Shown piece after piece: positions 1 through 40,140 of a DNA stretch of 40,140 bases. The stretch spans positions 1 through 40,140 of the forward strand of contig JAYWGM010000018.1 in NCBI GenBank assembly GCA_043778225.1. The letters are read 5' to 3'. Source of the DNA: Deinococcales bacterium. Its GTDB lineage: Bacteria; Deinococcota; Deinococci; Deinococcales; JAAFIG01. A program made the position numbers and the translations under genes. Each line of letters begins with the position of its first letter. Positions within the stretch are counted from its first letter, which is position 1. The notes below the pieces were generated by a model. The model did not search any database and was not told the origin of the DNA. It worked only from the letters and a program-made list of their open reading frames with translations.

Positions 1-323
1 TCCCGCCTACATTTTAGAATTTTCAAAAAGCGGCAATTCTGTTCTTGCTCGTAAAATAGCACCTCACGGGCTACTCGCGCTCATTACGGCGGCAGATACA
101 CTGTCCCTACTCCTTTTAGTCGGAAATGTTTTAGCAAAGAACTCTAAAACATTTCGGGGTTATACTTAACGGCAGCCCTCACCCGCCGCGCTTCTGGAAA
201 AAGTTTGGTTCGGGATTTTGAACAAAATGACTCGAGCAGCCGAAAGCAACCATGCTTTCGGCTTTGACTTTGTTGCGTAGCACATTGCTTGAGAATCAAA
301 AACAGGTCAGTATAGAACTCTGC

Positions 324-1469
324 ATGGAACAAAACTGTCCAATTTGCTATACCCAAAATCCAGCCGATGCCACGGTTTGTGAGGTTTGCGGCACTTCGTT
401 TTTAGAATCAAAAGTAACTCAGGTGGTGACCGATGAACTCCAAGCAGGGCAATTGTTAAATGGTAACCAGTACCGTGTGCTGTCGGTGATTGGGCGGGGT
501 GGCTTTGGAATTACTTACCGTGCTTTTCACCTCGAGCGGCGCGAATATGTCGCCATTAAAGAACTTTTCCCAGACGGCTTGGTGACTCGAGACCAAGAAA
601 CTGGTCTGGTGCTGCCCAATTCTGGCGAAGCTCGGGCATTAAGCACTTTGGTACAGCGCTTTGAAATCGAAGCCGATACGATTCGCCAAGTTCGACATCC
701 GACCGCCGTGACGGTACTCGAGACTTGGGAGGAACTTGGCACGGCATATATGGCAATGGAAATGCTCGAGGGCGAAACGCTCGAGCAGCGCATACTGCAA
801 GGTAAACTCTCGGAAAAAAGTGCCAAACGGCTGCTTGTGCCTCTGCTCGAGTGCTTATTTGATTTGCACGAGCGAGATTTGCTACACCGCGACATTAAAC
901 CCAGCAACATCATGATTGTGGCTGGCGAACCGGTGCTGATCGACTTTGGCAGCGCCGCCGATTTTTCACCTCGAGACAGTGTGCGTGTCTCTCATCGGGT
1001 TGTGACTCCAGCTTATGCCCCACTCGAGCAGTATGCCTCGGAAGCCAAATTTGGACCCTACACCGATTTATACAGCCTTGGAGCAACCTTTTATGAAGCC
1101 ATCACTGGTGTGCCGCCGCCCAGTGCTTTGGAGCGACGCAAAGGGGCGCGGCTTGTGCCGGTCACACGCATTAACCCCGAGATAAGCCAGAAATTCTCGA
1201 GTACCCTCGAATATATGCTCGAGGAGCGGATTGCCGACCGCCCACAAACCGCCCAGCACGTACTGCACGAACTTGGCTTGGTGGACATCAAAAGCCGCAA
1301 AGAGTTTTCGATCAAGAGTCTGGACGAACAAAACGGCGTGGTACAAAAATCGCCAGTGGTCTCGAGCCGAATTCCAGAACCACCAGAAAGCCTTGGTCAG
1401 TCAAAAATGAAGGTTTTGCCTCGAGTCAATGCGATTTCGGGGATGATTACCAAATGGCTCAAGCGGTAG
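324..1469 (+). CDS. Hanks-type Ser/Thr protein kinase with N-terminal zinc ribbon
   Basis: CPIC..CEVC ribbon; GRGGFG, VAIKE, HRDIKPSN, DFG, YAPLEQ motifs. Start moved from 252 to ATG 324 (MEQNCPIC). Confidence 0.9.
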   Translation: MEQNCPICYTQNPADATVCEVCGTSFLESKVTQVVTDELQAGQLLNGNQYRVLSVIGRGGFGITYRAFHLERREYVAIKELFPDGLVTRDQETGLVLPNSGEARALSTLVQRFEIEADTIRQVRHPTAVTVLETWEELGTAYMAMEMLEGETLEQRILQGKLSEKSAKRLLVPLLECLFDLHERDLLHRDIKPSNIMIVAGEPVLIDFGSAADFSPRDSVRVSHRVVTPAYAPLEQYASEAKFGPYTDLYSLGATFYEAITGVPPPSALERRKGARLVPVTRINPEISQKFSSTLEYMLEERIADRPQTAQHVLHELGLVDIKSRKEFSIKSLDEQNGVVQKSPVVSSRIPEPPESLGQSKMKVLPRVNAISGMITKWLKR

Positions 1470-2253
1470 ATTTGCCCCAAGTTCGCAGTAAAAAAAGCAA
1501 GACAAACGCCAAGACTGCCATCAGCCCCGATAAAACCAAAGCTGCCGCAAAATCAGACTCGAGCGCTCCGTAAACCGCCAACGTCATGGTGCGGGTACTG
1601 CCCTCAAGTGAACCCGCAAACAGAATCGTTGCCCCAAATTCGCCCAAGGCTCGAGTCCAAGTCAAGACTGCCCCCTCGAGCAAGGCTGGGCGCAGGAGTG
1701 GCAAAGTAATACGCTGCAACACAATGGTTTCGTTTGCGCCATCGACTCGGGCGGCATTCTCGAGGTCTGGGTCGAGTTGCATTAAACCTGCACGGACGGT
1801 GCGAATAAAATAGGGCGCTGCCACAAATAACTGCGCCATAATCACGGCGGTACTCGAGAAGGCAATCTGCACCCCAGCCAACTCGAGTCCAGAACCAAGT
1901 AAGCCATTGCGCCCAAAAGTAAGCAGTAAACCCAATCCAGCCACGACTGGCGGCAAAACAAGCGGCAAATCTAGGGCAGCATCCAAAACTGGTTTGCCAA
2001 AAAAGTCAAAACGCGCCAATAAAAAAGCCACAGGTGTACCAAAAATAATGGTGATGAAAAGCGTAATCATGGTTGTCCAAGCACTGACCCGCAATGCCTC
2101 GAGAACCGCCAAGCTGCTTAGTGCGCCAAGGCTCGAGAGACCGTGCCACAAAATAACACCGACTGGCACAAGCAAAAAAAGCACCAAAGCCGCCGCGAAA
2201 ATCAGCATCCAGATTGGGGCTTTGGCTTTTAAGGTTTTTTGATAAATCCCCAT
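1459..2253 (-). CDS. modB: Molybdate ABC transporter permease
   Basis: LDLPLVLPPVVAG, EAA-like LENAARVDGA, RALGEFGAT; directly follows modA. Exact start uncertain. Confidence 0.88.
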   Translation of the reverse strand: MGIYQKTLKAKAPIWMLIFAAALVLFLLVPVGVILWHGLSSLGALSSLAVLEALRVSAWTTMITLFITIIFGTPVAFLLARFDFFGKPVLDAALDLPLVLPPVVAGLGLLLTFGRNGLLGSGLELAGVQIAFSSTAVIMAQLFVAAPYFIRTVRAGLMQLDPDLENAARVDGANETIVLQRITLPLLRPALLEGAVLTWTRALGEFGATILFAGSLEGSTRTMTLAVYGALESDFAAALVLSGLMAVLAFVLLFLLRTWGKSTA

Positions 2254-2984
2254 TTGTGCAAGATACCTTGTCCAGCTAAACCAAGTACATATGCCGTAAA
2301 ATCTCGAGCCGCGTTTTTGTTGGTCGCCTCGCGCAGCACCGCAATTGGATAGCTTGCCACAACATTTTGGCGTTCTGGAATGGCAATCTCAATAACATTG
2401 GCACGAAGTTCTGGAGTCACATCGGTCGCATAAACCACGCCAGCATCGGCTTCGCCCAGTCGGACTTTAAGCGCTACCTGACGGACATTGCTTTCTTCCG
2501 AGACGACGTTTTTAAGCACTTGACTTTCAAAGTTTGCGCCAAAACGTTTGGTGGCTTGCAGATTTTTAAGCATCTGTCGGGTGTATATGCCAACCGGCAC
2601 AGTCGCTTGGGCTATCACCAATTTGACATTGGGCTGGGCTAAATCTGCCAGTGTTTTGACTCGAGCCAAACCGCGTTTTGGCGTAATAACAATCAGGCGG
2701 TTGCGGGCAAAAATTTGTGGTGGCTCAAGAATTTTCTCGAGTTTGGTGTTGGTATCAGCACTGGCAAAGACATCGGCTTTTGCCCCATTCTCAAGTTGAG
2801 TTCGTAAAATTTGTGAGCCAGCAAATTGAAAACGCACCGCTACCCCAGATTCTTTGCTAAATTCACGCCCTATCTCGGTAAAACTTTCGGTCAGGCTCGA
2901 GGCGGCAAAAATCGTTAGGCTCTGGTTTTGGCTCAAGCCTTTGGCGCAACACAGTAAAAGCAGCAAAACCAAGACTTTTTTCAT
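2229..2984 (-). CDS. modA: Molybdate ABC transporter substrate-binding protein
   Basis: Signal peptide; FAASSL, FAGS, ADVFASAD, VPVG.Y, GEADAGVVYATD. Confidence 0.9.
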   Translation of the reverse strand: MKKVLVLLLLLCCAKGLSQNQSLTIFAASSLTESFTEIGREFSKESGVAVRFQFAGSQILRTQLENGAKADVFASADTNTKLEKILEPPQIFARNRLIVITPKRGLARVKTLADLAQPNVKLVIAQATVPVGIYTRQMLKNLQATKRFGANFESQVLKNVVSEESNVRQVALKVRLGEADAGVVYATDVTPELRANVIEIAIPERQNVVASYPIAVLREATNKNAARDFTAYVLGLAGQGILHKWGFIKKP

Positions 2985-3718
2985 ACAAGCGGTTCTCGAG
3001 CTGGTTTTCCAGCAGCACGGGTTAAACCTCGGGTTTCAGGGCTGGATTCTGGAGGTTTTACAGTTTTGATGTACAATTCAATTGCCACTGCTCGGCGCAC
3101 TTCGGCTCGAGCAGGTTGTAAACCGAGTTGGCTTAACATGGCTGCCACTTTTTGGCGGTTGGGGAAACGCACCCCACTGAGCTTAAACGGGGCTTGCACC
3201 AAACGCCCAAAGTTTGTGTCTGATTCGCACAAGTACATCATAAAGAGCTTGCCACCGTCTTTGAGAACTCGGGCGCACTGCGCCAAGGCTCGAGCCGTAT
3301 CAAAAAACTCGTTGAGGCTTGCACCCATGACAATGCCATCAAAACTCGAGTCGGCATAGGGCAGGTACTCGACATTGGCGTGTTCGTAGGCAATACCACT
3401 GTTATCGCCTCGAGCCATGGCTTTTTCGAGCATCGGTTTTGAAATATCGATGGCGGTTACAATTCCGCCAGCCTTTGCCAAGACTCGAGCATAATTACCG
3501 GTGCTTGTGCCAACATCTAAAAAATTCTGGGCTGGTTGGACTGCCATCCATTCGTTCAATAAGGCAAATTCGCGCTGCAAAGTATAGTTTTCTCGAGTCA
3601 ATAACGATAACGAGCGCTCGCGCCAAAGATCGTACAACTGTGCCGTCAAGGGCAGAAAATTACTGCTTTGGGCGAGGGTATAACTGGCATTTTTTGGCAT
3701 TTTACTGGCGATAGTCAT
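2981..3718 (-). CDS. Class I SAM-dependent methyltransferase (UbiE-like)
   Basis: FLDVGTSTG motif I, IDISKPML, LPYADSSFD, ARVLKDGG. Start at ATG 3718 after TAGACT-N7; ATGA overlap with modA. Confidence 0.8.
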   Translation of the reverse strand: MTIASKMPKNASYTLAQSSNFLPLTAQLYDLWRERSLSLLTRENYTLQREFALLNEWMAVQPAQNFLDVGTSTGNYARVLAKAGGIVTAIDISKPMLEKAMARGDNSGIAYEHANVEYLPYADSSFDGIVMGASLNEFFDTARALAQCARVLKDGGKLFMMYLCESDTNFGRLVQAPFKLSGVRFPNRQKVAAMLSQLGLQPARAEVRRAVAIELYIKTVKPPESSPETRGLTRAAGKPAREPLV

Positions 3719-3903
3719 TGTGGTCAGTCTACACGCCAGACTCGCCCAAGATATTTCTATAGCCCACAAGCTCTGGTAATACAACAATTCAAACCTTATA
3801 CAGACAAAATGAGCTTTTGCTACGATTTGAAAACCTGAGGGTATCTAATTTTTAGAAATTTAATCGTTCTAAACAGCATTTTACTTTCTATCAAGAATCG
3901 CCC

Positions 3904-3926
3904 TTGACATTTGTCAAACCTTGTAC
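3904..3926 (+). promoter_or_regulatory. Candidate CarH/LitR operator overlapping a TTGACA -35 element
   Basis: Perfect inverted repeat TTGACA-TT-TGTCAA (3904-3917); TCAAACCTTGTAC (3914-3926) recurs as TCAAACCTTATAC (3789-3801). Confidence 0.5.
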
Positions 3927-3978
3927 GAATATATGGGCATTCGGAGTCAAATTACAATCTTTCAAACCCAAGGAAACC

Positions 3979-4884
3979 ATGACCAGCCAAACCACCGACA
4001 CCACACCACTCTTTACTGCCAGCGAGGTCGAAGCTCGCACCAGCGTACCCGCGACCACTTTGCGCCAGTGGGAACGGCGTTATGGTGTGCCAAACCCAAA
4101 TCGCACCGCCAGTGGCTATCGAATGTACAGCCCGCTCGACATGGCGTGTATCGAATTTTTGAAAAATCATATTCTCGAGGGCATTCCAATCTCGAGGGCT
4201 GCCGAGCTATGGCGTGAAGCACCCAATGAGAGTCTCCAAGCCAAAACCATGCCAGCCAGTCAGTTGGTCACGGAGATGATTGCCGCAACCTTGGCTGGCG
4301 ATATGGCTCGAGTCGAAAAGGTACTCGCTCAAGGTCATGCCACCATGCCAGTCGAAGATGTGGTTCTCGAGGTGATTCAGCCAAGCCTGATTGAAATTGG
4401 TGAAAAATGGCATCGCGGTGAAATCACGATTGCTCACGAACACCAAGCCACCAGTTTTATCAAAGGAAGAATGCTGCAACTCTTTGAATTGGCGGGCATT
4501 CCACGCAGCGGACCTGTGGTCGTGATTGCCTGCGGACCCGGCGAGTACCACGAAATTGGCGCATTGGCAATCGGGATTTTTTTAAGGCGGGCGGGAATTC
4601 GCACCCATTACTTGGGCGCAAATATGCCCGTGGTGGATTTGGCACGTTTCTCGAGAGAAGTCCGCGCCAGTGCGATCATGCTTTCGTGCAGTTCGGCAGA
4701 AGTGATTGATGCCATCCGCGCACAGGTGCATTTATTGCAAGAAGTCGTACCTATCCTGATTTTTGGTGGACGGGCTTTTAACGAACGCCCAGACCTCGCC
4801 AAAGAACTTGGGGGAGAATACGCCGGCGCTCATGCTGGACAAGCCCTTGGCTACTTTTTAGCCAAGCTAGGAGTAACCGCATGA
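3979..4884 (+). CDS. carH: Adenosylcobalamin-dependent photoreceptor/repressor, MerR HTH + B12-binding domain (CarH/LitR)
   Basis: LRQWERRYG in the MerR HTH; W-x9-EH (WHRGEITIAHEH); ExHxxG (EYHEIG). AAGGA RBS before ATG 3979. Confidence 0.88.
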   Translation: MTSQTTDTTPLFTASEVEARTSVPATTLRQWERRYGVPNPNRTASGYRMYSPLDMACIEFLKNHILEGIPISRAAELWREAPNESLQAKTMPASQLVTEMIAATLAGDMARVEKVLAQGHATMPVEDVVLEVIQPSLIEIGEKWHRGEITIAHEHQATSFIKGRMLQLFELAGIPRSGPVVVIACGPGEYHEIGALAIGIFLRRAGIRTHYLGANMPVVDLARFSREVRASAIMLSCSSAEVIDAIRAQVHLLQEVVPILIFGGRAFNERPDLAKELGGEYAGAHAGQALGYFLAKLGVTA

Positions 4885-6389
4885 CCCGCCAAGACCAACA
4901 AGCCGAGGTAACGATTATCGGGGCTGGCTTTGCTGGCTTGGTGGCTGGGGCGCTGCTGACCAAAGCGGGGCGCAAAGTTCAGGTTCTTGAGCGCGATATT
5001 CACCCCGGTGGCTGTGCCGCCCGCTACAGCCGTAAGCACCCGCTTGGCACATTTTCTTTTGCAGTTGGCGCGACTGTCTGCGCCGGTCTCGAGCCAAATG
5101 GCATTTTCCATGGCATTTATCAGCGCCTTGGCTTACGCCGCGATTTGCCCAACCTTGACCCTGTGATGCGCTTGCACCTCAACCAACGCCAAGCCCGTGT
5201 TTTGGGTACTCGAGCCGCTTGGAAGAACGAACTCGAGCGAGCCTTTCCCGGGCAACGTAAAGAAAAACAAGCCTTTTGGGCTGAAATTCAAAGCCTCGCC
5301 GATACGATGCACCATGCTGCACGGCGTTTCCCAAGTATGCCGTGGAAAAGCGCTTGGGATGTCTGGGACACCGCCCAAGGAATTCATCCGGGGGTCTTTA
5401 AGGTTTTACTGAGCCTCAAGCAGACAGTCGGGCAACTGCTCGAGAAGCACAAAATTAGCGACCCAGCCCACCGCGCTTTTATAGACGGACAACTGCTCGA
5501 TTCGATGCAATGTGTTTCCAAAGATTGCGCTGCCCCAAATGGCGCTTATGCACTCGAGGTCTACCGTTTTGGGGCGCAGTACGTGCCGGGCGGACTGGCG
5601 ACCCTTGCCGAAGACTTGGCTGGATTTATAGACAACAACGGTGGGAAAGTTCATTATGCAACTCGAGCCAAAAGTATCCTGCTCGAGTCTGGCAAAATAA
5701 AAGGAGTTGAAGGTCATGGGCGCAATTTTCTTTCGCCCGTGGTGATTTCAACTGCTCCAGTTCACGACACCCTGAAGCTAGTTTCTGACCCACGGCTGCT
5801 GCCAGCCACGCAAAAAATCGAGCAAATGCCCGAAATCTGGGGTGCATTTACGATGTACCTTGGGATTAACGAAAAAGTCTTGCCCAAAGGCACTGGTCTT
5901 TTTGAACAAATTTCTGATTACGACGAAAACGGCTTAACCGAGAATTTTCTGGTTTCAATCTCGAGCCACGACGACCGAATTCGCGCCCCAGAGGGCTACC
6001 GCAGCATCACGATTTCGACCCATGTCAGACCAGAAGGCTTTTTTAACCTCAGCCCCGAGGATTACCGCACACAAAAAATTGCTCTTGAACAGCGTATTTT
6101 GCGCCGTCTCGAGTTGCTTTTTCCTGGATTCTCCGACAGTATCGTGCTTTTAGAAAGTGGAACGCCGCGCACCTTCGAGCGTTTTACCCTGCACAGCCTC
6201 GGAAGGGTTGGAGGCATCCCACAAATGCCTCACAGTGCTAATTTTAATGCGCTGCACCACACTTCTGGTCTACCGGGCTTACTTTTTGCCGGCGAGACTG
6301 TTTTTCCCGGACAAGGCACACTCGGCGTTGCCGTCAGTGGCTTTAATGCGGCTCGGACAACTGGGCGCTATTTGGCGCACCTAACCTAA
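4881..6389 (+). CDS. FAD-dependent carotenoid desaturase family protein (resembles cyanobacterial-type C-3',4' desaturase CrtD)
   Basis: IIGAGFAGL Rossmann motif, PGGCA..F.VGAT..AGLEPNG, GTPRTFERFT, FPGQGT. ATGA-coupled to carH. Confidence 0.72.
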   Translation: MTRQDQQAEVTIIGAGFAGLVAGALLTKAGRKVQVLERDIHPGGCAARYSRKHPLGTFSFAVGATVCAGLEPNGIFHGIYQRLGLRRDLPNLDPVMRLHLNQRQARVLGTRAAWKNELERAFPGQRKEKQAFWAEIQSLADTMHHAARRFPSMPWKSAWDVWDTAQGIHPGVFKVLLSLKQTVGQLLEKHKISDPAHRAFIDGQLLDSMQCVSKDCAAPNGAYALEVYRFGAQYVPGGLATLAEDLAGFIDNNGGKVHYATRAKSILLESGKIKGVEGHGRNFLSPVVISTAPVHDTLKLVSDPRLLPATQKIEQMPEIWGAFTMYLGINEKVLPKGTGLFEQISDYDENGLTENFLVSISSHDDRIRAPEGYRSITISTHVRPEGFFNLSPEDYRTQKIALEQRILRRLELLFPGFSDSIVLLESGTPRTFERFTLHSLGRVGGIPQMPHSANFNALHHTSGLPGLLFAGETVFPGQGTLGVAVSGFNAARTTGRYLAHLT

Positions 6390-6430
6390 CCTCGTGCGGT
6401 GCATTCCCGCAAAGAATGTCAGGAGCTTTT

Positions 6431-7060
6431 ATGATGAATTTAGGTACAAACCGACCACATCAAATGCGTTACCGCCGTGGACAAACCGTTTACTACGAAG
6501 GCGACCCCGCGCTATCTTTATTCCGAGTCGAAAGCGGCTTAATTCGGATTGCCAAACTGACCCCCAAAGGACGGGTTTTAACCGTGCGCCATGTTTTACC
6601 CGGCGATTACTTTGGCGAAGAAGCCCTCAATAAGCAGTGGCGCGACCACCAAGTCGAAGCCCTAACCGACGCAACTCTTGTACCTGTAGACCCACAGAGC
6701 ATCACTGGCGATAACCTTGGGGTAGTGACACGCAGTTTATCCGACCAACTGCAACGGGTCATGGCATACGAGTACCACTTACAAATTGGCGACCTGCGGC
6801 AGCGCGTTTCGCGTTATTTGCTGCAACTGGCACAAACTCCACTGGGCGGCACCGATGAATCTAACCGCACCTATGTCCGTGCAACCCACGAACTGATTGC
6901 CGAAGGCACAAGCAGCACTCGAGAAAGTGTTTCTAAAATCATCACCGAGTTGCGTTCAGAAGGCTTATTACAAAGTGGCTACCGCCGCATTACGCTGCTC
7001 AATAACCCAATGCTCGAGCGCATGGCACAGCACTCTGACCTTGACGAAAACGAACTGTAA
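6431..7060 (+). CDS. CRP/FNR-family transcription factor, LdrP-like
   Basis: cNMP-like domain (PGDYFGEEAL) and HTH ATHELIAEGTSSTRESVSK; AGGAG RBS; next to carH/litR as in Thermus litR-ldrP. Confidence 0.8.
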   Translation: MMNLGTNRPHQMRYRRGQTVYYEGDPALSLFRVESGLIRIAKLTPKGRVLTVRHVLPGDYFGEEALNKQWRDHQVEALTDATLVPVDPQSITGDNLGVVTRSLSDQLQRVMAYEYHLQIGDLRQRVSRYLLQLAQTPLGGTDESNRTYVRATHELIAEGTSSTRESVSKIITELRSEGLLQSGYRRITLLNNPMLERMAQHSDLDENEL

Positions 7061-7078
7061 AACCACAAGCTGACTTTT

Positions 7079-7122
7079 GTAAAAGCGCAAGGCAACCAGA
7101 GCCTTGCGCTTTTACTTTTGCC
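7079..7122 (+). terminator. Intrinsic terminator after the CRP-family gene
   Basis: 15-bp perfect stem GTAAAAGCGCAAGGC / GCCTTGCGCTTTTAC (7079-7093 / 7101-7115) followed by T runs. Confidence 0.8.
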
Positions 7123-7161
7123 CTTTTTACCTTTTCACCTTCGCAGGTTAAACTACTCCTC

Positions 7162-7968
7162 ATGTCCGAAGTCAGAAAAAAATCCACTGGTCTGCCCAAA
7201 ATTGTTTGGGACTTAATTTTTACGCTTTTAATTCCAGTCTCGATTCTGTCCCCAAGTTTATCATTGGGTGGGATTCATTTTTTGGGTTCGGAAACGGTTG
7301 ATGGTAAGCAAGTTGGCTTTGGCGTTTCGGACATCATTGGAAACGTTCCAGCCTATGTGATTGCTGCCTTGATTCCAGTTTTTTATATTTTAATAGACAC
7401 ACTGCGGACTCGAGTTTTTAATCCGATTACGACCGTGGCTGCCTCGAGTGCCTTAATCGGTGGCGGACTGGCTTTTTTACAAATAGATGGTTGGCAATTT
7501 GCCTTAAAAGATTCGTACCGCCCGATTGTTTTTGCGATTATTATGCTCGGTAGTTTATTACTGGGTAAGCCATTTTTTGCAGTTTTCTTGCGAATAGCCA
7601 TGCAGGATGTGACCCCAGCCCGAAAACCAATCCTCGAGAAATTGCTGGCAGCCCCAAATGTCAAGGCTGGTTTATTCCAAGGTACTGCCGCCATCGGACT
7701 CGAGAGTATCGTCATGGCAGCCATTAACTTTGCGGTCAATTTGAATATCGTGACTGCCAAATTTGGTACAAAAGATTTTAACGCGATGGTGGCTAAAGCC
7801 AACGGCGTGTTGTACCTACCGAGTACCTTAGCCAGTTTTGCGGCGTTTGGCTTGGCGTATTACTTGGTGCAACGCGGTTTGACCAAAGATTTCGGTGACA
7901 AAGCCCAGTTGTTTGACGATACCCTTTGGGATGCGCTTGAGACCCCAAAACCCGAAACGAGCCTTTGA
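7162..7968 (+). CDS. Integral membrane protein, probably VC0807 family
   Basis: Multiple hydrophobic helices, WQFALKDS..GKPFF segment; leaderless TAAACT-N7-ATG. Confidence 0.6.
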   Translation: MSEVRKKSTGLPKIVWDLIFTLLIPVSILSPSLSLGGIHFLGSETVDGKQVGFGVSDIIGNVPAYVIAALIPVFYILIDTLRTRVFNPITTVAASSALIGGGLAFLQIDGWQFALKDSYRPIVFAIIMLGSLLLGKPFFAVFLRIAMQDVTPARKPILEKLLAAPNVKAGLFQGTAAIGLESIVMAAINFAVNLNIVTAKFGTKDFNAMVAKANGVLYLPSTLASFAAFGLAYYLVQRGLTKDFGDKAQLFDDTLWDALETPKPETSL

Positions 7969-8669
7969 TGTTCTGGCGTGGATTTCGGGCAATCATGCCC
8001 TTGTACCTTGGCGTTGTTCCATTTGCCCTTGCCTATGCCGTGACCGCACGAGCAAGTGGCTTAGGCATTCTCGAGACCCAAGCGCTCTCGGTGCTGGTTT
8101 TTGCTGGCGCAAGTCAATTTAGTGCCGCGCCACTTTTGGGGGCTGGAGCAAATGGCTTGGCAATTATTCTGACCACTTTTTTACTCAATGTACGGCATTT
8201 GCTGTACGGTATTGCTGTAGCTCGAGCATTGCCCAACATGACTTTACGCCAACGGATTATTGGGGCATTTTTTTTGACCGACGAAGCCTTTGGAACATTC
8301 TTAGCCAGTGGTGTGCGCGATTACCGATTTTTACTCGGCGCGTGCCTGAGCTTGTTTGTTTCATGGAATGCCTTTACACTGGTGGGCGCACTCGCCTCGA
8401 GCCTTGTGCCAGACCCCGTAGCACTGGGAATAGATTTGGTGTTTCCATTGAGTTTTTTAGCAATTTTAATGCCGCTCTTAAAAACCAAAAGCGAATGGAT
8501 GGTAGCGGCTGGCTCGAGCCTCATGGCTTTTGTGTTTGTGCCGCGTTTACCATCTGGCTTAGGAATTCTGGTGGTGGGTGTATTGGGCAGTCTGCTTGGT
8601 GCTTTTTTAACTCGAGATGAACCAGTGCCTCCAATAAAGCCTGAAGATGCCACACGAGAAATCGCATGA
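7968..8669 (+). CDS. azlC: Branched-chain amino acid exporter, AzlC family
   Basis: VFAGASQF, LLNVRHLLYG, LTDEAF; TGATG overlap with the upstream gene. Confidence 0.9.
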   Translation: MFWRGFRAIMPLYLGVVPFALAYAVTARASGLGILETQALSVLVFAGASQFSAAPLLGAGANGLAIILTTFLLNVRHLLYGIAVARALPNMTLRQRIIGAFFLTDEAFGTFLASGVRDYRFLLGACLSLFVSWNAFTLVGALASSLVPDPVALGIDLVFPLSFLAILMPLLKTKSEWMVAAGSSLMAFVFVPRLPSGLGILVVGVLGSLLGAFLTRDEPVPPIKPEDATREIA

Positions 8670-8962
8670 ATTTCTGGCTGACGGTTTTTGGGATGCTGGT
8701 CGTGACTTTTGGCTCGAGGTTGGCTGGAATGCTGCTGACCGTGCCGCTTCCGCCTTTCTGGACACGATTTGTGCGCTTTGTACCAATTGCGGTTTTTACA
8801 GCTTTAATTATTCCAAGTCTCGAGGGAACACGCGGCGAAGGGCTGCCGCGCTTATTAGGGGCGATACTCTGCGGCTTTTTGGCTTGGCGCACCAAACAAC
8901 TTTGGATTGGGCTATTTGCTGGGATGGTTAGCTTTTGGTTGCTGCGTAGCCTTGGCGTGTAG
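8666..8962 (+). CDS. azlD: AzlD domain membrane protein
   Basis: 98 aa hydrophobic, VTFGSR..LP.FW.RF.RFVPIAVFTALI; ATGA overlap with azlC. Confidence 0.85.
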   Translation: MNFWLTVFGMLVVTFGSRLAGMLLTVPLPPFWTRFVRFVPIAVFTALIIPSLEGTRGEGLPRLLGAILCGFLAWRTKQLWIGLFAGMVSFWLLRSLGV

Positions 8963-9019
8963 TGCGGTGAATTTCGATTATTTCACAGTCAATTTCCAAA
9001 ATAGGTGTACGCTTTTGTG

Positions 9020-11221
9020 ATGAGACGATATTCGCTGGTTTTGGCTGGCATCCTTGCAGTTGCCTGTGGCAGCATTTCCAACTCGGCTGTGCCAAACGGA
9101 TTAAACCCGATTATTTTTGTAACCCAAGTGCCGATTGCGCCAGATTTTACAACCATCGGTTCAACTTTTGGTAATCACCTTGGCAGCATGGAATCGGTGG
9201 CTCGAGGTGGCGATTTGTACATTCGTTATGGCGATGGCAAACTTAAAAACTTGACTTTAGCTGCTGGTTATGGGGTCTCGAGTGGAATGCAGGGCGCAAG
9301 TTCGATTGCGGTGCGCGACCCGAGTGTCCATTGGGATGGCAAAAAAGTTATTTTTAGCATGGTTGTTGGCGCACCGACCAAACAATACGAAGTCAAAAAT
9401 TTCAATTGGCAACTCTACGAAATCAGTAATCTCGAGTCAAACCAAACCCCTATCATTACAAAAATTCCAAACCAGCCGGTCTATAACAATATCTCACCGA
9501 TTTATGGCTCGGACGACCGCATTATTTTTACTTCAGACCGCCCTCGAGATAACTCAAGCCATTTATATCCACAGCGCGACGAGTACGAATCAGCGTTTAC
9601 CAATACGGGTTTGTGGAGCTTAAATCCCTCGAGCAACGACCTTAAACTTTTGAACCATGCCCCGAGCGGCAATTTTACACCGACTTTAGACAGCTTTGGC
9701 AGAATTATCTTTACCCAATGGGACCACTTAAAGCGCGACCAGCAAGCTGATGCCGACAAATATGCGGGGGGTAGTTCTGGCACATTTAACTATGCCTCGG
9801 AAAGCCCCAATGCCGCCAAGTCAAACAGCCGCACCGAGATTTTCCCTGAGCCTCGAGTAGACCAAGAAATTGCTGGTACAAACCTCAATAAGCACGATTT
9901 TAACCAGTTTTTTCCATGGATGATTCTCGAGGATGGTACTGAATCCGAAACGCTCAACCATGCTGGCAGGCACGAATTGATGAGCGGTGATGCAAGGGGC
10001 TATATCGAGCCAAGTTTGACTGACGACCCCGCCCTCGAGACTTTTAGCCCACCAAATCTTAGTAAAAACCAGAATTACATTGAAAATATGTTTCAACTGC
10101 GCGAAGACCCAAGCCGTGCTGGAACATATTATGGCATTAACGCCCCAGAATTTAACACCCATGCCAGTGGGCAAATCGTCAGCCTCAATGGTGCGCCAAA
10201 TGTAGCCGTCAACGAGATGAAAATTACGTATATCACCGACCGCGCCACGGCGAATCCGAGCGAAGACGGTGCAACTGCCAACCCAAATCACTCTGGAATG
10301 TACCGTGACCCTCTGCCACTTAAAAACGGCGAGTTGATTATAGCCCACAGCCCCGAGACTCGAGCCGATAAAGCTGGCGCAAGCATCACCAATTCGCGTT
10401 ATGCCTACCGCTTAAAAAACCTTAAAAAACAAAGTAATGGTTTATTTGTAGCCGACCAAACCCTGACCGACGGGATTAAGAAAACCCTCGAGTTTTGGAG
10501 TCCAGACGTAAAAATAACCTATGCTGGCAACCTATGGGAATTACAACCCATTGAACTGATTGCCAAAAAACGCCCAGCAAAACGCACCGAGCCACTGCCG
10601 AGTTTGGAAGCACAAGTTCTAACCCAAGCGGGGGTCAGCGAAACTGCCCTCAAAGCCTACCTGACCAGCAATAATCTGGCATTGGCAGTGGTGCGTAATG
10701 TCACCACCCGAGATGCTGCCGATTTACAGCAACCTTTTAACCTTAAAGTTCCCAACGGCGTGCAGAGCCTAAGCAGTAAGTACACGGCTGGACAAAAAAT
10801 TTATGATGTCAGTCAGCTTCAATTTTTCCAAGCCGACCAAATACGCGGCTACGGTGGTACAACCACCCCCCAAGCTGGACGGCGCGTGTTGGCACAAACC
10901 CTACACGATACCAAAGCTATAGCCAGCAACACTGCTTATGCCGATTTCACACCCAGCACTGGCAGCCTAGCAGTTGCTACTGACGGCAGCGCCGCCGCTT
11001 TTGTGCCAGCCAGACGCGCTTTGTCGTGGCAACTGAGCAGCCCCAACGGAACACCAGTGGTGCGCGAACGCTATTGGGTGACTTTCCAACCCGGCGAAGT
11101 GCGAGTTTGTACAAGTTGTCACGGGTTAAATGACCAAGACCAAGCAGGAGCAGCCACACCCAGCAATGCCCCAAAGGCACTACTCGAGTTGCTTAAAAAA
11201 TGGAAAGCAGCTAATCCGTAA
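9020..11221 (+). CDS. Lipoprotein with TolB-like propeller and hydrazine-synthase-alpha-like middle domain; single c-type heme motif
   Basis: Lipobox LAVAC; DPSVHWDGKKVIFSM; C-terminal WVTFQPGEVRVCTSCHG (CxxCH). Start ATG 9020 after TACGCT-N6. Confidence 0.65.
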   Translation: MRRYSLVLAGILAVACGSISNSAVPNGLNPIIFVTQVPIAPDFTTIGSTFGNHLGSMESVARGGDLYIRYGDGKLKNLTLAAGYGVSSGMQGASSIAVRDPSVHWDGKKVIFSMVVGAPTKQYEVKNFNWQLYEISNLESNQTPIITKIPNQPVYNNISPIYGSDDRIIFTSDRPRDNSSHLYPQRDEYESAFTNTGLWSLNPSSNDLKLLNHAPSGNFTPTLDSFGRIIFTQWDHLKRDQQADADKYAGGSSGTFNYASESPNAAKSNSRTEIFPEPRVDQEIAGTNLNKHDFNQFFPWMILEDGTESETLNHAGRHELMSGDARGYIEPSLTDDPALETFSPPNLSKNQNYIENMFQLREDPSRAGTYYGINAPEFNTHASGQIVSLNGAPNVAVNEMKITYITDRATANPSEDGATANPNHSGMYRDPLPLKNGELIIAHSPETRADKAGASITNSRYAYRLKNLKKQSNGLFVADQTLTDGIKKTLEFWSPDVKITYAGNLWELQPIELIAKKRPAKRTEPLPSLEAQVLTQAGVSETALKAYLTSNNLALAVVRNVTTRDAADLQQPFNLKVPNGVQSLSSKYTAGQKIYDVSQLQFFQADQIRGYGGTTTPQAGRRVLAQTLHDTKAIASNTAYADFTPSTGSLAVATDGSAAAFVPARRALSWQLSSPNGTPVVRERYWVTFQPGEVRVCTSCHGLNDQDQAGAATPSNAPKALLELLKKWKAANP

Positions 11222-11236
11222 AGTAAGACGCTACAA

Positions 11237-12526
11237 TTATTTTTGAAAAACGATGTCGCCGCCAACCCACACTTGCACTACATCGCTCGAGTTGCCCAAG
11301 GTAAAGAGTCCAGCCAGCTTTCGTTCGATACTTTCAGCGTGCTGCATGACAATTTCAAGCGGCGAATGTTCGGGGGGACGAATATAAACCGCATCAAATG
11401 CCTTTCCGCTCGAGAAATCGCCTACCGTATCGTGTAAATCTAGGGCTTGTGCGCCAGCTCGAGTGCATAAATACAAAAGCTGGCTCGGTGTGAGCCGAGC
11501 GCCTTCTGGCATCAATTGCTGCATAAAATAGGCTTGCAAACCTTCCTTGAGCATCCCATAACCCGTACCGCCACCGACATCTGTGCCGAGGCTGACATGA
11601 ACCCCTGCTTTTAAGTGCCGCCGCAACGGAAAAAATCCACTGCCAAGGCTCGAGTTGCTGCATGGGCAATGGGCAGCACTTGCGCCAGCATTTGCCATGC
11701 GCCCTAGTTCGGAATCGGTGGCATGAATGTTGTGGGCAAGCACGGAACGGCGCGAGACCAGACCAGCCTTTTCGTAAGTCTCGAGGTAATCAGTTGCGGT
11801 CGGGAATAAGCCACGCACAGTTTGGATTTCTTGCAGATTCTCGTTGATGTGGCTGGTAAAACGCACGGTTGGAAATTCTTGGGTTAGCGCTGCACACGCC
11901 TCGAGTATCCCTTCGGAAGCCGACAACGAAAACCTTGGCGTGACTGCGTACAATAAACGTCCCAGACCATGAAACGCCTCGATGAGTGCCTTGCCCTCGC
12001 TGTATGCCAGTTCTGATGTGGTGTGCAATTCGGGGCGCAGCAATCTATCCGAAACGACTTGACCCGCTACAATTCTAAGTCCAGATTTGGCAGCCTCGGC
12101 AAAAAAAACCTTCATCGCACTGGCAAAATGCGACCCGAACACCAACGCGGTGGTCGTACCATGCGAAACCAAACCATGCAGGAATTCTTTAGCCACGACT
12201 TTTGCAAATACATCATCGGCAAATTTGGCTTCGGTCGGTAACGTATTTTTCTCGAGCCACTCGAGTAAACCCATGCCCAAGCCACCCAGCACCCGCCCTT
12301 GCGGATAATGCACATGGGTGTCAATAAAACCGGGCAGAAGCATCCCACCGCGTAAATCCACAACTTCGGCATCTGGAAATTGTGGCTGTAACACAGCATA
12401 ATCAGCACACTCGAGAATCAGTCCAGCCTCGACCAGCACAGCCCCATCCTCGAGAGTTACCAGTGCATCTGGGTGCAAAAAAGCATTTTGTGGCGTGTGT
12501 ACAATACTCGAGCGGTACAGTTTCAT
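11237..12526 (-). CDS. guaD: Guanine deaminase
   Basis: PGFIDTHVHYPQ, VTPRF, HINEN, GTDVGGG; ATGA overlap with xdhB. Confidence 0.95.
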   Translation of the reverse strand: MKLYRSSIVHTPQNAFLHPDALVTLEDGAVLVEAGLILECADYAVLQPQFPDAEVVDLRGGMLLPGFIDTHVHYPQGRVLGGLGMGLLEWLEKNTLPTEAKFADDVFAKVVAKEFLHGLVSHGTTTALVFGSHFASAMKVFFAEAAKSGLRIVAGQVVSDRLLRPELHTTSELAYSEGKALIEAFHGLGRLLYAVTPRFSLSASEGILEACAALTQEFPTVRFTSHINENLQEIQTVRGLFPTATDYLETYEKAGLVSRRSVLAHNIHATDSELGRMANAGASAAHCPCSNSSLGSGFFPLRRHLKAGVHVSLGTDVGGGTGYGMLKEGLQAYFMQQLMPEGARLTPSQLLYLCTRAGAQALDLHDTVGDFSSGKAFDAVYIRPPEHSPLEIVMQHAESIERKLAGLFTLGNSSDVVQVWVGGDIVFQK

Positions 12527-14829
12527 GCGTTCCTTGCTTGCTCAAGCGCCCAGAATACGGCTTCGGGTGTGGCTGGCGAAGCCAATTCGAGGCTTAAACC
12601 TGAACCAAAAGCTGCTGCTGCGTTTCTAATGGCTTCTCGAGCCGATATTGCCAGCATGACCGGCGGTTCGCCAACCGCTTTTGAACCGTAAACCACATCC
12701 GATTCGGCGGCATCGGTCAGGAAAGCAACCTTGAAAACCTCGGGCATTTCCGAGAAGCTCGGTAGTTTGTAGGTGCTGGCAGATTGGGTGGCTAACCGCC
12801 CGTTTTTATCCCAGCGCAAATCCTCTAAAGTTAGCCAGCCTAGCCCTTGAATAAAACCACCTTCGATTTGTCCACGGTCTATGAGTGGGCTAAGGCTCTC
12901 GCCAACATCCTGCAAAATATCCACGCAGCGCAAGGTGTAAGCACCAGTAAAACCATCTATTTCGACCTCAGAAACCGATGCGCCATACGAGAAATACTTG
13001 AAGGGTTGTCCGTGCATCGCAACTCTATCCCAATGCAGCCCTTGGGTGCGAAAAAAACCACTTGCCCACAAGGAAACCCGCTTGTAGTAGGCTTCGGAGA
13101 CCAATTCTGCAAAGGGCAACCCGCGTTCTGGGTAACCAATTGGAAATACATTGCCACTCGAGAAGCGCACTTCATCGGGATGAACCCCCAAGCGGCTCGA
13201 GGCAATCACGGCTAATCGGGCTTTTATTTGCTCACAGGCATCCTTGACCGCGCCACCGTTTAGGTCGGTGCTACTCGAGGCGGCGGTGGCACTGGTGTTG
13301 GGGACTTTATCGGTGCGGGTTGGCGCAAGGCGCACATTCTCGAGCTTCACGCCGAGCGCCGTGGCGGCAACTTGCAGCATTTTGGTATGCAGCCCCTGAC
13401 CCATTTCGGTGCCGCCGTGGTTAATCAGCACGCTGCCATCTTTGTACACCAAAACAAGTGCGCCAGCTTGGTTGTAAGCCGTAAAATTAAAACTGATGCC
13501 AAATTTAACTGGCGTGATGCTGATGGCACGTTTTTTATTTGAATGGATGGCATTAAACTCGAGAATCTGCTGTTGGCGGGCTGTAAAATCGCTGGTCTCG
13601 AGCAACTGCTGCCAAATCTGAGTCATTCGGTTGGTGTCCTTGACTGGCTGACCATACGGCGTGACCTGACCAGCTTGATAAAAGTTTTTGAACCGTAAAT
13701 CTTCTGCCCGCATTCCCAATTTTGGCGCACATCGCCCAAGAATATCTTCGATAATCAGCATTCCCTGCGGACCACCAAAGCCACGAAACGCAGTCTGGGA
13801 GGTTTTATTGGTTTTACAAACCCGCCCGAGAAGACGAAGATTCGGGATAAAATAGGCATTATCTATATGGCATAGCGCCCTTGCCAGCACGGGTTCGGAC
13901 AAATCCAAGCTCCAACCACCATCGGAAAAGAGTTCTGCCTCGAGTCCGACCAGCATTCCGCTCGAGTCAAAACCAACTTTCCAACGGGCTAAAAATGGAT
14001 GGCGCTTACCGGTCATGGTCATATCCTGAGTACGATTCAAGCGCAAACTGACCGGACGACCTGTTAGGCTTGCTCCCAACGCCGCAATTGCCGCAAAACC
14101 ATGCGGCTGCATTTCTTTGCCCCCAAAGCCGCCGCCCATTCGTAGGCACTGCACTGTCACGGCATGGCTGGGCAAACCAAGCACATGAGCCACAATTTCT
14201 TGGGTTTCTGATGGATGCTGCGTACTGCACTGCACAAAAACCTGACCAGCTTCGTCTATGGTTGCCAGCGAAGCATGAGTCTCGAGGTAAAAATGTTCTT
14301 GACCGCCAATTTCAAATTGCCCTTCAAAAATATGTTCGGCTGCCTCGAGCAGCGTAATATCGCCGCGCTGTAAATGCTGGGCTGCGCCCTGGAACGACTC
14401 GAGTTTAATCGCATCTTCTAAGGCAATAACCGCAGATAAAACCTCATACTCAATTTCTATTGCCGCCGCCCCAAGCCGCGCCGCACTGATCGAATCTGCC
14501 AGTACCCAGCAGACCGCGTGACCGACAAACATTACGATGCTAGGAAAAAGCGGTTCGTCGTGCTTGACCCCAGCGTCATTGACCCCACGCACATCGGCAG
14601 CCGTCAGCACCCGCACCACGCCAGCAAGCTCGAGCGCACCTTGAAACTCGAGCTTAGTGACTCGAGCATGGGCATGAGGCGACTGCACAGGGTAGGCGTG
14701 GAGCAAATTGGTCAAACGATTGCCGAGGTCATCGGTGTAGAGGGCTGCTCCGGTGACGTGCAGCGCGGCGCTTTCGTGTGAAATAGATTTTCCAACAACG
14801 GGGTCGGGTGGACGGGTGGAGAGGCTCAT
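12523..14829 (-). CDS. xdhB: Xanthine dehydrogenase molybdopterin-binding subunit
   Basis: GGQEHFYLE, RMGGGFGGKE, TAFRGFGGPQG, GGTEMGQGL, SKAVGEPP. Confidence 0.95.
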   Translation of the reverse strand: MSLSTRPPDPVVGKSISHESAALHVTGAALYTDDLGNRLTNLLHAYPVQSPHAHARVTKLEFQGALELAGVVRVLTAADVRGVNDAGVKHDEPLFPSIVMFVGHAVCWVLADSISAARLGAAAIEIEYEVLSAVIALEDAIKLESFQGAAQHLQRGDITLLEAAEHIFEGQFEIGGQEHFYLETHASLATIDEAGQVFVQCSTQHPSETQEIVAHVLGLPSHAVTVQCLRMGGGFGGKEMQPHGFAAIAALGASLTGRPVSLRLNRTQDMTMTGKRHPFLARWKVGFDSSGMLVGLEAELFSDGGWSLDLSEPVLARALCHIDNAYFIPNLRLLGRVCKTNKTSQTAFRGFGGPQGMLIIEDILGRCAPKLGMRAEDLRFKNFYQAGQVTPYGQPVKDTNRMTQIWQQLLETSDFTARQQQILEFNAIHSNKKRAISITPVKFGISFNFTAYNQAGALVLVYKDGSVLINHGGTEMGQGLHTKMLQVAATALGVKLENVRLAPTRTDKVPNTSATAASSSTDLNGGAVKDACEQIKARLAVIASSRLGVHPDEVRFSSGNVFPIGYPERGLPFAELVSEAYYKRVSLWASGFFRTQGLHWDRVAMHGQPFKYFSYGASVSEVEIDGFTGAYTLRCVDILQDVGESLSPLIDRGQIEGGFIQGLGWLTLEDLRWDKNGRLATQSASTYKLPSFSEMPEVFKVAFLTDAAESDVVYGSKAVGEPPVMLAISAREAIRNAAAAFGSGLSLELASPATPEAVFWALEQARNA

Positions 14830-14969
14830 GGCTGACCTCGAGATGTTAATACTTTTGGAGTGGTTGAGAAAAACAGGGGGCTGTCAGGCACTCCCCCCGC
14901 CTTAGGCGACCCCCTCCACGAGGGGGTTAGGCAGTGCCAAAAAAGGACGGATTGAATTGGTAAGTTCAT
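14826..14969 (-). other. 47-codon bridge ORF spanning the xdhA-xdhB intergenic insert
   Basis: Its ATG overlaps the xdhA TGA and its TGA overlaps the xdhB ATG. Translation MNLPIQSVLFWHCLTPSWRGSPKAGGVPDSPLFFSTTPKVLTSRGQP. Expression unproven. Confidence 0.4.
14887..14938. repeat. GC-rich multi-hairpin extragenic palindromic element
   Basis: CCCCCTC-CAC-GAGGGGG (14910-14926), CGCCT-T-AGGCG (14898-14908), closed by GGCACT...AGTGCC. Confidence 0.6.
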
Positions 14970-16348
14970 GGGTTTACCTCGGCGAAGAATTTAAGGAGCA
15001 GTTGCTCGAGCATGGCTTTTCGGTAGGCAGCACTGGCTCGGTGGTCATCGAGTGGTGTTCCAGAGGTTGCCATTATTTTAGCAGCCGTTTGCACGGTCTC
15101 GAGATTCCACGGTTTGCCCGTTAAAAAGGCTTCGGTCTCGAGGGCGCGAAGTGGTGTGGCTGCCACACCTCCTAGCCCAATGCGAATTGTTTGTATCAGC
15201 CCAGACTCGAGCCTTAGCGCCATGCCAACCGCTACACTGCTGATGTCGTCCATACGGCGTTTTGAGATTTTGTAGAACTTGGTTAATGGTGCAAGTGGCA
15301 ACGGAATCCGAATCGCTTGGATGATTTCGTTGGCTTGGCGCAGGGTTTTTCGGTAGCCGACAAAATACTCGGATAGTGGCACAATTCGTGTTCCACTCGA
15401 GGAAACCAACACCAGACTCGAGTCCAATGCCAGTAGAATCGGTGGTGAATCGCCAATTGGTGAAGCCGTGCCAAGGTTGCCGCCCAGCGTAGCGCTGTTG
15501 CGAATGAGGCGCGAGGCAAACATTGGAAACCACTGGTGCAGCAAAGGAATTTTAGCTTCTAACTGATGCTCGAGTTCGGACAGCGTTAAAGCTGCGCCAA
15601 GTTCAACAAAATCTGGAGTCCAAACAATCTGGCGCAGTTCTGGCAAGTGTTCAATCGCAATTTGCACATCTGCCCTCGAGTGACGCAAATTGACCTCAAC
15701 GCCCCAATCTGTGCTACCCGCCACGAGTTTAGCATTTGGGTGCTGCTCGAGTAAATTTAGGACAGTTTTAAGGTTAGCTGGACGATGAAAAAGCATTCCA
15801 TTTTGCTCGAGAATTACGGCTTGGGGTTCTGGGGCTGGTCGGGATTGACGCTGCAAAAATGGGTCGCTCGAGTCTGGCATTGCCAAATCAAAAGCAGCCT
15901 CCTGAATCGAGCGATAGCCCGTACAACGACATAAATTCCCAGATAATGCCTCGATGTCAAATTTTTGGCGGTCTGGGCGGTAATACTCATCCGCCATGCT
16001 CGAGATAAAACCGGGCGTACAGTAGCCACATTGCGAGCCACCACTTGCGACCATCGCAGCTTGGGTCGGATGTAAGTCTTCAGGAGTTCCCAAGCCCTCG
16101 GATGTCACAATTTCTTGACCATTCAAGCCAGCCATCAGGGTTAAGCAAGCATTGACCGATGTTAGTCTCGAGCCAGTGCCATTGGCTTTGGTCAGCAGCA
16201 CCGCACACGCACCGCATTCGCCCTCGGCGCAACCTTCTTTGCAACCGATTAGACCAGATGCCCGCAACCAATTTAACAAAGTGGTGTGCGGCTCGAGATT
16301 TGTTGCAGTGGTTGGCTTGCCGTTGAGGACAAGATTGATTTCTGACAT
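14966..16348 (-). CDS. xdhA: Xanthine dehydrogenase small subunit (2x[2Fe-2S] + FAD)
   Basis: KEGCAEGECGAC, QCGYCTPG, GNLCRCTGY, ATLGGN..ASPIGD, YKISKR..DIS. Start ATG 16348 after TAAATT-N5. Confidence 0.95.
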   Translation of the reverse strand: MSEINLVLNGKPTTATNLEPHTTLLNWLRASGLIGCKEGCAEGECGACAVLLTKANGTGSRLTSVNACLTLMAGLNGQEIVTSEGLGTPEDLHPTQAAMVASGGSQCGYCTPGFISSMADEYYRPDRQKFDIEALSGNLCRCTGYRSIQEAAFDLAMPDSSDPFLQRQSRPAPEPQAVILEQNGMLFHRPANLKTVLNLLEQHPNAKLVAGSTDWGVEVNLRHSRADVQIAIEHLPELRQIVWTPDFVELGAALTLSELEHQLEAKIPLLHQWFPMFASRLIRNSATLGGNLGTASPIGDSPPILLALDSSLVLVSSSGTRIVPLSEYFVGYRKTLRQANEIIQAIRIPLPLAPLTKFYKISKRRMDDISSVAVGMALRLESGLIQTIRIGLGGVAATPLRALETEAFLTGKPWNLETVQTAAKIMATSGTPLDDHRASAAYRKAMLEQLLLKFFAEVNP

Positions 16349-16437
16349 AAAATAATTTAACACAAGCTGCTAACTGGTATTTGGTTCTAAGTAGTAATGC
16401 AAATTTAAGTTAAGGTATCAATCCAAGAAAACCGTGT

Positions 16438-16464
16438 GTAGGGGCAGACCCCCGTGTCTGCCCT
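16438..16464 (+). repeat. GTAG-family REP element
   Basis: GTAG tetranucleotide followed by an 8-bp stem GGGCAGAC-CCCCGT-GTCTGCCC. Confidence 0.7.
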
Positions 16465-16499
16465 GCTAGGAATTAGTTCAAAGTAATTTGGCTTTGGTT

Positions 16500-16688
16500 C
16501 TACCTGATATTTTGATGCTGCAAACGAGCAATTTCTTGCTGCATTTGCTCGAGTTGGTCGGCTGGCAAGAACACTACAGCAGGACGACCTCGATGTTTAA
16601 CAAAAACCATATCGGAGTCGTCAATAATTTGGTCAAATACCTTACCTAAGTTTTTTTGCGCTGTGGTGTATGAAATATGCGTCTCCAT
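16500..16688 (-). CDS. Phd/YefM-family antitoxin, short and without a toxin gene
   Basis: ISYTTAQKNLGKVFDQI..D...V.VKHRGRPAVV matches the YefM N-terminal fold; TACAAT-N6-ATG start. Confidence 0.72.
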   Translation of the reverse strand: METHISYTTAQKNLGKVFDQIIDDSDMVFVKHRGRPAVVFLPADQLEQMQQEIARLQHQNIR

Positions 16689-16706
16689 GACTTTATTGTA
16701 GCGTAT

Positions 16707-17075
16707 TTAGCTGCCTCGGTAGGTGCTGTAAGCCCACGGCGAAACCAAGAGCGGCACATGATAATGGGCGGTTGTGTCGGCAATCCCAAAACAAATCGGC
16801 ACAGACTCGAGAAAACGCGGCTCGGGCAAATTAAAATACGCGCCGACTTCAAAAACCAGTTCGTAGCGCCCAGTCTCGAGTAAACCCCGCGCAATTAAGG
16901 GTTCGTCGGTGCGCCCGTCAGCATTTGTGACTGTGGTTTTGAGCAGCAGTCGTGCGCCATCCTCGAGCCGAAAAAGCGAGATTATAATGCCCGAAGCGGG
17001 CTTACCCTTGGCGGTATCCAGAACGTGCGTTGTTAAACCGGCATTTGCATGGGCATCTACTCCGGCTTGGCTCAT
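16707..17075 (-). CDS. uraH: 5-hydroxyisourate hydrolase (transthyretin-like)
   Basis: LTTHVLD, TNADGR, HYHVPLLVSPWAYSTYRGS; ATGA overlap with the uricase stop. Confidence 0.93.
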   Translation of the reverse strand: MSQAGVDAHANAGLTTHVLDTAKGKPASGIIISLFRLEDGARLLLKTTVTNADGRTDEPLIARGLLETGRYELVFEVGAYFNLPEPRFLESVPICFGIADTTAHYHVPLLVSPWAYSTYRGS

Positions 17076-17908
17076 GCGCGTTCCACCCAACCTTCGATTA
17101 AGCCGTAAGGTTCGGCATCGGCATGAAAAATTTCTTGGTTGTTCGGCATTCCAAAACGCTCGAGGTTATACGGAATATGGTGCTTATTCGGGAAAGAAAA
17201 ATGAATTCGAGAAATTTCTGGGCAATGCTCGAGAACCGCTTTTCCCATGCGGTAGAGCGTATTTTGGGCGCTTGGGCTGTAGTGGTCGGTGAAAGTGGCG
17301 CAGATTGAATTCCAAACTCGAGTCCAGAGCGCATCGTAGTCTGGGTTTAGCGTGTTGTATTCCCAATGTGCCGTGACCACGGTTGCCAAGATGCGGTCGT
17401 TGGTTTCTGGGAGGGTCGTAAATTGCTCGAGTAAATACCCTTCCCAGCCGGAATTGGTCGTTTTTAGCACAAATAATTCGTCTATTCCGCTCGAGACTGT
17501 AAAATTTGTACCATCACCTTCGATGGTTGCCGTGCGCTTACCAACATCGCGGATAAAACTGTGGTCGTGGTCAAGAATTCGCGCCCAACGATGCTCGAGC
17601 ATTTTGACCCGCACGGTTTTGACTTTTGGTCCAGCGCTCACAAAATGCCGAATCAAGTGCTTGGCAAATTCTTCAATACTCGAGCTAAAACCGTCTTTGG
17701 CAAGGGCATAAATTGTGTTGCGAACCGTGTCCGTAGCCAAAAGGTCGGTGTTATCGCCGTGGCTGTGGGCTGCGTCGAAATCGCCCTGCATGGCTACATC
17801 CACCCAGACATCCTTAATTTCGTGGCGGCTCGAGTCTCTAAAGACCTTAAAAAGCCGCACATCCGATTTACCGTAATTGTTCTGACCCATTTTAACTGTG
17901 ACTGACAT
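17072..17908 (-). CDS. pucL: Cofactor-independent urate oxidase (uricase)
   Basis: YGKSDV, ATDTVRNT, VLKTTNSGW, SAQNTLY, PNKHH; CAGGAG RBS. Confidence 0.92.
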   Translation of the reverse strand: MSVTVKMGQNNYGKSDVRLFKVFRDSSRHEIKDVWVDVAMQGDFDAAHSHGDNTDLLATDTVRNTIYALAKDGFSSSIEEFAKHLIRHFVSAGPKVKTVRVKMLEHRWARILDHDHSFIRDVGKRTATIEGDGTNFTVSSGIDELFVLKTTNSGWEGYLLEQFTTLPETNDRILATVVTAHWEYNTLNPDYDALWTRVWNSICATFTDHYSPSAQNTLYRMGKAVLEHCPEISRIHFSFPNKHHIPYNLERFGMPNNQEIFHADAEPYGLIEGWVERA

Positions 17909-17937
17909 ACTTTTCTCCTGTTGGACGAGGCGTGCCG

Positions 17938-18441
17938 CTACAATTGCTCGACTAAATCTTTAATTCTATATTGCGCTATTTTACTAATTTCTTCAAGCGC
18001 AATTTTTATTTCGATAGCAACATCATGCTCGAGTCTTTGGGCTGCACCACTCAGAATACTTTCTTTGGTATTTTCGCGCACACAAACAATGTATGGCATG
18101 GCAAATTTTGCTCGGTATGCCAAATTTATCGTTGTGAAATGAGCAAATTCTTCGGGGCTGAGACGGTCTAAACCAATTCCTTTTTGCTCCGAAGCCGATT
18201 CTGCCGTTAGAGCCACTGCCGCTTTACCCGCCAAATCCGGATGGGCGCGAATTAACTCGAGTTGAGCACTTTGGTCATCCTCGAGTATTGCGGTTTTGAA
18301 GGCTAAAAAAAGCTCGTCAAGATTTGCAAATGGTCTTTGCTGCGCGGCTTGGGCTGCATAATGCGGTGAATGCTCGAGAACGCCGCCAAAATACGCCTGA
18401 AATTGATTCGGCTCGAGTTGATTGATTTGGGCAATCGTCAT
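17938..18441 (-). CDS. uraD: OHCU decarboxylase
   Basis: EHSP, LIRAHPDLAG, SASEQ, YRAKF.MPYIVCV, ALEEISKIA. Start ATG 18441. Confidence 0.92.
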   Translation of the reverse strand: MTIAQINQLEPNQFQAYFGGVLEHSPHYAAQAAQQRPFANLDELFLAFKTAILEDDQSAQLELIRAHPDLAGKAAVALTAESASEQKGIGLDRLSPEEFAHFTTINLAYRAKFAMPYIVCVRENTKESILSGAAQRLEHDVAIEIKIALEEISKIAQYRIKDLVEQL

Positions 18442-18470
18442 GCTACATTCTAACAAGGTAAAATCGGGTC
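18442..18470. promoter_or_regulatory. Back-to-back leaderless promoters (uraD operon / glycerate kinase operon)
   Basis: TAGAAT on minus (18447-18452) 5 nt from ATG 18441; TAAAAT on plus (18459-18464) 6 nt from ATG 18471. Confidence 0.65.
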
Positions 18471-19703
18471 ATGCGCCAGATACTCGAGGAAACGTTTTTT
18501 GCGGCTCTGGCTGCTACACATCCTGCTAAATTGGTTCAGAAAAACTTGCCCCACAAAGCCCCAAATTTTATTCTAGCCATCGGAAAAGCTGCCCTGACCA
18601 TGCTCGAGGCAGCCCGAGAAGCCTATCCCGAAGTGCCTTTTCTGGCTGTGCCGCCCAATGGTACGGATTTACAACTCGAGTTTGGCGAAATTATTTTTGG
18701 CTCACATCCAATTCCAAGTTTGCGAAGTGTGAAAGCTGCCGAACGAGCGCTAGAAATTCTCGAGAACTTGACCGAGTTTCAGCACGTCTTGATGCTCATT
18801 TCGGGCGGCGGTAGCTCAATTTTTTGTGCGCCGTGGGGCGTGACACTCGAGCAAAAACAAGATTTAACAAGGCAATTATTACAATCTGGAGCGGATATTA
18901 CCGAAATTAACACGGTTCGTAAAAACCTTTCTCGAGTCAAAGGCGGACGTTTAGCCGCCTCCACCAAAGCCAGCGTAACAGCCCTGATTCTCTCGGATGT
19001 GGTTGGCGACGACCCAAGTGTTATCGCTTCGGGTTTGACTGCTGCGAACACCAGCACTTTTGAACAGGCTTTAGCCATTCTTGAGAAATACAACATCAAG
19101 GCACCAGAAGCCTTGGCACAACTGATGAGTAGCGTTCAGGGCAAAATTGCTCAAACCGCACGCGATTTTGGTTCTCGAGTCCAAAATATTATTATCGGCT
19201 CAAATGTAATGCTTCTGAATGCCGCTAAAAGTCACCTTGAGTCACAAAATATTCAAAGCCTTATTCTGTCTGACCAATTCACAGGCGAGACTCGAGACTT
19301 GGCTGGTTTTCACGCTGCGATGATCAAAAGCATTCGTCAGCATCAGCAACCAGTGTCAGCCCCAATCATGCTGATTTCAGGCGGTGAGGCTACTGTTACC
19401 GTGCGCGGCAACGGTTTTGGCGGACGCAATCAAGAATTTATGTTGTGGTTATTGCAAAATCTGGGCGAAACCGGCGTTCATGCGCTATCGGCAGGTTCGG
19501 ATGGCATAGATGGAAATAGCCTTGCCGCCGGTGCGTTTTTAAGCCCAGACAGCCATACTCGCGCCAGAGCGCAACACCTCGAGATTCAGCGCTACTTAGC
19601 CAACAATGATTCAGCCACGTTCTTTTCTAAACTTGAGGATTCGTTTATAACAGGTGCGACAGGGCATAACCTCAACGACATTCGGCTGATTTTTGTGGAA
19701 TAA
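18471..19703 (+). CDS. Glycerate 2-kinase, MOFRL/TtuD type
   Basis: AIGKAA, SHPIP, LISGGGSS, VKGGRL, LSDVVGDD, ISGGEATV, GGRNQE, DGIDG, TGHNLND. Confidence 0.88.
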   Translation: MRQILEETFFAALAATHPAKLVQKNLPHKAPNFILAIGKAALTMLEAAREAYPEVPFLAVPPNGTDLQLEFGEIIFGSHPIPSLRSVKAAERALEILENLTEFQHVLMLISGGGSSIFCAPWGVTLEQKQDLTRQLLQSGADITEINTVRKNLSRVKGGRLAASTKASVTALILSDVVGDDPSVIASGLTAANTSTFEQALAILEKYNIKAPEALAQLMSSVQGKIAQTARDFGSRVQNIIIGSNVMLLNAAKSHLESQNIQSLILSDQFTGETRDLAGFHAAMIKSIRQHQQPVSAPIMLISGGEATVTVRGNGFGGRNQEFMLWLLQNLGETGVHALSAGSDGIDGNSLAAGAFLSPDSHTRARAQHLEIQRYLANNDSATFFSKLEDSFITGATGHNLNDIRLIFVE

Positions 19704-19748
19704 CCCGCAGTTGCCTTTGATAACTGCAATTTGTTAGCCTAACGCCCA

Positions 19749-20579
19749 ATGAGTTGGCTCGAGCATCTGATTTCCCTAAAAAACACTGCTACGCCTGTGG
19801 TGATGGTCACATTGATTGCGGTTCGTGGTCATGCGCCTCGAGAAATTGGTGCAAAAATGCTGGTGACGAGCGATAAAAATTTTGACACCATCGGCGGTGG
19901 GAATCTCGAGGCGGTGGCAACCGAAATTGCTCGTGGGATGCTCGAGAAAAAGTCAACCCAACCACTGCGCCAAGTCCTAAAACTAACCCATGAGCAAAGC
20001 CTTTTTGGGGTGCAGTGTTGCGGTGGCGAAGTTGAAATGTTATTCGAGCCAGTCGCCACAACTCGAGCTTGTGTCGCTATTTTTGGGGTTGGTCATGTCG
20101 GTTTGGCGCTTGCCAAGGTGCTGAGTATTTTACCGGTAAACTTATGGCTGATTGATTCACGCCCCGAAATGCTTAGCACCGAGCGCTTAAAGCCGCTCGA
20201 GTTTAGTAGCGCGAAACTGTATCCGCATTCAATGCCAGTTTTGGATGGAATAGTACAAGAATTACCATCTGGAGCGCATAGTATCATCATGACTCATGAC
20301 CACAGCGAAGATTTATTTGTGCTAAAAGCTGCCCTTGCTCGAAGCGACTTAGGGTTTATTGGCTTAATTGGTTCAAGCACCAAATGGCAAATTTTTAAGA
20401 AAAAGCTGCTCGAGGCTGGATTCTCTAATCTTCTTAGGGTCACCACCCCAATTGGGCTGCCCGAAATTCAGGGCAAAACCCCAGAAATTATTGCGATTGC
20501 CGTGGCTGCCCAGTTAATTGGGTATTTACAGCCACAAAGCCAAAATCTCGAGCCAAGTCTGGAACTTATCAATGTCTAA
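19749..20579 (+). CDS. xdhC: Xanthine dehydrogenase accessory protein
   Basis: GHAPREIGAKM, TIGGGNLE, QCCGG, FGVGHVG, MTHDHSED, GLIGS.TK, GKTPEIIA. Confidence 0.92.
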   Translation: MSWLEHLISLKNTATPVVMVTLIAVRGHAPREIGAKMLVTSDKNFDTIGGGNLEAVATEIARGMLEKKSTQPLRQVLKLTHEQSLFGVQCCGGEVEMLFEPVATTRACVAIFGVGHVGLALAKVLSILPVNLWLIDSRPEMLSTERLKPLEFSSAKLYPHSMPVLDGIVQELPSGAHSIIMTHDHSEDLFVLKAALARSDLGFIGLIGSSTKWQIFKKKLLEAGFSNLLRVTTPIGLPEIQGKTPEIIAIAVAAQLIGYLQPQSQNLEPSLELINV

Positions 20580-22062
20580 TTTTCTCGAGTTACGCGGTAT
20601 CACCAAGCGTTTTCCGGGCGTGATTGCCAACAACAACGTTTCACTCGAGGTCAAAAGCGGCGAAGTGCTGGCGCTGCTCGGCGAAAATGGAGCTGGTAAA
20701 AGCACTTTAATCAGTATCTTGTACGGCTTATATCGCCCCGACGAAGGACAGATTTTACTCGAGGGTCAGCCCGTTCAGATTTCCTCGCCTAGCCATGCCC
20801 TAAAACTTGGCATTGGGCTTGTGCCACAGCATCCAGTCTTGGTCAGTCGTCATACGGTCGCCGAGAATCTGGCACTTGGGCTGGGTGGCTGGTTTCCAGC
20901 CCAACGAATTGCGCCAAAAATTGTCCAATTGGCAAATGAATACGGCTTAACCATAGACCCCAATGCTAAAATCAGTCAGTTATCGCCGGGCGAAAAACAA
21001 CGGGTCGAAATTGTACGGGCATTGCTTGGTGGCGCTCGAGTGCTGATTCTCGATGAACCAACCAGTGTTTTAACGCCTCAAGAAGCTGAAGCACTTTTTG
21101 TGGTTATGCGGAGTCTGCGCCAAGCGGGGAAATCTTTAATTTTTATTTCCCATAAGCTCGAGGAAGTGCTGGCAATCACTGACCGAATTACGGTGCTGCG
21201 CCGTGGACAAGTGGTCGGCGAACTCGAGACCATCAGCGCCACCAAAGCTAAACTTGCCGAGTTAATGGTCGGGCGCAATGTAGATTTTACTCGTAAACGC
21301 CAAGCCAGCCGTTTTGGTCTGCCACTACTCGAGCTACAAAATCTATGCGCCTTCAATAGCCGAGGGCTGGAAGGGCTTAAAAATATCAATTTAACCTTGC
21401 ATCAAGGCGAAGTGCTGGGCGTGGCTGGTGTGGCTGGCAATGGGCAATCAGAACTGATTGAAGTTTTGGCTGGCTTACACCCAAAAAGCTCAGGGATAGT
21501 GTTGTTAAAAGGGCAGCCACTCGAGTCCGACCCAGCCACACGCTTTGCAATGGGTGTGGCGCACATCCCCGAAGACCGAATCAAAATGGGAACAGTGCCA
21601 AGCATGAGTGTTGCCGAAAATCTGAGTTTGCGAACTTACGCCAAGCCACCACTTGCGACAGGTTTTATGCGAAATCAAAAAGCCCTCGAGCAGAACGCCC
21701 AAAACAAAATTCTCGAGTTTAGTATTGCCACGCCAAGCAGCCAGACCCCAAGCCGACTTTTATCGGGTGGCAACATCCAAAAAGTAATTCTGGCACGCGA
21801 ACTGAGCGGGCAAGCCAAGCTGATTCTGGCAGTCCACCCGACGTATGGCTTAGACATTGGTGCAACCGACCAAGTGCATTCGGTGCTGCTCGAGCAGACC
21901 AAAGCTGGGGCGGCGGTGCTGCTGGTTTCTGAAGACCTCGAGGAACTGCTTTCGTTGTCCGATAGAATTGCGGTGTTGTACCACGGACAACTCAAAGGTC
22001 CTTTTGCAGTAAGCGACATCTCGAGAGAACAAATCGGGCTTTACATGACGGGAGCAGCATGA
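20572..22062 (+). CDS. Nucleoside/purine ABC transporter ATP-binding protein (two ATPase halves)
   Basis: GENGAGKST, LILDEPT, ISHKL, GVAGNGQSE, LSGGNIQK. Start ATG 20572. Confidence 0.9.
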   Translation: MSNFLELRGITKRFPGVIANNNVSLEVKSGEVLALLGENGAGKSTLISILYGLYRPDEGQILLEGQPVQISSPSHALKLGIGLVPQHPVLVSRHTVAENLALGLGGWFPAQRIAPKIVQLANEYGLTIDPNAKISQLSPGEKQRVEIVRALLGGARVLILDEPTSVLTPQEAEALFVVMRSLRQAGKSLIFISHKLEEVLAITDRITVLRRGQVVGELETISATKAKLAELMVGRNVDFTRKRQASRFGLPLLELQNLCAFNSRGLEGLKNINLTLHQGEVLGVAGVAGNGQSELIEVLAGLHPKSSGIVLLKGQPLESDPATRFAMGVAHIPEDRIKMGTVPSMSVAENLSLRTYAKPPLATGFMRNQKALEQNAQNKILEFSIATPSSQTPSRLLSGGNIQKVILARELSGQAKLILAVHPTYGLDIGATDQVHSVLLEQTKAGAAVLLVSEDLEELLSLSDRIAVLYHGQLKGPFAVSDISREQIGLYMTGAA

Positions 22063-22105
22063 CCCAGACGACAGTTGGTGCAGCATGACCCAGACGACAG
22101 TTGGT
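22054..22105 (+). repeat. Perfect 26-bp tandem duplication at the ATPase/permease junction
   Basis: GCAGCATGACCCAGACGACAGTTGGT at 22054-22079 and 22080-22105. Confidence 0.95.
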
Positions 22106-22110
22106 ATGGC

Positions 22111-23166
22111 ATGATTCGTTTTGTTGCTGACCCCAGCCCAAGCCCATACCGTGCTGTTTGGGTTTCGCTGAGCGCGATTCTGTTTGCAGCTTTGGTGGCT
22201 GGTGGCTTGTTTGCCGCTTACGGCAGTAACCCGCTCGAGGTTTATGCCACGATGCTCAAAGGTACGTTGCTCGAGACCCAAGGATTGGCAGAAGTCGCAC
22301 GGCGCACGATTCCACTGCTGCTTGTTGGTGTTGGTTTGACCTTGGCTTTTCGGGCGCAGTTTTTTAACATTGGGGCAGAGGGGCAAATGTTGTTTGGGGC
22401 GGTCTTTGCTGCCATCGTGCCACTTTTTTTTCCACTTGGTGTGTTCTCGATTCCAGTCATGATGATTTTGGGCGCAATCGGCGGTGGATTAGGCGCACTT
22501 TTGGCAGCTTGGTTGCGACAGCGTTTTTCGGTCAATGAAATTTTATCCACTTTAATGCTTAATTATGGTGCATATTACCTTGTGCTGTACCTGATTGCTG
22601 GACCTTGGAAAGGGAAAAATGTACGCGGTTTTATTTACACCGATGAATTCCCAGACTTCGCCCAGATGCCGCTTATTGGCGGAACACTGGTGCATTATCC
22701 AAGCCTGATTCTAGGGATTATCGCCGCGATTGGTTTGCAGATTTTATTATCAAAAACCACGCTTGGCTTTGAACTGAGGGTGGTTGGTGAAAACGCTGGT
22801 GCAGCCCGTTACACTGGTATTTCTGTGCCGCGCATCGTGATTATCATGGCAGCCATCACTGGCGGATTGGCGGGCATCGCTGGGGCAGCCGAAGTTTCGG
22901 CAATCCACCATCGTTTACTCGAGCCAGCCCAGATTAGCTTGGGCTACGGTTTTACGGCAATTATTGTGGCGTGGTTGGCTCGAGGCAACCCTGCACTGGT
23001 ACTGATTACCGCGCCGTTTATGGGAATCATCTTGGCTGGTGGCGATTTACTTAAAATTGTGCTGAATATGCCTTTTCGCGTGGTGGATGTCTTTAGTGGC
23101 GTGATGCTTTTGTCGCTCATCGCCTCCGAGATTTTTATCAATAACCGCTTAAAATGGGGGAAATAA
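22111..23166 (+). CDS. Nucleoside/purine ABC transporter permease
   Basis: FNIGAEGQ, VNEILSTLMLNY, GYGFTAIIVAWLA. Start ATG 22111. Confidence 0.88.
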   Translation: MIRFVADPSPSPYRAVWVSLSAILFAALVAGGLFAAYGSNPLEVYATMLKGTLLETQGLAEVARRTIPLLLVGVGLTLAFRAQFFNIGAEGQMLFGAVFAAIVPLFFPLGVFSIPVMMILGAIGGGLGALLAAWLRQRFSVNEILSTLMLNYGAYYLVLYLIAGPWKGKNVRGFIYTDEFPDFAQMPLIGGTLVHYPSLILGIIAAIGLQILLSKTTLGFELRVVGENAGAARYTGISVPRIVIIMAAITGGLAGIAGAAEVSAIHHRLLEPAQISLGYGFTAIIVAWLARGNPALVLITAPFMGIILAGGDLLKIVLNMPFRVVDVFSGVMLLSLIASEIFINNRLKWGK

Positions 23167-24038
23167 TGGATGAGATTCTCGGCGCGGTCTTGCGGGCGTT
23201 ATCGTTTGGCACACCACTTTTATTGGCAACACTGGGCGCAATCATCAATGAACGGGCTGGCGTGGTCAATCTTGGGGTCGAAGGGATGATGATTCTGGGT
23301 GCTTTGGCTGGCTTTGCAGTAGCTTACGGCGACGGCACGGGCAACGGCAGTTTATATTTGGCGGTACTGGCTGCGATGCTGGTTGGTGCTTTGGCAGCCC
23401 TACTTCATGCTTTTGTAACCATTACGCTACGCGCTAATCAATTTGTCTCTGGGCTGGCTTTAACCATGCTTGGGCTTGGTATTTCTGGCTTACTTGGCAA
23501 GCGCTTTGAAGGAATGCCGCTTTTTAACCAAGCTCCCGAATATCCTTTTACAATCGCCGCCGTACTGCTGGCACTTTTATTAGCATTTTTATTGTCGGCT
23601 ACCCACTTAGGCTTAATGCTGCGCTCGATTGGCGAAAACCCTGCTGCCGCCGATGTACTTGGCATGAATGTGGTATTGGTTCGCTATATCGCCGTGGCAT
23701 TTGGTGGCGCAATGGCGGGGGCGGCTGGCGCTTTTTTAAGCATCGCCTCGAGACCATCGTGGACGGACGGGATGACGGTTGGCTTAGGCTGGGTAGCGGT
23801 GGCGCTGGTTATTTTTGTCGGCTGGAATCCATTGCGAGCAATTGCTGGCTCGTTTTTCTTTGGGCTGTTGTACTATCTGCAATTTGCCCTGCAAGGTAAA
23901 ATCGGTATCCCATCCGAAGTTTTTGCTGCCATGCCGTATTTATTGGTGATTGTGGTTTTGGCTTTGGCTGGCTCGAGAGGACGACAGGGCGCAGCCCCCG
24001 AAAGCCTAGGCAAACCGTATATTCGCGGCGAACGATGA
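23166..24038 (+). CDS. Nucleoside/purine ABC transporter permease 2
   Basis: ERAGVVNLGVEGMM, ANQFVSGLA, GENPAAAD, PYLLVIVVL, PESLGKPY; TAATG overlap. Confidence 0.88.
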   Translation: MDEILGAVLRALSFGTPLLLATLGAIINERAGVVNLGVEGMMILGALAGFAVAYGDGTGNGSLYLAVLAAMLVGALAALLHAFVTITLRANQFVSGLALTMLGLGISGLLGKRFEGMPLFNQAPEYPFTIAAVLLALLLAFLLSATHLGLMLRSIGENPAAADVLGMNVVLVRYIAVAFGGAMAGAAGAFLSIASRPSWTDGMTVGLGWVAVALVIFVGWNPLRAIAGSFFFGLLYYLQFALQGKIGIPSEVFAAMPYLLVIVVLALAGSRGRQGAAPESLGKPYIRGER

Positions 24039-24105
24039 TTACTTCGAGTTTTAGTTGCACAATAAGACTTGTAAATTATCTATAAAGCAGCTATCATTGT
24101 TTCAG

Positions 24106-24138
24106 ACAGGCGGTTGGGCTATACGCTCAACCGCCTGT
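24106..24138. terminator. Hairpin between convergent permease and aceB (terminator or REP-like)
   Basis: ACAGGCGGTTGGGC-TATAC-GCTCAACCGCCTGT, 14-bp stem with one G.T pair. Confidence 0.6.
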
Positions 24139-24251
24139 ACAATTTTACTGCTTCAAAATCCCTGTAACTCTTGCCCATGATTCAATAATTTGTGGCAGAA
24201 CCACGCAGATAGAAGTACAAAAAGATTATGAAAATCTGTTTCCACTAAAAT

Positions 24252-25796
24252 TCACTCGAGAATTTGATACGCGCTGGTCGTCAAAAACTCCGCAAATGGT
24301 TCGGCGGTCGTATCAATCAACAGTTTCGCTGCTTCTTCAAAACGCTTACCCTCAGCCCTAAACTGCTCGAGATTCGCCGCAATTGTTTGCAGCACCAAAG
24401 CTCGAGTCACCACACTGCCATCCTCGAGCTTAACCGCATGATGCACCCATTGCCAGAGTTGCGCCCGACTGATTTCGGCGGTTGCCGCATCCTCCATTAA
24501 ATTGTTAATCGGCACTGCCCCACTGCCGCGCAACCATGCCTCGAGATACTGCAATGCCACCGAAACATTTTGCTGCACCCCGTTTAAGGTGATGGCTTCG
24601 TTTGGCACGGTCAATAAATCCGACTCGAGAACGGGCTGGGTTGGCATTTTAGAAATTTGGTTTGGGGTTGGCATCAGGCGGTTAAAAACCTCAAGCGCCA
24701 CAGGAACAAGCCCCGGATGCGCCACCCAAGTGCCATCGTGACCATCGCCGGCTTCGCGTTCTTTATCGAGCCGCACTTGCTCAAAAGCTCGAGCATTGGC
24801 GGCTTCGTCATTTTTGACTGGAATAAAGGCGCTCATGCCACCAATCGCTGGGGCTTGACGCTTGTGGCAAGTTTGAATCGCCAGCCTCGAGTACGAGCGC
24901 ATCATCTGGGTTGCCATTGTTACTTTGGCGCGGTCTGGCAAAATGTATTTGGGGTCGTGACCGAGTTTTTTAATAAAGCTAAAAATATAATCCCAACGCC
25001 CACAATTTAAGCCGCTCGAGTGATGGCGCAGTTCGTACAAAATCTCTTCCATTTCAAAAGAAGCCAGAATTGTCTCGATTAAGACCGTCGCCCGAATTGT
25101 GCCTTGTGGCACATGGCAGTAGTCTTGGGCAAAGACAAAAACATCGTTCCAAAGCCGAGCCTCGAGATGTGATTCGAGTTTTGGTAAGTAAAAATATGGG
25201 GCTGAGCCTCGAGCCAACAAGACCTGAACATTATTAAAAAAGTAAATCCCAAAGTCAAACAACGACCCAGAAACCGCCTTGCCATCTAGCAGCACATGGC
25301 GTTCCTCGAGATGCCAACCACGCGGACGGACTTTTAGGGTTGCCACCGTTTCGTTTAAGCGGTACGACTTTTCGCCTTGCTCGAGCGAGATGGTGCGCTT
25401 ATTGGCATCCAGCAAATTGATTTGACCAAGGGTGGTGTTTGACCAAGTTGGACTGTTGGCATCTTCAAAATCCGCCATAAAAACTTTTGCGCCAGAGTTC
25501 AGGGCGTTAATCACCATTTTGCGGTCTACTGGACCCGTAATTTCGGTGCGGCGGTCTTGAAGGTCGAGCGGCAAGGCGGCTACCTGCCAATCGGCAGCGC
25601 GAACATGAGCGGTTTGGGGCAGAAAATGCGGCAGTTCTCCATTTTTAAGGCGCACTGCCCGTTCGGCTCGAGCCGCCAATAATTCTTGTCTGCGACCGCC
25701 AAACTTTTGCTCGAGTTGCGCCACAAATTCAAGGGCTTGGCTCGAGAAAACAGCGCTGGCAATCTCTGGAACTGGTTTAGTCAAAGTTAAAGTCAT
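24252..25796 (-). CDS. aceB: Malate synthase A
   Basis: [48 protein letters not shown]. Start ATG 25796 after TATACT-N5. Confidence 0.95.
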
Positions 25797-25825
25797 GCGG
25801 CAGTATAACAAGCCGCAGACCCGAT

Positions 25826-26338
25826 TTAAGAACCCGAAATGGTCTTGAGCGCTTTATCTTCGGCAGGAATACGAAAACCCAGCAACAAAATCGCATTCAG
25901 GACTGAAAACACAATCGCAGTTATCCATGCGCCAAAAATGAGCGGCGTAACCAGTAACTCGAGCGCCACAACCATATAATTAGGGTGCTTGACCACGCTA
26001 TAAATCCCAGAGCGCACCAGTTTAGCGTTTGGCACAATAATAATTCGGGTATTCCAAAGCCTACCTAGGCTCGAGATAACAACATAGCGCAAGACTTGAG
26101 CGATCAAAAATAGCCCCAGCCAAAGCCACCACAAGCTCGAGAGAACCGCACCGCGCAGCCACCACGCCTCGAGCAGCAGCGCCAGCACCCAACTCGAGTG
26201 CAGTGCCACCATGTAGGGGTAATGTTCTGGGGCGTGTTCTTTACCGCCGTTTGCCAGCGCCCACGCAAGGTTATTTTTAGCATGACGAAGCTCGAGCAGA
26301 CGCTGGATAATGATTAAAGCAACAAGAACAAATAACAC
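25826..26338 (-). CDS. Isoprenylcysteine carboxyl methyltransferase family protein (BpsB/SrsB-like)
   Basis: [50 protein letters not shown] start after TAACAT-N6. Confidence 0.8.
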
Positions 26339-26396
26339 CCTTTCATGTTACCTGTTTTCTCGATAGGATTTTTGCGAGTTTATGTTCAACAGTGAC

Positions 26397-27395
26397 TCAA
26401 CTCGAGAATTTACGCTTTGGTGCAACTATTTTAATCCCCAAGGCTTTCTGATACGCCACCAAGCGTGTCGGCTCGAGTTTGCCATTGCGAATGGCTTTTT
26501 GTACCACACAACCAAATTCTGTGCTGTGGGTACATTTACGAAACTTGCACTGGGCAGCCAGTGTTTCGATGTCCGAAAAATCTTCGCTTTCCCAAACCGC
26601 AATTTCGCGCAAACCCGGATTATCCACCAACAGTCCACCACTTGGCACAACATACATTGTTCGGGCAGTGGTGGTGTGCTTACCCAAGTGGTCAGTGGTC
26701 TCGCCAGTCAGTGCTGCCTCGCGCCCCAAAATCTGGTTGGTCAGGGTGGACTTGCCAACGCCCGACGAGCCAATTAAAGCCACCGTCTGCCCTGCTTGAA
26801 AATAGGGTGTAAGTTGCTCAAGACCAAGGTTTTGGGTGGCACTTAAAATAAATACAGGCAAACTCGAGGCAATGGTTTTGACTTGCTCGAGAAAAATAGC
26901 TGCATCTGCCACCAAATCGGCTTTGTTCAGAACCACCACAGCTTGTGCGCCGCTATTTTGAACGGCACTGATGTAGCGCGATAGTCTGGGTAGATTAAAA
27001 TCATCATCTAGCCCAAAAACTATCAGCACCGTGTCAACATTGGCGGTCATGACCTGTTGGCTGCTGGCTTTTGGGCGTTGCAGTGTGCCCGCCTGAACCG
27101 CCCTCGAGAACGCTGAGCGCCGTGGTAAAACATGAACAATTCGCAAAGAATCGGCTAAGCGTTGAATCACCACCCAATCGCCAATCACGGGCATAATTTT
27201 ATTTGTGCCATGCAGCAAAGCTCCAGGCAGCAGCGCATTTTCGGCTTGGCTTTGGGTTTGAATTCTAAAAGTTGTGCGGCTCACCCCAGTCACTCGAGCC
27301 GGCAGTAAATCGGGCAAAGATACTTGGTCTATGAATTTTTGGTACTCGGTCGCAAAAAAATCCGACCAACCCAAAGCGTGTAAGGCTTGGTTCAT
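26397..27395 (-). CDS. rsgA: Small ribosomal subunit biogenesis GTPase
   Basis: Circularly permuted GTPase NKAD, GSSGVGKST, GKHTTT, DNPG; Zn site CKFRKCTH...GC. Confidence 0.9.
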   Translation of the reverse strand: MNQALHALGWSDFFATEYQKFIDQVSLPDLLPARVTGVSRTTFRIQTQSQAENALLPGALLHGTNKIMPVIGDWVVIQRLADSLRIVHVLPRRSAFSRAVQAGTLQRPKASSQQVMTANVDTVLIVFGLDDDFNLPRLSRYISAVQNSGAQAVVVLNKADLVADAAIFLEQVKTIASSLPVFILSATQNLGLEQLTPYFQAGQTVALIGSSGVGKSTLTNQILGREAALTGETTDHLGKHTTTARTMYVVPSGGLLVDNPGLREIAVWESEDFSDIETLAAQCKFRKCTHSTEFGCVVQKAIRNGKLEPTRLVAYQKALGIKIVAPKRKFSS

Positions 27396-27418
27396 GCTTT
27401 TCTTAGACCGTTCAACAT
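27392..27418 (-). other. Putative leaderless 8-aa uORF (MLNGLRKA) coupled to rsgA
   Basis: TAGTAT-N6-ATG; its TGA overlaps the rsgA ATG (gcATGA). Confidence 0.4.
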
Positions 27419-27472
27419 GACTTGATACTAGCAGTCTGAGGCAAAAAAACCAATTCTCGAGTACAATCAGTC

Positions 27473-27916
27473 ATGAAAAACTTTTGGGTCTTGGGTTGTG
27501 TAGCTCTTTTGGCTTCTTGCGCTCCGGGTGTCTCGAGTGCGCCCAAGGTTTGTCCGCCCGAACTCAGCACCCCAATTCTCTCGAGCAGTCTTACCCCAGA
27601 CACCGAGCCAGATTCGTTTTGCTTTTCGGATGTGGTTGGTGTTGAACCAGACCCCGTTAAGCCGATTTTATCCAACAGCATCACGGTGCGCGGGATTAAC
27701 CAAATTGTGCCAATCCGAGCCAGCAACGGCACAACTGTCTACGTCAACGACCAGTACCTCGAGTATTTTTCGGACAGTTCGGGGCTAAAAACCGTCAAAG
27801 CTGGCGATAAAGTCAGGGTCGCGGTCAGTGCCAGCAATATGCTCGGTACAGACACCCTCAGCACCATCAGTATTGGTTCGGTCTCGAGTACCTTTCGGGT
27901 CACGACCAAACGCTAA
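27473..27916 (+). CDS. Small lipoprotein with a beta-rich Ig-like repeat domain
   Basis: Lipobox LLASC; DTEPDSF.FSD...SNSITVRGIN...FRVTT; TACAAT-N5-ATG. Confidence 0.7.
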   Translation: MKNFWVLGCVALLASCAPGVSSAPKVCPPELSTPILSSSLTPDTEPDSFCFSDVVGVEPDPVKPILSNSITVRGINQIVPIRASNGTTVYVNDQYLEYFSDSSGLKTVKAGDKVRVAVSASNMLGTDTLSTISIGSVSSTFRVTTKR

Positions 27917-27951
27917 AAGTATTTCGTAAGCCAAATACGGTAAACTAGGCT

Positions 27952-28971
27952 ATGACCATTTATCGGCGTTTGGGTAATTCTGGCTTGCGGGTTTTTCCTT
28001 TGGGGCTTGGCACAATGCAGTTTGGCTGGACCGCCGACGAGGCGGGTTCATTTGAAATCATGGATGCCTATTTTGCGGCTGGAGGCAACTTTATAGACAC
28101 CGCCGACATCTACAGTTCTTGGGCAGCCAATAATGCAGGCGGGGTCAGTGAAGAGATTATTGGGCGTTGGCTTAAAGCCCGTGGCAACCGCGAGCAGATG
28201 GTGATTGCCACCAAAGTGCGCGGCGCAATGGGGCAGAATTTTTCGATGGGGCGCAACACCATCCATCAGCGCGAAGGACTCTCGAGAGGCTGGATTCTCA
28301 AAGCCTGTGAAGACAGCCTCAAGCGCTTACAGACCGATTATATTGATTTATACCAAGTCCATTGGGTGGACACCGAAACCCCAATCGAAGAAACCCTTGC
28401 AGCATTATCGGATTTGGTCAAAAAAGGCTATGTTCGTTACCTCGGATGCAGTAATTTTGGGGCTTGGCGCTTGATGCAAGCCCTGTGGGCTTCGGATAAA
28501 CACGGCTTTGAAAAATTCGTCAGCATTCAGCCCGAGTACAGTTTGGTACAACCAACTCGAAGCAATTTTGAGCGCGAACTGGCTAAGGTTTGCCTCGAGT
28601 ACGGCATTGGGGTAATTCCATACAGCCCATTAGCTGCCGGATTCTTGACCGGTAAATACCGCCGTGGGCAACCATTGCCAGAAAGTGTACGGGCTGGCGG
28701 AATTGGCGCAAATCAAATGAACCAACAAAACTTAGATACGGTCGAAAAGCTGGTCGAGATTGCCGCCGCCAACCAGACATCAGTCACTCGAGTGACCTTA
28801 GCTTGGATGCTGGCACAGCCATTTATGACCGCGCCAATTATTGGCGCAAACAATACCACCCAACTGGCAGATTCGCTGGGAGCAACCGAAATTACCCTCA
28901 GCCCAGAGCAACTCAAAGCAATTTCTACAGTGTCTGATTGGACTCGCGCCAGAACCGACCTCGAGAATTAA
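27952..28971 (+). CDS. Aldo/keto reductase
   Basis: [53 protein letters not shown]. Confidence 0.93.
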
Positions 28972-28972
28972 G

Positions 28973-30244
28973 GTGACTTTACAACTCTCGCCCAGCAATA
29001 AAAAACTAGCTGATATTCTGCTGGAACATCGTCTTTTAGATACAAACCAATTGGGGCTGATTCTCGAGCAGCACAGTCTGATTGGTGGGCGTTTAGCCGA
29101 TTTTTTGATGGACGCTGCGATTGTTCCAGAAGCCCGTTTATTGCTTTTGTTTGAACGTCTGTATGGCTATCCAATCGCTGGTTTTTCGATGCTCGAGCAT
29201 ATAGATTATACGGTCAGCCATGTTATTTCCGCCAATTTAGCCCAATTGCAAATGGTGATTCCTTTCTCGATTCAAGGGCAAGAAATCCATCTGGCATTTC
29301 TCGAGCCTCCAGACCTCGAAGATGTAGTACAGATGAAAGGTTTGGCGGCTTACACGCCAAAAATTTATCTTGCTCCACGCGATATGATTCAGTGGGCGCT
29401 GGCAACCCATTACCCAGAATTGTATTTGGACACGCCCAAGACCCCACACGACCCGCTCGAGAATCGCATCGGACATCGTTTAATTGCCGAAGGGCTGCTG
29501 ACCAAGCAGCAACTCGAGGAGGCATTGCTCGAGCGCACCCCCGGTAAAGCCGGACGGACTGGCGAGTTATTGTTGCGGATGGGCTATATCGCCGAAGATG
29601 ATTTTTACCGTTCCTTGGCAGCCCAAACGAAAATCCCGTTTGTCAAAATTCCACACGAGTACCAGATTCCAAAAACAGTCGCAGCCCTCTTTACTCGAGC
29701 CGATGCCGCCCGTTGGCACAGCCTTCCCGTTTTTGAGGATTCATTCAGCATCACAATCATTACCAGCGAGCCAAGTATTTTAGCCGAACTTCAGCCGATT
29801 TTTGAGCGCAGTATTACCTTAATGCTCTCGACCCCAAGTCAGATTAAAATGCTAACCCAACAACTCGAAAGTCAAGACGAGCCTTTAACGCGCCTACTTT
29901 GGCAGCAAGGAAAACTCAGGCTCGAGCAACGCGCCAAAGCTGGCTTATATGCCAAAGAAAATAGCTTAGAAATTGGCGCAGCCCTTTTGATACTTGGCTA
30001 CATCAGCCAAAAAAGCCTGCAAGAAACGCTGGCTGCCCTACCCGACGAGCAGGTCATCCCAACCGAGCAACCGTGGGAGATGTCGTTTTTTGGTGGCACA
30101 CGACTCGAGGAAGCCATCAAACCCAAGCCTGAAAGCCCAGAATTGCTCGAGTCCAAAACGGCTACCTTGAGCCAACCACTCGAAGCCGCCATTCGAGCTT
30201 TAATCCGCCAAGAACTCGAGCAATTCAAAAAGCAATTGCGATAA
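28973..30244 (+). CDS. Multi-MshEN/GSPII_N domain protein without ATPase
   Basis: RIGHRLIAEGLLTKQQLEEAL, RTGELLLRMGYI..DDFYRSLAAQ and further degenerate copies; no Walker A. Start probably GTG 28973. Confidence 0.7.
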   Translation: MTLQLSPSNKKLADILLEHRLLDTNQLGLILEQHSLIGGRLADFLMDAAIVPEARLLLLFERLYGYPIAGFSMLEHIDYTVSHVISANLAQLQMVIPFSIQGQEIHLAFLEPPDLEDVVQMKGLAAYTPKIYLAPRDMIQWALATHYPELYLDTPKTPHDPLENRIGHRLIAEGLLTKQQLEEALLERTPGKAGRTGELLLRMGYIAEDDFYRSLAAQTKIPFVKIPHEYQIPKTVAALFTRADAARWHSLPVFEDSFSITIITSEPSILAELQPIFERSITLMLSTPSQIKMLTQQLESQDEPLTRLLWQQGKLRLEQRAKAGLYAKENSLEIGAALLILGYISQKSLQETLAALPDEQVIPTEQPWEMSFFGGTRLEEAIKPKPESPELLESKTATLSQPLEAAIRALIRQELEQFKKQLR

Positions 30245-30353
30245 CTTGACTGTTTGGGTTACAATCTATTTGTTCGTTGGTCAACAATAATTTTCTCGAG
30301 GCGTGAAAAGTGCCTCGACCTTTTATTTTTCCAACGGCACAAGGAGGGATTGC

Positions 30354-31865
30354 ATGAGTCAAGCAAACGACCAGCAGCAAATCGCCGAGGATACCCAAGT
30401 CCTGCACAGCATGGGTTATGCCCAAGAACTCGCCCGTCGGATGAAGAGTTTTAGTAATTTTGCGATTGCCTTTTCGATTATCTGCATTTTGTCGGGTGGC
30501 ATCAACTCGCTCGGACAAGCCATTGGTGGGGCTGGTGGGGCTGCCATCGGCATTGGCTGGCCCATCGGTGTCGGCATTAGCTTTTTGTTTGCCTTGGGCA
30601 TGGCGCAAATCGCCAGTGCTTACCCGACGGCTGGCGGGTTATACCACTGGAGCAGCATTCTTGGTGGGCGAGGTTGGGGCTGGGCAACAGGCTGGCTTAA
30701 TCTGTTGGGTTTGGTGACGGTGCTGGGCGCGATTAACGTTGGCACATTCTTCTTTTTTATTGGAGCATTTGGCACGACCCTAGGACTCGAGGGTAATTTA
30801 ACCACCCAAATTATTTTCCTGATGATTCTGACCAGTATTCAAGCAGCAGTCAATCATTTTGGGATTCGTTTAACCACGATGCTGACCGATTTTTCGGGCT
30901 ACCTGATTTTTGTGGTGGCGATAGCCTTAACCTTAGCCCTGATTATTTATGCCCCAACTCGAGATTTTGCACGGCTTTTTACCTTTACCAATTATTCTGG
31001 TGAGGCTGGCGGCAGTGTCTGGCCCAGCACCGATTTAACCACGGTTTTCTTACTTGGTTTACTGCTGCCGATTTACACGATTACTGGCTACGACGCTTGC
31101 GCTCATGTTTCCGAAGAAACCGTCAATGCCCAGCGAAGTGTCCCCAAAAGCATCATCTCGAGTACCTTATGGTCTGGTTTATTTGGTTACATCATGCTCT
31201 GTGCTTTTGTGCTGGCAATTCCAGACATGAATGAAGCCGCCAAGACTGGCTTTGGGGTCTTTTTTTATGTGATGGATAAAATTGTGCCAAGTGGCGTGCG
31301 CGAAGTCTTGTACGTCGGCATTTTCCTCTCGCAGTTTCTATGCGGACTTGCAACCGTCACCAGCGCCTCGAGAATGATTTTTGCCTTTGCTCGAGATGGC
31401 GGCTTCCCAAGTTTCTTAAAAGTGATTAACAAGACCTACCGCACCCCAGTAGCCGCAATTTGGGTGGCGGGCATGATCAGCATTTTGTTTACGCTCTATG
31501 CGCCTGTCTACACCACGATTGTGACCATCTGTGTGATTTTTTTGTTTCTAAGTTATGCCATGCCAATTGCGGCTGGCTTTATGGCTTACGGCAAAACTTG
31601 GACAAAAATGGGTCCTTGGGACATGGGTCCAAGTTTTAAGATTGTGGCGATTGCTGTGGTGGCAGCCATTATCTTTATCTTTGGCATTGGCATACAACCG
31701 CCCAACGACAAAGCCCTCTGGGTGACACTGGGAATGTTTGCACTGTTGATTGCCGCATGGTTTGGACTCGAGAAAAACCGCTTCACAGGACCACCAACTG
31801 GCGAGGATATTGCTAAACGTCAAGCCGCGATTAAAGCTGCCGAAAAAGCCATTGGGAACGACTAA
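30354..31865 (+). CDS. APC-family amino acid/amine permease
   Basis: MGYAQELARRM..FSNFA, SAYPTAGGLYHW, TGYDACAHVSEET, FARDGGFP; AAGGAGG RBS. Confidence 0.9.
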   Translation: MSQANDQQQIAEDTQVLHSMGYAQELARRMKSFSNFAIAFSIICILSGGINSLGQAIGGAGGAAIGIGWPIGVGISFLFALGMAQIASAYPTAGGLYHWSSILGGRGWGWATGWLNLLGLVTVLGAINVGTFFFFIGAFGTTLGLEGNLTTQIIFLMILTSIQAAVNHFGIRLTTMLTDFSGYLIFVVAIALTLALIIYAPTRDFARLFTFTNYSGEAGGSVWPSTDLTTVFLLGLLLPIYTITGYDACAHVSEETVNAQRSVPKSIISSTLWSGLFGYIMLCAFVLAIPDMNEAAKTGFGVFFYVMDKIVPSGVREVLYVGIFLSQFLCGLATVTSASRMIFAFARDGGFPSFLKVINKTYRTPVAAIWVAGMISILFTLYAPVYTTIVTICVIFLFLSYAMPIAAGFMAYGKTWTKMGPWDMGPSFKIVAIAVVAAIIFIFGIGIQPPNDKALWVTLGMFALLIAAWFGLEKNRFTGPPTGEDIAKRQAAIKAAEKAIGND

Positions 31866-31878
31866 AATTATTCTGCTC

Positions 31879-31901
31879 GAGCAGGGCGTACAGCCCTGCT
31901 C
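31879..31901. repeat. Intercistronic hairpin between two CTCGAG sites
   Basis: GAGCAGGGC-GTACA-GCCCTGCTC; CTCGAG at 31876 (overlapping the left arm) and 31906. Confidence 0.7.
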
Positions 31902-31918
31902 TTGTCTCGAGGACTATC

Positions 31919-33250
31919 ATGATTTCAATCACCGAACTACAAAACCTTGTCTCGAGTGGCGCAATTGACACGATTATTATTGCCATGACCGATATGCAGG
32001 GGCGTTTAATGGGCAAGCACGTGACTGCCGAGTTTTTTCTCGAGGAAGTTGTTCCAAACGGCGCAGAGGGTTGTAATTACCTATTAGCAGTGGACACCGA
32101 AATGCGAACCGTAGATGGGTATGCGCTCTCGAGTTGGGGAACGGGGTATGGCGATTTTGTGATGAAACCCGACTTGCAAACCTTGCGAATCGCGCCATGG
32201 CTCGAGAAAACCGCGATGGTACAAGTGGATTTAGAAAGTCATGACCACTCGCCGGTCTTGGTCAGTCCAAGACAAATTCTTAAACGCCAATTGGCACGGC
32301 TCGAGCAACGGGGACTTATGGCGCTGGCAGCCACTGAACTCGAGTTTATTTTGTTCAAAGATTCTTATGAAAGTGCCTGGAAAAAAGCCTACCGCGACCT
32401 CGAGCCTTTTAATTATTACAATGTGGATTACAGCATCCTTGGTACATCCAGAGCCGAACCTGTGATTGGACAAATACGGCGACAAATGACAACGGCTGGT
32501 TTGGTGGTCGAGAATTCTAAAGGCGAATGCAATTTTGGTCAGCACGAAGTCAATTTTAAGTATAAAGATGCGCTGTCCACCGCCGATGACCATGTGGTTT
32601 ATAAAACAGGGGCAAAAGAAATTGCCAGCCGCATGGGGCATTCCCTGACCTTTATGGCGAAATTTAACGAGCGTGAGGGCAGCAGTTGCCATATTCATTT
32701 TAGTCTGCGCCAAAAAGATGGCACACCGATTTTTAAGACCGACCCCTCGAGCTTTGAGTCTTTTTTGGCAGGACAATTGGCATATTTGCGCGAACTGACG
32801 CTATTCTATGCACCAAACATCAACAGTTACAAACGCTATGCCGTAGGCAGTTTTGCCCCGACTGCCGTGGCATGGGGGCGCGACAACCGCACTTGTGGAA
32901 TACGAGTCGTGGGGTCTGGTAGCTCCTTACGGCTCGAGAATCGTGTACCCGGGGCAGATGTCAATCCGTACCTCGCACTGGCTGCGATGATTGCGGCTGG
33001 GCTGCACGGCATGGACAATAAATTGCCACTCGAGCCAGAATTTAAGGGCAATGCTTACACCAGCGATAAACCTCGAGTACCACGCAATATGCACCTGGCT
33101 CGAGAACTGTTTGCAAGCTCGAGCCTTGCCAAAGAAGCCTTTGGCGAAGTGGTTGTGGCGCATTACTTAAATTATGCCGATGTTGAACTGGAGGCTTTTG
33201 ATGCTGCCGTGACCGACTGGGAGCGATTTCGCGGCTTCGAGCGGTTATAA
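31919..33250 (+). CDS. Glutamine synthetase-like gamma-glutamyl ligase (GlnA4/PuuA-like)
   Basis: DMQGRLMGK, ELEF, GECNFGQHE, GSSCHIH, RLENRVPGADVNPY; GSFAP in place of the GS flap PGYEAP. Confidence 0.85.
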   Translation: MISITELQNLVSSGAIDTIIIAMTDMQGRLMGKHVTAEFFLEEVVPNGAEGCNYLLAVDTEMRTVDGYALSSWGTGYGDFVMKPDLQTLRIAPWLEKTAMVQVDLESHDHSPVLVSPRQILKRQLARLEQRGLMALAATELEFILFKDSYESAWKKAYRDLEPFNYYNVDYSILGTSRAEPVIGQIRRQMTTAGLVVENSKGECNFGQHEVNFKYKDALSTADDHVVYKTGAKEIASRMGHSLTFMAKFNEREGSSCHIHFSLRQKDGTPIFKTDPSSFESFLAGQLAYLRELTLFYAPNINSYKRYAVGSFAPTAVAWGRDNRTCGIRVVGSGSSLRLENRVPGADVNPYLALAAMIAAGLHGMDNKLPLEPEFKGNAYTSDKPRVPRNMHLARELFASSSLAKEAFGEVVVAHYLNYADVELEAFDAAVTDWERFRGFERL

Positions 33251-33251
33251 A

Positions 33252-33549
33252 ATGAATGTTATCGGACCAAAAAAAGTTTATTTATCCAGATTCAGAAATT
33301 GTCCTGCGTGAATGGTATAATGCCCTACGAGCAACGGATTTCCCAAACTTCTCGGCAATACGAAATTCTTTTTCAGGCGTAGATTTAACCCATAATCAAA
33401 TTAACGATTCTGTTCATATTTTTGATGTTGGTGGAAACAAGTACCGAGTTGTCTGCTTCATCAATTACAACAACCAAACGACATACATAAAATATATCTT
33501 TACCCACAAAGAATATGACCGTTGGAATCAATTAGGAAAACCAGCATGA
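33252..33549 (+). pseudogene. higB: HigB-family toxin with an apparent 5' frameshift/deletion (alternative intact ORF from ATG 33256)
   Basis: YPDSE..LREWY...FDVGGNKYRVV..I.Y....YIKYIFTHKEYDR. The typical N-terminus MNVIGPKK is in a different frame (ATG 33252), switching at an A7G run. Confidence 0.65.
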
Positions 33550-33770
33550 TTGAATATCAAAACACAGTTAATCAATGGCAAGATTTAAGCCAACAGCTTC
33601 GTGAACCACAAACAGAAGCAGAGTACGATAATTTACTCGAGTTCACAGACCGACTCTCAAGCGAATACAGCATCGAACGTGAGCCAATGAAAGGGTTATT
33701 TTGGTTACTAAACACATATCTAAATGCTTGGGAGCAAAAAAATGACCCTTGGACTACTCAAAAAACATAG
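33546..33770 (+). CDS. HigA-like antitoxin N-terminal domain lacking the HTH
   Basis: PQTEAEYDNLLEF.D.L...L..LL..YL.AWE; ATGA overlap with higB; only 74 aa. Confidence 0.6.
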   Translation: MIEYQNTVNQWQDLSQQLREPQTEAEYDNLLEFTDRLSSEYSIEREPMKGLFWLLNTYLNAWEQKNDPWTTQKT

Positions 33771-34116
33771 AGCAATAAGTCTATTTTGGATTTCTTTTTT
33801 TGGATTTATACTCGTCGTTCTGTTCTGGTTTGTTTTGTATTCAAGAATGCTTGAGCGTCAGGAAGGAAATTTAACGGTTTTTGTACCAGCGATTATAAAA
33901 TTACTCGAGAATCCAAATCAAACTGTTGCCTTAGATAACCAGTCAGGACGCTTTTTGGCTCGAGGCAATCCAACGGATTTGAAACTGGTGCTTGCTACGA
34001 AAGGATGGATTTTAACAGACCAAATGGGAAGCTCAATGAAATTTCGTTTCAACGACAAAGAATTTTCAATAGTGTGTCGGCAATTCACGGCACAATTTAT
34101 TATGTGTCAACCTTAA
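33742..34116 (+). CDS. Hypothetical single-pass membrane protein
   Basis: GGAG RBS before ATG 33742; one N-terminal TM helix; AT-rich like the TA genes. Confidence 0.55.
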   Translation: MTLGLLKKHRAISLFWISFFGFILVVLFWFVLYSRMLERQEGNLTVFVPAIIKLLENPNQTVALDNQSGRFLARGNPTDLKLVLATKGWILTDQMGSSMKFRFNDKEFSIVCRQFTAQFIMCQP

Positions 34117-34126
34117 AGGAGTATTC

Positions 34127-34900
34127 ATGCGTCTCGAGAATAAAGTGGCTTTAATTACAGGCGGTGGCAGTGGCATCGGCAAAGAATCAGCCTTGCTATT
34201 TGCTGCCGAAGGTGCAAGTGTGGTCGTGGTGGACTTGAACCAAGCGGCTGGTCAAGCCGTGGTCTCGAGTATCGTCGCGGCTGGTGGGCAAGCCGTGTTT
34301 GCCAAAGCCGATGTTTCTAAAGCTGCCGATTGCAAAAACATGGTGCAGGTTGCCGAGGATAGTTTTGGTAAACTGGACGTTATTTTTAATAACGCTGGTA
34401 TCTCTCATGCGGACGACGACAACGCCATGAACACCGAAGAAGATGTTTGGGATTTGACTTTTGCGATCAATGTTAAGGGTGTTTTCTTAGGCTGTAAATA
34501 CGCCATTCCCGCCATGCTTAGGGCTGGTAGCGGCAGCATCATCAACACCGCTTCGTTTGTAGCGGTACTTGGCGCTGCCACGCCGCAACTTGCCTATACC
34601 TCGAGCAAAGGCGCGGTTTTAAGCATGACTCGAGAACTGGCTGCGATTCATGCCCGTCAAGGGATTCGGGTCAATGCCTTGTGTCCAGGTCCACTCCGCA
34701 CTGAACTGCTGATGAAATATCTCGACACCGAGGAAAAACGCCAACGCCGTCTGGTGCATATTCCAATGGGGCGTTTTGGCGAAGCCCAAGAAATGGCAAA
34801 AGCCGCCTTGTGGTTGGCTTCGGATGACTCGAGTTTTACCACAGGCGCGACCTTCCTCGCCGATGGCGGAATCACCAGCGCTTACACCACACCGCTTTGA
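34127..34900 (+). CDS. Short-chain dehydrogenase/reductase
   Basis: TGGGSGIG, FNNAG, YTSSK, NALCPGP; AAGGAG RBS. Confidence 0.93.
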   Translation: MRLENKVALITGGGSGIGKESALLFAAEGASVVVVDLNQAAGQAVVSSIVAAGGQAVFAKADVSKAADCKNMVQVAEDSFGKLDVIFNNAGISHADDDNAMNTEEDVWDLTFAINVKGVFLGCKYAIPAMLRAGSGSIINTASFVAVLGAATPQLAYTSSKGAVLSMTRELAAIHARQGIRVNALCPGPLRTELLMKYLDTEEKRQRRLVHIPMGRFGEAQEMAKAALWLASDDSSFTTGATFLADGGITSAYTTPL

Positions 34901-34901
34901 G

Positions 34902-34960
34902 AAGGTCAAAAGGGAAAATCTTTAACCTTTTGACCTTTTGACCCTTTCACCTTGCTTTTT
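34902..34960. terminator. Hairpin plus octamer tandem repeat between convergent genes
   Basis: AAGGTCAAAAGG (34902-34913) / CCTTTTGACCTT (34926-34937); CTTTTGAC-type units in tandem. Confidence 0.6.
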
Positions 34961-36118
34961 TCACCCTGCCAGTAGTTGGTACGCGCCTAGCAACGTCTGC
35001 GGTGCGTCACTCGAGGCTCGGACTTTGATGCGGTGCGGGTTGGGTGCAAGTAAGTGGGTACTGTCGGTGAATGGGTCGCTGTGAATGCCCAATGCACCCA
35101 GCCGCCGCATGGCGTGGGCGGCAATTGGTGTACCACAAAGCAGCAAATGCTCAAAGCATTTGTTACTCGAGAGTTGGGCGATGGTTTCAGATAGGGCTTC
35201 AAGCGCGGTGCGCTTGGCAAGAGCGGCTGGGAGACCAAAACCAGTTGACTCGAGGTGCAAGACACAACCGCCAATTTTTAAGGCAATTCTGGCTTCTTCG
35301 ATGGCTCGAGCCATGCCATGTTCGCTTGGCTCAAAAGAAACAATCTTTAATCCACTGGCACGGAGGGTTTTGAGTTGTTCAAAGTGGTGCGGACTGCTAC
35401 CAAGCGCCAGTAAAGTGGGCGCAATGGCATCCACATTCTCGAGTTCGTCTGGTTGGCTAACTGCAAAAGCTGCGCCAATGGCTCTGGCAAGGTTGGCGCT
35501 GCCCGCCCATAAAACCTCTTCGGGATTTGGCACACTCGCCACTAAATTCTCGGCATCGCCGCGATTGCCGCCATCCACAATCACAAAACGGGCATTCTCG
35601 AGCGCAGTTTCGAGGTTGCTTGGCGTAATGTCGCGCACCAATGCAACCGCACCCAAACCTTCACGCTCGAGCAGTTCGGGGATATTGGCATCGTAAACTG
35701 GATTCAAGCGGTCACGAGCCAAAGTCGTGCGATGAAGCGGCGAACCATGCCAAAAAACCGTACCATGGCGCACTTCAAAACCCTCAAGTGGGCTAAAAGC
35801 TGCCAAAATCACTTTATCGCGCCCACTGGCTTCGAGTGTGGCAAATAAATCATCCCACGGGCGGCGAAGACTCGAGTCAAACTTAAAAAAAGCAATTTGG
35901 CTATGGCGCAAGTTACGTCCCAGATTTTGCAGCCGTGTTCTCGAGTCGAGCTTTGAAAGACCGTGCAGGTCAGCATCCAAGACCAGCGCACTGCTTGGCT
36001 CGAGTTGCTGGCTGTTGTGTTCGTGCAGTAGCACGGTGGTTTCGTGACCCGCCCGAGCAAAAGCGCTGGCGAGCCGCGTGGCATCGACAATTGAATCGGC
36101 AAGCGCAGCGAACTTCAT
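34961..36118 (-). CDS. Four-carbon acid sugar kinase family (DUF1537) protein, degenerate
   Basis: LADSIVDA, FFKFDSSLR, AAFSP..G..V..G, WAGSANLA align with family motifs IADDLTGA, YKKIDSTLRG, PAFP..GR, GSAGLA. Confidence 0.62.
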   Translation of the reverse strand: MKFAALADSIVDATRLASAFARAGHETTVLLHEHNSQQLEPSSALVLDADLHGLSKLDSRTRLQNLGRNLRHSQIAFFKFDSSLRRPWDDLFATLEASGRDKVILAAFSPLEGFEVRHGTVFWHGSPLHRTTLARDRLNPVYDANIPELLEREGLGAVALVRDITPSNLETALENARFVIVDGGNRGDAENLVASVPNPEEVLWAGSANLARAIGAAFAVSQPDELENVDAIAPTLLALGSSPHHFEQLKTLRASGLKIVSFEPSEHGMARAIEEARIALKIGGCVLHLESTGFGLPAALAKRTALEALSETIAQLSSNKCFEHLLLCGTPIAAHAMRRLGALGIHSDPFTDSTHLLAPNPHRIKVRASSDAPQTLLGAYQLLAG

Positions 36119-36445
36119 GTCAAATTTTACGTCATGGGATTGTCAAATGCTAGTGAATGAACAAAGGCTTTTTAATACAAATTCCAATGTTTCGCAAAAT
36201 TGTTTGTCAAACATATAAATACCCACTTTATCAAAATTCAGTACCTAAACTATATCGGCTATCTATTTGCTAGACACACTCGAGCCAATGACATAAGGAT
36301 TGCGATTTGATTCTACTTCTAAATCTTGTACCTTGGGAGCGTTAGGCATTTTGCGCTTCTCGAGCCTTATGCTTTTGCCCAGTTTTCTCGAGTATTTGCT
36401 TTTTTACTCAAGCCTAGGCGGCTTGCTTCTTGAGTCAACCCCGAC

Positions 36446-36480
36446 TTGTGACGCTTTTTGTGACGCTTAGCCTTTAGACT
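36446..36480 (+). promoter_or_regulatory. Direct-repeat operator candidate plus -10 of a leaderless promoter
   Basis: TTGTGACGCTT at 36446 and 36458; TAGACT 36475-36480, 6 nt before ATG 36487. Confidence 0.55.
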
Positions 36481-36486
36481 GACTCC

Positions 36487-39228
36487 ATGAGACATTATTT
36501 GCAATGGCTGGCGTTAGCAACCTTGGCGGTTTTGGTGGCGTGCGGCGGAGGCGGCACAACCCCCAACCCCAACGATTTACAGGTTACACCCGATAAACTT
36601 TTGTACACGATTATTCCCGAAACGGTGCAACTCTCGAGCAACGTGGTTTCTAAAATCTCGAGCGTCAGCACCGTGGATGGCAGCCTGACTTTTACAGGCA
36701 ATCCAGCCGAACTTGCTAATCTCGAGCAGGGCAGTGTTTTACTGTCCCCAGCCAGTCCGCAAACTCCAAAGGGCTTACTGCGAATTGTTAAAAGTAAAAA
36801 ACTCGAGAACGGCAATTTGGTTCTCGAGACCACGGTTGCCCCAATTCAGTTGGCGTTCTCGAGCATGGATATTCAGATTTCACGGCGCATCGATGATGTC
36901 GGTAGTGCCAAAGCCAGTTTACAACCTCAGTTTACGCAAACGATACCGTTTAGCCGAGGATTACTGCTCGATTATGTACCGTACAATGCCGACAATAATT
37001 TAAGCACCACCAACGATCAGATGGTTGTCAGTGGTGGGCTTGGCGTGGGCATGGTTTTTACCTTCAGGCTCGAGTTTGACTGGGGCGGCAAAACAGGCAT
37101 TATCAAAGAAGTGGCAAAATGTCTTGCTTCGGTTGGTATTTTTTGTGATGTGGAAAAAGTCATTCCAGAATTAAAGACTGGACTCGAGTTTGATACTTTT
37201 GCCAAGGCAGGTTTTGGTATCGAAGGGGCTGCCAGTTTACCATTCGACACCGGCGAACGACCCATTTGTGAGGATAATAAAAAGACCTGCCCACCAATTA
37301 ACCTAGGCACAATTCCGGTCGGACCACTGGTCTTTGATGTCGGCTTAGATTTCACTGGACAAATAGATGGTGATGCCTCGAGCAACATTAAACTTGCGGC
37401 TGGAATGGAACTTGGAGTTCGTGCCAGCTTGAGTGCCTCGAGTAAAACAGGGGTTAGTTTTGTACCACCCACACCCTATAAAAAATTTACCCCACCAACG
37501 GTCAGTGCCAGCCTAAAAGGACGCGCTCGAGTTCGGGTCGGTCCACGCTTATCGGTTTTACTGTATGGCGTGATTGGTCCAACCGTCGGCGCACAGTTTA
37601 CTGGTGAAGTCGTGGCGGATGCAGCGCTGACCCCATGCTGGAAACTCAACCTTGGCGTGAGTGCCAGTGTCGGCTTACGTTTACGCATACCGTGGGAGAA
37701 AATTGGCTTTGAAGAAATTGCTGATACGCTTGGTATTAACTTAGATTTATCGAAGTCCAAAAGCTATAACCTGATTAGCGAAACGGTTTTGAGTGGTGCG
37801 TGCAGTGCGCCGCCCATCGGTAGCATCCCGCCCGGAGACAGTCCCTCGAGCCAAACATTGTTAAATCCAACCTTTGTGCCGTGGTCAAAGATGTTTAATG
37901 CCGCCAATGCCGAATTTGCAACTGGTTTTGACTTTAGTTACGAAGAGGGTCAGGTCTGGACTGGTTTTACAAAAACCATCGAAGGCTCAGACGTTTTGCA
38001 ATCTTCGGAGTCGCCGTACACGATTAAAATTTCTCCAACTGGCAATCTGCTTTGGAATAAAATGTTTCGCAGTAAAATTAACGCGCTGGGTTTTGATGAA
38101 GATTATTATTATCCACCCAATGCAGTTGTCTCGAGCCAAGATTCTAATCTACTGATTGCCAGTTCCCCAAAAGGCAGGTTAGTCGCTTCGCAACCACCGG
38201 TTCTGATTCGAGCCAGTCAAGCCGGCGAGGTCATCAGTGCCAGCCAATACTTAACCCATGCCGACGAAAAAGCTGGTTTGACCGGAACACGCAAAATGAT
38301 CGAGCTACCAGACGGGACACTCTACATGCTGACCGATGCCACCGATGCCAACGACAATATCAATATCGTGTTGTTAAAACTCAAAGCCGATGGCAGTCTG
38401 ATTTGGGCAAAAACCATAGATATAGGCAATGAAGATTTACCCACGACCCTCGAGCCAATGCCAGATGGTGGTGTGGTCTTAGCGGGTTACGACTGGCGCG
38501 AATTCCCAACTGGCAGCTTTATCATTCGGCTAGGGGCAGATGGCAGCCAAACTTGGGCAAAAAAAGCCTTTAATTGTGGCTCTGGAAACGCAACTGATTT
38601 GAATATCACAGCCAGCAACAAAACGGGTAGCGGCGATTTACTGTTTGTTGGCGCAGGCGCAATCGCACCAACCGAAGGTGTTTTGATGCAAATTTCACCA
38701 AGCGGCACACTGGTGCAAGGAAAAAGTTACATCACTGGCTCGAATATCCGCAATGTCTGGTTTACGGGCATTCAGCAATTAGCCACGACTGGTTATGTGA
38801 TTAGTACAGTGCGTGAACGGGCATTAAATCAAGATAGCCTTGGTCTGATTGGCTTAGATAGCCTTGGCGGGGTGCAATGGTCACGTTCCTTGAACATTAA
38901 ATCCTTGGCTGGCGAAAACGATGTTTTATCCAGTAAAACCAGTCTGCGCTTAACCACCGATGGCGGCATCATGACCCTAGGCAGTAGCGCTTTCCCAAAT
39001 CCAAATGGCAACCGCATGGGTTTATGGGTTTCTAAAATTCCCGCTAAAAACGGTCAGATTAGCCTCAACTCGAATTTTGACAATGATGAAACACCCGTTA
39101 CTGCCAGCAACTGCACCTTTAGCCTAACTAACATCACGCCCACCATCTCGAGTCGCACCGTATTCACCCGCAATATGACCGTCACGACCGAAGATTTTAA
39201 TTTGCCGACCACCGTCGCAACCCCGTAA
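36487..39228 (+). CDS. Large surface lipoprotein with C-terminal beta-propeller-like repeats
   Basis: Lipobox LVAC-GGGG; repeats LLKLKADGSLIWAK, IIRLGADGSQTWAK, IGLDSLGGVQWSR, IKISPTGNLLWNK. Confidence 0.8.
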   Translation: MRHYLQWLALATLAVLVACGGGGTTPNPNDLQVTPDKLLYTIIPETVQLSSNVVSKISSVSTVDGSLTFTGNPAELANLEQGSVLLSPASPQTPKGLLRIVKSKKLENGNLVLETTVAPIQLAFSSMDIQISRRIDDVGSAKASLQPQFTQTIPFSRGLLLDYVPYNADNNLSTTNDQMVVSGGLGVGMVFTFRLEFDWGGKTGIIKEVAKCLASVGIFCDVEKVIPELKTGLEFDTFAKAGFGIEGAASLPFDTGERPICEDNKKTCPPINLGTIPVGPLVFDVGLDFTGQIDGDASSNIKLAAGMELGVRASLSASSKTGVSFVPPTPYKKFTPPTVSASLKGRARVRVGPRLSVLLYGVIGPTVGAQFTGEVVADAALTPCWKLNLGVSASVGLRLRIPWEKIGFEEIADTLGINLDLSKSKSYNLISETVLSGACSAPPIGSIPPGDSPSSQTLLNPTFVPWSKMFNAANAEFATGFDFSYEEGQVWTGFTKTIEGSDVLQSSESPYTIKISPTGNLLWNKMFRSKINALGFDEDYYYPPNAVVSSQDSNLLIASSPKGRLVASQPPVLIRASQAGEVISASQYLTHADEKAGLTGTRKMIELPDGTLYMLTDATDANDNINIVLLKLKADGSLIWAKTIDIGNEDLPTTLEPMPDGGVVLAGYDWREFPTGSFIIRLGADGSQTWAKKAFNCGSGNATDLNITASNKTGSGDLLFVGAGAIAPTEGVLMQISPSGTLVQGKSYITGSNIRNVWFTGIQQLATTGYVISTVRERALNQDSLGLIGLDSLGGVQWSRSLNIKSLAGENDVLSSKTSLRLTTDGGIMTLGSSAFPNPNGNRMGLWVSKIPAKNGQISLNSNFDNDETPVTASNCTFSLTNITPTISSRTVFTRNMTVTTEDFNLPTTVATP

Positions 39229-39561
39229 AAGGAGCGCAAATGGTTTATCACTGTAGAACTACGCAATGCCATGACCAAAACGGCTCGAGCCGATTGGAGT
39301 GGTTCAGACCGAAATGGCACGAACATCAGTTTGATTCTGGCTTCTGGTAAATCCTTAAAATTAGATAACAATGTTGGTAATTTGGTCTTAACCGACCTTG
39401 CCCCTGGTGCAAGTGTCATCGCCACGCTCGAGTTTAAAGCCGATACCGCCGAGGATAAAGCCACAAAGTTCTTATGGGCAATGAGCGCCGAGTTTAATGG
39501 TGATAAAGCACCTTTGGCTAAAGATGCTGCCTTTCGGATAGACTTAGGTTGCACAAAATAA
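39229..39561 (+). pseudogene. 5'-truncated paralog of the downstream secreted protein
   Basis: WFITVELRNAMTKTA...TLEFKAD...DKATKFLWAMSA versus WIFTVELRNAMNKTA...TLEFTAD..DKPTKFLWAMSA in the 39571 gene; homology starts upstream of the only in-frame ATG near the 5' end (39271). Confidence 0.7.
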
Positions 39562-39570
39562 AGGAGTTTT

Positions 39571-40140
39571 ATGAAAGTAGCTCGAGTTATTCTTGGTGTT
39601 GGTCTAGTTGCGGTACTTGGTTTTGCCTTGGCACAAGCGGTCAAGCAGGTCAGTGTTTCGCTGGCTGGAAAATCCCTCAAGTTAGACAGTGTGATCGTCA
39701 GTGGTAAAACCTATGTTTCGCTCGAGCAACTAAAAAAAGCCTTGCCAAACCCTGTTGGTGGGGCAAACCAAGCGGCGGGTACGACTGGCTGTGTCAATCA
39801 ACTGCTGTTTAATGGCGCGTGGCGTTTTCGGGTGCAAAAATTTGTGTACAGTCTCGAGAAAACCGCTTGGATTTTTACCGTCGAACTTCGCAATGCGATG
39901 AATAAAACTGCCGCAGTCTATAACAATGGCGCAAATGGATTTGGCGAGGATATAACCCTGACGATGGCTTCTGGGAATACCTTAAACATGGGCAATGTCA
40001 ACGAGACTCAGGACAAAATTCTGCTTAAAAACCTTACGGCAGGGGCTGGGGTGGTCACGACGCTCGAGTTTACAGCCGATTCGGACGCGGATAAACCCAC
40101 CAAATTCTTATGGGCAATGAGTGCAAGTAACAACAATGAT
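39571..40140 (+). CDS. Secreted hypothetical protein (runs off the window end; not in the ORF track)
   Basis: AAGGAG RBS, ATG 39571, signal peptide MKVARVILGVGLVAVLGFALA-Q; 190 codons open to the end. Confidence 0.8.
   Translation, partial: MKVARVILGVGLVAVLGFALAQAVKQVSVSLAGKSLKLDSVIVSGKTYVSLEQLKKALPNPVGGANQAAGTTGCVNQLLFNGAWRFRVQKFVYSLEKTAWIFTVELRNAMNKTAAVYNNGANGFGEDITLTMASGNTLNMGNVNETQDKILLKNLTAGAGVVTTLEFTADSDADKPTKFLWAMSASNNND

Follow-up and report, generated by a model that had tools for sequence, protein, structure and literature searches.

CTCGAG as a highly iterated palindrome in an uncultured family of Deinococcales, beside a purge of other palindromes

The window, a 40,140-nucleotide stretch of Deinococcales DNA analyzed over its whole length, contains 276 exact copies of CTCGAG between positions 231 and 40068 (first at 231-236, last at 40063-40068; mean spacing, 144.8 bp). 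A first-pass annotation of the same DNA had counted about 275 copies and proposed an approximately 28-fold, HIP1-like excess; by base composition the excess is 28.6-fold, and 100 dinucleotide-preserving shuffles of the window yielded a mean of 4.99 copies and a maximum of 14, none reaching 276. Most sites (252) lie in ORFs, with codon phases of 138/49/65 and with 142 in plus-strand and 110 in minus-strand genes, and a further 24 occur in 4,386 bases of non-coding DNA. A single plus-strand ORF (252-1469) exemplifies all three phases with the peptides that the annotation had given: CTC GAG at 531-536 (Leu-Glu), ACT CGA GAC at 586-591 (Thr-Arg-Asp), and TTC TCG AGT at 1196-1201 (Phe-Ser-Ser). Intergenic examples include 14837-14842 and three sites within 36279-36392 (starting at 36279, 36359, and 36387) upstream of the ORF at 36487-39228; the other positions named earlier (231, 27456, 30295, 31876, and 31906) are true sites as well. 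The longest CTCGAG-free gap (6114-6917; 810 bp between site starts) is ordinary for a Poisson-like spread. No DNA methyltransferase was identified in the window, only ORFs of small-molecule methyltransferase type at 2981-3787 and 25826-26338, in keeping with the earlier view that the responsible gene lies elsewhere.

CTCGAG is by far the commonest hexamer of the 4.03-Mb genome, with 24,877 copies (6.2 per kb, or one per 162 bp). Observed-to-expected (O/E) ratios under Markov orders 0 to 3 were 26.7 (composition), 47.5 (dinucleotide), 15.1 (trinucleotide), and 3.6, the first three matching the HIP-class pattern of a short palindrome over-represented at least about 15-fold genome-wide. The fourth-order model that the annotation had suggested gave an O/E of just 1.16 and is uninformative, because 89% of CTCGA and 68% of TCGA fall within CTCGAG itself. 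The excess is not peculiar to one contig: densities ranged from 4.2 to 8.0 per kb among the first 30 contigs listed. Flanking bases had been described as freely variable, and each flanking position does hold all four bases at 17-31%, the sole exception being a scarcity of CCTCGAGG (243 copies versus about 815 expected). Such random flanks speak against a dispersed repeat, and CTCGAG touches indels at 3.1% (background, 3.4%), which argues against 6-bp insertions carrying the word. As for an assembly or binning artefact, window positions 9000-28000 showed 0 differing letters over long pieces when compared with short-read-derived contigs built independently from two public runs, though the two runs share a study and this DNA may itself derive from either of them. 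The excess also recurred in 19/19 family genomes (G000 included) and in one public Deinococcales MAG record (43 CTCGAG in 7.5 kb). Nothing was found in favor of an artefactual, repeat, or insertion origin; these observations refute it, and the probability left to it is negligible.

Genome-wide, non-coding DNA is as rich in the word as coding DNA (6.15 versus 6.17 per kb). The 2,755 non-coding copies (in 447,747 bases) and the three phases of the 22,155 coding copies (13,058 / 4,465 / 4,632) are approximate counts because the gene calls were crude (longest ORFs of at least 100 amino acids, chosen greedily). Density was flat at about 6-7 per kb over gene starts, gene ends, and every intergenic class, with tandem (6.15), convergent (6.71), and divergent (6.34) spacers all near the coding density. 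Could present codon or dipeptide preference, or a leftover of ancestral high-GC usage favoring CTC and GAG, produce such a distribution? Synonymous-codon shuffles (n = 5) retained only 2,341-2,472 of the 22,155 coding copies, a 9-fold difference corresponding to the loss of 89% of sites, and codon permutations (n = 3) gave 962-1,073. Leu-Glu is encoded as CTCGAG in 13,058 of 18,873 pairs, yet outside the motif both codons are minor ones (CTC, 9.6% of Leu codons; GAG, 23.4% of Glu codons), and the Glu-Leu word GAGCTC has only 24 copies. The other frames are similarly affected: codon choice creates CTCGAG in 56% of [SPTA]-R-[VADEG] peptides and in 42% of X-S-[SR] peptides. Non-coding density, use of all phases, shuffles, and the GAGCTC count together refute codon usage as a sufficient cause, as the first-pass annotation had argued for codon and dipeptide bias. 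The push towards CTCGAG, about 32-fold over composition in non-coding DNA, is comparably strong where synonymous codons are chosen (odds, roughly 25- to 100-fold), and it has also shifted amino acid sequences. Leu-Glu has the highest O/E of all dipeptides (2.32; Glu-Leu, 0.97), and the malate synthase gene (24252-25811, minus strand) carries 16 CTCGAG where its orthologues carry 0 (Deinococcus-like G020), 0 (Thermus-like G022), and 5 (G116), these outgroups matching the CTCGAG-encoded peptides at 1, 2, and 2 of the 16 sites, respectively.

Alignment of positions 9000-28000, the part covered by the run-derived contigs, to five same-genus genomes revealed both retention and turnover. At about 75% nucleotide identity, CTCGAG was kept in 52-69% of comparisons versus 19-24% for other hexamers, and aligned pairs were in a one-mismatch state in 7.8% of cases versus a background of 35.5%. 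Non-coding pairs were conserved in 9/11 cases, compared with 20.8% of other non-coding hexamers. Codons inside the word were more conserved than the same codons outside it (CTC, 0.65 versus 0.29; GAG, 0.69 versus 0.35; TCG, 0.65 versus 0.43; CGA, 0.52 versus 0.43), so that sites and codons alike are conserved above background, the HIP-class property of Xu et al. Among 114 positions covered in five genomes, 32 had the word in all five and 33 in just one: new sites still arise in single lineages, a further point against codon usage as a relic. One-mismatch neighbors, whose tally had been put forward as a check, were not drained (O/E, 0.15-1.41; CTTGAG, 1.41; TTCGAG, 1.37), and repair bias at one or two positions cannot yield a 27-fold excess. 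What is favored is the complete double-stranded word, at all six positions and wherever it can be tolerated, with old sites kept and new ones created. These patterns of conservation and gain do not discriminate between selection and biased conversion, or between a role in protein binding and one in uptake. With high confidence, we conclude that CTCGAG is a true highly iterated palindrome of this uncultured family, the complete word being favored in coding and non-coding DNA through both the keeping of sites and the making of new ones.

All 18 other family genomes had 4.3-6.8 CTCGAG per kb across a sampled GC range of 49-61%, making the excess a whole-lineage trait, as in the HIP class, and bearing out the supposition that a genome-wide force creates or retains the word. 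In other families of Deinococcales the excess was weaker, absent, or replaced by avoidance: a Thermus-like genus had none, and a Deinococcus-like genus avoided the word. Sampled sites in the high-GC families f4 and f5 were mostly in phase 0, and CTCGAG accounted for 54-63% of Leu-Glu in three of the samples and for 21% in the remaining, Thermus-like one, a pattern congenial to codon usage. While codon usage is extremely unlikely to account for the excess, ancestral usage may be the reason CTCGAG was available for co-option.

CTCGAG is also the recognition word of XhoI and PaeR7I. Restriction usually depletes its own site, whereas here the word is 27-fold enriched and an XhoI-family nuclease (PF04555) was found in 0/19 family genomes, unlike the case of a cognate restriction system in which the nuclease is present and the site avoided. 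Elsewhere in the order, XhoI-family nuclease genes occur in 5/23 genomes of family f4, where CTCGAG is not avoided, and in the two loci inspected (G021 and G097) a PF01555 methylase adjoins the nuclease gene. These loci lend some plausibility to a ratchet of the type proposed by Elhai, in which a CTCGAG- or TCGA-specific methyltransferase with methyl-directed mismatch repair would fix site-creating mutations and the excess would be a by-product; so does the presence of more than 17 DNA methyltransferase genes in this genome. In its available text, Elhai's paper (PMC4390886) presents the model and associates alternate HIPs with methyltransferases, and the accessible portion of a 2026 preprint (10.64898/2026.06.24.734251) places CTCGAG among methylated motifs of hot-spring community genomes, in a group whose taxon is not established there. 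However, no methyltransferase orthologue common to G000, G010, and G013 at ≥40% identity was found among hits to five Pfam classes (PF00145, PF01555, PF02384, PF07669, and PF02086; 30 loci per search for methylase-rich genomes, with specificities not readable from sequence), so that within these classes no shared candidate accompanies the word across the family's genera, as a methyltransferase specific for the word or its core would in Elhai's HIP class, and the methylase link known for HIP1 is unsupported here. Individual classes point the same way: G010 lacks a C5 methylase, G013 (a single contig) lacks a PF01555 methylase, and a TaqI_C methylase occurs in only 3/19 family genomes. A conserved Dam-family gene is present in 7/18 family genomes and also in a Deinococcus-like genome with only 40 CTCGAG, and among the methylases fetched from the family none exceeds 29% identity to the XhoI-linked one. 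Vsr (PF03852) had no match in this 89%-complete genome and the C-to-T neighbors of CTCGAG show no methyl-cytosine hot spot, in contrast to Dcm/Vsr-type repair bias, where Vsr is present and T-for-C neighbors are depleted. An orphan methyltransferase with biased repair, offered in the first-pass annotation, thus drew no backing from the nucleases, Vsr, or family-shared methyltransferases searched for, and we regard such a ratchet as improbable. The push is independent of translation, of gene position, and of any family-conserved restriction enzyme or methyltransferase found.

A somewhat better, though still doubtful, alternative is that CTCGAG is the binding site of an abundant conserved chromosomal protein involved in nucleoid organization, replication, or repair, with selection holding a set density. 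Conservation in coding and non-coding DNA, flatness over gene features, and a family density that stays at 4.3-6.8 per kb despite the range in GC would all suit such a protein; the available part of Xu et al. (PMC5861425) argues likewise for selection on HIP1 and a nucleoid role. The spacing suits it less well. Sites had been called evenly spread, which holds in that their distribution is roughly Poisson (Fano factor, 0.88 at 500 bp and 1.0 at 1 kb) but not in the sense of regularity: pair correlation is about 1.0 beyond 60 bp, and no periodicity was detected from short range up to 1.5 kb (genome in 107 contigs). Pairs 8-20 bp apart are depleted (30-153) and those 7 bp apart are not (123), for which hairpin avoidance fits better than a protein footprint, and no candidate protein was identified.

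This genome has undergone a purge of palindromes, with 31/64 hexamer palindromes at ≤5% of expectation, to which CTCGAG is the only strong exception. Relative to its mirror word GAGCTC (24 copies), CTCGAG runs the opposite way by a factor of about 1000. The purge extends to GGCC, to GATC, and to degenerate words (GRCGYC and GACNNNGTC among them). This palindrome spectrum had gone unremarked in the first-pass annotation. Avoidance of palindromic restriction sites in prokaryotic genomes was reportedly described by Gelfand and Koonin in 1997. The patterns of the words purged here match real restriction specificities and so have the shape of restriction-site avoidance (PMC10359461; PMC6286503), but the purge is unusually deep and broad (about 30 words at ≤5% of expectation), and one palindrome runs the opposite way. 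Near-erasure of so many words probably reflects a heavy, fast-changing restriction load, and the purge appears lineage-specific and separate from the family-wide CTCGAG excess. The coexistence of the two is a new observation here.

Among known systems, the uptake sequences of Neisseria (DUS) and Pasteurellaceae (USS) and the Chi site are over-represented short words by which machinery that processes DNA recognizes self; molecular drive can spread such words, and they reshape proteins. CTCGAG shares genome-wide over-representation with them. DUS and USS are, however, asymmetric words of 8-12 bases (Chi, 5-8) found about once per kb or less and often placed in terminators (uptake sequences of 9-12 bases as intergenic terminator pairs) or co-oriented with replication, whereas CTCGAG is a palindrome with about six times their density, and that density is uniform throughout. 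The comparison with cyanobacterial HIP1 (GCGATCGC) and its alternates (Elhai 2015, PMC4390886; Xu, Lawrence and Durand 2018, PMC5861425; Rodriguez-Cruz et al. 2026, PMC13756078), drawn already in the first-pass annotation, is the apt one: both are short palindromes over-represented tens of times across a whole lineage, found in all frames of genes and between genes, conserved in sites and codons, and lacking from recently imported DNA. Differences are that CTCGAG belongs to another phylum, is another word of 6 rather than 8 bases, is denser than the HIP1 maximum of one per 350 nt given in the available text of PMC5861425 (which also describes a long-range, 10-90 kb periodic distribution of HIP1), has no family-conserved cognate methyltransferase that we found, occurs where other hexamer palindromes have been almost completely purged, and is known here from sequence alone.

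What CTCGAG is for can be answered only tentatively. Foremost is the possibility that it serves as a kin-DNA watermark, read by the machinery that takes up or recombines kin DNA in the manner of an uptake sequence or Chi site, although palindromic; it could then have spread by preferential uptake or recombination of CTCGAG-bearing alleles, by selection for exchange, or both. Such a reading would agree with what recent experiments suggest for HIP1. A ComEC homologue is present in this genome, but ComEC is near-universal and tells little. Against the watermark, the excess is missing from the Thermus-like genus and the word is avoided in the Deinococcus-like one, though natural transformation occurs in cultured Thermus and Deinococcus; methylation is required for the HIP1 effect, and no conserved methyltransferase was found here among the classes searched; and known uptake sequences are longer, non-palindromic, and sparser. 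A more elaborate version, about as doubtful as the chromosomal-protein account, would make CTCGAG an independently evolved palindromic "kin-DNA passport," read by uptake or recombination machinery without a dedicated conserved methyltransferase and coupled to the removal of about 30 restriction words: erasure would carry DNA past the population's many restriction barriers, and CTCGAG would have it recognized as self.

To our knowledge, HIP1 has defied explanation for three decades and had been regarded as confined to cyanobacteria, and we found no published report of a CTCGAG excess. Recurring about every 160 bases in a genome whose other palindromes are nearly erased, CTCGAG is a second, denser counterpart of HIP1 in another phylum. 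A second HIP-type word, unrelated in sequence, makes comparative tests of the purpose of such words possible, and this case is useful in that the usual methyltransferase partner seems to be missing and Deinococcales spans a natural gradient, from an extreme excess through a mild one and none to avoidance, with complete genomes of about 3 Mb for its milder lineages, which may be in culture. In practice, the ratio of CTCGAG to GAGCTC marks the family sharply for binning and flags imported DNA, and the purge list predicts the restriction systems circulating in the lineage. If the passport reading were true, lineages under heavy restriction would have converged on HIP-type words as a general means of exchanging genes, and such words would be no cyanobacterial oddity.

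The window holds 276 exact copies of CTCGAG between positions 231 and 40068, whereas 100 dinucleotide-preserving shuffles of the same DNA averaged 4.99 and never exceeded 14. All twelve site positions named in the first-pass annotation, which had described the word as about 28-fold enriched and similar to HIP1 (the highly iterated palindrome of cyanobacteria), are real CTCGAG, and within the ORF at 252-1469 the copies read as Leu-Glu, Thr-Arg-Asp, and Phe-Ser-Ser, just as it had stated. ORFs contain 252 of the sites, in codon phases 138/49/65, with 142 in plus-strand and 110 in minus-strand genes; the other 24 lie in 4,386 bases of noncoding DNA. The genes are ordinary housekeeping ones, including a purine catabolism cluster, ABC transporters, malate synthase, and a glutamine synthetase-like gene, and none is a DNA methyltransferase, in keeping with the earlier view that the responsible gene is not encoded here. 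Two large ORFs encode a 738-aa protein (9005-11221) whose sole domain match is a weak, hydrazine-synthase-alpha-like one in its middle part and a 913-aa protein (36487-39228) with no Pfam match. Positions 9000 to 28000 showed no letter difference, over long pieces, from contigs assembled independently from two public runs, both from one study and either possibly the origin of the window DNA. A repeat of about 111 bp at 16382-16502 has two more copies on contig C15 (96 to 98% identical) and a hairpin-like core of 28 to 30 bp that is also present on about six further contigs and many same-genus contigs; it lacks CTCGAG and coincides with a breakpoint of the run contigs, where depth goes up. A short G+C-rich intergenic repeat at 14875-14935, between two xanthine dehydrogenase genes, has a core of about 27 bp that is also present in relatives and on three other contigs.

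The enrichment is not confined to this contig. The source genome (4.03 Mb in 107 contigs, 89% complete, 48.7% GC, with no 16S gene found) contains 24,877 copies, or 6.17 per kb, making CTCGAG its commonest hexamer; the runners-up all overlap it, and the top unrelated hexamer reaches about one-fifth of its two-strand count. With crude gene calls (3,500 longest ORFs, with a minimum of 100 aa, that together span 89% of the genome), site density was 6.17 per kb in coding DNA and 6.15 per kb (2,755 sites) in the remaining 447,747 bases, so the word is by no means absent from intergenic DNA, and density stayed flat at about 6 to 7 per kb over gene starts, gene ends, and tandem, convergent, and divergent spacers. 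Coding copies occupied all three phases (13,058/4,465/4,632), and this total of 22,155 compares with 2,341 to 2,472 after within-gene synonymous-codon shuffling, a control proposed in the first-pass annotation that leaves the excess standing, and with 962 to 1,073 after codon permutation. CTCGAG spelled 13,058 of the 18,873 Leu-Glu pairs (69%), whereas outside the motif CTC was used for 9.6% of Leu residues and GAG for 23.4% of Glu residues, which by our arithmetic amounts to an odds shift of about 100-fold; the word-forming spelling was likewise used for 56% of [SPTA]-Arg-[VADEG] and 42% of X-Ser-[Ser/Arg] tripeptides. Because composition at the 45% GC of noncoding DNA predicts about 0.19 sites per kb, the noncoding excess is, again by our arithmetic, about 32-fold. 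The push is of similar magnitude in DNA free of coding constraint and at positions where synonymous choice alone is free. The 68 predicted tRNA genes contained 6 sites versus 32.6 expected at genome density, and strong constraint can therefore override it. Just 6 of these 68 genes have a copy, and four genes with CTCGAG belong to a single cluster (tRNA-Ser, -Cys, -Glu, and -Met) that occupies less than 3 kb on contig C19 (9937-12769). Observed/expected (O/E) ratios under Markov models of orders 0 to 4 were 26.7, 47.5, 15.1, 3.6, and 1.16; the fourth-order check suggested earlier thus erases the signal, but solely because the motif dominates its own subwords (it contains 89% of CTCGA and 68% of TCGA), which renders that last value uninformative.

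The bias works on the whole word. A tally of single-mismatch variants, also suggested earlier, found neighboring words undrained, as the nine one-mismatch classes spanned O/E 0.15 to 1.41, with the transition neighbors, three in number, at 1.16 to 1.41. Since T:G-limited repair at one or two positions would only shift copies between the word and its neighbors, it could not produce a 27-fold excess with those neighbors still at or above their expected counts; Vsr-type repair was rejected on this ground and because no Vsr gene was found in the genome. Flanking bases were almost free, the sole scarce context being the 8-base palindrome CCTCGAGG (243 copies versus about 815 expected).

The spacing of sites bears on the possibility, which we consider doubtful, that CTCGAG is a chromosomal binding site. 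Counts per window were close to Poisson, with a Fano factor of 0.88 at 500 bp, 1.0 at 1 kb, and 1.2 to 1.5 above (control hexamers, 1.06 to 1.25 at 2 kb), and gaps exceeding 1.8 kb numbered 14, one of them a methylase/GmrSD islet on contig C40; no period up to 1.5 kb was detected, which argues against nucleosome-like or helical phasing. Pair correlation was 0.48 at 10 to 20 bp, 0.83 to 0.90 up to 60 bp, and about 1.0 to 1.05 thereafter. There were no pairs 6 bp apart because these would create GAGCTC, the mirror word and one that is purged from the genome. CTCGAG-N-CTCGAG doublets (7 bp apart) were near the plateau level, with 123 genome-wide and none in the window, having any N and random flanks, whereas pairs 8 to 20 bp apart were depleted (30 to 153 each, with only 30 to 53 each at 8 to 11 bp). 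The exclusion zone therefore begins at 8 bp and not at contact, and the depletion probably means that palindrome copies able to pair into a short hairpin are avoided, not that a protein leaves a footprint.

Alignment of five same-genus genomes to positions 9000-28000 of the window, at a nucleotide identity of only 74 to 77%, showed conservation of 52 to 69% of CTCGAG sites versus 19 to 24% of all other hexamers, and of 9 of 11 noncoding site pairs versus 20.8% of other noncoding hexamers. For each of the codons CTC, GAG, TCG, and CGA, conservation was higher within the motif than elsewhere. Aligned site pairs were bimodal, with 62% identical, 7.8% at one mismatch (versus 35.5% of background hexamers), and 30% at two or more. 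Five genomes covered 114 of the site positions, of which 32 were occupied in all five and 33 in one only; at sites private to the source genome, or to it and G007 (another genome of the order), relatives usually had, between well-conserved flanks, a sequence that differed by two to five letters and was synonymous or conservative. Indel contact of sites did not exceed background (3.1% versus 3.4%), which, with the random flanks, rules against a six-base insertion or mobile repeat as the source. Sites are therefore both retained and still arising, by substitution. In alignments of the same stretch with loci L065-L092, 62% of indels lay within 20 bp of a site, against 42% of random positions, a comparison confounded by alignment anchoring and variable regions.

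Other palindromes have been purged. Of the 64 hexamer palindromes, 31 had an O/E of 0.05 or less in the source genome (1 to 52 copies versus about 1000 expected), and median O/E was 0.077 for palindromes versus 0.82 for nonpalindromes; GGCC occurred at 131 sites (O/E 0.01), and GATC had an O/E of 0.13. The purge extended to degenerate and interrupted words, namely GRCGYC (15 copies versus 3,535 expected), GWGCWC (O/E 0.022), GRGCYC (0.023), RGATCY (0.026), GACNNNGTC (0.039), RGGNCCY (0.042), and GGYRCC (0.049), which match real enzyme specificities; a gene for an EcoO109I-family nuclease adjoins a C5 methylase gene on contig C99. In the window, the 63 palindromes other than CTCGAG totaled 179 copies versus 618 expected, 39 of the 64 were below O/E 0.1, and GAGCTC, GGCC-containing hexamers, CTGCAG, and GACGTC were absent. 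GAGCTC had 24 copies in the source genome and 0 to 25 in 14 of the 18 other genomes of its family, an uncultured family of Deinococcales. Purged sets vary between genera of the family (AAGCTT occurred 36 times versus 19 expected in genome G011 and 0 versus 10 in the window), and the purge is therefore a lineage-specific history, consistent with a large, fast-changing restriction repertoire.

Unlike the purge, the CTCGAG excess is family-wide. All 18 other family genomes had 4.3 to 6.8 sites per kb; samples from four other genera of the family, taken together with the source genome, ranged from 49 to 61% GC. The nearest named public record, "MAG: Deinococcales bacterium" JAAFJQ010000012.1 (malate synthase, 85% amino-acid identity), had 43 CTCGAG and no GAGCTC in 7.5 kb. 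Counts over 121 genomes of the order, with seven genomes sampled at 60 to 200 kb each (greedy ORF calls with a 150-aa minimum and a weight for third-position GC; lineage labels inferred from GC content and genome size), showed the bias to be maintained across the family and milder elsewhere in the order. The ratio of observed sites to the synonymous shuffle was 9.2 in the source genome. Two genera with 63 to 65% GC and genomes of about 3 Mb (G116 and G070) had 2.9 to 3.3 sites per kb, a shuffle ratio of 2.6 to 3.2, 2.5 to 3.2 noncoding sites per kb, and 60 to 63% of Leu-Glu pairs spelled as CTCGAG; one genus of family f2 (G019) had about 2 per kb, a ratio of 2.65, 1.7 noncoding sites per kb, and 46% of Leu-Glu pairs so spelled. 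A Thermus-like genus had about 0.9 per kb, about equal to GAGCTC, and a ratio of 0.73, and a Deinococcus-like genus (26 genomes) avoided the word, with 40 to 942 sites per genome. An IMG/VR scan for viral contigs with three sites within about 120 bp listed mostly high-GC matches in which GAGCTC was common too; among the matches listed, four had the family signature, with CTCGAG:GAGCTC counts of 39:0 (L236), 35:3 (L238), 28:1 (L240), and 18:1 (L221). These four have 60 to 67% GC and 3.5 to 3.9 CTCGAG per kb, with GAGCTC nearly absent, and could be phages or prophages whose hosts are related Deinococcales.

HIP words are associated with methylases (Elhai 2015, PMC4390886), and the first-pass annotation had proposed a methyltransferase-linked mechanism and a search for co-occurring enzymes. 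The source genome encodes five full C5, about four to five N4/N6, several Eco57I-type, and three Dam-family methylases, with eight N6_Mtase matches of which three are HsdM; NCBIfam assigned a specificity to none. A search of the 19 family genomes, the source genome included, found no XhoI-family nuclease; elsewhere in the order, 5 of the 23 family f4 genomes have one, and one f2 genome has a broken copy. At two inspected f4 loci (L354, G021:C1:73699-77256, and L353, in G097), the intact nuclease gene is convergent with an adjoining PF01555 methylase gene, beside a DeoR regulator. CTCGAG is not avoided in the f4 carriers (0.7 to 1.8 sites per kb in four of five; G097, about 1.2). The f4 partner methylase had no good match in the source genome and shared no more than 29% identity with any of the methylases fetched from the family; with no such nuclease found in the 19, the XhoI-family system was rejected as the cause. 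Of the 19 family genomes, 3 had no PF01555 match (the single-contig G013 among them), 2 had no PF00145 match (G010 among them), and 1 had no PF07669 match. When every match to five Pfam classes in the source genome, G010, and G013 was clustered (at least 40% identity over 60% of length), no cluster was common to all three, and the sole cluster shared by G010 and G013 was a type I HsdM 25 to 28% identical to those of the source genome. Two individual candidates were also rejected. A gamma-class methylase of 650 aa that has a TaqI-like specificity domain (TaqI_C; contig C65, L016/L093) lies with an overlapping 264-aa ORF without family and a PIN-domain gene in what is probably a complete restriction-modification unit; the methylase and 264-aa ORF are conserved only in the source genome, G001, and G003, that is, in 3 of 19. 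A 294-aa Dam-family methylase (L204), although well conserved, occurs in only 7 of the 18 other family genomes, and a 72% identical gene is present in a Deinococcus-like genome with only 40 CTCGAG. Within these limits (five Pfam classes, 30 loci fetched per search, incomplete genomes, and specificity that cannot be read from sequence), Elhai's association breaks down here, and we regard a methylase-linked repair ratchet as an improbable origin of the excess.

Proteins are affected by the word. Leu-Glu has the highest dipeptide O/E of all in the source genome (2.32, versus 0.97 for Glu-Leu). The malate synthase gene of the window has 16 CTCGAG sites, and its orthologues have 0 in the Deinococcus-like G020, 0 in the Thermus-like G022, and 5 in G116; only 1, 2, and 2 of the 16 site peptides are identical in these outgroups, versus a background identity in the same alignments of 37 to 45% for dipeptides and 25 to 32% for tripeptides.

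The CTCGAG excess is real and striking, and our full-text literature search found no published account of it. HIP1 abundance is described as unknown outside cyanobacteria, and its frequency as never above one per 350 nt (Xu et al. 2018, PMC5861425). A 2026 preprint lists CTCGAG among methylated motifs of hot-spring genomes, which may or may not include Deinococcota (10.64898/2026.06.24.734251). CTCGAG resembles HIP1 in its excess, its presence in all frames and in noncoding DNA, the conservation of its sites and codons, and its lineage-wide distribution; it differs in that, among five Pfam classes, no methylase association was found in the family. Methylated HIP1 boosts natural transformation up to >100-fold, possibly through uptake or a Chi-like effect (Kamoku and Nielsen, 10.1101/2024.09.10.611283), and HIP1 has been proposed to serve as an uptake watermark throughout its phylum (Rodriguez-Cruz et al. 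2026, PMC13756078). The data describe a fixation bias of about 30- to 100-fold acting on the whole word in double-stranded DNA, coding or not. With part of the probability left to all other explanations, our tentative preference is for a mark of kin DNA: CTCGAG would be recognized in this family during DNA uptake or recombination.

Follow-up and report, generated by a model that had tools for sequence, protein, structure and literature searches.

The window, by which we mean the whole 40,140-nt stretch analysed (1..40140; G000:C18), carries genes of ordinary metabolism and gave no tRNA or Rfam match. An amino-acid permease gene of the APC family (30354..31865, forward strand; best match TIGR00907, below the cut-off) carries its only two copies of GGCC. 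One, at 30559..30562, lies within the TGG-CCC codons of Trp69-Pro70 (IGIGWPIG), and the other, at 31021..31024, within those of Trp223-Pro224 (SVWPST), leaving the window with zero avoidable GGCC. This exact count agrees with a sequence-only reading of the same DNA, which had found GGCC only at 30559 and 31021, both in Trp-Pro codons; its expectation of about 150 copies was conservative, as base composition predicts ~153 and a second-order Markov model 236. All 15 relatives where the permease gene was found have Trp-Pro at both positions. Permease orthologues from the genera g1 and g5 showed GGCC only at Trp-Pro codons, and those from g2, g3 and g4 have 6-11 GGCC.

The deficit is not local. 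The genome-wide count proposed in the earlier reading gave 131 GGCC against 20,923 expected, a loss of ~99% across G000. Measured by the Karlin ratio, which corrects for shorter words and indicates under-representation below 0.78, GGCC reached 0.012 in the genome and 0.017 in the window, which is a typical sample of the genome-wide signature. By class, 72 of the 131 sites are TGG-CCN (Trp-Pro), 47 are avoidable coding sites and 12 lie outside called genes, four of these in tRNAs. Neither an abundance of avoidable sites nor a ratio near 1, the outcomes named beforehand as contradicting avoidance, was found. Codon and amino-acid usage offer no explanation, since synonymous resampling yielded 16,790 coding GGCC compared with 119 observed; in the three frames, avoidable sites numbered 11 of 6,366, 1 of 629 and 35 of 9,754 expected. 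A GroEL contig end with foreign-looking composition holds 6 of the 47 avoidable coding sites, but confinement of such sites to foreign genes found no clear support (5.4 versus 6.2 CTCGAG per kb).

Trp-Pro pairs in the proteome

Trp-Pro is the lowest of all 400 dipeptides in G000, with 72 pairs against 744 expected (~90% lost), a depletion that the sequence-only reading had overlooked. Only 15 of 83 Trp-Pro pairs were retained in orthologues, where 62-68% would be expected (in two genomes, each with binomial p ~1e-9), while the comparison dipeptides Phe-Pro, Tyr-Pro and Pro-Trp were retained at 66%. Avoidable GGCC fared still worse, with 2 of 1,471 sites retained. Conversely, all 15 aligned Trp-Pro pairs of G000 are likewise Trp-Pro in the relative. 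The loss likely arose because Trp-Pro forces GGCC and each site is costly enough to alter proteins. An altered genetic code (TGA as Trp) was ruled out, since the alignments show replacement by other amino acids and Trp is encoded by TGG.

GGCC restriction-modification cassettes in related genomes

Deep GGCC loss marks two genera, g1 and g5, of an uncultured Deinococcales family; the G011 sample gave a Karlin ratio of 0.028. The restriction-modification genes discussed here are located in relatives, outside the window. At a shared locus, one of two cassettes is present in 10 of 14 depleted genomes (4 of 7 other g1 genomes and all 6 of g5) versus 0 of 5 others, a family contrast that rests on five genera whose members, as kin, are not independent. 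Both cassettes share common breakpoints within each genus. The search for GGCC-specific systems suggested by the earlier reading was thus positive in g1 and g5 relatives and negative in the G000 assembly.

The first cassette combines a nuclease of the NgoPII family (PF09521; 5 of 18 family relatives, all g1 or g5) with an adjoining C5 methyltransferase resembling M.HaeIII, as seen in G003, G004, G015 and G016, where PF09521 scored 251-286 bits. NgoPII cuts GGCC. The G003 methyltransferase matched M.HaeIII (PDB 1dct) over its full length (402 bits, residues 3-323), including the target-recognition region, and the proteins of the other three carriers are 73-90% identical to it. The second cassette, whose nuclease occurs in 6 of 18 family relatives, again all g1 or g5, pairs an alpha-class D12 methyltransferase (PF02086, 123 bits; DPPY motif) with an unannotated, putative PD-(D/E)xK protein of 367 residues. 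Its methyltransferase is 55% identical to a Nostoc plasmid enzyme that adjoins a HaeIII-family nuclease gene. That nuclease family (PF09556) matched in 0 of 31 genomes, and no control matched either, but the profile matches the Nostoc gene. No genome has both nucleases intact; in G014 the second is intact and the NgoPII gene is interrupted by a stop.

The 367-residue protein had no Pfam match, and a Foldseek search gave no match at E < 0.001. Its predicted structure (pLDDT 89.6) resembles PD-(D/E)xK proteins weakly across residues 221-367 (Z only 5-6), and D250, E263 and K265 are invariant across 30 sequences. There are 2,770 homologues, Anaerolineales among them; a predicted GGCC enzyme is listed in Anaerolinea thermophila in the tabulated data of PMC4687349, and REBASE predictions of GGCC for family members may already exist. 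On metagenome contigs with this nuclease, observed/expected GGCC fell below 0.25 in 24 of 27 lineages (median 0.05; the other three are only mildly depleted, at 0.41-0.68), compared with a median of 0.87 at 49 control loci. In the same line, Trp-Pro is the lowest dipeptide on these contigs (9 versus 51). On the strength of this host signature, we predict that the protein cleaves GGCC. The broader proposal, that a large unannotated family is a GGCC restriction enzyme which, alone or rotating with NgoPII, brings its own site down to ~1% in hosts of different phyla and outweighs the purifying selection that acts on proteins, is put forward tentatively, at a little short of even confidence.

In G000 itself, the cassette locus is an empty allele. 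Searches with PF09556, PF09521, the M.HaeIII-like protein, alignment A1 and the alpha methyltransferase found no GGCC system in the assembly, which is 89% complete and encodes several restriction-modification pairs; likewise, none was found in G002, G006 and G007 with four queries. GGCCAA occurs 11-22 times per Mb in these four genomes versus 7-11 in g1 carriers. A cassette hidden in a subset of the population was rejected, as two runs, both of which may be the source of the genome, cross the empty locus without a contig break, and among the matches listed none was a loose end at the junction. Two methyltransferases were also set aside: a Dam-like gene (C101:10360-11184) falls in a clade different from the GGCC-linked one, and the C33 enzyme resembles one adjoining MspI rather than the HaeIII type. 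For four other nuclease candidates, three plasmids with homologues had no clear GGCC loss (6/10, 14/16 and 161/157), and viral scans gave nothing informative. Outside the family, a 4.5-kb sample of G019 contained 2 GGCC versus 25, with the methyltransferase found and a nuclease not found.

Explanations for the GGCC deficit

Overall, we consider it probable that GGCC is nearly absent through long carriage of GGCC-cutting Type II systems, which would make each unprotected site slightly harmful. The long-standing selection proposed in the sequence-only reading thereby gains support from GGCC cassettes in both depleted genera and from the substitution pattern: pairwise data suggest that substitutions out of GGCC fall on each of its four positions according to the freedom that the codon leaves. 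Weighing against it are the almost equally low GGCCAA counts of G000, G002, G006 and G007, where no GGCC system was found, the depletion in the G019 sample with no nuclease found, and the three metagenome lineages with mild depletion. Two interchangeable cassettes occupy one locus per genus, either the NgoPII-type nuclease with its M.HaeIII-like C5 enzyme or the alpha methyltransferase with the putative PD-(D/E)xK protein. A site left unmethylated, either following replication or because a cassette has entered a cassette-free cell, would be cut. Swapping would preserve the same specificity in the population and, therefore, the pressure would never lapse for long. Assuming mutation-selection-drift balance, the scaled cost would be ~6 per site, sufficient to remove nearly all synonymously removable sites and those Trp-Pro pairs that are cheaper to replace; the survivors, the window's two among them, would be strongly constrained pairs. 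G000 would have inherited its signature from carriers, and site avoidance has been reported as a trace of systems retained by relatives (PMC4687349).

The same nucleases could instead act as a drive in DNA exchange, with incoming unmethylated chromosomal DNA cut at GGCC, so that alleles lacking the site are recombined in preferentially and become common with no gain in cell fitness. We regard this as unlikely. G000 does encode ComEC and DprA, carriers and empty-allele genomes coexist in g1, and a drive would account for cassette-free genomes staying purged. However, ComEC and DprA likewise match in 10-11 of 14 control genomes and carry little information, the mixing is seen between species, and two runs hold the empty allele only. 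A drive also predicts the same site counts as long carriage with selection, and therefore nothing here favors it.

Very unlikely, in our judgment, is a single process acting throughout the lineage (toxicity of palindromes, for instance, or whatever raises CTCGAG) that strips GGCC along with other palindromes and leaves the cassettes as passengers. It could draw on the ~30 further six-base words, palindromic or degenerate, that lie below 0.08 in G000, more than its known enzymes account for, and on the lack of a detectable GGCC nuclease there. Yet other palindromes occur at normal or raised frequency (AGCGCT 2,042; CAATTG 2,270; TTGCAA 2,013; GCGC ratio 1.02), and degenerate sites that are not palindromic, GACGCC and GAGCAC for example, are lost too. 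The idea that GGCC loss mirrors CTCGAG gain through a shared mechanism found no support, as the two are separable in both directions: GGCC is near normal in g2 and g4, where CTCGAG runs at 4.3-6.8 per kb, and it is lost in unrelated hosts that have hardly any CTCGAG (0-8 per 9-21 kb). CTCGAG gain is a separate trait; through it, Leu-Glu is 2.3-fold up in G000.

Less probable still is a mutation or repair bias, in which the site is lost by deamination of its methylated inner C (giving GGTC or GACC) or by Vsr-like repair. Four relatives encode a C5 methyltransferase for GGCC, coding DNA contains 1.34 times as much GACC as the synonymous null predicts, and methyltransferase-only genomes show partial depletion (G013, 0.53). 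For sites in the frame N-N-G|GCC, however, inner changes alter Ala and sites should persist; only the 35 of 9,754 remain, the rest being replaced at positions 1 and 4. The deamination product Trp-Ser makes up just 7 of 68 Trp-Pro replacements, and Synechocystis is described as methylating 38,512 GGCC motifs yet keeping them (10.64898/2026.10.20.760421). The biased repair offered in the earlier reading also found no support: PF03852 (Vsr) matched in 0 of 19 family genomes (57-94% complete), though controls matched, and GGTC/GACC stand at 0.97 in spacers, showing no excess. Hypermutation at all four GGCC positions may be a further route.

Comparison with known systems and implications

DNA uptake sequences and HIP1 also change proteomes through a DNA motif that alters amino-acid pairs, by word gain; here, it is word loss tied to a nuclease. 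The NgoPII/HaeIII systems resemble the nuclease-methyltransferase pairs of G003, G004, G015 and G016, but no such system was found in G000, and at the same locus they alternate with an unrelated cassette. HaeIII cuts GGCC, and CbeI/M.CbeI and DmtB are described as alpha-class GG(m4)CC methyltransferase systems (PMC3425538). The second cassette likewise has a D12-family methyltransferase with DPPY, related to this type via the Nostoc enzyme rather than by comparison with M.CbeI; unlike in the CbeI type, its nuclease partner is not HaeIII-like.

Restriction-site avoidance itself is already known, and it likewise concerns four-base palindromes of orthodox Type II systems, including in genomes whose relatives alone encode the system (PMC4687349; review PMC8410138). 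Among the 107 GGCC rows of supplement 4 of Rusinov et al. 2015 (PMC4687349), those of chromosome size span Karlin ratios of 0.15-1.32, so that the 0.012 found here is ~twelve times below the lowest chromosome value. Here, protein sequence is affected as well, a point absent from the portions of that account that we draw on. Our literature search, with subscription journals and REBASE outside its scope, returned nothing on this depth, the protein-level cost or the predicted new nuclease family, and no paper on Trp-Pro loss via GGCC avoidance or on an excess of CTCGAG in these bacteria.

Avoidance is usually seen as a modest synonymous bias, whereas here it is much deeper and has altered proteins. 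With long carriage of GGCC-cutting systems as the preferred reading, Trp-Pro loss offers a direct gauge of self-restriction cost against amino-acid constraint, and the depleted lineage allows autoimmunity and DNA-exchange bias to be compared as drivers. A large family of hypothetical proteins gains a testable specificity, and host word depletion could be reused for other unannotated nucleases. If the 367-residue family is indeed a GGCC enzyme, Trp-Pro depletion would record restriction history in the proteome, and the surviving pairs would mark constraint above a measurable per-site cost.

GGCC and Trp-Pro in the window and the genome

GGCC had been located by eye at only two window positions, 30559 and 31021, and the exact count agreed, against about 236 sites expected from shorter words. 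Each is a TGG-CCC in the same amino-acid permease gene (30354-31865, + strand), and both Trp-Pro pairs are invariant in 15 of the 15 relatives holding this gene. Across the genome (4.03 Mb, 48.7% G+C, 89% complete), 131 GGCC were counted versus 20,923 expected, the lowest ratio of all four-base words. By our own gene calls (3,870 genes), 72 of the 131 sites encode Trp-Pro, the only dipeptide that forces GGCC; the remainder comprise 47 avoidable coding sites and 12 outside genes, four of the latter in tRNAs. Avoidable coding sites numbered 11, 1 and 35 in the three frames, versus 6,366, 629 and 9,754 expected from codon usage. If these counts reflect mutation-selection-drift balance, the scaled cost would be about 6 per site. 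Six avoidable GGCC, together with 12 GATC, lie in a foreign-looking GroEL contig end (C15:118001-119030, 60% G+C), probably a chimeric join or recent import. Two long window ORFs (9005-11221, 738 aa; 36487-39228, 913 aa) had no NCBIfam match at 1e-8, and malate synthase is 85% identical to the nearest named match returned, from an assembly labeled 'Deinococcales bacterium'.

Trp-Pro is the rarest of the 400 dipeptides in this genome (72 versus 744 expected). We compared its genes with their best hits, at 50% identity or higher, in samples from three less-depleted relatives, G010 (787 kb sampled), G013 (800 kb) and G012 (117 kb). Trp-Pro was kept at 6/39, 9/40 and 0/4 positions, respectively, in sets that may share some positions, against an expected 62-68%; for Phe-Pro, Tyr-Pro and Pro-Trp, the two larger sets gave a retention of 66%. 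All 15 aligned Trp-Pro were also Trp-Pro in the relative, and therefore none was newly gained. Since G010 has a Trp-Pro ratio of 0.77 and unrelated bacteria one of 0.81, the change in this lineage is a loss, although the comparison is pairwise. Two further dipeptides, Gly-Pro (which forces GGNCC) and Pro-Gly (which forces CCNGG), are depleted as well, at 0.35 and 0.60, and are less often conserved in orthologues, so additional sites may be altering protein sequences.

Selection versus deamination or repair

The sequence-only reading had left selection and biased repair side by side. The substitution pattern fits selection rather than deamination: Trp-Pro was replaced by Trp-Ala, Tyr-Pro, Phe-Pro, Leu-Pro, Trp-His and others, with Trp-Ser in 7 of 68 cases; avoidable GGCC was kept at only 2 of 1,471 positions with identical amino acids; and Ala-frame sites escape at positions 1 and 4, beyond the reach of inner-C deamination. 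Biased repair found no such backing, as Vsr was detected in 0 of 19 genomes and spacers showed no GGTC/GACC excess (0.97); coding GACC is 1.34-fold up.

Restriction-modification cassettes

In the family sample (19 genomes, five genera), the six-base proxy GGCCAA occurs 21-92 times per genome in genera g1, which includes the genome under study, and g5, 1,056-1,424 times in g3, and 2,747-4,628 times in g2 and g4. An NgoPII-family nuclease is present in G003, G004, G015 and G016, followed by an M.HaeIII-like methyltransferase in all four, and as a broken copy in G014. A second pair, an alpha-class methyltransferase plus a 367-residue protein without a Pfam match, occurs in G001, G005, G011, G014, G017 and G018. 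Nuclease carriers make up 10 of 14 GGCC-depleted genomes versus 0 of 5 others; as kin, these genomes are not independent. Two partly depleted g3 genomes (G009, G013) carry the alpha-class methyltransferase without a nuclease. Within each genus both cassettes share flanks, the g1 breakpoint corresponding to C89:64668 of our genome; there the locus is empty, and two runs, possibly the source of this genome, span it with single contigs. These GGCC cassettes are the likely agent of the loss. A weakly supported one-gene tree did not join g1 and g5, compatible with one or two origins. In G014 (C256), the NgoPII gene has a stop, lacks its own methyltransferase and sits beside an intact second cassette, which looks like replacement in progress.

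Against this agent, our queries returned no GGCC system in the genome under study or in G002, G006 and G007, where GGCC is almost as purged. Recent loss of the system, an enzyme unassembled or unrecognized, and drive through DNA exchange would each fit. G019, from another Deinococcales family, has 2 GGCC versus 25 expected in 4.5 kb (L048, L145) and raised CTCGAG (6,990); a GGCC-type methyltransferase was present and a nuclease was not found.

We infer that the second pair is also GGCC-specific. Its methyltransferase shares 55% identity with a Nostoc plasmid enzyme encoded beside a HaeIII-family nuclease, such a neighbor occurring in 3 of 8 plasmid matches, and this fits the CbeI/DmtB class (PMC3425538). 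The predicted C-terminal domain of the 367-residue protein resembles PD-(D/E)xK nucleases with modest scores, and D250, E263 and K265 are invariant. The methyltransferase accompanies this protein in 70 of 80 metagenome loci. Among the 35 loci that span 8 kb or more (27 lineages, 29-62% G+C), GGCC was below 0.25 in 24 of 27 lineages (median 0.05; control 0.87, 49 loci), and Trp-Pro was the lowest dipeptide both in the 19 most depleted loci (9 versus 51 expected) and in the other 16 (15 versus 37). Many hosts of this protein family are poor in AGCT as well (L208-L287; median 0.57, with 40% of the 35 loci under 0.5).

Other words and relation to known avoidance

The window contains 276 CTCGAG and the genome 24,877 (6.2 per kb; 4.3-6.8 across the family); among the dipeptides of this genome, Leu-Glu shows the strongest enrichment (2.32). 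The proposal that GGCC loss mirrors this gain was not supported as a shared mechanism: CTCGAG is present where GGCC is normal and nearly absent from unrelated GGCC-losing hosts, so the traits are separate. About 30 other six-base words fall below 0.08 in the genome under study, more than the identified enzymes explain; the depleted degenerate sets resemble what we take to be GRCGYC, GDGCHC, GGNNCC and RCATGY. GATC stands at 0.18, with visibly milder depletion in g5 loci. An EcoRV-family nuclease and its methyltransferase (C66:66701-68467) coexist with only 13 GATATC in the whole genome, and an MspI-like C5 methyltransferase (C33:16107-17736) is partnered by a 199-residue HNH protein, not an MspI-family nuclease; CCGG is at 0.36.

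It is already established that genomes avoid Type II sites, also as the trace of a system that relatives retain (PMC4687349; PMC8410138). The lowest chromosome-size ratio among the 107 GGCC rows of supplement 4 of PMC4687349 is 0.15; our implementation of the Karlin formula gave 0.012 here. In the literature searched, most subscription journals and REBASE lying outside it, Trp-Pro loss was not described. The purge is a real and extreme form of a known process, with a consequence at the protein level and a predicted new nuclease family.
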